Assembly (NCBI GenBank): GCA_963714015.1
Contig: OY970223.1
Span: 2,144,001-2,208,000 of the forward strand
DNA from: Vulcanimicrobiota bacterium
GTDB taxonomy: Bacteria > Vulcanimicrobiota > Vulcanimicrobiia > Vulcanimicrobiales > Vulcanimicrobiaceae
Direction: 5' to 3'
DNA length: 64,000 bases
Positions 1-64,000 of this stretch are shown piece by piece. How positions within the stretch are numbered: position 1 is the first letter of the stretch; each line of letters starts with the position of its first letter. Under the pieces are notes generated by a model, which made no database searches, had not been told where the DNA came from, and saw only the letters and a program-made list of their open reading frames with translations. A program made the position numbers and the translations under genes.

Positions 1-836
1 TCTTTGTGATCGAAGAGGTGACCGGACTCGGCCGAGATCATCGTTATTGCACCGAAGACTTCGCCTTTGAACGCGAGAGGGACGATCATTGCGGAATGCA
101 TCGCGAGCTGGTGGAGCAGCTTCAGATGCTCTTCGTCCTGTGCCGACTCAGTGAGCTGTTCCGGAGTAATGCGCGAGAAGAGCATTGGAATGTTCAAACC
201 GAGGACTTGAGCGAGCGGCCCTCCGCGGCTCGGCGGATACTTATCCCGGAAACGTTCGAGATAATGAACGAGATCGGCGTTCTTGTGGGCGATCGCGCGC
301 GTGGCGTAGGAGCCGTCTGGCTCGACGATCGTGACGAAACACCAATCGGCGAAGTCGTGGACGGCGATCGCGGCAACCTCGCGGCAAATCGACTCCTCGT
401 CGAGCGAGGCAGAGAGCAGCGAACCGGCTTCCACGACGAATTCCAAACTCTCGCGTGCCCGGCGCTGGTCGTCGATGTCGGTCGCGGTACCGATCCAGTG
501 TGAGATGCCGCCCTCTTCGTCACGGACGGGGACGGCGCGCGCCAAAAACCAGCGGTAGCTCCCGTCCTGACCGCGACGCAGACGATATTCGATCTCGTAC
601 GGATTGCCGGTGCGGAGGGCTTCGTTCCACCGCTCGTTCATGAGCGGCACGTCGTCGGGATGTACGATGCGAACGACGCCCTGCGCCAAGGGCAAATCCT
701 GGACCGAGATGCCCGTGTAGTCGATCCACCCTTGATTGAAATAGTCGATGGTGCCGTCGACGCCGGCGGTCCACACCAGCTGCGGCATTGCCTCAGCGAT
801 CTTTCGGAAGTCGTTCTCGGTCGCGCTAGGTTGCAA
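1..836 (-). CDS. PAS/PAC + GAF sensor protein (runs off the left edge; output domain not visible)
   Basis: Manual translation from a TTG after GGAGG gives MQPSATENDFRKIAEAMPQLVWTAGVDGTIDYFNQGW...VHPDD...YEIEYRLRRGQDGSYRWFLARA (PAS_3/PAC), then ADWCFV...HSAMIVPL...GAITM (GAF). Absent from the ORF track because there is no stop in the window. Confidence 0.85.
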   Translation of the reverse strand, partial: MQPSATENDFRKIAEAMPQLVWTAGVDGTIDYFNQGWIDYTGISVQDLPLAQGVVRIVHPDDVPLMNERWNEALRTGNPYEIEYRLRRGQDGSYRWFLARAVPVRDEEGGISHWIGTATDIDDQRRARESLEFVVEAGSLLSASLDEESICREVAAIAVHDFADWCFVTIVEPDGSYATRAIAHKNADLVHYLERFRDKYPPSRGGPLAQVLGLNIPMLFSRITPEQLTESAQDEEHLKLLHQLAMHSAMIVPLAFKGEVFGAITMISAESGHLFDHK

Positions 837-902
837 AAAGAAACCTCCGCCGGCGGTATTCGGGCCGGGCCTCAAGAGTACCCAGGGCAGGTGAGCGCGC
901 TG

Positions 903-1595
903 CTATTCGCCGCGCGCTGCCTTGGCCTCGCCTTCGTCGGGCGCACCCAGCAGAAGCCACGCAGCGCCGGCTGCAAGGACGGCACCGATGCACGGCCCTG
1001 CGAGGTAAATCCATACCAGATGATATGCACCGCCCAGGATCTGGGGCGCAATGGAACGCGCGGGATTCATCGATGCGCCGCTGATGTGCCCGGCAAAAAA
1101 GCCGCATGCAGCAACGCTTAAGCCCACGGCTAGCGCCGCTTGCTTTCCGACGACCGCTTCTTGTTCGGCACAGCCCAGGATCACCAGCATCACCAAAAAC
1201 GTCAGAATGATCTCGGTGAGGAACGCTTGGACATCGGTGTACTTTGCGCTGGGATGGCTCGCGCCCAATACCATCAAATGACCCCACAACGCCAGTGCCA
1301 GTCCCGCCGCGGCGAATGCACCCGCGAACTGCGCGATCCAGTAATACAGCAGCTGCCGCATCGACATGACGCGCCGCGCAAAGAAGCCGAGACTGACGGC
1401 CGGATCGATATGCGCGCCGGAGACTCCCGAGAGCGCGTAAATGACCGCGATAGTGATAAATCCGCGGGCGAGCCACCGCGAGACGTCTTCCATATGGCCG
1501 TCGGTGTAGTAGATGACGTCGACCGAGGTCGGCACGAGTGTCGCAAAAAACGTGCCGACGAACTCGGCTCCGATTTTGCGCAGCGGATCCGTCAT
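903..1595 (-). CDS. MIP/aquaporin family channel
   Basis: AEFVGTF, SGAHIDPAV, GASMNPARS motifs and about six hydrophobic helices. Confidence 0.93.
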   Translation of the reverse strand: MTDPLRKIGAEFVGTFFATLVPTSVDVIYYTDGHMEDVSRWLARGFITIAVIYALSGVSGAHIDPAVSLGFFARRVMSMRQLLYYWIAQFAGAFAAAGLALALWGHLMVLGASHPSAKYTDVQAFLTEIILTFLVMLVILGCAEQEAVVGKQAALAVGLSVAACGFFAGHISGASMNPARSIAPQILGGAYHLVWIYLAGPCIGAVLAAGAAWLLLGAPDEGEAKAARGE

Positions 1596-2098
1596 GGAAC
1601 GGCGGGAAGCCGAAGTTCTCCGGCGCGCACGCGACGATAGAATCCTTGAAGAAAGCGCGCCTGCTTTGCGTGTTCTTGCTCGGGATCGAACCCGAATGGA
1701 CGCTCTTCGGCCACGGCTTCTTCTAGTTCGCGCCCTTGCGCCATGCGATAGATGATTGCGAACGTGGAAGTTCGGCCGTTTCCGCCCTTACAATGGAAGA
1801 AGATCGGTCGCTCCGGCAGATTGTACGCGCACAAGTCCAGCCATTGGAGACACTGCTCGACGCTGGGGGGATAGTCGTTCAGAACTGGAATGCGCACCGG
1901 CTTGAGCTCGGGAGCGACGCGATCGACGAACGAACTTTCGTCGCGATGGCGCAGGTTCACGATAATTTTGAAGCCGTTTTGGCCGAGCCACTCGTAACCT
2001 TCGCGCACCGGCTGACCGCCGCGCGCCAAAAACGGTTCGACGAGGCCGAAGGCCGGAATTGCATGGGAATCCGGCTGGGTGCTTTCGCTCTGCAACAT
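1592..2098 (-). CDS. Dual-specificity/protein-tyrosine phosphatase family protein
   Basis: CX5R P-loop HCKGGNGRT and IIVNLR motif. ATG at 2098 follows AGGAGA; 4-bp overlap with the aquaporin start. Confidence 0.85.
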   Translation of the reverse strand: MLQSESTQPDSHAIPAFGLVEPFLARGGQPVREGYEWLGQNGFKIIVNLRHRDESSFVDRVAPELKPVRIPVLNDYPPSVEQCLQWLDLCAYNLPERPIFFHCKGGNGRTSTFAIIYRMAQGRELEEAVAEERPFGFDPEQEHAKQARFLQGFYRRVRAGELRLPAVP

Positions 2099-2204
2099 TT
2101 CTCCTAACGACACAACTACCCGTCCGCTTAGGGCCTTAATCGCCCGTAGTCCGAGGCTGCCTCCGGGGGCGTAACGAGCCGGTCCGGCGAACCGTTGAAG
2201 GAAG

Positions 2205-2447
2205 ATGCGGACGCTTTTGAGCTTTCTCGGCTTGCTTGTGGTGTGCTATTTGGCGCTGACTGCGTATGCCGGCTTTCGCGTGGCCCGCGGTATCGACGAC
2301 GCCAAGGCTCAAAGCGTCGTGACGCGCGTCGGCGCTCGCATGATGGGCCGCGACGCCGTGGAACGAGTGGCGATTAGGAAGGGCAACGTGCCGCCCTGGA
2401 TTACGAAGTCGCCGGCGTTTTGGCTGACCCTGCGCGCGATGGAGTAA
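2205..2447 (+). CDS. Small membrane-anchored hypothetical protein
   Basis: ATG after AAGGA, one N-terminal hydrophobic helix, ends 4 bp before the next gene. Confidence 0.55.
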   Translation: MRTLLSFLGLLVVCYLALTAYAGFRVARGIDDAKAQSVVTRVGARMMGRDAVERVAIRKGNVPPWITKSPAFWLTLRAME

Positions 2448-2451
2448 CGCC

Positions 2452-3261
2452 GTGTCGATGTGGGAACCTTTTACCGAACAGGCGAAGCGCACGATCGTGC
2501 TGGCGCAAGAAGCGGCGCAACATTTGGGTACGGCATGGATTGGCACCGAGCATCTGTTGCTCGGCATTCTTTCACGCAACGAGAGCGGCGCCGAGTTGTT
2601 GCGAGATGCCGGCGTAACGTACGATTCTGCATTCCAGCACTATCGCGCAATTTTTGGCGAGCCTGGCACGAAACGCTCCGGCGAGATGGTCTTTTCTGCG
2701 GGCGCGAAACGAGCGATCGAGCTCGCGTTCACACAGGCCCGTGAATTAAACCATCGTTTTATCGGCGAGGAGCATCTGCTGCTCGCGATATTGCGCGAAG
2801 GCGACCCTTCGGACGCGGTGATCGCGCCGTTGACCGCGCGCTACGACGAAGTTCGCGCCCGGGTGATTGAAAAGATTCCTCCGGGAAAGCCGGCCGAAGA
2901 GGCGATCTTCCAGGCGATCGATCACGTGCAACTGGCGATGCCGCCGGGGCAGGAAGGCCGCGCGCGTGAATTCTACGCGGGCATTTTGGGAATGCAGGAG
3001 CGCCCGAAGCCCGAGGATCTTGCTAAACGCGGCGGCGTTTGGTTTGAAAGCGGTTCAGTGCACCTCCACTTAGGCGCAGACCCGGATTTTCGCGCGGGCG
3101 CCAAAGCGCACGTGGCGTTGCACTGCCGGGATTACGACGCACTGGTGAACAAACTCGCGAATTGCGGCGTAACGGTGAAACGCGCCTCGCCGCTTCCCGG
3201 GGACCGCGCTCACTCGTACGTGCACGATCCGTTCGGCAACCGCATCGAACTGTTGAAATAA
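2452..3261 (+). CDS. Clp N-terminal (Clp_N) domain fused to a VOC/glyoxalase domain
   Basis: MWEPFTEQAKRTIVLAQEAA, IGTEHLLLG and IGEEHLLLA (Clp_N repeats), then IDHVQLAMP...FY...LG and DPFGNRIEL (VOC). Confidence 0.85.
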   Translation: MSMWEPFTEQAKRTIVLAQEAAQHLGTAWIGTEHLLLGILSRNESGAELLRDAGVTYDSAFQHYRAIFGEPGTKRSGEMVFSAGAKRAIELAFTQARELNHRFIGEEHLLLAILREGDPSDAVIAPLTARYDEVRARVIEKIPPGKPAEEAIFQAIDHVQLAMPPGQEGRAREFYAGILGMQERPKPEDLAKRGGVWFESGSVHLHLGADPDFRAGAKAHVALHCRDYDALVNKLANCGVTVKRASPLPGDRAHSYVHDPFGNRIELLK

Positions 3262-3272
3262 AGGAGAAAAGT

Positions 3273-3947
3273 ATGTTTGCAACTTGGCCTCGCGCCGCTT
3301 TTGCGGCGTTCCTTTGTACCGTGTCGCTGATTTGGCCGCTGGCCTCCGCCGCGGCGGTTTCGGACAAACCGGCCGGGGCGGAAATCGCTTTCGTGCATTC
3401 CGTTCAAACGACGATCAGCGGACTCTATCCCACACCGGCGGCTGCCGAGAAGGCCGGGTACTTTCGCTACACCAACGTCGACGACACAGGCGCAATCAGC
3501 TACGTAAATCCGGCGTACTGGAAGAGCGATCTGCAGCATCCCAGTCAGCTCTGGTACGGCGTGAAGGGCGAACTGTTAGGCGTGGATTACACGCAGCCGT
3601 ATTCAAGCACTGCGCCTTCGCTCTGGGGCGTTAATCCGGCCCGCTGGACGAAGTTCGGCGCGCACGTGCACTGGGTCCAAACGATGCCGGACGGCAGCAT
3701 GACGTACGGACACGCGACGTCGGTAGCGAAGTACAAGGCGGCCGGCGGAAACGTGAACGATCCGTCCGCGGCGCCGCTGGTGAAGATGGGGAAAGTCTCG
3801 AGCGCAAGCAGCGTTTCGCACGTGTTCGCGTTTCCGGACCTTTGGGACTTGGAATTGTGGGTGAAGAACAACCCCAAAGGAGCCTTTGCGGACTCCAACC
3901 CGCTGGTACCCGTCCCGAAGAAAACCGGAAAAGACACGAGCATGTAG
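3273..3947 (+). CDS. Secreted hypothetical protein
   Basis: ATG after AAGGAG; signal peptide ending in an Ala-rich cleavage region. Confidence 0.75.
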   Translation: MFATWPRAAFAAFLCTVSLIWPLASAAAVSDKPAGAEIAFVHSVQTTISGLYPTPAAAEKAGYFRYTNVDDTGAISYVNPAYWKSDLQHPSQLWYGVKGELLGVDYTQPYSSTAPSLWGVNPARWTKFGAHVHWVQTMPDGSMTYGHATSVAKYKAAGGNVNDPSAAPLVKMGKVSSASSVSHVFAFPDLWDLELWVKNNPKGAFADSNPLVPVPKKTGKDTSM

Positions 3948-3956
3948 CGCCGCCCT

Positions 3957-6900
3957 TTAGAGCGGCAACGCGAGCAGCGAATCCTGCGAAGGCGAACGTG
4001 CCTTCTCGATATAGCTGCAGAGAATGTTGACCGTCGCTATTTGGTCGATCGAGCGGCAGCGCACGTCCGGCAATGCCGCTCCGGCCAAGACGATGCTCAT
4101 CGCCCGCGCACGGGATATCGCGACGTTGAACCGATTCTTTTCGAACAGGAATCCAACGTCACGCGGCAGGTCGTTGCCGCTGGACGTAGCCATGGAGTAG
4201 AAGACAACACAAGCTTCTTGCCCCTGAAATTTGTCGACCGTCCCTACGCGAACGTCGACGCCCTCGTCGCGCAAGAGTTTGGCGATCAAGCGCCGTTGAG
4301 CGTTGTACGGCGTGACGACGATGACGTCCGCAGGCGTCAACGCGCGGCGCTGCCCTTTGGCGTCGGTTAACGTGCCCTGCAGCAGAAGACGAATCTCGGC
4401 AACAATCCGTTCCGCTTCCTCGCGGGACTCGCGGCTGTTGCCCTCGTGATCGATCGCGATGAATTGCATGCCGGAGCCCGAGAGGCCCGGGCTATCGACG
4501 CGTTGCAGCCCGTTATCTTTGCCCGCGTGCAGACGCCCCTCGTACATGGACTGCGATATGAACTTGCAGATCTCGGGATGCATGCGGTGCGAGATCTCGA
4601 GGAAGATGCCGCGATCGGGAGCCACCGTTTGCCGATCGCCAAGAAGATGTTCGAGGATCGAGACGCCGGCGCCGATTGGATGCGTCCCCTGGGAGACTTG
4701 CGCTAACTGCAGCGGGTCACCCAGAAGAACGATGTTACGTGCGGCAAGCGAAACCGCGAGTGCGTCGGCGAGCGAGACTTGCCCGGCTTCGTCGATGAAG
4801 AGGTAGTCGAATTTTCCGGCGACCGCATGGCGCGTGAAAAGCCACGCGGTTCCGGCGGCCAAACGGCAGTCGCCGGACTCGAACGGTTCGTTCGAGTTGA
4901 TCGAAGTTATGAGCGGTTGCACAAGCTCGGAGAGATACCGGGAGTCCTCGTCGCTATGCTTATAGAGACCGGCGAAGGTCACGCCGCGTTTGTGCGCGCA
5001 CTCTTCGACCTTGCGTAGCAAATTGTGAATAGCTTTGTGGCTGTTGCTGAGCACGCCGACGCGGTTGCCGGCGGCGAGCAGATCGCAAATCACTTGCGAG
5101 CCGATCGTGCTTTTGCCCGAACCCGGCGGACCCTGAATGAACAAGTAGCTGTCGTTCAGTGATTGCGCAACTTCGCTGACGGCTTGCGCGGTCAACTCCG
5201 CCGGCTGGACGAGACCGCCGAAATCCGGCCGAAGGCGCGGATTACGCGCGAGCAGCAGGTCAAGCGTCGCATTCGGAAGCGCGCCGTTCCCGTATGCTTC
5301 GGCAATTCGCACGAGCGAAGCTTTCTGCTCGTCGGTGCGTATGGGACCGGGCGGAATAAGCGCGGTGGTCTTCGCGGCCTCCTCGAGTGAACCGGATCGC
5401 TTGAGCCGCAGGAGCCGCCGGTCCTCGTCAATGGCGACGATGGTACCGGCGCCTTCGCGCGTCGCCGGATCGGTGACGTTGTCGCGGGCTCCGACTTTAT
5501 ACGCCTGATCGGGAAAGCTGTACGTATAGACGAGATTGCGATCTTTTGCGCCGGCTTTGTAGGGCGCGAATTCGAGCTCGAGCTTGAGGCCTCCGATCGC
5601 CTCGCGGTCGAATTCCACGAGATGATCGAGATTTTCACAACGATCGAAGAATGCCCACCACGCCGGCTTTTCTTCGCGGCGGTGATATGCAATAAGGTTT
5701 GCCAGAAGATATCGCGCCCGCCGGTCGTCGCTCATCAGCGCATACTCGCTTGCGGATTGCGGTGCCGTAACGCCATCCAGCAATTTCCGCTGCAGATCGC
5801 TGGTCTGCCGTTCTTCGCGGCGGATCTTCTCGCGATCGGAGCACTTTTTGCAGCCGGGCGTGGAATTCTCGTGACAAACGAGTTTCGGTTCGTGAAAGGG
5901 GATACTGACGCCTGATTTCGCTTGCGCCTCTTCGCGGCGTTCGAGCAGCCAGTCGCGCAAAAGAAGTGTGGAGCGGCAGTCGTCTTCGTTATAGCGTTCG
6001 ATGTCGTGAAGAATCTCGACGCGCGTCCGATCGACGAGCCACTGTTCGAACATGACGATCGAGTCGTCGCCTTTCTTGACTTCGGTCAACCGCTTGAAGG
6101 CGTAGAACTTTTCCAACCGCTTGATGCTGTAGCTGGATTCGGAGATGACGACGGACTGACGCACGACGGCGTAAAGATCGACGAGCACTTCGGCGCGAAG
6201 GAGCTCGTCGACTTCCGTTTCACGCGTGCAGTGAGCCTGTGCCAAACGCCGAAGGGCCGACTTCTCGTAATCGGCGTAGTGATACACGTGCATCTGCGGA
6301 TAACGCAGCCGGCGGTCGACGATAAAGTCGATGAACTGCTCGAAAGCGCGTTTTTCTTCAGTCCGGGTCAGCGCCCAAAATGCTTTATAGCGCGGTTCGT
6401 CGTCCGGGAGCCAGCATCCGAAGAGATATTCGAGGCCGCGGGCCGGCTCGTAGAGCGGGTCGCCTTCCATGTCGAAGAACACGTCGCCCGCCTGCGGTTT
6501 GGGCATGAGGCCGAAACCGTTAAACGGCTCGTGCTCGATGAGTTCGTGCACCGGACCTTCGCTGCGCCCGCGCACCTGCATTGTCGCTTGACGCCGCAAT
6601 TTCGCAAACGTCACGGGGTTCATGCGCTCGGGACGCTGGTCGTCGCGCGCTGCGGCAAGGTCGACGACCGTTGCGATTCCTTTTGAGCCCAGCCGTTCGA
6701 CCTGATCGCGGCGCATCCACGCGACGAGACTCAGATGATCGTCGCCCTCACGGCGGCTCGAGCATTCGGCGTTCCACTTGCACGTGGGGCAGTGCGCGCA
6801 CTTGTTCGGATAAAGCGAAGGCAGAGAATTTGCGGATTGCGCCGAGGCGATGAAGCGCTGCTTGATGCGGCGGTAGTATGCGGCGAATTCGTTCAACCGA

Positions 6901-7448
6901 TAGCGGCGCTCCTCACCGCTGCCGAGCACAATTGCGCCGTACTCCGGATCGGACTGTTGGATGCGCGCCAGGTGTTCGCTGTAATTACACAGCTGAATGA
7001 TGAAGTAGGGCTTGGGGTTGACGGCGAGCTTCGTGTCGATGACTTCGTAACTCCACTGCCAGCGGCCGCTGGGAACATCGACTCTGCGCAGAAAATCCGG
7101 GTGTCCCAGGAATTGGCCATCGAAGAACGTGCCTTGAAAGATAAGGCGGTCGCCGCGCTCCATCGCTTCGATCGTGCGCTCCTGCGCGTCACGAAAGCCG
7201 GCCAGGGAACGATCGGGCCGTTCGAAGATGGTGAGTCCCCCCGGCGTTTCGGCGCGGAGCCTTTCAACATGACGATGCTCGTGCTCCTCGCCTTTGCGAG
7301 CGATCAGCTCCGCCGTCGGATCGTCGCGTTCGGGCTTTGACTTCAGGCCGCGCGCGACGAGTTCGTCCAAGTGCGTCAGGTACTCGCACTCGAGGAAATT
7401 GTTCAGGTCGGACGCCGCAAAGACGAAATGCCCCTCAACGATCTGCAT
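3957..7448 (-). CDS. TM0106-family RecB/Cas4-like nuclease + RNase H-like domain + SF1 (DNA2/NAM7-like) helicase
   Basis: GHPDFL..EVIDTK..QL..Y (PD-(D/E)xK), CAHCPTCKWNAEC cluster, FFDMEGD...VDLY...YNEDDC (DEDD), GPPGSGKST, DEAGQ, LGDPLQL, TVDKFQGQE, RFNVAISRAR. Confidence 0.92.
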   Translation of the reverse strand: MQIVEGHFVFAASDLNNFLECEYLTHLDELVARGLKSKPERDDPTAELIARKGEEHEHRHVERLRAETPGGLTIFERPDRSLAGFRDAQERTIEAMERGDRLIFQGTFFDGQFLGHPDFLRRVDVPSGRWQWSYEVIDTKLAVNPKPYFIIQLCNYSEHLARIQQSDPEYGAIVLGSGEERRYRLNEFAAYYRRIKQRFIASAQSANSLPSLYPNKCAHCPTCKWNAECSSRREGDDHLSLVAWMRRDQVERLGSKGIATVVDLAAARDDQRPERMNPVTFAKLRRQATMQVRGRSEGPVHELIEHEPFNGFGLMPKPQAGDVFFDMEGDPLYEPARGLEYLFGCWLPDDEPRYKAFWALTRTEEKRAFEQFIDFIVDRRLRYPQMHVYHYADYEKSALRRLAQAHCTRETEVDELLRAEVLVDLYAVVRQSVVISESSYSIKRLEKFYAFKRLTEVKKGDDSIVMFEQWLVDRTRVEILHDIERYNEDDCRSTLLLRDWLLERREEAQAKSGVSIPFHEPKLVCHENSTPGCKKCSDREKIRREERQTSDLQRKLLDGVTAPQSASEYALMSDDRRARYLLANLIAYHRREEKPAWWAFFDRCENLDHLVEFDREAIGGLKLELEFAPYKAGAKDRNLVYTYSFPDQAYKVGARDNVTDPATREGAGTIVAIDEDRRLLRLKRSGSLEEAAKTTALIPPGPIRTDEQKASLVRIAEAYGNGALPNATLDLLLARNPRLRPDFGGLVQPAELTAQAVSEVAQSLNDSYLFIQGPPGSGKSTIGSQVICDLLAAGNRVGVLSNSHKAIHNLLRKVEECAHKRGVTFAGLYKHSDEDSRYLSELVQPLITSINSNEPFESGDCRLAAGTAWLFTRHAVAGKFDYLFIDEAGQVSLADALAVSLAARNIVLLGDPLQLAQVSQGTHPIGAGVSILEHLLGDRQTVAPDRGIFLEISHRMHPEICKFISQSMYEGRLHAGKDNGLQRVDSPGLSGSGMQFIAIDHEGNSRESREEAERIVAEIRLLLQGTLTDAKGQRRALTPADVIVVTPYNAQRRLIAKLLRDEGVDVRVGTVDKFQGQEACVVFYSMATSSGNDLPRDVGFLFEKNRFNVAISRARAMSIVLAGAALPDVRCRSIDQIATVNILCSYIEKARSPSQDSLLALPL

Positions 7449-7812
7449 GGTGTTCTGCTCTCATACGCCAATTGGAACATACAGTCATGCCAGGGGTATG
7501 GCATTCCGGTCTACGTTTATAGTGGTGGAGCTGGAAAAATCAATCGGAGGGCCAGAATGCCTCGCATTCACCATCCCGCGGAATTCCCCTGATGAATTCG
7601 CAAACCCGCTGCGAATGATCCGCGCGCCACGTGTAGTAGATGTTACGGACCCAGTTCGACGAGTCACGACTTCAACCAATCCGCGGCATAAGTCAGGGGC
7701 TACGCGTCAATTAATGGCAACTCGCGCAAAGATAATACGGTAATAAACCGGCTTGCTTCGAGGTGGACACTGAAGTTGCTCGACAAGACAAATTCCGAAA
7801 TGTCATTACCGA

Positions 7813-8175
7813 TCAGCGGCTATGAATCCATTCTTCAAGATTAGCTTTCAGTCGATCGTCCAATCCATACCATAGGACACCTGTTCGAATCTCTTCCGAG
7901 CTGTCATCGAGCCCTTTGTATGGGAATGCCACGTGCCAGAGAAATTCCTCCAAGGGCGACTCTTCATCGAAAACTGTTATCGGCTCTCGTGCAGGATTCA
8001 TCATATGACTCGCCTTGTCGATCGCGTCATGCAGAGCCTCAGCGACTGGTCCCCACGCTACTACGAAGCGCGGTGCCGTCTCGGAAACGCCGCGTGCAAT
8101 GATTTTTATTTCGGTCGGTGTCAATAGCGCTTCCACGACGAGGACTATCGTCGAGCAACCACCTAAGCTGCGCAC
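7813..8175 (-). CDS. Hypothetical protein in a lower-GC segment (start uncertain)
   Basis: 120-aa ORF with globular-looking composition in a visibly AT-richer stretch. Confidence 0.45.
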   Translation of the reverse strand: MRSLGGCSTIVLVVEALLTPTEIKIIARGVSETAPRFVVAWGPVAEALHDAIDKASHMMNPAREPITVFDEESPLEEFLWHVAFPYKGLDDSSEEIRTGVLWYGLDDRLKANLEEWIHSR

Positions 8176-8456
8176 GATAGAAGCAGTGCTTTCGGAGATT
8201 AAGTTGATGCAATTCCATTATCCTTGCTTTTGTCAATGGTATCTGTATCAATTCTCTTAACGCGTGAAGCGTGCCGAGATTGTTTTGAAAGCCCCGGACC
8301 TCTCACTGCATTGACGAAATGAAACCGCCTGATGGTTGTGCATCGGCTATCTTTTTTTGGTTCTCTGCAATTATTTTATGATACGTCGCAATTCAATATG
8401 GCACGGCGGCTTCGCCGGGCTCGCCCGTGCTTTCACAAACTCAGCATAACAATCTG

Positions 8457-9831
8457 CTACTGAACCGTCACCGGGATCTTGGCGGAGTTTCCGTTGCCGC
8501 TCTTGTCGGCGATGACGATGTTGCACTTCCCGGCGGCTGCGGCGGTTACCACGAACTCGTTGCCGTTGGGACCCTGCGTCACCGTGGCGATTGCAGCATT
8601 GGAGCTGGTTGCCGTCCACTTCGTTACGCCGCTCTGCGTCACTGTGAGCGTCTGTTGAGCACCCGGACCCGAAAGGGTGACTGTATCGGGAGTCACCTTG
8701 ATCGGCCGCAGAACGAGCACCCCGATTTCCATTCGGCTCGGGCTTCCCGGGTACACCGCTGTGAACCAGACGTTCGAGTCGGGACCGACGATCGTAACGC
8801 GCGGATTCGAGATGCTGTGAAGCGGCGGCGCGTACGCCGTGAATGCGTTCGTCGTGATGTCGTATTGCACGACGTTGCCGCTATCGGCAGACTCCACCGT
8901 ACCAGAGAGTATGCCCGGCTCCGCTCGTCATGTCGCCGCTTACCTCGCCCGCGTAGGCGTTCGAAGGAGGCGTGAAGGCCGTTGGAATGCCGGCCGGCGT
9001 CACTCGCACGATCTTCGTCCCGCAGTCAACCCAAATATTTCCGTCGTTCGCGGCGGTTAGCGCGTTGTCGAATTGGCAGCCGACCAAGGAGGTGAGATTG
9101 TAAAACGTCATGACGCCGGTCGAGGGGACGATAGTGCCGAGCCAAGCGGGATTTATTCCGGCTCCTCCGAGCGTGAACCACAGATTGTGATCGCTGCCAA
9201 GCGCGATGTCGCCCGGACTGGGCTGATAATTCCCGGGATACGGATATTGCGTCACCACGCCCGCCGGAGTAATCATGCCGATGTGATGGTACTCCGTGAA
9301 CCACACGTTGCCGTCGGAGCCCAAAACGAAGCCGCCCGCGGACACGTCGTTGTTCGCATCGCTCGTTCCGATGTCGTAGAGCGAGGCGTGACCTTGTGTG
9401 TCCATAGCGTCGACAGCGCCGCATCCGCCGCTGCAGTTGCCGTTCGCGCTGTCGAAGCTGCCGAAGTAAAATCGTCTATCGGAACCGATCGCCATTCCGA
9501 AATTGGCGTCGCTCATCGTGCCGAGGGCAGGGAATTCCGTCGCCGTGCCGTTCTGCGTGAGGCGAACGATGCCGTTACCGGAAATATCCTCGAACCATAC
9601 GTTGCCGTTGGGCCCGTCGACCAGCCCGTCGTACGTGTACGGAGTCGTGGCTAGGGTAGATGGTTTGAAGGTGACCCACTTGGAACCGCCGCCTATCTGC
9701 TGCACGAGCGGTACCGCGCCGGGGCCCTGGCGGGTCTGGGCCGGGCCGGAGCCGGGCAGCGAACCTGCGCCGCCGCAAGCACTGACGAGCACCGAAAAGG
9801 CAATAAGGCGGGCTATAAAAGATACGCGCAA
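8457..9831 (-). CDS. Vgb/streptogramin-lyase-like beta-propeller lipoprotein with a C-terminal Ig-like domain (frameshift near 8891)
   Basis: Lipobox VSAC; repeated GPNGNVWF, GSDGNVWFT, GSDHNLWFT and GPDSNVWFT blades spanning ORFs 8881..9831 and 8457..8897. Confidence 0.8.
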
Positions 9832-9981
9832 GTGACCGTCCTCCGATGCTTACGCCTTGTCTATGCCGGCCCCGCACTCCTACGCGAGGGAGTAGGCGTT
9901 TAAGCCCACTCATTTCGAATATACCCCATCGCGCGGTGCGAACGCGACTATCTGAGAAGTTCCAACGCTCTACGGTACCAG

Positions 9982-10716
9982 CTAACGAACGTAGCTGCCG
10001 CCGTTGACGTCGATGGTTGCGCCATTGGCGTAGTCTCCCGCTCCGCTGCAGAAGAAGGCCACGATCGAGGCGACTTCGGCGGGCGTTCCGACGCGCCGGC
10101 CGGGAATCTCCGCCTCGATCTCGCTGCGCCGGTTTTCGAGTTCTTCGGCGGCCATCTCGGTGTTGATGAAGCCGGGAGCTATAGAGATTGAGACGATGCC
10201 GTCTTTCGCGCACGAACGCGCAATGGATTTCGTAAGGTTGTTCAGCGCCGCTTTGCTCGCTCCGTAGTCGGCGAAACTCAATTCGCCGCGATGCGACGAA
10301 CGCGAAACGATGTTGACGACGCGTCCGGTTCCCCGCTCACGCATATGTTGGAGCACCAAAAACGTTAGGTTGGCGCAGCCGAATACGTTGACGGCGAACG
10401 TTCGCTGCCACCCGGCCCGCCAGTGCTCGTAGCTGTTCTCGAAGAAGGGGTTGTACTCGAAAATGGCCGCGTTGTTAACGAGCACGTCGATCGAACCAAG
10501 CTGCGCGATGCATCGTTCGACGAGTGCCGGAAGCGCTGCGGAATCCGCGATGTCACACTGCATTGCCGTAACGCCGGAAAGGAACTCCCGGCGCAAGCTT
10601 TGCGCGGCGTCCGCGTTGGTGTTGTACGTGAAGAAGATGCGGTCGCCGGCGGCGTGGAGCGCGCGTACGATCCCGGCGCCGATTCCGCGCGAACCGCCGG
10701 TGAGCAGCACGTTCAT
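9982..10716 (-). CDS. SDR family oxidoreductase (FabG-like)
   Basis: TGGSRGIG, VNNAA, YGASK, PGFINT, VNGG. The ATG overlaps the RES gene stop. Confidence 0.93.
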   Translation of the reverse strand: MNVLLTGGSRGIGAGIVRALHAAGDRIFFTYNTNADAAQSLRREFLSGVTAMQCDIADSAALPALVERCIAQLGSIDVLVNNAAIFEYNPFFENSYEHWRAGWQRTFAVNVFGCANLTFLVLQHMRERGTGRVVNIVSRSSHRGELSFADYGASKAALNNLTKSIARSCAKDGIVSISIAPGFINTEMAAEELENRRSEIEAEIPGRRVGTPAEVASIVAFFCSGAGDYANGATIDVNGGSYVR

Positions 10717-11381
10717 GCGTTGATGCTCGCGATGGAGGCTACGGCGATGATGCGCTCGCCGTTCCAGCGAAACTGCAGATACTTGTGAATGCGGCAGTTT
10801 TTGATAAGACGCGGCCGAAAAGCGCAGATGCATTCACCGCCCGGGTGGCGGACGCTGTTGTAAACGACGCCGTCGGCTTCGTTTTTTTCATAGATTCCGC
10901 GCGCGTACTCCTGCGAATATTCGTAGGACTTGGGGTCGTACACTTTGGATCGCATCGATTTCGCGCGAACGTCGTCGTAGCGGCCGCCGATGGACGCGCA
11001 GTACATCCGCTTGTCGACGTCGATGCTGGGTTCGTTCGTTGCGCGAAGAAACTGCTCGGTCCAGTACCGCGATTCCGCGATTGCAGTTTCCTCTTCGTGC
11101 CCCGCATAGTACACGCCGTAGCTTCCGTCGGTAAAGCGGCTCGGACCTGAGTAAGCGAACGAAGCCATGATTGGCGTGGCGCCTGGACCGCTCACGGCGT
11201 CCTCAGCGCGCACTTTACGGTAGTCGCCGGCCTCTTCGCGAAGGCGCGGATTGGTGAGTGCCTCGAGCTCGAGCACTGCTTGGAAGTTGCGCGCATTCGT
11301 TATGCGGTCGTACACGCTGACCATCGGATACTTGGAGGCGACGACGCGGTAAGAACGGCTCCAATGCAGAGTCGTCAGCAT
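10713..11381 (-). CDS. RES-domain toxin (MbcT/ParT-like)
   Basis: YRVV, SRFTDGSYGVYYA, AIAE and YNSVRH give the R-E-S residues; lies downstream of an Xre antitoxin. Confidence 0.9.
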   Translation of the reverse strand: MLTTLHWSRSYRVVASKYPMVSVYDRITNARNFQAVLELEALTNPRLREEAGDYRKVRAEDAVSGPGATPIMASFAYSGPSRFTDGSYGVYYAGHEEETAIAESRYWTEQFLRATNEPSIDVDKRMYCASIGGRYDDVRAKSMRSKVYDPKSYEYSQEYARGIYEKNEADGVVYNSVRHPGGECICAFRPRLIKNCRIHKYLQFRWNGERIIAVASIASINA

Positions 11382-11785
11382 CCGCGCATCGCATCCAGAT
11401 AACGGCGCACCGCGATCAAGTCTTCGAAACGCCCGCTGAGCATGTACTCCAGCGCGCTGCGGCCTTTGAACAGCGGCGCGTGATTGGGGCGGCGGATCCA
11501 ACCGTCGGCGGCTTCGGGACGCGGCAGCAGGATGTTGAGCGATTTAAAGATGCCGAGCAAATGAGAGATGCGTTCCAGCCCGTCGGGGGAGAGCCTTGCG
11601 GACTCGGGCTGCTTGAGGTACTTGAAGAACGTCGATTCCGGCATTGAGCCGAGCAGCGTGCGCTGCTCGGCTGTAGAGAGCGCCCAGTTCTCGGCAATCC
11701 TTGAAAATGCGTGCAGTGCCGGTCCGCTCAACCGGTTTGTCGCCGCAGGCGGCTCCCGCTCGGCCGTAATCTTGGCTCTCGCCAC
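11375..11785 (-). CDS. Xre/MbcA/ParS-type antitoxin
   Basis: WALS..EQRTLLG HTH, LERISHLLGIFKSL, WIRRPN..F.GRSALEYM. Confidence 0.9.
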   Translation of the reverse strand: MARAKITAEREPPAATNRLSGPALHAFSRIAENWALSTAEQRTLLGSMPESTFFKYLKQPESARLSPDGLERISHLLGIFKSLNILLPRPEAADGWIRRPNHAPLFKGRSALEYMLSGRFEDLIAVRRYLDAMRGC

Positions 11786-11803
11786 GTTGTGAAGTCTCCG
11801 TTT

Positions 11804-11876
11804 ACTCTAAATATAGAGTCACGCACGGGGTCCTGTCAAGATGGGGGAAAATGCCGGAGTACTCTACATTGAGAGT
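11804..11876 (-). promoter_or_regulatory. Sigma70-like promoter and two palindromic operators of the xre-res operon
   Basis: Minus-strand TTGACA (11839-11834), N18, TATATT (11815-11810). Palindromes ACTCTA-AATA-TAGAGT (11804-11819) and ACTCTA-CATT-GAGAGT (11861-11876). Confidence 0.7.
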
Positions 11877-11915
11877 TGGCCGGATGGGCGAACGTTGCCG
11901 AAACGAGTCGCGGGT

Positions 11916-13067
11916 CTATCGCGGGAGCCGCGCGGCAAGCGCGTCGCGGTCGCGCTCCAGCTGCGCGATTTCCGCCTTCGTGCTCGCGTCGGCTGCACTA
12001 TCGGTCTGTCGAATTTCGGAAAAGCGGGCAGCGATGTCGTTCCCGGCCGCGCTATAAGCGGCGACCGTCGCCGCGGCATCGTCGCGAAACGCTTGCGCAC
12101 CCGAGGCGCGCATTGCAGTTACGCGCGAGCGCAAATCGGCATTGACGCCGGAGGCTTCGCGCGGGCTCGAGCCAAGCGGCAGACTCGCCGGAGTTCCTTT
12201 CTGCGCCGCCAGCACGTCGCGCCGCTGTGCAAGGTTCGCCTGCGTGCGCAGCGTGAGCCGGGCGCTCATGGCGGCGACGTCGCTATTTGCCTGCGTCAGC
12301 AACCGTTCGCGGTAGGCCGAGAGCACTCGGGCATCCGCAGCCTGCGCTTGCGCTGCGGCGCGATTCTCGCGAGCCTGCATTGCGGCAAGCTGCGCCCGGA
12401 TCGCAGCGGTTTGCGAGGAGTCCAGGGCTAGTGTCCCTTGCTTGGCGCGCAATTGCAGTCGCGTCGGCGCATCGCGGCGCGCCAGTTCGAGCAGAAGCGC
12501 CGACTCTTTCTCGTTCAGCTCCGCGGCGCGGTACTGATACGCCTGCGTCGTGCGTTCTTGAATCGCGCGCACGAAGGTGGCGTAGGCGCGCTGCTGCTGC
12601 GCGAGCAGCGCGTGCTCGTAGGCGGCCATATCGCCCTGCGCGCCGTTGCGCAATTGTGCGTACTCGGAGCGATAATCCGATTGCAGCCGCTGCTGCACGT
12701 CGGCGCGGCTCGGCGCTGAAGCCGAAGCGGCCGCGAGAACGGCGCTGACGGCGTCATCTTCGCGCGCGGCGTAGGCCGCAGCTTTTTGTGCGATGAGCGA
12801 ATTTGCTCGGCTCGAGTCGGCTGCGACGTCGCGTTTCAATGCAGCAACCGCCGCGTCCACATTGCTCGCGGTGTTTTGGAATGCCGGCGCGCCGAACGTC
12901 GCGCGCAGCGCCGCAATCTGCCGGTCGTACTGCGCGATCGCTCCTCTGAGGACGCCTTGCTCGGAGGCGCTGAGCGGCGCGGCATGCTGCACCGGAGCGG
13001 CGCTTGCAGCGCATCCGGCGAGCACGAGCGTTGCGCACGAGAGGAGAATCTTAAAATTTATGTTCAT
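11916..13067 (-). CDS. Ala/Gln-rich coiled-coil lipoprotein
   Basis: Lipobox LAGC and long helical composition; overlaps the end of tamB. Confidence 0.75.
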   Translation of the reverse strand: MNINFKILLSCATLVLAGCAASAAPVQHAAPLSASEQGVLRGAIAQYDRQIAALRATFGAPAFQNTASNVDAAVAALKRDVAADSSRANSLIAQKAAAYAAREDDAVSAVLAAASASAPSRADVQQRLQSDYRSEYAQLRNGAQGDMAAYEHALLAQQQRAYATFVRAIQERTTQAYQYRAAELNEKESALLLELARRDAPTRLQLRAKQGTLALDSSQTAAIRAQLAAMQARENRAAAQAQAADARVLSAYRERLLTQANSDVAAMSARLTLRTQANLAQRRDVLAAQKGTPASLPLGSSPREASGVNADLRSRVTAMRASGAQAFRDDAAATVAAYSAAGNDIAARFSEIRQTDSAADASTKAEIAQLERDRDALAARLPR

Positions 13068-16000
13068 ACATGAAACTCGTTCCGCTGCTTCCGAGCGCCG
13101 GCTGCATCAGCGTGCTGCCGCCGCCGTTGTCGAATCCCAGCAGGTTGTTGCTTTGCGCGAAGCTCAGCAGCGAGGGCGACTGCACGTCATAGAACATCAG
13201 ATTGAAAGCGGTCGACTCGCCATGATGCGCTTCGATGCTCAAACTCTGGCGCTTCGGCTGGGCCATCGTCTCGTCGTAGACGACGGTCATATGTTTTCCG
13301 AACGCCTTGGCGGCGCTAACACCGAATCCGCTGGCGAAGTCGTCCGTGAGCTGCAGATTCTGCAGTCCCAGTGCGGTTCCCAACTGTGCGGAAAGCGGCT
13401 CGAGCATCTCACGCGTAAAGAACGTGTTCACCTCGCCCGAAGCCAGATTTGCGACGGCGGAGTTCGCCGAAAAGTCGCCCGCTCCGGCCAGTGCCGGACC
13501 GCTAGGACCTCCGATACCCGCCAGTAATCCCATGATCTGCTGTTCGTTGTACGGCGGATCCGAATCGAACGCGATGTGGAGATTATCCGGCGCAAGACCG
13601 CTGACGTTGATTGAGACGAACGTGGTCTGCGGAGTGGTCAGAGTCGTCGTGGCAGTTGCGTTTACGAACGGCATAATTCCGTTCGCCGGATCGAACCGCA
13701 CGCGAGCGCTCTGTATGCCGAAGGTGCGGAAGAAGCTCACGGTGCCGCCGGTCGCCTGGAATGCGCCGCGCAGCGTTGGGTCTTGCAGCGTTCCCCCTAC
13801 GGTTACCGCGCCTTGCGCGCCAACGTCAACGTTGGAGCTCTGCACGCGCACGTCGTTACCGACGTGGGCAGTGAGGTTCAAAGCAACGTCCGGCAGCGTT
13901 TTTTTCGGCCCCTGAGGCGCTTTCGGATTCCAGAATGCGGTCAGCGGAATCCGCGCGCTCGGCAGGTCGACTGTTCCAGCGATTGCAGGGGCGGCGCGCG
14001 GCGTCGTGCGCGAGGCGGTGACGTCCGCGTCGATCTTTCCGCGGAAGTACTGCGGACTGTTGAACTGTGCACCTTTGGCGACGACACGCGCGTTGAACGT
14101 CGCCGCCCGGATGTCGCGAACGTTCGGCAAATGGGCGCTGCCGAGCAGATCCATCGTTCCGCCGCCAACGTCGGCATGGACCGCTTGCAGCGCAACCGTC
14201 CTTCCGGAGAAGATCACGGCGCCGTTCATTTTGGAGATGGGATTCTGGTCGATCGGTCCGACGAAATATCCGTTGTGAAGCGCGATTTGTCCGGCGAGCA
14301 GCGGATCGTCGAGCGTGCCGTCGATCGTCATCGCGCCCGTCAGCGTTCCCGCCAAACGAGTACCTTTCGGCAGCGCGCTCTCGAAGTTACTGAAATCTAC
14401 GTTGTCGGCCGCGATCGCCAAACGCACCGGTTTATTTGCGGGATCCAGCTGCACGTGCGGTTTCATCGCAATAGGAACCCAGCCCGAGGCGGTAATCCGC
14501 CCGCGCGCAAACTGAACCAACCCGTTACGGATCTGCACTCGTGATTGGTTCACTGCGACGACTGCGCTGGCTGCCGGGATCGTCAGATCCTTGTACCGGA
14601 GCCGCGTGAGTGCAAGCGTGTCGGTCAATTGCGGATCGGTGCGCGTGCCCTGCACGCGCAGAGTCGTGTCGAGCGCTCCGGTAACCGGCGGCGCTTTTCC
14701 GCTCGCGGAGCGCATCAGCGCACCGACGTCGGGGCTAGTCGCGCGCATCGACAAATCCAGCGGATCGTTTGCGTGCAGGCCGAACGTGCCCGACCCATTT
14801 GCGGTGAGGTACGGAATCTGCACGATCGCTTGCGTGATGCTGCCGTGTCCGCGTGAGGCGCTCAGCGCAAGCTGCGCGCGCTGCAACTGAATTCTGCCCA
14901 CCGTTCCGCGTTCGATTGCCGCATTCGCAGCGATCGTTTCATCGGGAAAGCGCCCGCGAACGGCCGCATGCGCATTGAGTTTGCCCGTCACGGGTGCGGA
15001 ATAGCCCATCATCGGAAGCCATGTAGCCAAATCCAGATTCGAAACGTCTGCGTTCAGATTCGCGTCCGCGTGCGTGGCGAGATCCGCTACACTGTTGAAA
15101 GGCGGAACGGTCACAATCCCTGCCAGCGTGGCGCGGCCGGAATCTCCGCCGACGGCGGCATTCAGCGCGATCGTTTGCCCTTGCGTCTGCCAATTTGCAG
15201 CGGCGTTACCGAGGTCGAAGCGCCGGAATCGGACGCCTTGCAGCGCCACGTTGCCGTTGGTGGCGATAGTTCCGCCGATTTCGCGCGCATCGAGCGCTAC
15301 GCGCCCGGTTCCGGCGAGCGTGTCTCCCGTATCGAAATAGTCGTTGAAGTCGGCGAGGTTCGCGCGCGGCGCGGTCATCGCCGCGCTCATTGCGCCGCGA
15401 GCGGCCGCAGCGTCGAACGCGACGGAAGTAGAACCGATAGCGACATGTCCGTTGCCGATCGTCATGTCTTGCGGCGTACCGCGAAGGTTTGCGCGCATGT
15501 CGCGAAACGCAAGACCGTGCACGGATCCTTCGGGCACGCTCAGATCGCCGTTCACCGCGATCGCTTTGCCGCTACCGCCTACGTGGACGTTCGCATCGAT
15601 GCTGCCTTCAATGTCCTGCTTGGAAAGTTTGGGCTGCGCGATCGCAATCAGCTGATGCGCATCGGCTGCGCGCAGAGTCGCATTGAGGTCGTATTGCGGC
15701 AGCATCGTCCCGGTTCCCAAACGGACGCCCGAGACGTTTCCGTCGATCGCTATAAGCGCGGGGCCGAGTCCGACCATGCCGTCGCGAAGCGTGAGGGTGT
15801 CGCCGCTATAAGCGATCGCGCCTTGCGCATCGATCGGGAATTTGTCGTACATTCCTCGATTCAGCAGCAGCGTTCCGTTCACGTCCGGTGCGGTAATAGG
15901 CCCGCGCACCGTTGCGGCAAAGTCCGCTCGGCCCGCGGTCAGCGGCACGCCGGCGCCGTGGAGCGCCTGCATGTTCAAATTTGCGACGGTCAGCGCCATA

Positions 16001-18091
16001 CCGCGATTGAGCGTTCCCGTGGCGCTCGCGCGTCCGCTTCTAGCGACGAGCGCGCGCGCCGCGTAAACTCGAACGGTCTTTCCTTGAGTTCCGATCGTCG
16101 CGCTCATGCCGTTAATCGGCACGCCGCGCACCGTTGCGTTGGAGAATCGCGCCTGATGAATCTGAGCTACGGCGCGCCCGCCGTCGTATACCAGCGCTAT
16201 CGGCGCATTGACGCTTCCGGTGGCGGGCATGCTTCCGGCAAACTGTGAGAGCGCCGAAAGCGAACCGGCGTAACGCCCCTCCAGCGCGACGTGGTTGGTG
16301 CCGGAGATCGTTCCTGCGGCGTGCAGCGTTCCGAACGAGCCGCGCGCGTTCAGAGACGAGACGCGCACGTCTCCGAGCGTTCCGCCGAAGCGAGCGCTCG
16401 CGTCGGCGATTTCGATCTTTCCATACCTGGCATTCTGAAGATCCGCATCGCCCAGCATGCCGAGCGCTTTGCCCTGCTGCGCTGCAAACACGCTGCCGGT
16501 CATCTGCGCGCTGCCCCGATAATTGATCGGAAAGTTTCGCGCGCTAACGAGGGCCTGCGTAGCGTCGTGCGGGTGATCGATAGCGATCCGTGCATAGAGC
16601 GAGCTTCCCGGCTCGTCCACTTCGAGCGGCCCTGCCGTTCCGACGCCCTGACTGTTCACGTGGAACGTGCCGGCCAGTTGCGAGTCAAAACCGGATCCGC
16701 TCACGACGCCGCGCGTATCGATCTTTTTCAGATTGTCGGCGAATGCGAGAACCGAGCCCTGCAGCTGCATCGACGGCGCGATCGCCGGCGCAAAGGGAAC
16801 GTCGCCGCTCGGCCCTTCCATGCCCGCAAGGATCTCCACCGCGCGCGGACCGGACTGCAGTGAGACGCGGCCTCGAGCATTTACCGAAAGGCGCCGGTAG
16901 CCGACGCTTGCGCTCAGCACGTCGGCCTCTCGTCCGTCGAAGGCGACCAACGCCTGCGGCTCGTTCAGCAGCGTGCCTTTGTAGTTCAGCCTGTCCGGAG
17001 CGTGCGGAAATGAGGACGAGCGGACTTTTCTGAGTGCCTTCGGCAAGCATTGCAAACGCGAGCGGTCCGCGAACCGGCAGGCGCGCCGTCTGAGCCAGCG
17101 CGCTCGTCAGTTGCGATGCATCGCCGCTTCCTTGGATCAGGAAGCGGATGCGCGGATGCGAAAGATCGCTGATTCCGCCGCGCACGCTTACCGGAATGCC
17201 GTTCAAATCGGCAGTGAAATCACCGGTCGTAGCGGCGTCACTGCTTACGTCCAGCCGGCCTTTTCCATCGCGGATCGGCGTGCGCAGCTGCGCAGCGGCG
17301 ACCTTCGCGCCTTCGACGTACGCGCTTGCCGCGAGTTTTCCGTAAAAGCGCACGTCAACACCGGTCAACGCTCCGCCGATCATGCGCATCGCGCGATTGT
17401 TGATGCCGTAGTTCACGATGCGCGGAAGCGGAACGCGAGCCGCGCTCCAGTGCTGCAGGTTCAAACCGCTGCGCTCGTCGATCGTCCCGTTCCCATAGAT
17501 CGGATAACGCCGCGATCCCTCTCGGTAAATAAGCGACGCGACGTACGTCGTACTCGCTGCCGTGTCGACCGACGCACTGAGGTTCACGCGATCGACGTAG
17601 AGGTGTTGTGAGTCGGAATCGACGCGCGTATAGTCTGCGACGCTGACGCGGCCATTCAGGATCCGGGCCGTAAACCAGAGCGGCGATGCCGCGCGCGGAG
17701 ATGCGGCTTTCTTAGCCTGTGACGGAATGTTGTAGGTGCCGTCGCGATTGTGAATGATGGTGACCTGCGGGTCGTAGACCACGATTGAATGCAATCCGAA
17801 GCGGTGCCGGCTCCCCGGCAGAACGTCGCGCAGATCGTAGGTCAAGTCCAATCGCGGGATGTAGGCAATCCGCTGTCCGCGGTGCGAACTTACGATGACA
17901 CCGGTAAGTTCGGCGTGGTTCGAATGAAGCGCGATGCGGCCGAAGTTTATATTCGTTCCGGTGGCCGCGCCGACGATCTTTGGAATGAGCGCGGCAGCTA
18001 CCGTGCCGCGAAAGGCATACGCCAAGCCGGCCACGAGGACCACTACCGCCAAGACCGCGGCGAGCGCTCGCCGCCTGCGCACATACGCCAT
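13051..18091 (-). CDS. tamB: TamB/AsmA-like translocation and assembly module protein (frameshift near 16990)
   Basis: N-terminal TM anchor, long Gly-rich beta-strand repeats, C-terminal DUF490-like region (GTVSFF, FDSDPPYNEQQIMGLL); joins ORFs 16685..18133 and 13051..17055. Confidence 0.8.
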
Positions 18092-18169
18092 GCCGGGGTT
18101 ATGCCCCGGTCTGGAATTATTACGCGGAGTCATTCGGCCCTCGGGGCCTCCGAAGGGTACATGCGCCGC

Positions 18170-19034
18170 ATGGCGAGCGACGATTCGAACAGCGGTAATG
18201 ACGGCGGAGGGAACGTCGTCGCGCTAAGTCCGACCGAGGAGCGGGAGGTACGTAAGCGTTCGGCATTGCGCGCCGCAGTCGTGTTCGAGACGATTCGTCG
18301 AGAAGGTGAATCGGGAGCTCGAACGCGGGCCGGTTGCGCTCGCACTCTCCGGCGTTGCAGCAGGACTTTCGATGGGTTTTTCGCTCGTCGGTTCCGGCGT
18401 GCTTTACGCTTATCTCCCGCCCTCGCACTGGAAGCCGCTGCTGTCGAGCATCGGTTATACGTTCGGCTTTTTGATCGTGGTATTAGGCCGGCAACAACTC
18501 TTCACCGAAAACACGCTGACCGCGATGCTTCCGGTGCTCGACGATCGCGACAAGATCGGTAAGGGCGTGCAAATGATTCGATTGTGGGCGATCGTGCTGC
18601 TCACGAATCTGGCGGGCGCGGCGATCTTTGCGCTGGGCGCATTTCACACGCAGGCCTTCACGCCGGAAGTAAAAGCAGCGTTCTTGCAGCTCGGGCTGCA
18701 GTCGCTCCATCCGACGGTTGCCGAGATTTTTTGGCGGGGCATTCTTGCCGGATGGCTGATCGCTTTGATGGTTTGGCTGTTACCTGCAGCCAACCCGCAG
18801 CGCGTTTGGATCGTCGTCATCATCACGTGGATCGTGAGCGCGTCGGGCTTCAGTCACGTGATTGCGGGCTCGGTCGATGCGCTTTACGCCGTTTGCGCCG
18901 GAGCCTGGCCCTGGACGCTGTATGTTACGAACTTTCTGGTGCCGGTCCTAATCGGCAACTGCATCGGAGGAGCGGGCCTCGTTGCAATTCTCAACTACGG
19001 ACAAGTCGCCACGGAAACGCCCGAGCAGTCGTAA
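18170..19034 (+). CDS. Formate/nitrite transporter (FNT, YfdC-like) (frameshift near 18313)
   Basis: FETIRREG/ELER, SGVAAGLSMGFS, GRQQLFTENT, GFSHVIAGS, GNCIGG. Confidence 0.85.
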
Positions 19035-19060
19035 GGCATCCGTTGAACGAATCGACGGTC

Positions 19061-19942
19061 CTACGCCGCGCTCTGAGGCTGCCGAGATCGAATCCGTAGC
19101 CGGTCGCGAATGGCACGGCTTGGAACGCGGACGCGATCCGCGAGACGCAGCAGGTTCAGCAAGCGGATCGTCCACCACGTAAGGTCGATTTCGTACCACG
19201 CCATGCCGTGGCGCGCCGAGTACGGAAATGCGTGATGATTGTTATGCCAGCCTTCCCCCCAGGAAATAAGCGCCACCCACCAAGAGTTCGTGGAACGATC
19301 CGTCGTGCGATACGTCCGATATCCGAACATATGCGTTGCGCTGTTGACCAGCCACGTTGAATGGTAGGCGAGGACCAAACGAACGAAGATTCCCCATACG
19401 ACGAAGGGCCAGCCGCCGGCGGCAAAGAGCAGTGCAGCGAATGCAAACTGCATCGGCAGATGGAGATGAAAGAGCACCCGGTAAAACGGCTCGTTCCATA
19501 AATCGGGACAGTACTTGGCGAAGTCTTCCGTTTTCGGAATGTTCGGGTTCGGCTTGAAGAGCCACTCGACGTGCGCCCAACTGAATCCCTTGCGCGTGCT
19601 ATGCGGATCGCCTTCGCGGTCCGAGTTGGCGTGATGTACTCGATGCGTGGCAACCCAGGTTATGGGGTCTCCCTGAAAAGCGAGCATTCCCAACAGCGCC
19701 ATGAAGTACTCGACCGGCTTACGCAAACGGACGCTGCGATGCGAGAGCGTGCGGTGATAGCAGAGCGTAATTCCCCAGGCCCCCGTGGCATACGCAATGA
19801 TGGCCGCCGCGACCAGCGCCCACCACGAAAAGAGCGCCGGAACCACTGCCGCCGCAGCGCCCAGGTGAATAACTAAAAGGCCGATTCCTGTCGGCCAGTT
19901 CGGTCTAGCATCACGCATGTAGCGCAGATTCCCATTTCTCAC
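19061..19942 (-). CDS. Delta-9-type acyl-lipid/acyl-CoA desaturase
   Basis: His boxes HRTLSH, HRVHH and HNNHH; GEGWHNNHH. Confidence 0.93.
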   Translation of the reverse strand: MRNGNLRYMRDARPNWPTGIGLLVIHLGAAAAVVPALFSWWALVAAAIIAYATGAWGITLCYHRTLSHRSVRLRKPVEYFMALLGMLAFQGDPITWVATHRVHHANSDREGDPHSTRKGFSWAHVEWLFKPNPNIPKTEDFAKYCPDLWNEPFYRVLFHLHLPMQFAFAALLFAAGGWPFVVWGIFVRLVLAYHSTWLVNSATHMFGYRTYRTTDRSTNSWWVALISWGEGWHNNHHAFPYSARHGMAWYEIDLTWWTIRLLNLLRLADRVRVPSRAIRDRLRIRSRQPQSAA

Positions 19943-20604
19943 GCAGCTCTATCGTGTTCGCAAAGACGCCCGGCACCTGCACGGCACCGGGCGTCTTGCT
20001 GCTGCACCCGAGGAAATACCTGGTGAGCTGATACCAAACCCGCGCGCAAGGCATAAACCGCTACCTGAGTTCGCGCCGTCAGGTTCATTTTAGCCAGAAT
20101 GTGCGAGATGTGGTTCTTCACCGTCTTATCGCTCAGTGAAAGCCTCGTGCTGATCTCCTTATTGGAAAGACCCTCGGCGACGAGTCGAACCACCTCCATC
20201 TCGCGTTCGGAGAGCCCGGAAAGCGCTTCGGTGCCGCCGGTCGCCAGAACCCGGAGGCGAGGACGCGCTGCGCCCGGGAACGATGGGACAAGCATCTTGA
20301 CCGCGCCCAAAAGGTCGCGCAAGTTCAAATCACCGAGCGCTTCAAGCAGGCAAACTCGCGTGCCGGGGGAGACTTCCGCAACGTACTGCTCCGCCTGGGC
20401 AGCGTCGACTGCCTGATCGCTCTGGTCCAAAATGACGATCTCGGGGCGCAGCTCCGCGATGGGCGCCGTCCCAACGGAGGGTGACTCGCCGATTACGGCG
20501 ATGCCCTCGTCCAACTCGAGCAACCGCGAAAGCGCCCGCAGAATAAGCGGATCCTTGCCGACCACCATAACCCGCGCCAGCGCCGGTTCTTGCAAATAGG
20601 CCAT
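19939..20604 (-). CDS. NarL/LuxR-family regulator with a degenerate receiver domain
   Basis: LSEREMEVVRLVAEGLSNKEIS...TVKNHISHIL HTH. The true stop may lie near 20030. Confidence 0.85.
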   Translation of the reverse strand: MAYLQEPALARVMVVGKDPLILRALSRLLELDEGIAVIGESPSVGTAPIAELRPEIVILDQSDQAVDAAQAEQYVAEVSPGTRVCLLEALGDLNLRDLLGAVKMLVPSFPGAARPRLRVLATGGTEALSGLSEREMEVVRLVAEGLSNKEISTRLSLSDKTVKNHISHILAKMNLTARTQVAVYALRAGLVSAHQVFPRVQQQDARCRAGAGRLCEHDRAA

Positions 20605-20761
20605 CCCGCACTCCAATAAGGAAAGTCGAACACCAAAAGCCTACTCCGGTCATTTTTCATGGGACTTACGACCTATGAGGGCGGCCTTACAAAGCGATTA
20701 CACCGCTGCCTGCTTGGGTGCTACGGAAGTCGGAAGGGCCGCCCGTGTCGTAATTAGAGGG

Positions 20762-23638
20762 GTGACGGTTCAATCCGGCGCGCCCTTTGAACTCCGGCGA
20801 GATACATTGCTGGAGCGGGTCGAACGCGTCCAGCCCCGGCTCGTGGCGCTCATTGCGCCTGCGGGGTTCGGCAAGTCGACCCTCGCGCGGCAGATGATCG
20901 CGGACAAACGCGCGGCGATCTGCGACGTCAGCGGCGTGCACGACGATCTCGACTTGGCGCGCCGTCTGCTTCCAGCGCTGGCGTCGGAGACGCCGGAACA
21001 GACCCAAGCGCTGACGCAGCGCGAATTGATGCTGGGCGACGGCGGAATGTCGGCGCACGACCGCGTGAACCTGGCGCTCGAGAATTGGAAGGCGCCCGCA
21101 GGCGATACCGTCTTCGTCTTCGAGAACTCCGAGCACGTTGCGCGCAGTATCCCGGCTCGTGAATTTTTTGCGCGTCTGCTCGCGCATCGGCCGGAAGGCC
21201 GGCAAATCGTGGTTTGTTCGCGAGAGCCGCTGCGGGTGCATCTCACGCGCTTTGCCGCCCCGCACGAAATCCTGACGCTGCGAGCGCAAGACCTCGCTTT
21301 CGATCGCGTGGAACTTGCGCGGCTCTTTCAGAATGGGGAGCCGGACCCGGGCTTGATCCCGCGCATCGAAAGGGTCTCGCAAGGGTGGCCCATTGCGGTC
21401 TTCCTTCTCAAGCGCTTTGCGAACGAAGGCCGCATCGAACAACTGCTCGAGCGGCTCAATGACGTCGCGTTCGACGAGCTGCACGACTACTTGGCGGATC
21501 AGGTCCTCGCGTCGCTGGATCCGGAACTGCTCGACGCCCTGTTCGCGTGCGCTTGCATTCCGCACGTAACGTTGACGGATCTGCACGCGGTATTGGACGA
21601 TGAGACGGCAGTGCAGCGGCTGGGCGACTTTGCGAAGGAGTCACCGTTTCTCATGCGCGCGCCTGACGGATCGTACAGCGTGCATCCGTTGCTCGCCTCA
21701 CTCTTGACGGAATATCGCGAACAGGCACGGGACGAGTTGCTCGATCGCGCTGCTCGAGCTCATGCAAATGCGCGGCGCTTTCAGCGCGCCGCCGAGCTGC
21801 ACTTGGCGCGCGGCGACCAGGGTGCGGCCGCGCACGCGCTGGGCCAGCACGAAGTAATCCGGGATCACGCTCCTTCGATGGGATACGCGCGGGTCTTGGC
21901 CTCACTCGATCGATCGCTGCTGCACCGTTATCCGCGCTTGTGGGGCGTCACGGCGCTCATGCGGATGTTCTGCATCGACACCGAAGAGCTGCTCGACGAG
22001 GCCGAGTCGATTTGGCGCACGCTCGCGCCCGACGTTACGCCGCTCGAGCGCTATTACGTGCTGGTGTTTCGCATTCTGTTCATGAGTTACATCGGCTTGC
22101 TCGAGGAAGCAGAAGAGTTACTCGCGCGTTTCGCCACCGAGAACGGCGTCGGCGAGGAGCCGGGGAGCTTCTTTGAGGGGTACGTCTTTTACCTCAGGGG
22201 ACTGATGCGCGCGCGCAGCGGACGGCTTACGCAGGCGGAGCACGATCTTACGCTGGCGCTTCCGTTGGTGGGAAGCATGGACGTCATGTCCTCCGGTACC
22301 CTTCTGGCGCTCGGCGCGGACATTGCAAGGGTGCGCGGCGAGTTCGCGCTCTCCCGTCAGTTCGTCGATCGCGCGATCGAGGGTGCGCGCCGTTCGGGGT
22401 TGTACAATTTCCTCGCCTTCGATCTGGCCGAAGCTGCGTTCGGCGCGTGGCTGCGCGGCGACGACGCGGATTTCGGGCGATACGGCGCCGAGCTCGACCG
22501 GGTCGTTCATCTGAACGGCGTGCGCGGGTTTGCTTTTTTTGCCGCGGCCGTGCGCGGACGGCTGGAAGAACCGGCGGATTCGGATCTGCTCAAGTGGGTT
22601 GCTTGCGGACGGATTATCATGGCAGCGACCACACCCGACGTCAAGATCGCGGTACGGCATGCGCGCGGGGCGGTGACGGCGGCCCGGCAATACCGCGCGC
22701 CTTTTATGGAAGCGCTGGCACTGATCACGCTGGCAACCTTTGAGGATCTGGAGTTCGAAGCCCACATGGGAGAAGCGCTCGCGTGCGCCGGACGGTGCGA
22801 GGCGCCCGCCTTCGTACAGGCGGTCGACGCTGCCGCTCAGCGGCGCGGCGACTGCGGCATGCTGCAAGCATTCGTTTCGCGTCTGCAGCTGGAACGCGTG
22901 GAACGCGTGCCTGCGCTCGAAGTTCAGATTTTGAGCGGTACGGTTTCGTGCGAGGGCCGTCCGGTCGCACTGTCGGAACGAGAACATGCGTTGCTGATCG
23001 CGCTCGCGCTGCATCGCGAAATCGTCGCGCGTTCCCGTCTGGCCGACATGCTGTGGCCGGACCTCGACGCGTATGCGGGGCGCAACTCGCTCAGTGTTTG
23101 CATGCACCGCCTGCGCCAGCATCTGGGCAACGATCATACCATCGTGCGCAGTAAGGAAGGGTACGCGCTCGGTGACGAAGTGCGCGTGGATCTCTGGGAC
23201 TTGGATCGCGTGGCGGGCGTGCTGAGATCGCGCCCGGCGCTCAGCGAGGCGGATCGGCGGATATTCGAGGACGCGTATGAGAAGCTTCGCGTGCGACGCC
23301 CGGAACGCATGATGCAATGGGAATGGTTCGTGGCGACGGAACGCCATATACGCGAGCTGCGCATGGAAGTCGCGCACCGTCTGGCCTCCGATGCTCTCGC
23401 TCACGGAAGCGCGCGGCGCGCAATCGAACTGGCGCTGGAAATGATCGGCTACGATCCTTGCGACGAAGCGGGACGGCAGATTGCGATCACCGGTTATCTG
23501 GCGGCCGGGGATCGCAGTGCAGCCTTGCGTCAGTACCGGCAATACCGGCAAACGCTGCTGGAAGAACTGCAATGTGAACCGTCGGAAGACATAAAACGCT
23601 TGGTCGGGTTCTCTACTTTGACGCCGGTCACCACTTGA
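20762..23638 (+). CDS. MalT-like ATPase-TPR regulator with C-terminal wHTH-BTAD (SARP-like) domains
   Basis: APAGFGKST, QGWPIA, HPLL, LWPD, LSVCMHRLRQ, DPCDE, YRQTLLEELQCEPS. Confidence 0.88.
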   Translation: MTVQSGAPFELRRDTLLERVERVQPRLVALIAPAGFGKSTLARQMIADKRAAICDVSGVHDDLDLARRLLPALASETPEQTQALTQRELMLGDGGMSAHDRVNLALENWKAPAGDTVFVFENSEHVARSIPAREFFARLLAHRPEGRQIVVCSREPLRVHLTRFAAPHEILTLRAQDLAFDRVELARLFQNGEPDPGLIPRIERVSQGWPIAVFLLKRFANEGRIEQLLERLNDVAFDELHDYLADQVLASLDPELLDALFACACIPHVTLTDLHAVLDDETAVQRLGDFAKESPFLMRAPDGSYSVHPLLASLLTEYREQARDELLDRAARAHANARRFQRAAELHLARGDQGAAAHALGQHEVIRDHAPSMGYARVLASLDRSLLHRYPRLWGVTALMRMFCIDTEELLDEAESIWRTLAPDVTPLERYYVLVFRILFMSYIGLLEEAEELLARFATENGVGEEPGSFFEGYVFYLRGLMRARSGRLTQAEHDLTLALPLVGSMDVMSSGTLLALGADIARVRGEFALSRQFVDRAIEGARRSGLYNFLAFDLAEAAFGAWLRGDDADFGRYGAELDRVVHLNGVRGFAFFAAAVRGRLEEPADSDLLKWVACGRIIMAATTPDVKIAVRHARGAVTAARQYRAPFMEALALITLATFEDLEFEAHMGEALACAGRCEAPAFVQAVDAAAQRRGDCGMLQAFVSRLQLERVERVPALEVQILSGTVSCEGRPVALSEREHALLIALALHREIVARSRLADMLWPDLDAYAGRNSLSVCMHRLRQHLGNDHTIVRSKEGYALGDEVRVDLWDLDRVAGVLRSRPALSEADRRIFEDAYEKLRVRRPERMMQWEWFVATERHIRELRMEVAHRLASDALAHGSARRAIELALEMIGYDPCDEAGRQIAITGYLAAGDRSAALRQYRQYRQTLLEELQCEPSEDIKRLVGFSTLTPVTT

Positions 23639-23694
23639 GGAACAATTTTTATGCAAGCGGCGACGGCTTCGTCGATGCAATCGGCTAAACGCGT

Positions 23695-24267
23695 GTGATC
23701 GCGGTCCTCCTCGCGGCGGTACTTCACGCGGCGGTTTACGACGTACTGATCTCCGCGGGTCACGAAGGCCGCCCAGCAAGCTGCGCGCGCTTCCCCCATC
23801 GCGCGTGCAATCTCGGAGCTGCAGGGGAGCGAAACTGGACGCCGATAGTGGCGGATGAAGCGGCGCGAGCACTGCGCGCCGATGGTTACTCCGTCGCCCG
23901 GGAACCCGCCGATTTCAAGGGGAGATATCGGGTCCGGAGTGCCATCTTCATCCACTTCGACGGCAGCACGTCGCCCTGCAGCAGCGGAGCGTCGATCGGA
24001 TACCACGACCGCGGTTCGGCATATGCCGCGCAACTCTGGCACAAGGATTACGGCGCAGTTTTTCCTTTTCGATTTCAGCCGGATAACTTCACCGGGGGAC
24101 TGCGCGACTACTACGGCTTCCGTCAAGTGCGCGCGCAGCGCGGGGCGCTGGTGCTCGAGCTGGGAGAGGTATCGTGTCCGGCGCAGCGCTCCTGGCTTTC
24201 CGCAAGGCTTCGCTGGGAGGGTGATTTCATCGCCCAATTCGTACGCCAACTCATCGGCACGGAGTAA
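23695..24267 (+). CDS. N-acetylmuramoyl-L-alanine amidase (Amidase_3)
   Basis: SAGH, GE, FIHFDG and VLELG Zn/catalytic motifs; signal peptide. Confidence 0.75.
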   Translation: MIAVLLAAVLHAAVYDVLISAGHEGRPASCARFPHRACNLGAAGERNWTPIVADEAARALRADGYSVAREPADFKGRYRVRSAIFIHFDGSTSPCSSGASIGYHDRGSAYAAQLWHKDYGAVFPFRFQPDNFTGGLRDYYGFRQVRAQRGALVLELGEVSCPAQRSWLSARLRWEGDFIAQFVRQLIGTE

Positions 24268-24337
24268 CCCGAGCGATTGCAGCGAAGGCTCTCGCGGTTC
24301 GCTTTTCTTTTCGATAAATCGTCAGTGGAGGACGCTT

Positions 24338-26440
24338 ATGAATATTCCCATTCGTCTCTTTGGTGTCGCATTAGCTTGCACGCTGCTCGTGCCGATCGTT
24401 TCCGTGGCGCAGAACTCGCCGGCGCTCGTCGGCTGGGCTGCGGGACCGGACGTCGCGAAAGAACTCCAGTACGAGAAGACGATGATGAGCGTTCCCAGCG
24501 CGTCGAACGCGATGGACATCGAGACGCATATCTCGTCCGTGCCGCACCGCGCAGGCTCCCCGGCGGACGTTGCCACTGCGAATTACGTGCGCGACCGTCT
24601 GACGAAGGACGGATTCAGCACGCGTTTCATCAAGTACAGCGTTTGGTTTACGGGGCCGGTGTCGCAGGCCTTGCAGCTCGTTGCACCGCATCGCGAGACG
24701 ATCGATTTGGTCGAAGGAACGCCCGGCGCCCATACCAAGTGGGAAAGGATGTCGGGCCCCGCATTCTTGGAAGACTCCGGTGACGGCGACGTAACGGGGC
24801 CGGTGTATTATGTGAACGCCGCCTCGAAAGAAGACTTGGCGGAGCTCGATTCGCTCCACGTAAATCTGCAAGGCGCGATCGCGGTCGTGCGGCTCTCCGC
24901 GCCGGGCGGCGGCGGCTTGGCACGCGGCTTCGATCCGAAATACAACGCGTACACGGAGCTGCGCAAACGCGGAGTCGCCGCGATTTTAGAATTCATGGAT
25001 CCGGCCACGCAGGGCTACGGCGGCGGCCAGACATGGCCCAGCGGCAATTACAAGAACATGAACATGGCCGAGCGAATGGGCGGAATGGCGCCGGGCAGTT
25101 TTGCGAACGCGCCGCCGGGCGATCCGACGTTGCCGGGCAAAGCGCCCATCGTCGGCGTCGCGCATCTTCCGTACGATCAGGTTCCGCACGCCACTATCCC
25201 CGAGCTCAGTATCACGATGGCGATTGCGCGTAAACTGCTTGCCGGCTTGAAAGGTCCGGTCGAGGGAACGGATTGGCATCCCATGTTCGAGTTCGTTCAG
25301 CATGTGGGCGACGGTTCCGAAAAGGCGCACGTGCGCGTCAAGTTTACCCGGCATCTCGTCACGATTTACAACGTCCTGGGCGAGATCAAAGGCTCGACGG
25401 ACCCGGCGTCGATCGTCATGATCGGCAGTCACCGCGATGCGATGACGTTCGGCGCGATTGACCCGGGAAGCGGCACCACAGTGCTTCTGCAGGACGCCGA
25501 CGCCTTTCACAAGTTGCTGCTGCAAGGATACCGGCCCAAGCGGACGATCCAGATATTGTCCTGGGACGGCCACGAGCTGGGCCTCTACGGTTCGGCTTCG
25601 TACATCTATCAATACGGACCGCAGCTGCGTACGAACGTCTTTCAATACATCAATACCGATCAGCTGACGACCGGCAACCCGTTCATCATCAGCGCATCTC
25701 CGGGGTTGTTCGCATTCATGAAGCAGATCGCCGACGTCGTTCCGGGACCGGACGACCAAATGCTCAGTGCGCGCGATCAAAGCAAGCGTCCATTGCTGAA
25801 CGCAATGACCGGCGGGTCGGATCATCAGAATTTTGCTTACATCCTCGGCGTGCCGAGCACGTCCAATGGTTTCTACGGATTCTTCGGCGCGCATCATACG
25901 GCGGAAGACAACCTCGAGGGTCTGCGCACCTACGATCCCGGCATGAAAGAAGCCGTAGCGTGCGCGCAGGTCACGGGGATTCAGGCCATGCGCGCTGCAG
26001 GTGCGACCGTGGATCCGCTGCGCGTGGCGGAGATCCCGGAGCAGCTGCTCAAAGACATGCCGATGCTTACCGTAGCGACGATGGGGAAAGCGGACCTGTC
26101 CTCGCTCGCCGGCGCCCTAAGATCGTATGAAGCGGCCGCGAAAGCGATGGACGCGCAGATGGCCAAGGCCGAAGCTTCGGGCGATGCCGCAACGATGAAG
26201 TCGATCGCCGCCAAAGAAGCGGACGCACGCAACGCGTTTTTCGATCCGGACGGGCTCGCGTTCAACAAGTATTACCATACGTTCGACCGGGTTTTCGTCA
26301 GCTTCCCGGAGGTGCTCTTTGCGGGCAGCGATCCCGCAGGGGCGCAAGCAGCGATCGACCACGCGGCGGCAGCTGCTAAACAAGCTGCCGCGGCGCTCGG
26401 TGCAACTGCGTCGGCTCAGATCACGCCGCAGTCGAAATGA
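24338..26440 (+). CDS. M28 peptidase, glutamate carboxypeptidase II/transferrin-receptor-like, with PA domain
   Basis: PHRAGS, GDPTLPG, GSHRDA, GAIDPGSG, WDGHE, GSDH, HHTAED; signal peptide. Confidence 0.88.
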   Translation: MNIPIRLFGVALACTLLVPIVSVAQNSPALVGWAAGPDVAKELQYEKTMMSVPSASNAMDIETHISSVPHRAGSPADVATANYVRDRLTKDGFSTRFIKYSVWFTGPVSQALQLVAPHRETIDLVEGTPGAHTKWERMSGPAFLEDSGDGDVTGPVYYVNAASKEDLAELDSLHVNLQGAIAVVRLSAPGGGGLARGFDPKYNAYTELRKRGVAAILEFMDPATQGYGGGQTWPSGNYKNMNMAERMGGMAPGSFANAPPGDPTLPGKAPIVGVAHLPYDQVPHATIPELSITMAIARKLLAGLKGPVEGTDWHPMFEFVQHVGDGSEKAHVRVKFTRHLVTIYNVLGEIKGSTDPASIVMIGSHRDAMTFGAIDPGSGTTVLLQDADAFHKLLLQGYRPKRTIQILSWDGHELGLYGSASYIYQYGPQLRTNVFQYINTDQLTTGNPFIISASPGLFAFMKQIADVVPGPDDQMLSARDQSKRPLLNAMTGGSDHQNFAYILGVPSTSNGFYGFFGAHHTAEDNLEGLRTYDPGMKEAVACAQVTGIQAMRAAGATVDPLRVAEIPEQLLKDMPMLTVATMGKADLSSLAGALRSYEAAAKAMDAQMAKAEASGDAATMKSIAAKEADARNAFFDPDGLAFNKYYHTFDRVFVSFPEVLFAGSDPAGAQAAIDHAAAAAKQAAAALGATASAQITPQSK

Positions 26441-26705
26441 GGCCTAAACGTTCGAGACGCTGACGAACCCCGTTGTTCGTGCGTCCGAACAGCAAGGCAA
26501 TATCCTCGACGGCGTTGCCGGCGGTGAAGAGTCTGCGCAATTCTTCATCGTCGGCGGCGCTCCAAGCCTTGCCGGCGTTCGGATGCGTCTCCCGCAGCTT
26601 AGCATAGGGTCCCGGCCTTTTGCCAAGTACTTGCAGCTCGGCGAGAAGGTCCTCGACGCGCGAGCAAAGGCAGTCCAATTTTACCATCGTTGCGTCCATG
26701 TCCAT
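26421..26705 (-). CDS. Small HTH (Myb/SANT-like) protein
   Basis: NAGKAWSAADDEELRRLF...IALLFGRT..GVRQRLERLGL; ATG after AAAGGGTG. Confidence 0.65.
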   Translation of the reverse strand: MDMDATMVKLDCLCSRVEDLLAELQVLGKRPGPYAKLRETHPNAGKAWSAADDEELRRLFTAGNAVEDIALLFGRTNNGVRQRLERLGLISTAA

Positions 26706-26846
26706 GCGTTACACCCTTTCTTGTTAGAAGTTGACGCTCCGAAGTGTAGGGTGCAGCCGTGCCATACGTCGTGGCACTCTGCATAAAATACGCGTTCGCT
26801 TGCGCTGACGTACTAATATTCACAATTTTGGGAATTGGGTTTGCAA

Positions 26847-27080
26847 ATGTGGAGCGGCGCCGACGAAATTTGGAACCGGCTGAAACAAAGCGCTAAGGAT
26901 TGGGCAGCTTCCGGCCGTCAGCTCCCTAGCGAGGAAGAGTGTGCCGAAATCGCTAGGACAACCGTGGAGGCAGCCCTGGGATCCGGTACCGCGGTCAGCG
27001 CGGAAGCGCTCGAGTTTTACTCCGCCGAGTTTTGCGCTATGGTCGAAGACTTGCGCCGGGAGCGAAACGTATCGCACTGA
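26847..27080 (+). CDS. Small acidic hypothetical protein
   Basis: Helical 77-aa ORF filling the gap between two minus-strand genes. Confidence 0.5.
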   Translation: MWSGADEIWNRLKQSAKDWAASGRQLPSEEECAEIARTTVEAALGSGTAVSAEALEFYSAEFCAMVEDLRRERNVSH

Positions 27081-27096
27081 AGGGTTCGCGTCCGAG

Positions 27097-27825
27097 CTAT
27101 TGAATGCCGCAGTGATGCGCCGCCGACAGGGCAATCGGTAGGAGCTGCAGGCGTAAGTCGCGCAGCGAACCGGTCAGCGAGGGTGAAGGGGGCGCCGGAG
27201 TAGGCGTTGGGGTAATGGGCGCGCCGGCGGGCGGCGAGAGAAAGTACGGCGACGGCGTCTGCGTTTCGAAATCGTAAACGGGCGGCGGCTCACTGCGATA
27301 ATTTCGTGCAATCTCGGCGCGCACCGCTTCAATGAAGCGAAAGCTGGTTTGTTTCGGTCCAGATTGTGAGCCGCCGCCGCTCGTCATCGATTCGTACCGG
27401 TCCGCAAGGATGCGTTCGACGTCGACGATCGTTTGAATGCGGTCTCGCAACGCATCCAGAGACGGATCGCGGCCTTGCGGCGTGGCGCTGTAGGAACGCC
27501 GAAGCGCGTCGTCGACCTCGCTCAGATCGTCGTACGTCTGCGACGCGAGCTGGTCGATGTCGGCCGACTGAAGCGTTATCGCGGGACCTTCCATCGCGCC
27601 GGCTCGGGTCCATTCGGACATTTTCGCGCGGTGATCGTCGATCGCGGCGAAGCGCTGGTCGTTCTGCTCCAATGCGTTGAGAAACAGGGGCAGCACCCGA
27701 TGCATCGCATTACACAGCGGCGTCACGCGCATCTGCTCGATCGTGCGCAGCGGCGTGGATGACGGCGACGGTGCCGGAGCGGTCGTCAAGAGTGACTGCA
27801 GGAGCAGAGCAAAGATCAATCGCAC
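27097..27825 (-). CDS. Secreted hypothetical protein
   Basis: Signal peptide, Pro-rich linkers, PLRTI motif. Confidence 0.7.
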   Translation of the reverse strand: MRLIFALLLQSLLTTAPAPSPSSTPLRTIEQMRVTPLCNAMHRVLPLFLNALEQNDQRFAAIDDHRAKMSEWTRAGAMEGPAITLQSADIDQLASQTYDDLSEVDDALRRSYSATPQGRDPSLDALRDRIQTIVDVERILADRYESMTSGGGSQSGPKQTSFRFIEAVRAEIARNYRSEPPPVYDFETQTPSPYFLSPPAGAPITPTPTPAPPSPSLTGSLRDLRLQLLPIALSAAHHCGIQ

Positions 27826-27864
27826 GTTTCGACAACGACCCCAAACACCGGATTGTGAGGTCCT

Positions 27865-28395
27865 ATGTTTGCCGCGCTGCTCCTAAGCGCCCTGCTCGTG
27901 CGCATCGAGACGACGATGGGGACTATCACTGTCGCGCTCGACGCGCAGCACGCTCCTATCACGACCGCAAACTTTCTTCGCTACGTCGACGCCGGCAAAT
28001 ACAACGGAAGCACGTTTTATCGAACGGTGCGCCCCGGAAATCAGGCGTATCACCGGCCGATTCAAGTAATCCAAGGCGGTCTGAACGTGGAGCAGTATGG
28101 CCCCTACGGCCCTATTCCGCTCGAATCGACAGCCAAATCCGGTTTGAGCAACGAGGCGGGCACAATCGCCATCGCGCGCGATAAATCTCCCGGCACCGGA
28201 AGTTCGGAGTTCTTTATCAATATGGTCGACGATCCGGTGCTCGATGCCCAAAAAAGCCCGGATCACTACGGCTACGCGGTCTTCGGCCACGTCGTCCAAG
28301 GCATGGACGTTGCGCGCAAGATCGAGTGGGCGAAGGCGGCTAAGCAGAAGCTCACCCCGGCCGTCAAGATCATTCGCGTCGTGCGCGTGCGTTGA
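27865..28395 (+). CDS. Cyclophilin-type peptidyl-prolyl cis-trans isomerase
   Basis: APITTANFLRYV, FYRTV, IQGG, GTIAIAR, SEFFIN, YAVFGHVVQGMDV. Confidence 0.95.
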   Translation: MFAALLLSALLVRIETTMGTITVALDAQHAPITTANFLRYVDAGKYNGSTFYRTVRPGNQAYHRPIQVIQGGLNVEQYGPYGPIPLESTAKSGLSNEAGTIAIARDKSPGTGSSEFFINMVDDPVLDAQKSPDHYGYAVFGHVVQGMDVARKIEWAKAAKQKLTPAVKIIRVVRVR

Positions 28396-28444
28396 CCGGC
28401 CCCTCAGGGAGGAGCATCGCCGGCACAATCTGCTTGCGAGCCGG

Positions 28445-28737
28445 CGCTACCGGTACCGGGTACATCCGCTCAGGTGCGCGCATTCGAGCACGCGTACGGG
28501 CCGACGGGACCCTGGGCCAAGCTCTTTCGCCGGCACCCGGCCTACAAACGAACGCGCCTTTTCCGGCGCCGCAGCGATGCCGGAATCTACGTGACAAACG
28601 TTCCGGGTGGAATACGGCGAACCGGACCGTCAGCCGGCCATGCTCAAACTGGACGAACGTTTACTTGGACTTTACGAGGGGATCGAAGAGTACTGCCCTT
28701 CGGTCGATACGCTCGGCTGAGCTTCCTGGTAAAATAG
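28445..28737 (+). pseudogene. Remnant of an ABM-like (dimeric alpha/beta barrel) protein
   Basis: RYRYRVHP/AQVRAFEHAYGPTGPWAKLFRRHPAYKRTRLF...YVT; no clear start, and the resemblance fades afterwards. Confidence 0.5.
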
Positions 28738-28741
28738 GGAG

Positions 28742-31375
28742 GTGATACGTCCGGTAGCCGCCGATGGGCGGCTGGAGACCGGTGGTGCGTTTACGCCCAT
28801 CATGCGTCCACGCGTCGTCGATCGGATTGCCGAGGCGGCGGCTCAGCGTATCGTCCTCATCATCGCCCCCGCGGGCTACGGCAAATCGGTGGCCCTTCGG
28901 CAGTATCTCGAAACGCTGCAGGACTCGCACGTTCGTTACGACGTTCGCGCCGAACACGCGACTCTGCTAGGTTTCGTCCGCGGCTTCGCGGACGCGTTAT
29001 TGGAAGTGGCGCCGGATGCGCGCAAGAGCGTATCCAACGCGTTCGAGAAGAGCCGGTCTTCCGCGAGTCAAGGCGCGGACCTTGCGATGTGGCTGCACGC
29101 GCACATCAAGACCTTTACCGGCGTCATCGCAATCGACGACTTGCATGTGGCCGAAGGCGATCCCCAGATATCCAAGTTCGTCGTCTCATTGATCGAGCGC
29201 ACCAAAGGCCGCCTGAACTGGGTTATCGCATCGCGCTCTTCGCTCGATCTGCCCGTCGGATCGTGGCTGGCGTACGGCGAAATGGATCTGAACATCGACG
29301 AACAGGATCTGCGGTTCACCACCGAAGAGGCGCGCGTCGCTGCCAAGGCTTCGCGCGTCGGCGTGCGCGACGAAGAGCTCGCGCAAATACTTGCCATGAC
29401 CGAAGGGTGGCCGACCGCCCTGAGCTTTGCGCTGCGAACCTCGACACGATCGATCGATCTGCGCAACATTGCGGCGACGACGCGCGAGATGGTCTATCGC
29501 TATCTCGCCGAGCAGGTTTACAGATCGCTGCACGACGAGGAGCGCGATCTTCTCCACTTCGTTGCGTTCCTGCCGGACATCAACATCGAGGTTTTGCGGG
29601 CCGCCGGATACGTGAACGCGAAGTCCGTCATCGAAGCGTTGCGGGACAAAGTCGCCTTTATCTATCCGGACACTCCGGGCGTTTACCGGTGTCACGATCT
29701 TTTCCGCGACTTCTTGCAACACGAAGCCGAGCTGGGCGGCGACCGCCAGGTTGAGGATTTGCGGCGGCGAGCAGCCGCGGCGCTGGATGCGGCCGGCAAG
29801 CATTCCGCGGCGCTGCGTTTGTACGCGCGGCTGCAATCCGAGCCGGATATTCTGCGGATTCTGGACGTGCGCGGTTTCGCGCTCATGGATCAGGGGCATG
29901 CGGACGTCGTTCATGAAGCGCTCGATGCGCTCTCTTCCGAAGTGCGAGCCGGCAATTCGCTCGTCCTGGGTTTGCGCGCGCTGGGGGAAGCGGATCAAGG
30001 CCGCTTCGATCGCGCCGAGTCGCTGCTGCAGCGCGCCATCGCGCGGGTTCACAGCAAGGAACTGGCGGCCGATCTTTCGATCCGCCTGTCGGTCATACTT
30101 TCGAATCAGGGCCGCGATATCTGCGAGCTGCTCGCGCCCGTCGTGGAAGAAGAGTCTGTCTGACGACCTGCACGGCTCTGCGATGGCGATGCTTGCAGTT
30201 GGTCACGCGTATACCGGCCGTCTCGAGGAAGCACAAAAGGCGATAGACGTAACGGAGAAGCTTGCATTGCGCGTCGAATCGGATGAGATTCGAGCCAAGA
30301 TGTATTTGCGTTTGGGAAACGCGTCGACTGCCGCGCAGACTGCCGCAGGAGCGAATCGTGTCGTTCTTGCAGCGAGGACAGACGCTCTCGCAGCAGACGG
30401 CGTTGTTCAGCATCGCCGCGCACTGCTTCAGCTCCCTTGCCAACATTCAGCTTATTCTATGAAGATGACGGATCGAAGTGCTCGTGGTACGCGCAGCAAG
30501 CGCTCAACTCCGCAATAAAAGCCGGAGATCGCCTTCCGATGCAGACGGCACTCCTGCAAATGATCAACGTCGAGACAAGGCGAGGGAATCAAGAGCGTCT
30601 TCATGGCCTGCTCGCGCAATTCGCGTCAACTGCGACGACCGACGCAGCGCGCATGTCGTACGTCATGTCCGACCGCGCCATCATGGCCGCATGGGAAGGC
30701 CGTTTCGACGAGGCTCACCGTCTGCAGTCCCTCGCCGATCCGGGATTCTTTGCCTTCGACCGCGTTTATAACGGCGCGCTGCTCGCGCTCTACGCAGTTG
30801 CCTCGGGCCGGCGGGAGTCGGGGCTGGAGCACTGCGAGCGGGTCCTCAAGGAAATCGATCGGGGCGACTTTCAATATCTGTTCGGCAAGCGGCAAGCGGA
30901 GATCGCCCGCTTCCTATGCGGCAGCACCGAGGCGCTCGCGGGGCGGCTTTCGAATGCCGGTCGGATTTTGAAGCGGCGGCCTCAGGCCGAGGGCCCCGCT
31001 ATCGAGGCGATGCACGAAGCAGCAACCGCTATTTGGCGAACGATAAAGCGGCCGGCGCTCCGGGGCGATATTCGTGACAGCCTCGAACCCCTGCAGCTGT
31101 TGGGGTGGGGCGGCATCGCACGAGTGCTCGAGCAGGCAGTCGCTCGCTGCTTGATCGAGGACGCGGGCGTAGCGCCCGAAATCATCCTGACCAGAGCCGA
31201 GCTGGACGTGCTTTCGCGCTTGGCCGAAGGTCAGAGTCCAAAGGACATCGCCGAAGAAACGGGCCGGAGCATCTATACGATTCAGGCGCACGTTCAGAAC
31301 GTCATCAAGAAATTGGGGTGCAGCGGCCGTCACGAGGCCCTGACGGTAGCGCGCAAGCGAGGCTTGCTAGCGTAG
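28742..31375 (+). CDS. MalT-like ATPase-TPR-LuxR regulator (frameshifts near 30155, 30339 and 30448)
   Basis: APAGYGKS, IAIDDLH, LRFT, EGWPTAL, YRCHDLFRDFL; C-terminal LTRAELDVL..LAEGQSPKDIA..TIQAHV HTH. Confidence 0.85.
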
Positions 31376-31387
31376 GGTCCATGATCG

Positions 31388-31421
31388 TTCACTAGTATTC
31401 ACCTTGCGACCGTCTAGTGAA
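31388..31421. promoter_or_regulatory. Inverted repeat, candidate operator
   Basis: TTCACTAG-N18-CTAGTGAA between the regulator and the small peptide ORF. Confidence 0.4.
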
Positions 31422-31502
31422 ATTTAACGAGAGACCTAACCCCCTGCCTCTCGCTATCCTGTGGAAAAGAACCCTGTCTTATTCCGGGAGCGATTTTTTA
31501 TA

Positions 31503-31580
31503 ATGTTGACCACCTTCGCCGTAGTTGCCGCCATCGTGCTGCTTTTCAGCACGACCAACCCGCCGAGCGGTAACGGCTAA
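31503..31580 (+). CDS. 25-aa peptide with a hydrophobic core and polar tail (MLTTFAVVAAIVLLFSTTNPPSGNG)
   Basis: ATG..TAA in frame, GGGAG plus an AT-rich spacer upstream, GC3-rich codons; ends 9 bp before the HD-GYP gene. Confidence 0.6.
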   Translation: MLTTFAVVAAIVLLFSTTNPPSGNG

Positions 31581-31589
31581 GACAAAGCG

Positions 31590-32561
31590 GTGACCATCTC
31601 GTCCGCAGCTTCGACGCTGAGCAAGCACTTGCGCCGCCTAACCATGCAGGTGATCGATCACTTGAACGATCCGAACCTAATTGGCGACCCGGCGCTCGAA
31701 TCGTCGATCGAACTGATCCTCGACCGGCTCTGCCTCTCCGTACAGCTGGGAAAACCCGTCGGACTAGCCACTTGGGCGGTTCGCGAGGGGCGGCGGCTGG
31801 GCGCCGCGCGGACGCTGGAACTCTCGAATGCCGCCGCGCACGTGATAGCGAGCGAGGTTGCCGCGATACCTACCGATCACGCCAGGCTGCTGGCTTATCT
31901 GGACATTCTGCGGGCGGAGATCCAATCGGCGCTCTCGGCGCTCGATTCGGAGTCGACGGAAGACGGTCCACGAAGCCAGGACGAGGTCGCGCAAGCGCTC
32001 CTCACGATGCTGGCCGAGCGCAACTTGGGAACGAGCGCGCATTCGATGGCGACGAGCGAGTGGGCACGCCGGTTGTGCGCGGCCATGGGCCTGCCGCGTT
32101 CACAGAGCGAGTTTGTGGAGCTGTGCGCAATGCTCCACGACATCGGGCAGGTCGCAACGCCCGATGAGATTTTGTTCAAGCCCGGGCCGCTGACTGCCGA
32201 AGAATGGGAAACCGTTCGCGATCACGCGGCGGCCGGGCAAAGGATCCTCAACAACATTCCTTCGCTTGCGAAGTGCAGCGTCATCGTGCGCGCGCATCAC
32301 GAGCGGTGGGACGGGCTCGGTTACCCGGACGGACTGGCGGGTGAAAATATTCCGTTCGAAGCGCGCCTCGTCGCCGTCGTGGACGCGTTCCACGCGATGA
32401 TTAGCGATCGCCCTTACCGCCGGGCAATCGCGCCGCGCCGAGCCCTCGAAATTTTGGAATCCGGACGCGGTACGCAGTGGGACCCGTACATCGTGGACGC
32501 GATGATCGGACTATTTTCCAACCGGCGGCATCAGCGCACGGCCCAGACACACTCCGCTTAA
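31590..32561 (+). CDS. HD-GYP domain protein with an N-terminal helical domain
   Basis: LHDIG, KPGPLT.EEW, HHERWDGLGYPDGLAG, DRPYR. Confidence 0.92.
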   Translation: MTISSAASTLSKHLRRLTMQVIDHLNDPNLIGDPALESSIELILDRLCLSVQLGKPVGLATWAVREGRRLGAARTLELSNAAAHVIASEVAAIPTDHARLLAYLDILRAEIQSALSALDSESTEDGPRSQDEVAQALLTMLAERNLGTSAHSMATSEWARRLCAAMGLPRSQSEFVELCAMLHDIGQVATPDEILFKPGPLTAEEWETVRDHAAAGQRILNNIPSLAKCSVIVRAHHERWDGLGYPDGLAGENIPFEARLVAVVDAFHAMISDRPYRRAIAPRRALEILESGRGTQWDPYIVDAMIGLFSNRRHQRTAQTHSA

Positions 32562-32585
32562 ACGTTCCCATATCGGGCAGTGGGC

Positions 32586-32615
32586 AAAGGCGCGCTTAGG
32601 GCGCGCCTTTTTTTT
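32586..32615 (+). terminator. Rho-independent terminator
   Basis: AAAGGCGCGC-TTAGG-GCGCGCCTTT followed by a T-run. Confidence 0.85.
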
Positions 32616-32655
32616 GCTATACTTACACGTCGATGTTCTCAAGGAGCCAATCCCG

Positions 32656-33489
32656 ATGATTGACGCTTCGTTCGAAGAGGCAGCCGATGCAATCGTCGGG
32701 GGCGACGAGGAGCTGCTGCGTGGTCTCATTCGCCGCGACGCGAATTTGCCGCGCGCCCGGTCGGCCCGCAGCCACCACGCGACGCTTCTCCATTACACGG
32801 CGGCAAACGGCGTCGAAGATTACCGCCAGAAGACGCCGCCCAATGTTACCGCGATCGCGCAATCGCTGCTGACCGCCGGCGCGCAAGTCGATGCCGTCGC
32901 GGACATCTACGGAGGTTCCACAACGCTCAGCCTCGCGGCAAGCAGCGTGCATCCGCAACGGGCGCGGGTGCAGCTGCCGCTGCTGCAGCTGCTGTTGGAC
33001 CATGGTGCGGCGATCGACGGCGTAGCGGGCAGCGCGACTCCGATTCTTGCGGCGCTGCGAAACGGGCGAGGCGAGGCGGCCCGGTTTCTGGCCGACCGCG
33101 GCGCGGCTTTGGATTTGGAGAGCGCCGCGGGCAGCGGACGCTTGGACCAGGTGCGATCGTTTCTGGCCGCCGGCAATGCCGGCGCAGAACAACGCGCGGC
33201 CGCTCTGGCTTGGGCGTGCGAATACGGATACGTGGACGTGGTCGACGTTCTGCTCGACGCCGGCGGCGATCTCAACGGAAGTTATGGCGGCCACACTCCC
33301 CTGCACTGGGCGGCAATGAATGCCCAAACCGCCGTAGCGGACTTATTGGTCAGACGCGGCGCGTCGGTGCGCAGCCGCAATCGATACGGGGCCACGCCCT
33401 CGGGTCAAGCCCTGTGGTCCGCGGAGCAAGAACGTGCCGCGGACCGCTTTGAAGGGGTCATCGCGCTGCTCGGTGCGGCCGAAGAGTGA
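32656..33489 (+). CDS. Ankyrin repeat protein
   Basis: TLLHY, LLLDHGAAID, LLDAGGDLN, TPLHWAA. Confidence 0.9.
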   Translation: MIDASFEEAADAIVGGDEELLRGLIRRDANLPRARSARSHHATLLHYTAANGVEDYRQKTPPNVTAIAQSLLTAGAQVDAVADIYGGSTTLSLAASSVHPQRARVQLPLLQLLLDHGAAIDGVAGSATPILAALRNGRGEAARFLADRGAALDLESAAGSGRLDQVRSFLAAGNAGAEQRAAALAWACEYGYVDVVDVLLDAGGDLNGSYGGHTPLHWAAMNAQTAVADLLVRRGASVRSRNRYGATPSGQALWSAEQERAADRFEGVIALLGAAEE

Positions 33490-33507
33490 CATACAGTCGT
33501 CACGTCT

Positions 33508-33966
33508 GTGCCGCAAAGTGTCTCCATGAACTACATCATCGGAGCCGGCGCCCTTCTGGAGAGCGGCGTCAACGCCTCGATAACGCCGACGACACTGCAC
33601 GCCCACGTCGATCCGGTCTTGGCACGGACGGTTCAAGCCGCAGCGATTGACTTCGAGTCAGGCAGTCAGGACGCGCTCCGGCGTCTGGTCATCATAACGC
33701 AAGGCTGGAATGCGTCGCGGTTCGGGCGCTGCGTTTCGGATCGTCTGCTGGAGAAACGGGAGTGCACGCTGGCGGACGTGCTGGGTGTACTGGCCCAAGC
33801 TGCCGGTCTGCACGAGGTTCACCTTTTCGCTCATTGGCTTCCGGACCCGGTGACCACGACGGAACTGGCGAACGCCGGCATCGCGCTGATCGCGCACCCG
33901 CTCGAGTCCATAGAAGAAGCTGCGCTCGTCTCGGGGCAGCGCCGCCACTGGTGGCACGCTGCCTAA
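33508..33966 (+). CDS. Hypothetical protein
   Basis: 152-aa ORF within a co-directional gene run. Confidence 0.6.
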   Translation: MPQSVSMNYIIGAGALLESGVNASITPTTLHAHVDPVLARTVQAAAIDFESGSQDALRRLVIITQGWNASRFGRCVSDRLLEKRECTLADVLGVLAQAAGLHEVHLFAHWLPDPVTTTELANAGIALIAHPLESIEEAALVSGQRRHWWHAA

Positions 33967-34023
33967 CGACGGGCACAGCCGGCTCCAAGGGTTCTCGCCG
34001 ACCATCTACCGTAAATGATCGGA

Positions 34024-34698
34024 ATGCAGCCTGCCCGGGTGGCCGTGGTCGACGATGACCGGTACGTGCGCGAAATGCTCGAACTGGGGCTCGCTCGAGA
34101 AGGTTTCGTGGTAAAGACCGCCTCCGACGGAGCGGCCGCACTCGAACTGGTCAAATCGTTCGATCCGGAGATTATCGTCCTGGACATTATGATGCCGAAG
34201 ATCGACGGCGTTACATTGCTCCCGCGGCTGCGTGAAATTACCCAAGCGCCGATTCTGATGCTGACCGCGAAGGGCGAAACGGGCGACAAGGTCGGATCGC
34301 TGGCCGCCGGCGCCGACGACTACCTCGTCAAGCCGTTCGTCTTCGAAGAGCTCATCGCCAGGCTGCAAGCAAAGTTGCGGCGGCCGCAACTGATCGAAGA
34401 CAAGGTGCTGCGCTGGCACGATCTCTCGCTCAATCCCGTAACGCGTGAAGCGTGGCGAGCCCAACGGCCGTTGGATCTGACCCAACGGGAATTCGATCTG
34501 CTCGAGGTCTTCATGCGCGAACCGCGGCGCGTCTTCAGCAAAGATCATCTGCTCGAGCTGGTCTGGGGCCATGACTTCGAAGGCGGACCCAACATCGTCG
34601 AGACGTACATTTCGTATCTGCGCGCGAAGATCGATCGAGTCGACGAGTCCTCGTTCGTGCGGACCGTTCGCGGAGTGGGGTACGGCCTCACGCAATGA
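34024..34698 (+). CDS. OmpR/MprA-family response regulator
   Basis: VVDDD, LDIMMP, LTAK, DDYLVKPF, VETYISYLRAKID, TVRGVGY. Confidence 0.96.
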   Translation: MQPARVAVVDDDRYVREMLELGLAREGFVVKTASDGAAALELVKSFDPEIIVLDIMMPKIDGVTLLPRLREITQAPILMLTAKGETGDKVGSLAAGADDYLVKPFVFEELIARLQAKLRRPQLIEDKVLRWHDLSLNPVTREAWRAQRPLDLTQREFDLLEVFMREPRRVFSKDHLLELVWGHDFEGGPNIVETYISYLRAKIDRVDESSFVRTVRGVGYGLTQ

Positions 34699-36146
34699 GC
34701 GTAAACCCTCGTCAATCGCTTTCATACCGTCTTGCGAAGCTGTACGCCTCAATTTTTGCGGTGACGGTGCTCGTGGTCATCGTGGCGTCCTCGATCGCGC
34801 TGGTCTATCTGCTCGCCGGATTCAGCAACGACATCATCGTCGCCAAACATCAAGAAGCGCGTTTCCTTACAACGCGCTACAAGACCGAAGGACAAACGCT
34901 GGCGCAAGCGGCGCCGCGTCTGGTCGGCGCGCTCAGCGGAATCGGATTTCGCGTTGCGGTTTACGGCGCTTCCGGCAGGTTTCTGGGCGGCGACAAATCC
35001 GTTCATCCCGGTATCTTGGATAGAGCCGTGCGGGGAACGGTCAAACTCCCCGGTCCTCCGGTCGTGATCGAGCATGCGGTGCGCTCGAACAATCCGTCCG
35101 CCGGTTTCAATACCGGCCGAGGGCCGCAAGGAGCGCCGAACGGCGGTCCGCCCTCGCGCGACTGGTGGCGCATTGTGGCTGTCGAGGGCGGTTACGTGAC
35201 GTTCGATGAGTCGCCATGGATCATCTTGATGAATCTGATCCCGTATTGGTGGACTGTTCTGGGAATTGCCGTCGTCGCCGTCGTCGTTTCGTGGCGCGTG
35301 GGCCGGGTCTTTGCGCGGCACGCACTCGCGCCGGTGAACGAGATCACCGGCTCGTTACGAGCTCTGGCGGACGGCGATTATACCCAGCGCCGCTTCGTTA
35401 GCGCCGGCGGAGACGAAATCGGCACACTTACGCAAGCCTACAACGACGCGGCAGCGAGCGTTGCCGCGGCAATGGAACAGCGCCGCAACACGGAAGCGCG
35501 CATGCGGCAGTTTGTCGCAGACGCAGGGCACGAGCTGCGCACGCCGCTGACTGTCATCGCCGGCTACATCGACGTTTTGCGCCGCGGCGCCCTCGACGAG
35601 CCGAAGGTTGCCAAGCAGATTCTCTCGACGATGGCGCTCGAGAAAGAGCACATGCGCACGTTGATCGATCGGCTGATGCGGCTGGCGCGAATGGATTCGG
35701 AGACGCCGCCGCAGGCCGCGCCGATCGACGTACCGGAGCTGCTGCGCGACCAAGTAGACGCCGCGCGGCGGTTGGACGAAGCGCGCCAGATCGATTACAG
35801 CATCGAGGGCGATCCTCAAGTAGTCGCCGATCGGGTCGAGCTCTCCGAAGCGCTTTGGAACGTCATCGAGAACGCGCTCAAGTATGCTCCGGGTGCCCCG
35901 ATTCATCTGCGTGCCTATCGTGAAAACGGCAGTGCCGTGCTCAGCGTTCGTGACGAGGGACCGGGCATGAGCGAATCCGAACGGCTGCACGCCTTTGAAC
36001 GCTTCTATCGCGGCGACGCGCGCGGTGAAATTCCGGGAACGGGGCTCGGGCTTGCCATCGCCAAACGCGCAGTCGACCGCGCCGGCGGCAGCATCGACAT
36101 CGAAAGTTCGCCCGGCTCGGGCACCACCGTCTCGATCAAAATCTGA
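34695..36146 (+). CDS. HAMP sensor histidine kinase
   Basis: Two TMs, HAMP, GHELRTPL, ENALKY, DEGPG, FERFYR, GTGLGL. Confidence 0.95.
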   Translation: MSVNPRQSLSYRLAKLYASIFAVTVLVVIVASSIALVYLLAGFSNDIIVAKHQEARFLTTRYKTEGQTLAQAAPRLVGALSGIGFRVAVYGASGRFLGGDKSVHPGILDRAVRGTVKLPGPPVVIEHAVRSNNPSAGFNTGRGPQGAPNGGPPSRDWWRIVAVEGGYVTFDESPWIILMNLIPYWWTVLGIAVVAVVVSWRVGRVFARHALAPVNEITGSLRALADGDYTQRRFVSAGGDEIGTLTQAYNDAAASVAAAMEQRRNTEARMRQFVADAGHELRTPLTVIAGYIDVLRRGALDEPKVAKQILSTMALEKEHMRTLIDRLMRLARMDSETPPQAAPIDVPELLRDQVDAARRLDEARQIDYSIEGDPQVVADRVELSEALWNVIENALKYAPGAPIHLRAYRENGSAVLSVRDEGPGMSESERLHAFERFYRGDARGEIPGTGLGLAIAKRAVDRAGGSIDIESSPGSGTTVSIKI

Positions 36147-36149
36147 CGC

Positions 36150-37517
36150 GTGGAACTGCGCCGCACGCTGGGATTGCCCGACGTCGCGCTATTCTTCGTT
36201 ATAGCTTGCACGAATCTCCAATGGGTTGCGACGGCGGCCGCTGCCGGACCCGGTTCGCTCCCGGTTTGGATTATCGGATGCGTGGCCATGTTCGTTCCGC
36301 TCTCCGTGTGCGTCATGTATCTCTCGTCGCGCCTTCCGGAAGAGGGCGGTTTGTATGTGTGGAGCAAGGCCGCATTTGGGCCGTTCGCCGGCTTCATCAC
36401 CGGCTGGACGTATTGGTGCTCGAATCTTCCCTACTTTCCCGCGCTGCTCTATTTTACGGCGGGCAACGCGCTTTTCATCGCGGGCGAGAGCGGTAAGCAT
36501 CTCGCCGGATCTCCGGCGTACTACATTGCGGTCTCGCTCGCGGGCTTTACGATCGCTACGGTCGTCAACGTGCTCGGCTGGGACGTCGGAAAATGGCTGA
36601 ATAACGCCGGCGCCGCAGGGCGTTGGATCGTAACGCTGATCCTGATCCTGCTCGGTGCGCTCGCGTGGCGGCAATTCGGTTCGGCGACACCGTTCACGCT
36701 CGAATCGATGCGTCCGGGGCTCGCCCTCAAGGACGTGATTTTTTGGTCGGTGATCGCCTTTGCGTGGGTCGGGCCGGAAGTTATTCCGTTCATGGCGGGC
36801 GAGATCAAGGATCCGCGCCGAACGATTCCGCGCGGTTTGGCTCTCGCCGCGCCCGCAATAGCGGCGATCTACGTTTTAGGAACGGCGGCGCTGCTGACGG
36901 CGCTCCCCGCGGGACGCGTGAGCAACTTGTACGGCGTTATGCAGGCCGTCGAAAACGTCAGCGCTCGTCTCGGAATCCCGGCGCTTGCGCCCATTGCGGC
37001 CGTGCTCATGACGGTCAGCTGTTTGGGGAGCGTCGGCATCTGGCTCGGTGCCGTCGCGCGCATTCCGTTCGTTGCCGGCATCGATCGGTATTTGCCTGAA
37101 GCGTTCGGACGAATGCATCCGCGCTGGAATTCACCCGTGGTCGCGCTGCTTACGCAAGCGGCTGTCTCCGCCGTCTTTATCATCGCCGGTCAGGGCGGTA
37201 CTACCGTCAAGGGCGCTTACGACGTCATGGTGAGCGCAACGGTGCTTATCACGATGGTGCCGTTTCTGTTTTTGTTCGCCGCCGCAATGAAACTGCGCGG
37301 TCACGCCGGGATCGTGCTCGCCGCGCTCGTCGGATTTGCAACGACACTCGGCGCGATGGTTCTTGCGGCGTTTCCGGCCGACGACGAACCGCATAAAACG
37401 CTTGCGGTGGTCAAAGTAGTAGGCCTTACAATTGCAGTGCTTTTCGCGGGGGCTGCATTCTATTTCTACCGGAAGCGGACGGCGTTTGCATCTGATGGGT
37501 CAAAAGCACTAGTGTAA
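36150..37517 (+). CDS. APC-family amino acid permease
   Basis: About 12 TMs; PEEGGLYVW, GEIKDPRRTIPR. Confidence 0.92.
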   Translation: MELRRTLGLPDVALFFVIACTNLQWVATAAAAGPGSLPVWIIGCVAMFVPLSVCVMYLSSRLPEEGGLYVWSKAAFGPFAGFITGWTYWCSNLPYFPALLYFTAGNALFIAGESGKHLAGSPAYYIAVSLAGFTIATVVNVLGWDVGKWLNNAGAAGRWIVTLILILLGALAWRQFGSATPFTLESMRPGLALKDVIFWSVIAFAWVGPEVIPFMAGEIKDPRRTIPRGLALAAPAIAAIYVLGTAALLTALPAGRVSNLYGVMQAVENVSARLGIPALAPIAAVLMTVSCLGSVGIWLGAVARIPFVAGIDRYLPEAFGRMHPRWNSPVVALLTQAAVSAVFIIAGQGGTTVKGAYDVMVSATVLITMVPFLFLFAAAMKLRGHAGIVLAALVGFATTLGAMVLAAFPADDEPHKTLAVVKVVGLTIAVLFAGAAFYFYRKRTAFASDGSKALV

Positions 37518-37561
37518 CGGTGGCGCGGGATAGCGTACTCTGGAACCTAAAGGAGAAACGC

Positions 37562-38479
37562 ATGATCGGCTCTGCCCGGGCTTCGGCAATCGTGTGCGTC
37601 GTCGCTTTTTGCGGCTGCGCGGGCGGCGTCAGAACGCCGCTGCCGTCGACGCTTTTGCTCTCTCAATCGACCGGCTCGGGCGCTGCCGCACCGCACGCAT
37701 CACCTACGGTCTTTATCTCCGTTGCCTCGATCAACGCAATCGAAGCGTTTCCTGGGGGCCAAGCGCATCCGACGGCGCGCGTTCTGAAGTTGACCGGAAT
37801 CGACCGTCCGACGGGCATTGCCGTCGGCGGGTCGGGGATTTTGTTCGTTTACAACACCGGCAACGATACGATTACGGAGTATCCGCCCGATGCGACAAAG
37901 CCCAGTTTCACGCTGAAATTAGCGGCTGCCGTCGGCAACGCCATTGCGGCAGGGAAAGACGACACGCTCTACGTTACGGACGGCGACGGGAATATCGACG
38001 TCTATCCTCCCAAAGCCACGCAGCCGTCGATAATTTTGCAGAATCCGGGCCAAGGCGGCCCCGAGTACGGATTGGGTGACCTTGCCGTAGACGGCTCGAA
38101 GGACATCTTCGTCGTGGGTCACGGCGGCGCGTGCTGCGGCGAGGGCGTCTTTGAGTATCCGGCACAATCACAAAACCCGATATCCGTGCAGAACACCGGC
38201 GGAATGGGCGGCGGGATCGCACTCGACGGTAATGGTGACCTGCTCGTTTCTCCGGGGAGGCCTCGCGGGAACGTCATCCGCGTTATCCATCCCGACGGAA
38301 GCAAATATCGGTTCGCGGCGCCGGAGTTCGCGGTCATGTCGTTCGATCGGAAGGACCAATACCTTTACACTACTTACGGCACCGTTTCCATTATCGACTT
38401 TGCCGCGGAAAAAGTCGTCGGAAGGTTGCCGTACGTTTATGATGCGTACGGCGTAGCCGTACGTCCGGCCGCGTTCTAA
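37562..38479 (+). CDS. Secreted NHL/SBBP-like beta-propeller lipoprotein
   Basis: ATG after AAGGAG; FCGC lipobox-like site; PTGIAV, LAVDGS and IALDGNG blades. Confidence 0.75.
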   Translation: MIGSARASAIVCVVAFCGCAGGVRTPLPSTLLLSQSTGSGAAAPHASPTVFISVASINAIEAFPGGQAHPTARVLKLTGIDRPTGIAVGGSGILFVYNTGNDTITEYPPDATKPSFTLKLAAAVGNAIAAGKDDTLYVTDGDGNIDVYPPKATQPSIILQNPGQGGPEYGLGDLAVDGSKDIFVVGHGGACCGEGVFEYPAQSQNPISVQNTGGMGGGIALDGNGDLLVSPGRPRGNVIRVIHPDGSKYRFAAPEFAVMSFDRKDQYLYTTYGTVSIIDFAAEKVVGRLPYVYDAYGVAVRPAAF

Positions 38480-39415
38480 ATGCGGATGCGTTACACGATC
38501 GTTTTTGCGCTCGGGCTGTTTGCAGCCGGTTGTGCGCGACAGGGACCCGGTCCGCAGTTCATTCCCGAAAACCGGCCCCTTTCCGATGCACGGCTGCTGC
38601 CGGCGCCCGGGCTGAAGATCTTTATCGGCGATTCCTACGACGCGTATGTGGACGTCTTTGGGCCGAAGGGCGGCAGGATCGGTCAAATCTCCGGCGTTTC
38701 GCCCAACGACGTCGCGGTCGACGCTTCGTCGAATCTCTGGGCGACCGACGGCCCGAATTATCGCGTGCTTATGTATCCGCCGCCGTACCAAACCCCGAGC
38801 GTCACGCTCGCCGACACCGCGGGAACGCCGGAAGCGATTGCCGTCGCGACGGCCGGATCGCAAAAGGGATTAGTGGCCGTCGTTTCGCGTTCTACGTCCG
38901 GCTCGGCCGCGCTGCGCTTCTTCGCGCCGGGAAAAACCAACCCGTGCAAGACGCTGGTGCTGCCGGCAGCGCTCTACACTATCACGTTTGACGCGAATGA
39001 CAACCTGTATGGAAGCGGCGATTATCGCGTCGAAGAGATCGGCGGCGGCTGCAAAGCCGCGAAGATCGCGTACCTGAAAACCGGCAATTCGCTCTCTCCC
39101 GGTTCCTTTGTGACGACGCTCACGCCGAGCGGTTCGATTGCCGTACTTTCGGCCGAAGGGGAGTCTTCCGTTATTTACACGTACCGTCCGCCGGTCGACG
39201 GCAACCTGGGCGAGCCCGTTTCGACGACGTCTATTCCGATTTCGGACGCGTTTGCTTTTGCGATTACGGCCGACGGAAAAGACGTTTGGGTCTTGGACGA
39301 CCTCAACAAGCAGGTTGACGAGTTTACGTTCCCGGGGGGCAAAGCCGTTACGAACTTCGCGGGGAACTTTGACTGGTATTCCATCGCGCTGAGCCCGCCG
39401 GTCGTCCCGCACTAG
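38480..39415 (+). CDS. Secreted NHL-like beta-propeller lipoprotein
   Basis: Lipobox AAGC; VAVDASSNLW and FDANDNLY blades. Confidence 0.75.
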   Translation: MRMRYTIVFALGLFAAGCARQGPGPQFIPENRPLSDARLLPAPGLKIFIGDSYDAYVDVFGPKGGRIGQISGVSPNDVAVDASSNLWATDGPNYRVLMYPPPYQTPSVTLADTAGTPEAIAVATAGSQKGLVAVVSRSTSGSAALRFFAPGKTNPCKTLVLPAALYTITFDANDNLYGSGDYRVEEIGGGCKAAKIAYLKTGNSLSPGSFVTTLTPSGSIAVLSAEGESSVIYTYRPPVDGNLGEPVSTTSIPISDAFAFAITADGKDVWVLDDLNKQVDEFTFPGGKAVTNFAGNFDWYSIALSPPVVPH

Positions 39416-39502
39416 CGGTACTCGGCCCCGCGACAAAAATCGCCGGAAAGCAGCGAGCGATTCTCAGGCTCTTCCTAGGCGTATGGTGGTACAAGTAACC
39501 CG

Positions 39503-42500
39503 ATGCGAAGAGTGGCCTCGGGTTTACTTGTATTTCTGCTGCTCGCTGCGGGAGCGCCGGCACTGGCGCAGTCCGACACCGGCGAAATCGATATTGCGGT
39601 TCTGCAAGCGAGCAACAAGACGCCCGTCGTGCTGGCGCGCGTACTGTTGGACGGCCCGGTCATTGCCAGCGAGTTTACCGGTGACAACGGCAAAGTCGCC
39701 TTCACGGACGTCCCGGACGGTATTTACCGCGCGCGGGTCTTCGCCCGCGGTTTCCAAGCCGTAACGTCGGAGAATTTCGAGGTCACGAACGGGAAGGTCG
39801 TCACGATCGCCGTGGCGCTAGCCATTTCCAGCAGCGGGCCCCTCAAAACGATCGCATCGGAGACCGTCAAGTCGACTACGACGATTTCAACCACGACGAT
39901 AGATCAAAACAGCGCCCAGCGCCGCCTTTCCGACACTCTGGCAGACGCGCTTGGAAAACTCTCAGGCGTTACAGTCTCCACGTCCAGCAGCGATAGCGAC
40001 GCGACGCAGACGGTTTCTTTGGAGGGACAGGACGCCAGCCAAACGGCGCTCACGCTCGACGGAATTCCGCTGAACGCGCCGGGTGCAGCCGGAGATTTGC
40101 GCGCCATCGGAAGCGATCTGTTCACGCGATCCTCGGTGTCGTTCGGACCGCAGATCGGCGGCTTGGCGGGCGGCGTGAATTTTTCGACGCTCGAGCCCAC
40201 TCTTTCATGGCAGAGCGAGTTCTCGCTGTCCGCCGGATCGAACGGCAAGAACAACTACTCGTTCGGAGAGAGCGGAAGTCTGGGCAAGCTCGGCATCGCA
40301 GTGATGAAGACGTACCGTTCCACGCCCAGCCTGCTGGACGGCATGACGTTCTTGGACGCAAGCGGTTTGGACTATCCGCACGAAGGCGACAGCAACGCAA
40401 GCGGTTCCATGGTCAAGCTGCGCTATCAGGTCACGCAGGCGCAGACCCTCACGAGCATGTTTCTTCAGAACGTCAATTCGTCCGAACTGGTCTGCGCCCA
40501 GTTTACCGGAGCGGTTCCGTGCGGGTACGGTCCCGACAACGACTACGATACGAAATTCGACGTCTATTCGCTGACCGACAACGCGTTGATCGGGGACACG
40601 CAGCTGCAAGCGGCATTCTTCGGTATGCATAACGCGTCGACGCGCAATCTGCTCGATCGCTACGTCGACGGCGTTGCAGAGCCGACCGGCACGTCGCAGA
40701 CGATGAACGACGACGGTTTTACGCTCAACGCGACGCTTCCGGCCCATCAACGCCATACGATCTCGATCAGCGCGTATTCGACGAATAGCCAAAGCAGCTT
40801 TACGCCGCTCGTCGCACAAGCCGCGCCGTACGTCTTTCCGGTTTCCGGCGCATCCTACGGCGCTGTGACTCTCAACGACACGATTCGCTCCAACACGAAG
40901 CTGCGTTTCAACACGTCGGTGGGACTGAGTCACGCGAGCAATGCCGGCGGATCGGTTTTGGCGGGGCTTTCGACGCAGTGGCAGCCCACCACCAGCGATT
41001 CGCTGGCGTTCTCTTACAACGTGGGCGGCACTGCCGCGCATCCGGGACGCTTCGGGTTGCTGACGGATCCCGACGAACTGCGCTACGACTGCACGGGCGA
41101 GGTCGCATACGGAAACGCTCCGGGCGATCAGCCGGGAGCCAGCTCTTCGACGTCGGCCCGCTTGAGCTACACTCACAAGAGCCGAACGGGACTCGTGAGC
41201 GCCTCGCTGTATCAGCAAGCACAGAACGACGTCGTGCTGCCCACGCAAGTCAACGGCACCGTGCTCGTGAACGAAGGTCTCTTTCCACCGGATTACTTCG
41301 GCCAAGTCGGAACGCAGTTTCAAACGCAGTGCAACTTTCCGGCCAGCTTGAATCCGGCGCAGTACACGTACTTCTCGACACCCATCGGCGGCGTGCGCCG
41401 CGTTTATGAAGGCGGCCAGCTGTCGGCGTTCTACACGCTCGGACAACTGGTCGTCGAACCGTACTACGACGTCCAAGTCGCCAAGGCGCTCAGCGGCGAC
41501 ATTCGGTTGAACAATCCGTACTCGATCACGATACCGGGCGATCAGTTACCTAACGTACCGCTTCGCCGCGCAGGCATCACACTGGATTACAAAGCGCCGC
41601 ATTCCTACTTGGAGTGGCTCGCGGACGCCAATTACACGGGAGCCAACAACCCGCAGAATCTTCCGCCGTATACGACCGTCGACGCAGGCGTGAATCTGCA
41701 TCTCGAGCGCGGCGATCTCACGTTTGCGGGCACGAATCTGTTCAATACGTACGGCGGGGTTTTCTCGGGGCCGCAGTGGGCAGTTCCCTACACCACGCTC
41801 GGCGGCACGCAGATCGCGACGATCGCGCGTCCGAACAGTCCGCGTCAATTCTCCGTGACGTACACGGTGCGCATGGGCAGCGGCATCACCTCTCAGAATA
41901 GTTCGCAGACGCTGCTGGCGCAAAACGGACCGGAGGGCGGCAGACGCGGCGGGCCGGGGCGGTTCTTCCAGCCTTTGCCTGAAAGTCCGCCGGCCGATCC
42001 GTTCGCGCTCAATCAGACACCCCTATGCACCGCCGACGCGCAGAAGATCGCGCAGCCGATCCTCAACGCGCTCAAGGCGTACGTTGCGCAGATCGACGCG
42101 GCAAAGAACTCGTCCGGCTATCCCGATACGATGCCCGCGCCGTCCATCCCGGGCGTGACCGTCGACTATCACGGTTTGAAGTCGACGTATGCACTTTCCA
42201 TTTCGCTCACGCAGACCGCGCAGCTGCGTCCCATCTTCGGGTGCTCGAGCTTCCATATCGCGGATTTGCAGACGGCGCAGCAGCGCAATCTGTACGTTGC
42301 CCCGCAGCAAGGCGGCGGAATGTTCTTCCGGCCTTCGATCGCGTTCATGCCTTCCGTCGGGTTCTACTTCGTGCGCCGTCCCCCGCAGCCGGGCCAGGAG
42401 AGTTTCCGGATGTACAAACTCCCGGCGACTGCGCCGAAGGCGCCTTTTGCCGTGCTGCGCAGTCCCGCATGTACCGCCGATATGCGATCGAGCGCGCAGA

Positions 42501-42820
42501 CCGTACTCGCGCAGCTCCAGGCGCACTTTACAAGCGGTGCCGCCGCTCCGGCGTGGACCATAACCCCGCACGCGTCCGCGAGCGGTACGTGGTACTCTCT
42601 CGATGCTGCCGACGTTTCCACCGTTCCGGCGGTAATCAGCTGCGGGCACGTTGCCGCTGCCGCCAAAGAGGACCTGACCAAACTCGGTCTGGACGGAGCC
42701 GCGCCCCCTTCACTAAATTACGCTCCTAAGGTCGGACTCTACGTCATGATGCGGCAACGGCCGCCGGGAGCGGGGCCATCGCCGGCGCCCGGTCAGTCGC
42801 CGCCGCCGCAGCAGCCTTGA
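39503..42820 (+). CDS. TonB-dependent receptor-like protein with an N-terminal carboxypeptidase-regulatory-like domain and a C-terminal extension
   Basis: Signal peptide, plug-like LADALGKLSGV..LDGIPL..GGVNF, and late barrel motifs LPPYTTVDAG, TNLFN and PRQFSVTY. Confidence 0.8.
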   Translation: MRRVASGLLVFLLLAAGAPALAQSDTGEIDIAVLQASNKTPVVLARVLLDGPVIASEFTGDNGKVAFTDVPDGIYRARVFARGFQAVTSENFEVTNGKVVTIAVALAISSSGPLKTIASETVKSTTTISTTTIDQNSAQRRLSDTLADALGKLSGVTVSTSSSDSDATQTVSLEGQDASQTALTLDGIPLNAPGAAGDLRAIGSDLFTRSSVSFGPQIGGLAGGVNFSTLEPTLSWQSEFSLSAGSNGKNNYSFGESGSLGKLGIAVMKTYRSTPSLLDGMTFLDASGLDYPHEGDSNASGSMVKLRYQVTQAQTLTSMFLQNVNSSELVCAQFTGAVPCGYGPDNDYDTKFDVYSLTDNALIGDTQLQAAFFGMHNASTRNLLDRYVDGVAEPTGTSQTMNDDGFTLNATLPAHQRHTISISAYSTNSQSSFTPLVAQAAPYVFPVSGASYGAVTLNDTIRSNTKLRFNTSVGLSHASNAGGSVLAGLSTQWQPTTSDSLAFSYNVGGTAAHPGRFGLLTDPDELRYDCTGEVAYGNAPGDQPGASSSTSARLSYTHKSRTGLVSASLYQQAQNDVVLPTQVNGTVLVNEGLFPPDYFGQVGTQFQTQCNFPASLNPAQYTYFSTPIGGVRRVYEGGQLSAFYTLGQLVVEPYYDVQVAKALSGDIRLNNPYSITIPGDQLPNVPLRRAGITLDYKAPHSYLEWLADANYTGANNPQNLPPYTTVDAGVNLHLERGDLTFAGTNLFNTYGGVFSGPQWAVPYTTLGGTQIATIARPNSPRQFSVTYTVRMGSGITSQNSSQTLLAQNGPEGGRRGGPGRFFQPLPESPPADPFALNQTPLCTADAQKIAQPILNALKAYVAQIDAAKNSSGYPDTMPAPSIPGVTVDYHGLKSTYALSISLTQTAQLRPIFGCSSFHIADLQTAQQRNLYVAPQQGGGMFFRPSIAFMPSVGFYFVRRPPQPGQESFRMYKLPATAPKAPFAVLRSPACTADMRSSAQTVLAQLQAHFTSGAAAPAWTITPHASASGTWYSLDAADVSTVPAVISCGHVAAAAKEDLTKLGLDGAAPPSLNYAPKVGLYVMMRQRPPGAGPSPAPGQSPPPQQP

Positions 42821-42832
42821 GGTGCACGAGCG

Positions 42833-43348
42833 TTAGAGTTCGGTCGACGTCCCCGCGGCGCGCGCTTTCTCGACCATCTCGCGCATGCGGGGATGGTCGC
42901 CCGGAATCGTGTCGACCCAGCTTTCGAACCTCGGAACCGGTTCCTTAACGCGAAACAAGAAGTACCAAACGTTCATCTCGCCCATGAATTTGAACTCGCT
43001 GCGAATGGCGGCCGAGAGCGAAGGGTAATCCGGAAACGATCGCAGGAATTCTCGAAATCCGCCGGCCGCGCGGTCGAGCTCGATCAACTTCTGCGCGTTG
43101 GCAATCGTCGCGCGGATCTTTCGGGCGCTGTGCAAAATGCGATCGTCATGCAGCAGCCGATCGACGTCGCCTTCGGTATAAGCGGCTACGCGCGCGCAGT
43201 CAAAGCCTTCGAAAGCCTCGAGGAAGCCTTCCCAGCGCTGGGCGATCGAGGACCAGCGCAAACCCGCCTGAAAGACGGCTCGCGTCATGACTTCGAGGTA
43301 GTCTCCGAGGCGCTCGGGGCTTACTTGTGCGGGAATGGTATCAGCCAT
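42833..43348 (-). CDS. tag: DNA-3-methyladenine glycosylase I family protein
   Basis: FQAGLRW, AFEGFD, KIRATIANA, FKFMG. Confidence 0.85.
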   Translation of the reverse strand: MADTIPAQVSPERLGDYLEVMTRAVFQAGLRWSSIAQRWEGFLEAFEGFDCARVAAYTEGDVDRLLHDDRILHSARKIRATIANAQKLIELDRAAGGFREFLRSFPDYPSLSAAIRSEFKFMGEMNVWYFLFRVKEPVPRFESWVDTIPGDHPRMREMVEKARAAGTSTEL

Positions 43349-43407
43349 CGGGCCAATGACGGAACTTCAAAGCGCCTCCCGGCGTACAGAGGTAAGAAAA
43401 GGAGCGC

Positions 43408-44313
43408 ATGGCGTTGTTGACGACCCTCCTGCTTTCGACCGCGCTCGCCGCCGCACCCGGCCGGCCGGATGCGTACGGCATCTACGAGCGGGCGCGGGAA
43501 GTGTGGTTGACGCAGCGCTATCCTGACGTTCTCGCGTATACGGTCGAGGTCACCGCGGCGAACGACGGCACGCCGGCGCAGCGGCACTACCACGAATTTT
43601 GGTCTGCCGCGGACGGCCGCGTCTTCGTCAACCCGCCCGTCAGCGACGAACAGGTGCAAAACCCGTACAAGCCGTCACCCGGCGTAAGTTTCATGGGCTG
43701 GAACATCGGCGCGCCTCGAGAGGGCAGCGGAGTCAAAGATTTCATCAGCGTACCGCTGCTCGCACCGAACTACAGCTTCGGACTTGTTCCCTATATCCCG
43801 CCGTCGGCATTGACGCCGGCGGATCTCGTCGCGCAGATCCGGCGCGAATATCACGATCCCTCGCCCGCCAAGATCGCGCAACTGGAGCAGACCTCCGGCC
43901 TGAAGACGATCGCTTCGGTAACCAGCAGCGCCGGATCGTATAAGATAGAACTCGTCGGCGTCGAGCCCGAACAAACGGGACCGGCATACCATCTCGCCCT
44001 CACGCCGCTTCGGGACCCGCTCAAGTACCGGCTGCGCGATCTTTGGATCGACAAGGCGACGTTTGAAACGGACCGCGCGCGCATCGGCGGCAACTTCACC
44101 GACGCCGCGACGGAGAGCGTTTCGTGGATGGTGCGGTTCGAGCAGATCGACGGCACGACGTACATTCAGAGCGAGCGCGCCGAAAGTCCCATCGTCGGCT
44201 ATCACGGCCTAATGTACACGCAGTACCAGGTGGCCTTCCAGAGCGTGCGTCAAGGGACGCTGCCTCGCTTAGCGGATCTGAGTGTAGTGGACGAACCGCT
44301 CTGCGAACCTTAG
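43408..44313 (+). CDS. Secreted hypothetical protein
   Basis: ATG after AAGGAG; signal peptide; beta-rich C-terminus. Confidence 0.75.
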   Translation: MALLTTLLLSTALAAAPGRPDAYGIYERAREVWLTQRYPDVLAYTVEVTAANDGTPAQRHYHEFWSAADGRVFVNPPVSDEQVQNPYKPSPGVSFMGWNIGAPREGSGVKDFISVPLLAPNYSFGLVPYIPPSALTPADLVAQIRREYHDPSPAKIAQLEQTSGLKTIASVTSSAGSYKIELVGVEPEQTGPAYHLALTPLRDPLKYRLRDLWIDKATFETDRARIGGNFTDAATESVSWMVRFEQIDGTTYIQSERAESPIVGYHGLMYTQYQVAFQSVRQGTLPRLADLSVVDEPLCEP

Positions 44314-44402
44314 CGCCGGAGAGTTTCTTTCCATAAGAACCCGGACGAACCCGGCCTGACGGGCGTTGCGACGGCATAGTGTAAAAATACTACCGCCTGC
44401 AT

Positions 44403-44476
44403 GAAGGACCCCTTTGCAGTGCGACCAAGGTCAGATCGACTTGTCCTATCCAACATTCGTTTGAAAGGGGTCTTTC
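44403..44476 (+). promoter_or_regulatory. 5' leader stem sequestering the ribosome-binding site
   Basis: GAAGGACCCCTTT (44403-44415) pairs with AAAGGGGTCTTTC (44464-44476), 13 bp including one G-U. Confidence 0.55.
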
Positions 44477-44479
44477 TCC

Positions 44480-45610
44480 GTGCAGAGATTTATCAGGATC
44501 GCGGCGGCTGCGACCGTTGCTTCCCTACTAGCGGCGTGCGCAGGGCAGAACGGATCTATTCCGGTTCAGTCCACCCAAGCCCAGAACAGGAATCAGGGAT
44601 TCAGTGTGACCCAGCAAGGAACGGGTCCGCGGCCGATGGATCGGGTTTTCCATTTCGCCGGCAATCGTTTCTTGGCTCCCAGTACCGCCTTCCCGACGTG
44701 GCACGGTTCGTTCAAATATCAGGGGTCGACCTACAACTACACGATGGTCGGGCCGAATCCGGCGACCAGCAATAAGAATACGACCATTCCGGTCGACATT
44801 ATTCCGATCAAGGTGGTGGTGGACTCGAAGAGTTACGATCCCAATACGAAGTTGTCGACCGGACAAACCGCAATCCAGAACACCGTGAGTTCCCCGATCT
44901 ACTCCAGCGGCGTTACGTTCAAGGAGGGCGGCATCGGCCTAGGCAACACCCAGTACATCGATGCCTTCCAGCGCGGAAACTTCTGGATTAGCGTCAAGAA
45001 GAACAAGCAGTATCACGTGCGGCTCGGCACTCCGACCGTGCTTGCGACGCAAACCGTCAAGCCGACCGGTTCGAACGGCGGACAAGGCAACCCGTTCGGC
45101 ATCGAAGTCGGACTCGTCAATATCAACTACCTGGATCCAATTCTCACCGGCCTGATCTCCTCGCTGAAGATCCCGGCCGGAACGTTGCCGGTATTCATGA
45201 CGTACGACGTCTACTTGACGGAGGGTCCGGCAAACCTGAACGACTGCTGCATCGGCGGATACCACGACTATACCGGCACCAATACGTACATGCAGTTCAC
45301 GTACATCAACAACCCGGGCAGCGGCGTCCAGTTCTCGCAAGACGTCGGCGCGCTCTCGCACGAGACCGGTGAATGGTACGACGATCCGTTCATCAACAAC
45401 GAGCCGTTCTGCGGCGGTCTTCTCGAAGTCGGCGACCCGCTCGAGAACGAGCCGAACTACGGTCTCTATCCCTACAGCCTCGGCGGGTTCACGTACCATC
45501 TGCAGGACCTGACGAACCTTCCGTACTTCGGCGCTCCGAAGGACACGTCGATCAAGGATCAGGTTACGTTCCAGGGTACGAACCTGGGCGTCTGCCAGAA
45601 CGGACAGTAG
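44480..45610 (+). CDS. Secreted lipoprotein with an HExxE motif
   Basis: Lipobox LAAC; CCIGGYH, HETGEWYDDP, EVGDPLE. Confidence 0.75.
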   Translation: MQRFIRIAAAATVASLLAACAGQNGSIPVQSTQAQNRNQGFSVTQQGTGPRPMDRVFHFAGNRFLAPSTAFPTWHGSFKYQGSTYNYTMVGPNPATSNKNTTIPVDIIPIKVVVDSKSYDPNTKLSTGQTAIQNTVSSPIYSSGVTFKEGGIGLGNTQYIDAFQRGNFWISVKKNKQYHVRLGTPTVLATQTVKPTGSNGGQGNPFGIEVGLVNINYLDPILTGLISSLKIPAGTLPVFMTYDVYLTEGPANLNDCCIGGYHDYTGTNTYMQFTYINNPGSGVQFSQDVGALSHETGEWYDDPFINNEPFCGGLLEVGDPLENEPNYGLYPYSLGGFTYHLQDLTNLPYFGAPKDTSIKDQVTFQGTNLGVCQNGQ

Positions 45611-45636
45611 ACGGTTCGAGCGACGGTAAGCGTCAG

Positions 45637-45671
45637 TGAAAGGGCCCCGCTTCCAGGCGGGGCCCTTTTTT
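45637..45671 (+). terminator. Rho-independent terminator
   Basis: AAAGGGCCCCGC-TTCCAG-GCGGGGCCCTTT followed by a T-run. Confidence 0.88.
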
Positions 45672-45757
45672 CATCGGCATGCGCCGGCCGCGCGCGTACG
45701 TTTTGATCGCCAGCGTCGCTGGCGGGATTACCATCGCCGCGACGAACTCAACGCAGG

Positions 45758-48482
45758 GTGAACCCGAGCGGAGTTTCGCGCATCGATCAAACCCGCTGCT
45801 GGACGCCCCTATATAGTCCGGAGTTCGTCGGACGCCGGGAAGAGCTGCACTTTCTGCATGACGAGTATCGCACTGCTTGCGAAGGGCGGATGCGTCTGGT
45901 CGCGATCCAGGGCGATGCCGGAATCGGCAAGTCGCGTCTGCTCCAAGAGTTTTTCCGGTCGGCGGCGCAACACGCGATTTGTGGAAGCTGTTCCGAACAG
46001 ATTCGCAGCCCGTACTTTCCCATCGTTCCGGTGCTCGAGGAGCTCGACCCGGCCAGGAGATGGGCGCCCGGTGATGAGCGCAAGCCCCAGTTCTTTGCCG
46101 CCGCGGCCCAAGCATTGCGCCGCCGCGCCGCGCAATTTCCGCTGATTCTTGCGCTGGAAGATTTGCAGTGGGCCGACGGCGCGACGCTCGAGGTCGTGGG
46201 TTTTCTAGCGCAGCGGCTGGTGAATGTTCCGGTACTGCTCGTACTTACGATGCGGAGCATCGATGCGGACAGGGGATACGAGGAGCTTACGGCGTTTCGC
46301 AGCATCGTCTCCCGCTGCAGGGCGGCCTCCCTGCATCTTCGCCCGCTCAGGCGCAACGACGTCCGGACATTGGTGCGGCGAACGCTCCAGCAGCGCGGCC
46401 TTCAGGCCAGTTCCGAGGCGATGCTCCAGATCGAACTGCTCGCCGAAGGGAATCCGCTGTTTGCCGAAGAGGCTCGCGCGTTTGGCGCTGGAGAACGGCG
46501 AGTTGATCTTGCAGTCCCGGGCGCCGCTCTCCGCTGCAGCGATTCTGAACGAACGAATCGCGCCGTTCGACGAGGGCGACCGCAACGCGCTGATCCATGC
46601 CGCAATCATCGGTGAAGCCTTCGACGTTCCGGTACTGGCCCAGTTATTGCAAATACCGTTGCACGATCTCGTAACGCTGATGCAGCGCTGCGTCGAACGC
46701 GGGCTCCTGGTTCAGGACCCGGATCTTCCGCTGCGGTTCCACTTCAAGCACGCGTTGATTCGAAAAACGCTGGCCGATCGTCTCGTCCTTGCGCGCGCAG
46801 CCCCGCTTCACGTTCGGATCGCACAAATGCTCGAGGACGGCGAAGAAGACGACGCCGGAACGGCGCAGCTCGCATATCATTGGTCGGCCGCCCGGCAGGC
46901 CGAAAAAGCGCGGGTTTGGAACGAGCGCGCCGCCCAGCAAGCCTGGAAAGCATATGCATATCGCGATGCGATTCGTTTCTATAATGAAGCGCTGCGTTGG
47001 GATTATCCGCAAGGCAGCGCCCGCGCCTCGCTCTACGAACGCCTCGGAACGCTGCATTACATCGACGGTTCGGGTGAAGAGCCCGCGCTGTGGTTTGCCC
47101 GCGCGCAGCACGAGTATGAAAACGCAGGCGACGAGCGCGATGCTGCTCGGGCGATCTGGCTTTTGGCCGATCAGCATTGGGTGGACGCTCGGACGAAGGA
47201 GGCCCTCATCGCGGCGACCCATGCCGAGGAACGCGCGCGCGCAGTTGGAGAGGAAGTGCTGCGCACCGATGCGCTGCTTTCCATTGCGCGCTTCGCATGC
47301 ACGCTCGGCGACCCGCAGAATGCCGCCGGATATCTCGAGGCTTCTGCAGCCGCCGCTGCGCAAAGTGCGGACTGCGCCACTCGCGCGTCGCTGCATGAAA
47401 TACGCGGAGAGATGCTCGCTGCAATGGGCCGAGGTTACCGTGCGCTCGATGAACTGGAAGCTGCGGCACAAAACGCCGCGCAAAGCGGATCCGCGGAACT
47501 CGTCGCGCAGATCGAAAACAACGTCGCGCTCAATGCATGCGATCTGGGGGAACTGGACGTCGCAATAGCGCACCATCGCCTCGCCTTGGAAGAGGCCGAA
47601 CGCACCGGATTGATGTGGCGCGTTGCATATTGCTCGCTGGGGTTTGCCCGCTCGCTTACGCTCAGAGGGGAACTGGCGGCCGCGCGCGACCTGATGTGGC
47701 GCGCGCTCGATACGGGAGTCGCCACCGCCACGTTCAAAACGAAGGCCGCCGCGGTGGGTATTCCGCTTGGGCTGATGCTCAACGATCGCGCCCTGCTCGA
47801 TCTTTGCGCTCGAGAAGAAGCGTTGGCCCTTGCGTTGCAGTCGGGCGAGGCGCAGCGCATCGCTTCGGTCAGCGCAGCCTTCGCCGAGCTGCGGGCGGAG
47901 CAAGGATCGCCGGAGGAAGCGCGGTCACTCCTCAGACGCGCACTGGAAGGTGTGGAACGGGCTCACCGCGCGTGGGATTTGCTGCTTTGCGCCGGTATAT
48001 TGGGCGAGGCTCGCGACATCGAACGAGCGCGCAAGCTCTTCGCTGCGGCGTTGGGCCGCCCGCGGGTGCGCCGGTCATACCGCTTGCTGTTCGAAACGCT
48101 GGTGCGGGAGCGTGCGCGAGAAGAACGCGACCGCTGCGGCGCCGCGGCGGCAATGCATTTTACAATCGTCGGGGACCGCCTGCATACTGCCCGATGCCTC
48201 GAAGCGGGCGGTGAGATCGAAAAGGCACTGCGCGTATATACGGAAATGGGCAGCGTGCGGGATTGCGCCCGGTTGCGTAAGCCGCCGCCGGCCGAGATGA
48301 GTCCAAGGCAATTGCAGATCGCCGAGCTCGTCGCGCTGGGGGACACCAATCGTTGCATAGCGGACCGGCTGAACATCAGCGAACATACGGTCGAGCACCA
48401 TCTCTCGGCCATCTTTGCGCGGCTCAACCTAAAATCGCGAGCGCAACTTGCCGGCGTGATGGCGCGAAGGTCAGGTCCATAG
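45758..48482 (+). CDS. LAL-type AAA ATPase-TPR-LuxR regulator (frameshift near 46472)
   Basis: FVGRREEL, GDAGIGKSRL, LEDLQWAD, EGNPLFAEE, FKHALIR, and a C-terminal LuxR HTH. Confidence 0.88.
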
Positions 48483-48553
48483 CGGAAATCCGGGATACCG
48501 CTCGCATCCCTCTTTCCTTATACTCAACGCAATACGTCTGTGGAGGACGACTC

Positions 48554-51500
48554 ATGGGCTTGTTCGGTTGCGTTCGCGCGATTCTCTCACTCTGCATCTG
48601 CTGCGCGCTCTTGGCTTGGCAATGCGCGCCCGCCCTAGCCGGCACCACCGGAGGGGTAAGCGGCGTCGTCACCGACGCTGCCACCGGACGTCCGTTGGCG
48701 GATGCCAAAGTAAGCGTCACGAGTCCTTCGCAGACCGCCACGGTTCAAACGGACTCGGGCGGCCACTTTGCATTTCTATCGCTGGAGCCCGACACGTACA
48801 CGCTGACCGCCCTGCAGACGAACTACGATTCGTCGACGATCACCGGCATTGCGGTGTTCGCCGATCAGACCCAGACAGTCACCGTAGCGCTGCAGCCCTC
48901 GCTCAAAACCATCGCGCGCGTTACTTCCCGCTCGTCGATCAGTCCCGTCAAGCCGGGCACCACCGGAGACGTCTATTCCGTGAATCCGGCGCTCGCCCAA
49001 GCATCGGCAACGCTGGGCGGCGGCGGCAACCTTACAACGGCGTATTCCGCGATCGCGGCGATGCCCGGCGCGTACGTTCCGCCCAATCAGGTAGGGGTCG
49101 ACCAATCCGTCTACATTCGCGGCGGATACTACGATCAGATCGGTTTCGAGTTCGACGGCGTTCCGGTGAACCGTTCGTTCGACAATCTGCCCTCGCACGC
49201 GGTCGCGACACTCGGACAGCAGGAACTTCAGATCTACACGGGCGGAGGTCCCGCGGCCGCGGATGCGACGGGGCTTGCCGGATTCGTCAACCAAGTGATC
49301 AAAACCGGAACATATCCCGGCTCGGCAACGATCGAGGCACGCGTCGGCGGCCCGTCGTTCTATCATGAGTTTAGCGGCGAGCTCTCCGGGGCCACGCCCG
49401 ATCACCGGTTTTCGTACTACGTCGCGCTCTCCGGCACCAATCAGTTCTTCAATTATCTCTCGAATAACAACGGTACGGACATGCTGGACACGTTTCCTTA
49501 CGGCGACGGTCCGAGCAACTTGACGACCTTCTTGCCGTTCTATCCGGCCGTCTACCCGAATTGCAATCCGTCGGATCCGAACCTCTACGAGAATCCGGTG
49601 GCGCCGGGCAGTCCGGCGAATACGGGATCCGGCCCGACGCTAACCTCGGATCCGGGGTGCTACTCCGCAATTACGGATGCGTACGCTTTGCCGTCGATGG
49701 TCGACGATCGGGAAACGGTTGCGAACCTGCACTTTGCCGTTCCTCACAGGCACGACTCCGGACGAGACGACATTCAACTCCTGTTCGACAACTCCACGCA
49801 GTACGAGCAGATTTACGCCGGTCCCAACGACGTCGGACAACCCTTGCTCCAGGCGCTCGAGACGTGCTGCGGCGGCGGATTGATCTATGCGCCGCACTGG
49901 CCGGACTTCTTGACGTACCCGGCCGGCACGCCGTTCTTCGCTCCCGCGAACACGCCGCCGATCGCCTACCTCTTCCCCGGATCGCCGCTCGACCGCTGCA
50001 ACAACACGGACCTGCTCTCGAACGACAACCTGGTCTCACCTCCTTCGATTGCCGGTCAGTGTGCCAATGGGGGCCTTTCGCTGCTTCCGAACGACTACCG
50101 GGACGGGAGATGGGATCAGGCCAGCATCTTTAAAGCTCAATACCAAAAGAACTTCGGCAGCAACGCCTATCTGCGGTTGTTCGGATATACGTTTTACAGC
50201 AACACGAACCGCAGCGGCGCGTCGCGGTACGGCATCGGCAGCGGTTTGGGTGGAACGAACTACGACTACGAAGTCGATGCGCACACCCGCGGAGCGGAGA
50301 TGCAGTTTGCGGATCAGCTGACGGGAACGAATCAGCTGATGGCTACCCTCAACTACACAACGGCGAGCACGCTGCGATCCTACAGTTATCAAGACGAGAA
50401 TAACTGGAACGCTCCGGTCAGTAACTTGACGAACGGATCGCAATGCTTCGCCGCGTATAACGGTTACTTGCAGAACGATCCGCAAGGGCTCAATCCGATA
50501 TCCGCCGGTAGTGCCGAACCCTGCAACGACCCCATCACGCAGGGAACCTTCGGGGATCCGACGAGCGTCGCCGATCCTTCCGCTTCAACTCCGGTGGCCG
50601 AGGCTCTGAACTGCAGCGCATCGTCCTCCGGCGCGCCTATCCCCTCGCCGGCTTGCGCAGCGGGCGCCTCGTGGCGACTGACCTACACGGGCAACAATGC
50701 GCTCATAAACGCCGTTACGCCGAAATTCACAAACTTCTCGCTGACGGACGAGTGGCGCCCGAACGAGAAGCTGGACATAAACGCAAGTATTCGGTTAGAC
50801 CGTGATGAGTTCGACTTGCGCCCAATCGCCTCGCCGGGAACGAACTTTTGGTTCGCCGCGGCGCAAAATGAGTTTTGCTATTATCCGGATACCCTCTTGC
50901 CGCTTGTCGTTCCCCAGCCGCCGCAAAACGCAAGTTCGGTCGAGCCTTACGTTGCGCTGACGTGCCCCGGCAACACTGTGCATCCCGACGGGAAGAACGG
51001 CCACGTGCTCTTTACGGACCAGTTCAATCCGACGTACGTGCAGTCGTATGCGGAACCGCGCTTTGGGCTAACGTACCAAACCGATCCCGACACCGTTCTG
51101 CGCTTTTCCGCCGGACGTTACGCTCAAGAGCCCCAAAACTATGAAGTCGAATATGACGGCACGCAAGAAAACCTCGCCGCCGGGCTCTTCGGTTTTCTCC
51201 CGTTCGGTTTTACGACGCCGCGGCACGACGCGGGCGCGCAGTTCTCGAACAACTTCGACCTTTCGTACGAACACCATATCCGCGGAACCGATCTTTCGTT
51301 CAAACTGACCCCGTTCTACCGTTATGCGACCGACCAATTATACGAAACGGTCAGCATTCCGACGCTCTTCGGGCTCTCGCCTTCGTTCAATTCCGGGACG
51401 GAGCGCGCCGACGGCGTAGAATTGGAGTTCACGGCCGGCGACTTCAACAAGAATGGATTCTCGGGCGTATTCTCTTACACGTTTACCAACGCGAAAGAGC

Positions 51501-52415
51501 AGTGGGCGAATTACGCCGGCGTGCCGATCAATCCGGTCGACCCGTACAACGAAGCGATCCAGTATTACAATCAGTCTGACGTCCGCTTGCGGCGGCTCCA
51601 ACCCCTCACCCGTGCTCTGCGGCGACATGAGCGTCGTGGGGCCCCCGGCGCCGTGTTACACCAACAGCGGAACCGACTCGCCCGATCCCACCTGCGCACC
51701 CACGTCGATTCGCAACCCCTACTACAACATGCCGGCGCAGCCGCTGCTCGACAAGAACGGCTGGTACACGCCGGGGCTCGATTTTCCGTACGTTTCGCCG
51801 AACACGTTCTCGCTGGTAATGAACTACCGCCACGGTCCTTTTGCGATAACGCCCGCTCTTGAATTGGCGGAGGGAACCTCTTACGGAACGCCGGCGGACT
51901 TCCAGGGCTTGGACCCGCGCGTCTGTGGGGCAAATCAAGGTTCGATCGGCGTCAAGAGCGGAAATCCGCTCAACGCGGATTACACCTCGTGCGGGCTGGC
52001 CGCAACGCCGACCGGTACGTTGAACATTCCGAATCCTTATACCGGAACGTTCGACACGTTCGGCCAGTTTCAGCAGCCGTGGGATTTCAATTTAGGCTTG
52101 CAGGCCAGCTACGATCTCACGCGATCGGTGACCGCGAACCTGACGGTCACGAATTTGCTGAATCAGTGTTTCGGCGGATCGGCCGAGCCGTGGACCGCGG
52201 CGCACCCGCCCAGCCGCACCGTTTGCGGATACGGCTCGAACATCTTTTACATCAGCAATTTCTATAACGGCACGAGTCCCAACGACGTCTCTGCCAACGG
52301 CGTACCGCTCAATCCCGCATTTAGTCCGGCTTTCATGCCGGCGCCGGGCGACGACTCCGCGTACAACCTCACGTTGCCCCTGGAAGTATACTTCCAATTG
52401 CGGTTCAAGCTTTAG
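48554..52415 (+). CDS. Large TonB-dependent receptor (Oar-like) (frameshift near 51575)
   Basis: ATG after GGAGG; signal peptide; TTGGVSGVV.D N-domain; YIRGG..FEFDGVPVN plug; ends VYFQLRFKL. Confidence 0.85.
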
Positions 52416-54016
52416 TGAAAATAGAGGCGCTTGCCGCGGCGAGTTGCCTCGCGCTCGCTGCGTGTTCGCAAAACCGATCTCATGCAGAGATCCGCATAGC
52501 GCAGCAATGGGAACCTCAATCGCTCAATCCCGCGCTCGAAAACGGCACGTCGGCAGCAGAATGGGGACAGCTGCTGTTTTCGTACCTGGTGAATTACGAC
52601 GGGAAAGGACGCCTGATCGGCGATGCGGCGTTACAAGTGCCCACGCCGCAGAACGGCGGCATCAGCCGGGATGGTCTGACGATAACGTATCGTCTGCGCC
52701 CCGGAATTCGGTTCGCCGATGGTTCGCGCCTTACCGCACAGGATTGTGTCTGGTCGATCCGCGCGATCCAAAACCCGCGCAATCTGATTCAAAGCCGGTT
52801 CGCCTATGATGACGTGGCCGGCGCCGATGCTCCGAACGATCGGACGCTGGTGCTTCACCTGAAAAAGCGCTTTCCGCCGGTGATAACGGTCGTTTTGGCC
52901 CCGCAAGGTTTTCCGATTCTGCCCGCCCACTTGCTCGGCGCGTACCCCGATTTTAACCGCATTCCGTTTGATTCCAAGCCCGTCGGCTCGGGCCCATACC
53001 TGGTCGAGCAATGGTCGCGCGGCGATAGCGTACTGCTTCGGCCGAATCCGTATTACTTCAAAGGCATAGCGCGTCTGGGGCCGCTGCGGATATCCTTCGT
53101 TCCCAATCCGCAGACGGAATTAGACGAGTTGCAGACCCGGGAAATCGACGGTTTGGAGAACGATCAGGACGTCTCCAACTTCGGGTTCCTACGCAAGATT
53201 CCGGGGTATCGCGTTACCGCTACGCCGGAGCACGCCGTCGGTTCGGTGATATTCAATACGCGCGATCCGCTCACTTCCGATCCGCGTGTGCGGCACGCGC
53301 TCGCTGAAGCGATCGACATTCGCACCACGATTTCCAAAGCGTACCGCGGGGCGGTTTCCAGTGATGCTCCGGGCCGGGGACTGTTTCTATGGGCGTACGA
53401 TCCGAGAGCTTATCCGGAGATCCCGTACGATCCGCCGCACGCGCGTAAACTGCTCGATGCAGCCGGGTGGCATGCCGGTAAAGACGGCCTTCGCCGAAAA
53501 AACGGCGCGCAGCTGCGGGTCCTCTTGATCATCCAAGCCGGCACGCCGGTGGACGCAATCGTCGCCAATCTGATCGTGCAGTACGAGCGCGCGGTCGGTG
53601 CCGACGTAACGCTCAAAGAGTACAACATTACGCAATTCGTAGCTCCGGCGTCCGAAGGCGGACCGGTGTACTCCGGTAAGTTTCAACTCGCCTATTATGA
53701 TTTCGAGAACGGCGACGATCCGGATACGACCGACCAATTTGCTTGCCGTAACGTGCCGCCGGACGGTTACAATAAGTCGCGCCTCTGCGACCCCCGCGTG
53801 GATGCATTACTTCAAGCGGGTCTGCAAACGTACGATCCTTCCAAGCGAAAAGCGATCTACTCGCGACTCGAGTCTATCCTCTACCAGGATCTGCCCATCG
53901 CGCTCATGTTTCAGCGCCGCCAGATCAACGCATTCGCCGATCGCATCGCCGGCGTCGACGTTTCGCCCTGGGGACCGTTCTGGAACGTCGAGAAATGGCG
54001 GATGAGGCCCAAATGA
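52415..54016 (+). CDS. ABC transporter peptide-binding lipoprotein (family 5)
   Basis: Lipobox LAAC; YRLRPGIRFADG, PVGSGPY, RVRHALAEAID. Confidence 0.93.
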   Translation: MKIEALAAASCLALAACSQNRSHAEIRIAQQWEPQSLNPALENGTSAAEWGQLLFSYLVNYDGKGRLIGDAALQVPTPQNGGISRDGLTITYRLRPGIRFADGSRLTAQDCVWSIRAIQNPRNLIQSRFAYDDVAGADAPNDRTLVLHLKKRFPPVITVVLAPQGFPILPAHLLGAYPDFNRIPFDSKPVGSGPYLVEQWSRGDSVLLRPNPYYFKGIARLGPLRISFVPNPQTELDELQTREIDGLENDQDVSNFGFLRKIPGYRVTATPEHAVGSVIFNTRDPLTSDPRVRHALAEAIDIRTTISKAYRGAVSSDAPGRGLFLWAYDPRAYPEIPYDPPHARKLLDAAGWHAGKDGLRRKNGAQLRVLLIIQAGTPVDAIVANLIVQYERAVGADVTLKEYNITQFVAPASEGGPVYSGKFQLAYYDFENGDDPDTTDQFACRNVPPDGYNKSRLCDPRVDALLQAGLQTYDPSKRKAIYSRLESILYQDLPIALMFQRRQINAFADRIAGVDVSPWGPFWNVEKWRMRPK

Positions 54017-54987
54017 CGCTCTTGCTGGGCGAACCATGGGTCGAAGTCACGCGTAACGGCATCGTGGAGTCCGTACACTGCGTTGCCGCTTGCGCTGTGG
54101 ATGCACAAGGCGCCGCAATCCTCGAAATCGGACGTCTCGACGTTCCATTCTATCTTCGATCCGCCGCAAAACCGTTCATCGCTTCAGCCATCGTCGCTGC
54201 CGGCGTCCCGGAACTCTTCGGCCTGGAGGAGCACGAGATTGCGGTGATCACCGCCTCGCACAGCGCGCAGACGTTTCATTTGGCCGCCGTCCGTTCGATT
54301 TTAGCGAAGATCGGTATGGATGAAGGCGCTTTGCAGTGCGGTTCCGAGGGACCCGGCTATCCGCCCGATCCGATCTACAACAACTGCTCCGGAAAGCACG
54401 CGGGAATACTCGCGCTTTGCGCCGCGATCGGAAGCGATCCCGCAACATACCTGGATCCGCGCAATGCAGCGCAGCAGCTGATTTTGGAAGTCTGCGCCGG
54501 CATGTCTGAGGTGCGCCGCGAAGAGCTCCACGTCGGAGTAGACGGCTGCGGCATCCCGGTGTATGCAACGACGCTGCGTCAGGCTGCCGTGTCGTATATG
54601 CGCCTTGCGGTCGGGCACGGATTGAATTCGCGGCATTCGGCGGCGCTGAAACGAGTGACTTCTGCGATGATCCGCTATCCCGAATATATGTCCGGAACCG
54701 GCGAGTTCGACGCCGCGCTCATCGAGGCCGGAGAAGGCATGCTGATTTGCAAAGGCGGCGCCGAAGGCGTGCACGGCGTCGCGCTGCTGGATCGCGGCGC
54801 CGGTTTCGTGTTGAAGGTCGCGGACGGCAACGCTCGGGCGCGTTCGCCCGGCGTCATCGCGGCGCTGCAACGGTTGCAAGTTCTCTCGCAGCGGCAGCTC
54901 GAACTGTTGCATGCGTTCGCCCGGCCCGAACTTCACAATAAGGCGGGGCGCCGAATCGGCGAGATCCGAGGAGTATCGAAATCATGA
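54013..54987 (+). CDS. Rhizobium-type (class 3) L-asparaginase family protein
   Basis: RSAAKP, ASHS, NNCSGKH, DGCG, KGGAEG, KVADG. Confidence 0.9.
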   Translation: MTLLLGEPWVEVTRNGIVESVHCVAACAVDAQGAAILEIGRLDVPFYLRSAAKPFIASAIVAAGVPELFGLEEHEIAVITASHSAQTFHLAAVRSILAKIGMDEGALQCGSEGPGYPPDPIYNNCSGKHAGILALCAAIGSDPATYLDPRNAAQQLILEVCAGMSEVRREELHVGVDGCGIPVYATTLRQAAVSYMRLAVGHGLNSRHSAALKRVTSAMIRYPEYMSGTGEFDAALIEAGEGMLICKGGAEGVHGVALLDRGAGFVLKVADGNARARSPGVIAALQRLQVLSQRQLELLHAFARPELHNKAGRRIGEIRGVSKS

Positions 54988-55991
54988 TTGCACCGATGCA
55001 GGCGGCGGATTGCGCGCTGCACGTCTATCCGGCCGCCGGAACCGTTGCGCCGCATCGCGCGCTGCACGGCCCCGGTTTGTTTCTGGACGGCGGCGGAAAG
55101 GACGTGGACGCAGGCTGGCGCTGGATCCACGACACGCTGGTTGGACGCCGGGTTCGGGGCGGAAACGTGGTGATTCTGCGCGCGTCCGGCGACAACGACT
55201 ATGATGCTTGGGCGCTCACCGTGGCGCCGTTTGCGTCGGTGCGAACGATTCTCATCCGGCCGTGCGCAAGCGCCGCACAAGTAAATAGGGCGGTTCCTTA
55301 CGTGCGCGCGGCTGATGCGGTATTTTTTGCCGGCGGAGATCAGGCGAATTACGTGGCTTGGAAGGACACCGCCTTACCGGCAGCGGTTCGCGGTGTTTAT
55401 TTGCGAGGAGGGGTCGTCGGCGGAACGAGCGCGGGCCTTGCCATTCAAGGGGCGAAAATCTACGATTCCGTCGCCGCGGATCGCGTGCTCGCCGACGGCG
55501 AGCTCCAAACGTCGCAAGCGGTTCGCGATCCATACACGTCCGCGATGAGTTTTACGAACGATCTCTTCCATTGGCCGGCGTTGCGGGAGACGATAACCGA
55601 TACGCATTTCGCGCGTCGCGACCGCTTCGGACGGCTAGCCGCGTTTCTGTCGCGGACGGGTATGCGCTACGGACTTGCGATCGACGAAGGAAGCGCGCTC
55701 GAAGTCGACCGTAATGGAATCGCAACCTTGGTCATCGGACCCGATCGGGGCTACTCGACCAGAGGCGCATTCATCTTAACGCCTCTGTCGGCGCGTGCGC
55801 TCCCACGCACGCCGCTTAGAGAAGTATTGCGCGTGACGCATTTGAACGTGTGCGGCGAGCGGTACGATTTGACTCGGCACCGAGGCGCGGGCGCTGTGTA
55901 TACCGTCCGCGTGGAGGGAGCGCTCACGCCGCCTTACGTTCCGCGCGATCCCTACGGCGCTCGGGCATCTTGTGAAGCCTCCCAAAGCTGA
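54984..55991 (+). CDS. Cyanophycinase-like S51 peptidase
   Basis: GGG, FFAGGDQ, GGTSAG nucleophile, DTHFARRDRFGRL, IDE. Confidence 0.88.
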   Translation: MIAPMQAADCALHVYPAAGTVAPHRALHGPGLFLDGGGKDVDAGWRWIHDTLVGRRVRGGNVVILRASGDNDYDAWALTVAPFASVRTILIRPCASAAQVNRAVPYVRAADAVFFAGGDQANYVAWKDTALPAAVRGVYLRGGVVGGTSAGLAIQGAKIYDSVAADRVLADGELQTSQAVRDPYTSAMSFTNDLFHWPALRETITDTHFARRDRFGRLAAFLSRTGMRYGLAIDEGSALEVDRNGIATLVIGPDRGYSTRGAFILTPLSARALPRTPLREVLRVTHLNVCGERYDLTRHRGAGAVYTVRVEGALTPPYVPRDPYGARASCEASQS

Positions 55992-56133
55992 GAGGCCGTT
56001 GTAAGATAAAAACCTTCTTATTCGTGGATGCCGCGATGGATGCCGCCACGGCAAGACAGACTGCGATGTGACAGGGACTTTTGTCGGTTGCGTGGCATAC
56101 ACCACGACGCGAACGCGGACCCTCATTCAAGAC

Positions 56134-56565
56134 ATGACCAAAGAGCAACTGTACTCGGAATATGCCGGATATCATCAAGATATGCGGAATCGGCGTGCTC
56201 ACGCCGTGGGGATCCCGCTCATCGTCGTAGGACTCTTGGGCGTTCTGCACTTGGTGCGGATCGGTCCGGTAGATTTGGCCGCTGCGGCGGCCGTCGCGGT
56301 CCTGCTCTATTACGTCGCGATCGACGCGCGCGGCGCTCTCGTTTCAGCGGTTGCTTTCGCAGTTCTGTACTGTATCGCCGTCCGTTTGACTTGGGAAGCA
56401 AATGTTGGGGCTTTTATTCTCGGATGGGGCTTCCAACTCGTCGGTCACCGCCTCGAGGGCAATCGGCCCAAGTTCGTGGAGAACGTGGTCTATTTGCTCA
56501 TCGGCCCCCTCTACTTTTTTCAAGAACTTTTCGGTTCGTTAAGCAAGGCGAGGCGGCCAACTTGA
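56134..56565 (+). CDS. DUF962/Mpo1-like membrane protein
   Basis: YH....NRRAHAVGIP, QLVGHRLEGNRP. Confidence 0.85.
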   Translation: MTKEQLYSEYAGYHQDMRNRRAHAVGIPLIVVGLLGVLHLVRIGPVDLAAAAAVAVLLYYVAIDARGALVSAVAFAVLYCIAVRLTWEANVGAFILGWGFQLVGHRLEGNRPKFVENVVYLLIGPLYFFQELFGSLSKARRPT

Positions 56566-56594
56566 TTGCATTTACGTAAACCGCGTGGTAGGAT
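56566..56594 (+). promoter_or_regulatory. Sigma70 promoter with an extended -10
   Basis: TTGCAT-N17-TAGGAT with TG directly upstream of the -10 (TGn). Confidence 0.7.
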
Positions 56595-56700
56595 TGCCGG
56601 GTAAAATCTGGTTTCGAAGTCCCCTCAGTGTCCTCTCTCAACGGTACCTAGGCGAGTCGAATCAGGCCCAAACAAACCACGTTATAAGGAGTCTCGTTTA

Positions 56701-57015
56701 GTGTACGTTGATGAAATGTTGAACTGCGTCGATTGTGGACGCCAGTTCGCGTTCACGGCCGGAGAACAGCAGTTCTACGCCAGCAAGGGCTTTCAAAACA
56801 AGCCGAATCGTTGCCCCGATTGCCGGCAGGCGCGCAAGCAAATGCGCTCGCAGTCCGGCGGGGGCGGCGGTATGGGCGGCGGCGGACAGCGTCGTGAAAT
56901 GTACCAGGCAACATGCAGCCAATGCGGCGGCATTGCAGAGGTGCCGTTCCAGCCGCGCGGCGACAAGCCGGTGTATTGCCGCGACTGCTTCCAGTCCAAA
57001 CCCAGCTACCGCTAG
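56701..57015 (+). CDS. Double zinc-ribbon (CxxC-x17-CxxC) protein
   Basis: CVDC..FTAGEQQFY..RCPDC, Gly-rich linker, CSQC..VPFQP..PVYCRDC; TAAGGAG RBS. Confidence 0.93.
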   Translation: MYVDEMLNCVDCGRQFAFTAGEQQFYASKGFQNKPNRCPDCRQARKQMRSQSGGGGGMGGGGQRREMYQATCSQCGGIAEVPFQPRGDKPVYCRDCFQSKPSYR

Positions 57016-57036
57016 TACTGGGAATTACGCAGAAAT

Positions 57037-57064
57037 GAGCTCGCCGCACCGGCGGGCTCTTTTT
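57037..57064 (+). terminator. Rho-independent terminator
   Basis: GAGCTCGCC-GCACC-GGCGGGCTC followed by TTTTT. Confidence 0.8.
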
Positions 57065-57130
57065 GCTTTTCAGAATCTTTTCAGAGCTTCTGCCTAGCCT
57101 GAGGACTCCACATTCTCTGAGGAGACCTCG

Positions 57131-58286
57131 ATGCGAGCAACCATGGTGCCCATTGCAGCCGCAGCGGTTATTGCACTGGCGGCCTGCTCTTCACCCGGCG
57201 GTCCAAGTGCGACCGCTCCGATAGTTCCGCAGTCCATCGCCGGACGAGGCGTCCAGGCGCCTCAAACCAGCGACTCGTCGGTTCTGCAAAATTTGCACGA
57301 GCAGACTGTCGGTTCGGTCGCCGATCCGGTCACCGGCGACGTAAATCCGTACGGACTGGCGGTTGCGCCCATAACCAACGGAAAGATCGACGCCGGCGAT
57401 CTCGTCGTCTGCGATTTCAACGACAAGCAAAACGTTCAAGGCACCGGTACGGCGATCGTGTCGATCGGTCCGGCCATCGGTTCGAAGCCTCGCCATATCG
57501 TCGATGCGAAAGTCTTGGAAGGTTGCGACGCAATTGCGCTTGCTCCCGACGATACGATCTGGCCCGCGGACTTTGTCGCGAACAACGCGCCTATCGTCAC
57601 GCCCGGTGGAAAGATTCTCACGACGGAGAGCAATGGACCATGGCACGGCCCTTGGGGCGAAGCGTTCGTTCCGCCGCTGAGCGAGAAGAACGTCCCGGCG
57701 TTTTACGTGAGCAATGCGGGCGACGGAAGCCTGGTTCGCATTGGGCTGGGGAACCAAGTAACGTTCACCGTCATCGCAACCGGCTTTCCCGTCAACGGCG
57801 GACAGCCCGGAAGCATTCTCGGGCCGTCGGGATTGAATTACGTCGCCTCGAGCGACCGCCTGTACGTGGTCGACGGAACGGATAACGCGCTGTATGCGAT
57901 CGACAACGTCTCGAGCGTCCATAAGAACGGCATCACGGTCGACGGACTGCAATTCAGCGGCCCGGATGCAAAAGATGCACACGTTATTTATGCGGGCAAG
58001 CCGCTGAACGGCCCGATTCAGCTCGGCGCTGCTGCCCGGTGGGCATATCGCTCTGGGCAACACGCTGGACCCGGCCGGCAAGAACCTCATCGTCGAGGTC
58101 ACGCCGGGCGGAAAGGTGGCCGACGTGCGAAATATCGATACAGGCGCATCGGGCGCAATCTTCGGAATGGCCGCAACGGGCGATTCGCCGGCCACGACCA
58201 AGCTGTACTTTAACGACGACAACGACAACACGCTTCGCGTGCTGACGCCGTGCCTGGTAACCAGCCCTCGCCAGGTTGCCTGCTGA
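57131..58286 (+). CDS. Secreted beta-propeller-like lipoprotein (frameshift near 58018)
   Basis: Lipobox LAAC; NPYGLA, GPWG and GPSGL repeats; continues in the +1 frame to TGA at 58286. Confidence 0.75.
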
Positions 58287-58319
58287 TCCGCCGCCCAACG
58301 GTATGCTACAGTACCCCGA

Positions 58320-58716
58320 GTGACCGCCGTTAGTTGGAACGTTAAATTGGACACTGCCGGGAACGCAGACTGATGTGCGCCGGCAGTTTGTCCGTTTTCT
58401 GCGGTCGAGCACGCGGAGCGACGGCCGCTTCTTCGATGCAGAGCTCGTCGTCGGAGAACTGTTGGCCAACGTGGCTCAACACGAGCCGGGCGAGGCCAGG
58501 ATGACCGTCGACGTGGCAGGTGACGAGGCGATCGTAACGCTCGAAGGTCCCGGTCCAAAGATTGACGACCCCTCGCAACTTCCGGATGGACTCTGTGAAG
58601 GCGGGCGCGGCCTATTTCTGATTCAGACGCTCTCGCGCGACTATTATCGCCGGCGCACCGCCGGAGGCATCCACACGACGGTGGTGCTCGGGCTGCGTCG
58701 CCGGCGCACGGTCTAG
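58320..58716 (+). CDS. HATPase_c (RsbW-like anti-sigma/ATP-binding) protein (frameshift near 58369)
   Basis: ELVVGELLANV..H and EGGRGLFLI; an upstream GTG at 58320 joins if one base is removed. Confidence 0.75.
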
Positions 58717-58771
58717 TCTTCCGCCACGGCCCGGCCGGGAGTCCGGCGCTTGTACTTCGTATACGGCGTGC

Positions 58772-60367
58772 ATGACGACCACCTACGATGCGATCATCAT
58801 CGGCGGCGGCCATAACGGTTTGGTTGCGGCCTGCTATTTGGCTCGCGCGAAGCGGCGAGTGCTCGTACTGGAACGCCGCTACATCGTCGGCGGCGCCTGC
58901 GTTACCGAAGAACGGACGTTTCCGGGATTCAAAATCTCTACGGCCGCGTACGTGAATAGTCTTTTCCGGCCGGAGATCGTTCGCGATCTCAACCTGACTG
59001 CGTACGGGTTCGAACTGCTCGAGCGCGATCCGGCGTCGTTTTCGCCGTTTCCGGACGGACGGTACTTGATGCTCGGAGGCGATGAGCACTTTAACCTCTC
59101 GGAGATATCCAAGTTCAGCCGCAAAGACGCAGAGCGCTATCCGCAGTACGAACAGATGCTGCTGCGCGTGGCGTCCGTGATAGAACCGACGCTTACGAAG
59201 CGGCCGCCGAACGTGCTCAGTCCTTCGGTGCCGGATTTGCTGCAAATGGGAATGCTCGGCCTCGACATGCGCAAGCTCGGCCCGTCCATGGGAGAAGCGG
59301 TGGAGATCCTCACCGGTGCGGCACGGCCGATTTTGGATCGTTGGTTCGAATCGGAGCAGCTCAAGGCCACGCTTGGAACGGATGCAATCATCGGAGCGTT
59401 TGCGGCCCCGTCCATGCCTGGTACCGCGTATGTCTTGTTCCATCACGTGATGGGCGAGACGAACGGCAAACGCGGGGTCTGGGCCTACGTGAAGGGCGGT
59501 ATGGGCAGCCTCACACAAGCGCTGGCACAAGCCGCGGGCGATCTCGGCGTAGAGATCAAAACCGAGGCTGAGGTGGCGCGCATTCTAACCAAAGATGGTG
59601 CGGTGACCGGCGTGGCGCTGAGCAACGGCGACGAATTCAGGGCAACGACCATCGCCAGCAGTGCGGATTGCAACGTGACGTTCAATAAATTATTGAACGG
59701 CGCGCGAAGCGAGCTTCCGAGCGGGTTCATGGACGCCGTCAACAGCATCAGCTACGAGAGCGCTTCGGCGAAGATCAACGTCGCTTTGGAACGTCTGCCG
59801 AGCTTCGCAGCGCTGCCCGGTCACGAGCCGGGTCCTCAACATCACGGAACGGTGCATCTCTGTCCGGATCAAGACTTCATCGAGCGCGCCTATGACGACG
59901 CCAAGTACGGTGTGCCTTCACGCAGTCCGGTCGTTGAATGCACGATGCCTTCGTCGGTCGATCCGACCGTTGCGCCGCCCGGAAAGCACGTGATGTCGAT
60001 GTTCGTCCAGTACGCGCCCTACAAGCTGAAAGACGGCGAGTGGACGAGTGAAGCGAAGAACGCCTTTGCGGACAGCTGCTTCGATATCGTGGAAGAGTAC
60101 GCGCCCGGATTCAAAGAATCGGTGATCGATCGCCAGATTCTTACGCCGGTCGACCTGGAGGAGACGTTCAACCTCACGGGCGGCAACATCTTCCAAGGCG
60201 CGATGAACCTGGACAAGCTCTTCATGTTCCGGCCTGCGCCGGGATATGCCGGATACAAGATGCCGATCAAAGGTCTGTACCTTTGCGGCGCGGCAGCGCA
60301 CCCCGGCGGCGGCGTAATGGGTTCGCCCGGCTGGAACGCGGCGCGAGAAATTCTTCGCAACAAGTAA
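58772..60367 (+). CDS. Phytoene dehydrogenase-like FAD oxidoreductase (PYROXD2-like)
   Basis: IGGGHNGL, VGGACVTEE, GGMGSL, GGNIFQG, HPGGGVMG. Confidence 0.92.
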   Translation: MTTTYDAIIIGGGHNGLVAACYLARAKRRVLVLERRYIVGGACVTEERTFPGFKISTAAYVNSLFRPEIVRDLNLTAYGFELLERDPASFSPFPDGRYLMLGGDEHFNLSEISKFSRKDAERYPQYEQMLLRVASVIEPTLTKRPPNVLSPSVPDLLQMGMLGLDMRKLGPSMGEAVEILTGAARPILDRWFESEQLKATLGTDAIIGAFAAPSMPGTAYVLFHHVMGETNGKRGVWAYVKGGMGSLTQALAQAAGDLGVEIKTEAEVARILTKDGAVTGVALSNGDEFRATTIASSADCNVTFNKLLNGARSELPSGFMDAVNSISYESASAKINVALERLPSFAALPGHEPGPQHHGTVHLCPDQDFIERAYDDAKYGVPSRSPVVECTMPSSVDPTVAPPGKHVMSMFVQYAPYKLKDGEWTSEAKNAFADSCFDIVEEYAPGFKESVIDRQILTPVDLEETFNLTGGNIFQGAMNLDKLFMFRPAPGYAGYKMPIKGLYLCGAAAHPGGGVMGSPGWNAAREILRNK

Positions 60368-60389
60368 TGCCAATGAAACAGAAAGAACA

Positions 60390-61055
60390 ATGACGACCAC
60401 GAGATCGTTCTATCTGCCGGAAAACGTCGAGCAGTACATCTTGACCACGACGTTGCGCGATGATGCGGTGCTGCGGGATTTGCGCGAGGAAACGGCGCGA
60501 ATGCCTCAAGCGGGAATGCAAACGGGCGCAGATCAGGTGCAGTTCCTGCAGCTGCTGGTGCGGCTTATCGCCGCCAAGCGCTGCATCGAAGTCGGCGTAT
60601 TTACGGGGTATAGCGCGCTGGGTGTGGCGCTGGCGCTGCCCGCCGACGGGACGATTTTGGCATGCGACGTGAGCGAGGAGTTCACGTCGGTGGGGCGCCG
60701 CTACTGGGAACGTGCCGGAGTTGCGAGTAAGATCGATCTGCAGCTCGCGCCGGCCGCGCAGACGCTCGATCGCAAGATTGCCCAGGGCGAAGCGGGGACG
60801 TACGACTTCGCTTACATCGACGCCGACAAACCGTCGTACGATGCCTATTACGAACGCTGCCTGACGCTGATCCGTCCGAACGGCGTGATCGCCGTGGACA
60901 ACGTTCTGTGGAGCGGCGACGTCGCCGATCCGGCGGTATCGGACGAAAGCACGGCGGCGTTGCGCGCGATCAACACAAAGATCGGTCGCGACGAGCGAGT
61001 CGATGCTACGCTCTTGCCGCTGGGTGACGGACTGATGATCGTCCGCAAGCGGTGA
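60390..61055 (+). CDS. Caffeoyl-CoA-type SAM-dependent O-methyltransferase
   Basis: EVGVFTGYS, FAYIDADK, DNVLWSG. Confidence 0.93.
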   Translation: MTTTRSFYLPENVEQYILTTTLRDDAVLRDLREETARMPQAGMQTGADQVQFLQLLVRLIAAKRCIEVGVFTGYSALGVALALPADGTILACDVSEEFTSVGRRYWERAGVASKIDLQLAPAAQTLDRKIAQGEAGTYDFAYIDADKPSYDAYYERCLTLIRPNGVIAVDNVLWSGDVADPAVSDESTAALRAINTKIGRDERVDATLLPLGDGLMIVRKR

Positions 61056-61831
61056 AGATCGTTACCCTGAACTGCAACGGAATTCGATCCGCAGCGCGTA
61101 AGGGGTTCTACAGTTGGATGGAGGCGCAGGATGCAGACTTCATCTGTCTGCAGGAGACGAAGGCTCAGGAGCATCAGCTCCCGCTCGAAGCGGCGGCCGT
61201 TTCGCACTATACCGGCGTGTTTTTGGATGCCGAGAAGAAGGGCTACAGCGGCGTCGCCATCTATGCCAAACGCGAACCGCAAAACGTCGTTCGCGGCTTG
61301 GGCTGGCCGGAATACGACCGCGAGGCGCGATGGCTGCAGTTCGACTACGACGAATTCAGCATCGTTTCGCTTTACGTGCCGTCCGGCTCGATGGGCCCCG
61401 CGCGGCAGGCTGTAAAAGAAGCCTTTCTCGAAAAATTCTATCCGGAACTCGCGCGTTTGCGCGCGAGCGGGCGCACCTTCATCATCTGCGGCGACTTCAA
61501 TATTGCGCATAAGGAGATCGACGTTTACAACCCTATCCGGTGCAGCAAAATCTCCGGATTCTTTCCTCACGAGCGCGCCTGGATGGATCGCGTCATAACC
61601 GAACTGGGCTGGGTCGACGGCTTTCGCTCGGCCAACCCAGAGCCCAAACAGTTCAGTTGGTGGTCGAATTTTCAGAACGCGTTCGCGCGCAACAACGGCT
61701 GGCGCATCGACTATCACCTCCTCACGCCGGACCTGGGGCCGTCAGTGAAATCGGCCTCTATCTATCGCGAGGCGCGCTTCTCCGATCATGCTCCGGTACT
61801 TCTGGAGTACGATCTGGACCTTGGAGCATGA
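61052..61831 (+). CDS. xth: Exodeoxyribonuclease III / AP endonuclease
   Basis: NCNGIRS, LQETK, GYSGVA, GDFNIAH, GWRIDY, SDHAP. Confidence 0.95.
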
Positions 61832-64000
61832 ACCTGGTCTGCATCGGCGGCGGCCCGGCCGGATTGTACTTCGGGCTGCTGATGAAGAAGGCCGATTCGG
61901 GCCATCGCGTTCGCGTGATAGAACGTAACCGCCCATACGACACGTTCGGCTGGGGCGTCGTGTTTTCGGACGCGACGCTCGAGAATCTGCAGCGAGCCGA
62001 CGAAGCCACCCACGACGAGATTCGCGCGGGGTTCGCGCACTGGGACGACATCGAGATCCATTTCAAAGGGCACACGCTTCGCTCCGGCGGACACGGGTTC
62101 TCCGGCATCGGCCGCAAGCATCTGCTGAACATCCTGCAACGGCGCGCCGAAGAGCTCGGCGTGGAGCTCGTGTTCGAAAGAGAGGTCGCGGACCTCGGGC
62201 CGTACCGCGATGCGGATCTGATCGTCGCCTCCGACGGCATCAATAGCCGCGTGCGCGCGACGAACGCCGATCGCTTCCAACCCGACTTGGACACGCGCAA
62301 CTGCCGCTTCGTCTGGCTGGGAACGACGCTGCCGCTCGACGCGTTCACCTTCGTCTTCGAACGCACCGAGCACGGCTGGTTCACCGTCCACGCATATCGT
62401 TTCGACGAGAACACGAGCACATGGATCGTCGAATGCCGCGAGGAGACTTGGGTCGCCCACGGCCTAGATCGCGCCGATACCCAAACCACGCTGCGCTTCT
62501 GCGAGGACCTGTTTGCGCCGTATCTGCACGGCCACGCGCTGATGTCGAACAGCCCGCACCTGCGCGGCCGCGACTGGCTCAACTTCACGCGCGTCAGCAA
62601 CGCGCACTGGACCGACGGCAATATCGTGCTGCTGGGGGACGCGGCGCATTCGGCGCATTTCTCAGTGGGATCCGGAACCAAACTCGCTATGGAGGACGCG
62701 ATTGCGCTGCAGCGCGCCCTTTGCGAAGAACTTTCCATGACGGCTGCGCTCGAACGCTACGAAAGCGAACGGCGCATCGAAGTGCTGCGGCTGCAGAACG
62801 CGGCGCGCAACAGCACCGAATGGTTCGAAAACGTCGCCCGCTACGCGCAGTCTGCCGCCCGAACAGTTCGCGTACAGCTTGCTCACGCGCAGTCAGCGCA
62901 TCAGCCACGAAAATCTGCGGCTGCGCGACAAAAACTACGTCGAGTCGGTGGAGCGCTGGTTCTCACCCGCGGGCGAACCCGTGCCGCCGATGTTCACGCC
63001 GATCCGGCTGCGCGAACTCGAGCTGCGCAACCGGGTCGTCGTCTCGCCGATGGACATGTACAGCGCGATTGAAGGAACGCCGAACGACTTTCATTTGGTG
63101 CACCTGGGTGCGCGCGCGCTTGGCGGCGCGGGCATGGTCTATACGGAGATGACGTGCGTGAGTCCCGAAGGGCGGATTACACCCGGCTGCACCGGGATGT
63201 ACAAGACCGAGCACCTCGCGGCGTGGAAACGCATCGTCGATTTCGTGCATGAATGGAGCGGCGCTAAGATCTGCCTGCAGCTGGGACACAGCGGCCCCAA
63301 AGGTTCGACGAAACTGATGTGGGAGGGCATGGACGAGCCGCTCGCCGAGGGCAATTGGCCCGTCAGCGGACCCTCGCCGATACGGTACGGTCCGCAGAAT
63401 CAACTGCCGCGCGAACTCTCCTGCGCCGAGATGAATCACATTCGCAGCGAATTCGTGCGCGCGTCGGAAATGGGAGTTCAAGCCGGGTTCGACATGCTCG
63501 AGTTGCACTGCGCACATGGGTACTTGCTGTCGAGCTTCATCACGCCGCTGCAAAACCGGCGCAGCGACGAGTACGGCGGATCGCTCGAGAATCGCCTGCG
63601 CTATCCGCTCGAGGTCTTCGCGGCGATGCGCGCGGTGTGGCCGGAGCATTTGCCGATGTCCGTGCGCATCTCAGCTACGGACTGGGTTGAGGGCGGCATC
63701 ACGGCCGAGGACTCCGTCGAGATTGCGCGGGCCTTTAAAGCCGCCGGCGTGGATTTGGTCGACGTCTCGACCGGCCAAACCTCGCGCGAAGCGAATCCAG
63801 TGTACGGCCGCATGTTTCAAACGCCGTATGCGGATCGAATTCGCAACGAGGTCGGCGTCAAGACGATGGCGGTCGGCAACATTTTCGAACCGGACCACGT
63901 CAACGGAATCATCGCAGCGGGGCGCGCGGATCTCTGCGCGATCGGGCGGCCGCACCTTGCCGATCCGAACTGGACGCTGCACGCCGCCGCCCAGCTCGGG
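61828..64000 (+). CDS. Bifunctional salicylyl-CoA 5-hydroxylase/anthraniloyl-CoA monooxygenase-type oxidoreductase (frameshift near 62851; runs off the right edge)
   Basis: [38 protein letters not shown], then an OYE-like domain: [35 protein letters not shown]. Confidence 0.9.

Follow-up and report, generated by a model that had tools for sequence, protein, structure and literature searches.

Frameshifts gathered at AGCT in a Vulcanimicrobiota genome: assembly artefacts and a probable link to base modification

Introduction

A 64,000-nt stretch of the genome of a Vulcanimicrobiota bacterium (the window; the genome is called G000 below) holds a series of genes that are intact apart from single-base frameshifts, most of them at the palindrome AGCT. 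The locus raises the question of whether these lesions belong to the organism or to its assembly, and of why they should gather at one word. An earlier note on this DNA had read them as the footprint of a modified base. We find that they are assembly artefacts, not pseudogenes, and that the genes are intact; they are best accounted for as long-read consensus errors falling mostly at AGCT, with base modification at that word as their probable and most likely cause. Nanopore errors induced by base modification are documented in the excerpted text of PMC11610603, and an excerpt of PMC11649196 provides general context only.

Results

All eight AG-N-CT strings to which the earlier note had assigned frameshifts are present in the window (AGACT at 8889, AGCCT at 16988, AGTCT at 30153, AGACT at 30337, AGGCT at 46470, AGTCT at 51573, AGACT at 58367 and AGTCT at 62849), AGCT is intact at 18316, 30449, 58020 and 20026, and the 11 frameshifts that it listed, together with two that it marked as tentative, find support in proteins of relatives or in independent contigs. 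On the minus strand, AG[A]CT (8889..8893, extra base in brackets) cuts a Vgb_lyase/Big_2 protein gene into 8881-9831 and 8457-8897; an ORF of the relative G001 aligned by tblastn as a pair of HSPs (49/46% identity) with its junction at 8885-8893, and both pieces have Pfam matches. Likewise on the minus strand, AG[C]CT (16988..16992) divides a giant DUF748/TamB-like gene into 16685-18133 and 13051-17055, with a G001 HSP pair at 67/67% identity, a tblastn junction at 16985-16992 and Pfam matches.

The other AG-N-CT strings lie in plus-strand genes. AG[G]CT (46470..46474) interrupts an AAA_16/TPR/GerE regulator gene (45758-48482), for which the G001 HSP pair (55/60% identity, tblastn) meets at 46471-46473 and Pfam matches are present. 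AG[T]CT (51573..51577) lies in 48353-52415, a gene of ∼1,350 aa carrying a CarboxypepD_reg domain, where the two G001 HSPs (606/151 bits, tblastn) join at 51571-51573, and a second AG[T]CT (62849..62853) is close to the 5' end of a gene of the Oxidored_FMN (old yellow enzyme) family, with a G007 HSP pair at 88/81% identity, a junction at 62850-62852 and the Oxidored_FMN match starting from residue 38 in the downstream piece. AG[A]CT (58367..58371) lies towards the 5' end of a gene that ends at 58716 and has a HATPase_c_2 (anti-sigma kinase-like) Pfam match; when base 58369 is dropped the N-terminus aligns gap-free to the G001 orthologue, whereas the frame as deposited aligns only with a gap of 4 residues. 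A single unbroken frame across 58367, as given by tblastn read-through, was rejected as a spurious extension on direct alignment. The STAND NTPase-LuxR regulator gene (28742-31375, plus strand) carries three extra bases, at AG[T]CT (30153..30157; G001 HSP pair, tblastn junction 30135-30154, with AG^CT among the near-best deletion positions), at AG[A]CT (30337..30341; G001 HSP pair, junction 30340-30398) and at T[C]AGCT (30448..30452; HSP pair, junction 30437-30453).

The last of these belongs to a second form of lesion, in which the additional base stands just 5' of an intact AGCT. At the start of a plus-strand formate/nitrite transporter gene the sequence reads [G]GG-AGCT (18313..18319), the pieces being 17789-18562 and 18306-19034, and positions 13-239 of the Form_Nir_trans profile fall within the downstream piece. 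T[C]AGCT occurs near the 3' end of a plus-strand gene of ∼384 aa (57131-58253) at 58017..58023, and the alignments of five out of five relatives' ORFs leave frame 2 and resume in frame 3 at 58017-58021. On the minus strand, T[C]AGCT (20026..20030) costs a LuxR/GerE regulator its natural TAG stop and adds ∼30 residues. The earlier note had held this case tentative; its fix is supported by the orthologues in G001 (196 aa) and G007 (194 aa), which both stop at the V codon at 20034-20032, and removal of base 20030 (C) yields TAG at exactly their end point, with the GerE domain at residues 134-189.

A small conserved plus-strand gene departs from these forms. At 28465..28468, where the earlier note had placed a tentative case (CC[A]GCT at 28467), a frameshift is indeed found, from YRYRVH to AQVRAF; it is probably a missing base (C[-]GCT) and not an added one, the ORFs of two relatives, G009 and G005, aligning from YRYRVH in frame 2 to AQVRAFEHAYGP in frame 1. 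The same gene has a further shift, absent from the earlier list, at a probable extra A in ACAAAC (28586..28592), an A-run away from AGCT; against G009 and G005 the alignment passes weakly, across a 12-16 residue gap near 28590, from IYVT in frame 1 to TFRVEYGEPDRQ in frame 2. Two other candidates were rejected as natural gene junctions, namely 34702-34710, between a complete response regulator and a complete histidine kinase, and 60351-60372, between a complete amine oxidase and a complete O-methyltransferase. The conserved stretches 56900-57015 and 58785-58900 matched no tRNA or Rfam family.

Independent sequence came from Logan contigs of a public soil run (X1), compared over positions 16001-36000 of the window; two further runs, X2 and X3, were hardly informative for the window. 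Across these 20 kb X1 showed four one-base differences, all four with the base left out and none with a base put in. Three of the four were at predicted AGCT sites, with one base absent from the contig at 16990 (AG[C]CT), 18313 and 30448 (T[C]AGCT), and these were the only AGCT-type differences reported. An X1 indel at 24316 was rejected as a frameshift, as it falls between genes, in an A-run that precedes an M28 peptidase start by 22 nt. Substitutions between X1 and the window were near AGCT in 1 of 28 cases. The spurious bases are absent, then, from a near-identical population at all three AGCT sites reported, with support of one contig per site at a depth of 2.6-3.8 and from contigs ∼1% divergent from the window, which may stem from a sister strain.

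It is very improbable that the extra bases are real, the genome being in decay and the affected genes being pseudogenes, phase-variable genes or genes with a programmed frameshift. The bases do stand in the deposited sequence, and the ∼1% difference of X1 would allow it to be another strain; against this, X1 lacks them at each of those three sites, the frames of relatives' genes are uninterrupted, removal of the insertion restores both palindrome and reading frame, the same pattern recurs in G007, and extra-base events number ∼11 per 100 kb surveyed and strike genes such as those for the TamB-like protein and the formate/nitrite transporter. Genome decay would be expected to leave real lesions in unrelated contexts, whereas those found are strongly tied to one motif. 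Programmed +1 ribosomal frameshifting would likewise be expected to conserve the shift site, whereas G001 and other relatives are single-frame at all window sites aligned. The earlier view that these are not pseudogenes is thus upheld.

Frameshifts were mapped genome-wide by homology (tblastn-fast, filtered ORFs of relatives) over 45.7% of G000, which is in one contig with a completeness of 89.6%. This gave 229 merged frameshift events, 180 of them with an extra base. A single inserted base within or next to AGCT fits 103 of these 180 (57%), compared with 7.8% of shifted control positions, and 77 (43%) were without AGCT; the claim that every frameshift sits at AGCT is therefore nearly true of the window (about 13 of 14) but not of the genome. 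The enrichment of errors at AGCT that the earlier note anticipated is borne out, AG^CT accounting for 57 of the 180 events and for 16 of 1440 control positions. In an unbiased k-mer scan the top 5-mer was AGACT/AGTCT, near 46 of the 180 events with 1.9 expected, and a homology-free test based on codon usage placed AG_CT first of 256 contexts. A frame-joining test using ORF length only was discarded as too noisy at 61% GC (3.1% background, AG_CT outside the top contexts). Because all ten classes of NAGCTN hexamer are affected, the core of the motif is the 4-mer AGCT, and the hexamers CAGCTG and GAGCTC are ruled out. Around 2% of AGCT sites are affected. G000 shows no depletion of the word, which occurs 2610 times per Mb there and 2252 and 2556 times per Mb in relatives.

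AGACTC and GAGTCT contain GANTC, so that a CcrM-type motif could in principle underlie the pattern. GACTC is enriched (25 observed, 3.6 expected) and G000 encodes a distant CcrM relative, but GANTC sites outside AGWCT accompany only 8 of the 180 events, compared with 4.4% of controls (ratio 1.0), GANTC is created by only 13 of 26 A/T insertions, and it is absent from the three read-verified sites. GANTC as the true motif can hardly be credited. The other motifs were equally flat, with ratios of 0.8 for GATC and 0.5 for homopolymers of at least 4.

Among the relatives, G007 (three contigs, a different genus) had 130 extra-base events in 1.6 Mb and the same signature (AGACT/AGTCT, CAGAC, AGCT), found at 30 of 94 tightly mapped events with 1.2 expected. 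In G008 some events, about 5 of 13 by eye, were at AGCT. G001 (60 contigs) showed two extra-base events in 338 kb, and G006, a single contig, one in 400 kb. G000, G007 and G008 are members of one family.

These comparisons bear on a platform or pipeline artefact, that is, an insertion bias at (C)AGCT that is independent of modification and would arise in any low-coverage long-read MAG. We consider this explanation unlikely, though it deserves weight. An identical signature in G007, a different genus without a C5 methylase, could equally be a property of the platform, as could the AGCT events of G008; the small proportion of AGCT sites affected points the same way, and the modification errors described in the excerpt of PMC11610603 are substitutions, not insertions. 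However, the three genomes belong to one family with conserved methylases, which makes a shared modification just as possible, and the single contig of G006 has almost no such events, its platform not being given. Moreover, benchmark genomes would probably have revealed an insertion bias of ∼30-fold if it occurred at an unmodified 4-mer.

If base modification is the cause, an enzyme should be encoded in the genome. A genome-wide profile search located two PF00145, three PF01555 and one PF02086 methylase loci in G000, all of them outside the window, in agreement with the earlier proposal that the enzyme is encoded elsewhere. The candidates include a C5 enzyme at 2073055-2074479 and a D12 enzyme at 17386-18048 of G000. 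The names of homologues are generic, and AGCT specificity could be assigned to none of these G000 methylases. The 338-aa ORF beside the C5 methylase matched no Pfam or NCBIfam family. The PF01555 beta-class enzyme at 1044743-1045396 of G000 is conserved, its counterparts in G001, G007 and G008 sharing 63-73% identity with it.

AluI restriction-modification has AGCT as its recognition word and m5C as its modification, and the earlier note had proposed a site of this type. Such a system would be expected to place a C5-cytosine methylase wherever the AGCT signature occurs, whereas G007 bears the signature and, at 93% completeness, gave no PF00145 match. There is thus no specific support for an m5C enzyme of the AluI type, and this part of the earlier proposal is weakened. 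The C5 methylase occurs in G000 only; the enzyme, if it exists, is more likely to be one that G007 and G008 have as well (a conserved CcrM-like beta-class N4/N6 methylase or a D12 N6-adenine methylase).

Discussion

The frameshifts are consensus errors of a single-contig metagenome assembly, which appears to be of long-read origin, and not mutations. In the account that we favour, AGCT would plausibly carry a base modification in the native DNA of the G000 bacterium and of related genera; the modification would distort the long-read signal, and the basecaller or polisher would then emit an extra letter. Most often CAGCT is read as CAG[A]CT; AG[S]CT or [S]AGCT are rarer, and a base is occasionally lost. 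That only ∼2% of AGCT sites are affected fits a bias of individual reads that prevails in the consensus only at low coverage.

A more far-reaching version is offered tentatively and is rather doubtful at present, namely that AGCT is modified genome-wide across this uncultured soil family (G000, G007 and probably G008) by a conserved chromosomal enzyme, a CcrM-like orphan of the beta class or a D12 methylase, giving m4C or m6A rather than the m5C of the AluI type. If true, AGCT would carry a core epigenetic mark and not that of a mobile restriction system, with a footprint readable from assembly errors alone.

The value of these observations is mainly practical. Artefacts of this kind are already known, and new biology would follow only if the modification is real. 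With 11 extra-base events in every 100 kb surveyed, extrapolation to the 3.56-Mb genome gives ∼390 artefact-split genes. Gene calls, completeness, pseudogene counts and unusual split genes in the G000 and G007 assemblies should accordingly be read with caution, and suspect frameshifts can be recognized by a simple rule, a single inserted base within or next to AGCT, most typically CAG[A]CT. For uncultured soil lineages, moreover, the error pattern offers a cheap, indirect clue to a methylation motif.

Compared with known systems, the error motif of G000 is the same 4-base word as that of AluI, and the specificity of the G000 C5 methylase for it is a candidate assignment only. The layout around this gene resembles a type II system, with a full C5 methylase bearing an N-terminal HTH, the convergent 338-aa ORF and a small HTH protein upstream. 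Unlike what AluI would lead one to expect, G007 shows the same error signature with no PF00145 match. CcrM is the closest solved relative (6pbd, E 9e-22) of the PF01555 enzyme at 1044743-1045396, whose score of 99 bits is a long way short of the 830 bits set as the CcrM equivalog cut-off, and GANTC is not an error motif in G000. Among the papers returned by literature searches, none connected AGCT with nanopore errors. The modification errors published in the excerpt of PMC11610603 are C-to-T and G-to-A substitutions, whereas those of G000 are mainly one-base insertions and therefore produce frameshifts. In other respects the G000 errors are like the motif-associated nanopore errors described in the excerpts of PMC11610603 and PMC11610573, in that they are concentrated at a short motif of the methylase type, persist in long-read-only assemblies while being absent from short reads, and can provide an indirect readout of the methylome.

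Frameshifts within the window

Selected ORFs of related genomes were translated and searched by tblastn against the source genome, G000 (one contig of 3,562,638 bases, estimated completeness 89.62%), in which the window (~61% G+C) is G000:C1:2144001-2208000. Because the nearest relatives in the compared collection have only 65-77% DNA identity to G000, comparison throughout was between protein sequences; nothing concluded here draws on the unpublished genome G010. A frameshift was recorded where one query gave a pair of HSPs whose frames differ by one extra base.

An earlier note had reported 11 extra-base frameshifts and two tentative cases, all at AGCT, and its eight AG-N-CT strings and intact AGCT sites are all present in the sequence as described. 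HSP pairs joined at 8885-8893, 16985-16992, 30135-30154, 30340-30398, 30437-30453, 46471-46473, 51571-51573 and 62850-62852, in agreement with the shifts proposed there, and ORFs from five of five relatives switched from frame 2 to frame 3 at 58017-58021. The site at 58367-71 was read through in a single frame by tblastn; dropping base 58369 made the previously gapped and poor N-terminal alignment to the orthologue in G001, a genome of the same genus, gap-free. For the tentative case at 20026, deleting base 20030, the bracketed C of T[C]AGCT on the minus strand, yields TAG where orthologues stop, those in G001 and G007 (another genus of the family) both ending exactly after the V codon 20034-20032. 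At 28467, in line with the CC[A]GCT of the earlier note, a base is missing, a shift in the opposite direction, from YRYRVH in frame 2 to AQVRAF in frame 1. Pfam domains on the gene pieces were consistent with split genes.

The claim that every clear frameshift sits at AGCT held for the sites listed, but the alignment hints at a probable further extra base, absent from that list, at ~28590, in an A-run with no AGCT near, within the same small gene as 28467. This conserved gene (28244-28745, between a cyclophilin gene and a STAND NTPase gene) carries two frame breaks and is, besides these, ~12-16 residues shorter than its counterparts in the relatives G009 and G005; the spacer containing it has no DNA match in G001 or G002. 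Pipeline events at 34702-34710 and 60351-60372 were rejected as ordinary gene junctions.

Two stretches of ~115 nt each, 56900-57015 and 58785-58900, have many matches at 75-91% DNA identity in all 20 relatives and elsewhere in G000. They coincide in part with the starts of ORFs, one of which is the amine oxidase gene at 58772 (its Rossmann N-terminus); neither a tRNA nor an Rfam family was identified in them.

Genome-wide association with AGCT

In a homology-free codon-usage test, AG_CT ranked first of 256 two-plus-two contexts for single-base deletions that join frames (191/12,818, versus 0.62% overall). A homology survey, its query ORFs taken from 338 kb of G001 and 1.6 Mb of G007 (1.94 Mb in total), covered 45.7% of G000 and gave 229 merged frameshift events, 180 requiring removal of one base and 49 of the other class; the density of extra-base events was ~11 per 100 kb of covered sequence. 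All possible one-base deletions at each of the 180 were scored against the relative's protein, and positions scoring no more than 4 units below the best were accepted. The enrichment anticipated in the earlier note was clear: an insertion in or directly beside AGCT fitted 103/180 events (57%) versus 112/1,440 shifted control positions (7.8%), and one at AG^CT alone fitted 57/180 versus 16/1,440. Stricter subsets gave 41-65% versus 5-9% in controls.

An unbiased k-mer scan placed AGACT/AGTCT at the top (46 observed, 1.9 expected), followed by AGCT itself, with other motifs flat around events (ratios: GANTC outside AGWCT 1.0, GATC 0.8, CCWGG 1.0, homopolymers >=4 0.5). All ten NAGCTN classes were affected, roughly in proportion to abundance, so the core motif is the 4-mer; ~2% of surveyed AGCT sites were affected. 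The inserted base was A or T in 43 of the 57 AG^CT cases, 23/26 of the A/T insertions in a stricter subset being CAG[A]CT on one strand, and was C or G in every case beside an intact AGCT. The other class includes 14 tightly mapped events, several of which, on inspection by eye, also touch AGCT.

Independent contigs and relatives

Logan contigs of public sequencing runs were compared with the window. The soil run X1 contained 30% of sampled words of a 10-kb stretch, and its contigs over 16001-36000 showed four one-base indels, in all of which the contig left out a base of the window and in none put one in: 16990 (AG[C]CT), 18313 (one G of the GGG preceding AGCT), 30448 (the C preceding AGCT) and 24316 (within an A-run between genes, 22 nt before an M28 peptidase start). 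Each indel is supported by one contig at depth 2.6-3.8, and the first three are sites of the earlier note, the other ten of which were not reported as covered. Just one of 28 substitutions between X1 contigs and the window lies near AGCT; these look like strain differences. Piece lengths of 151 suggest that X2 consists of short reads. At 34284-34353, inside a response-regulator gene, ~40-50 nt lie under very deep cover from many unrelated X1-X3 contigs (word depth to 377), which is a conserved receiver-domain motif rather than cover of the G000 organism.

The frameshifts are almost certainly errors of the assembly consensus and the genes intact, as the earlier note held in rejecting pseudogenes. 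This reading is well supported since relatives read straight through, the extra bases are absent from independent contigs, the errors concentrate on a single palindromic word and the same pipeline finds just 2 extra-base events in the 338 kb of G001 (60 contigs). That the extra bases are real mutations is highly improbable.

The signature recurs outside the genus. G007 (three contigs; G007:C1, loci L026-L105) has 183 one-base frameshift events in 1.6 Mb, 130 of them extra-base; of its 94 tightly mapped events, 30 have AGACT/AGTCT (1.2 expected). G008 (one contig; G008:C1, L142-L161) has 22 in 400 kb, 18 extra-base, of which some are at AGCT, whereas a single extra-base event was found in 400 kb of G006 (one contig). 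Among the genes broken into pieces in G008 are the C5 methylase and one of family PF01555.

Candidate modification enzymes and the probable cause of the errors

A type II restriction-modification-like trio lies 70 kb upstream of the window (G000:C1:2071555-2075979, L118/L124), comprising a small HTH protein, a full C5 methylase (475 aa, with an HTH at its N-terminus) and an ORF of 338 aa in convergent orientation, which matches no Pfam or NCBIfam family and may be the nuclease. G000 also has a partial C5 gene and three beta-class N4/N6 methylases, one of which, a distant CcrM relative, is conserved at 63-73% identity in G001, G007 and G008. At G000:C1:16842-18168 a D12 N6-adenine methylase adjoins an ORF with a PDDEXK_11 (PD-(D/E)XK) nuclease domain, in what looks like a second restriction-modification pair; a D12 methylase is common to G000, G007 and G008, with only a weak 24-bit match in G006.

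We favour modification at AGCT, as proposed in the earlier note, as the probable cause, since G000 encodes C5, beta-class and D12 methylases and modification-induced errors in long reads are documented (PMC11610603). The specific AluI-type (m5C) version is weakened: G007 bears the same signature, yet has zero PF00145 matches and nothing homologous to the C5 enzyme of G000. A platform bias at AGCT, independent of modification, is a possible though less likely cause; a signature common to two genera fits it, but fits a family-wide AGCT mark equally. A literature search for AGCT with modification or long-read errors found no paper linking them.

These results serve mainly to warn about assembly quality and to hint at a methylome. 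The kind of artefact is already known. The modification errors described in the available part of PMC11610603 are substitutions, whereas those seen here are insertions and hence produce frameshifts; what is unusual in G000 is this form, together with the motif AGCT.
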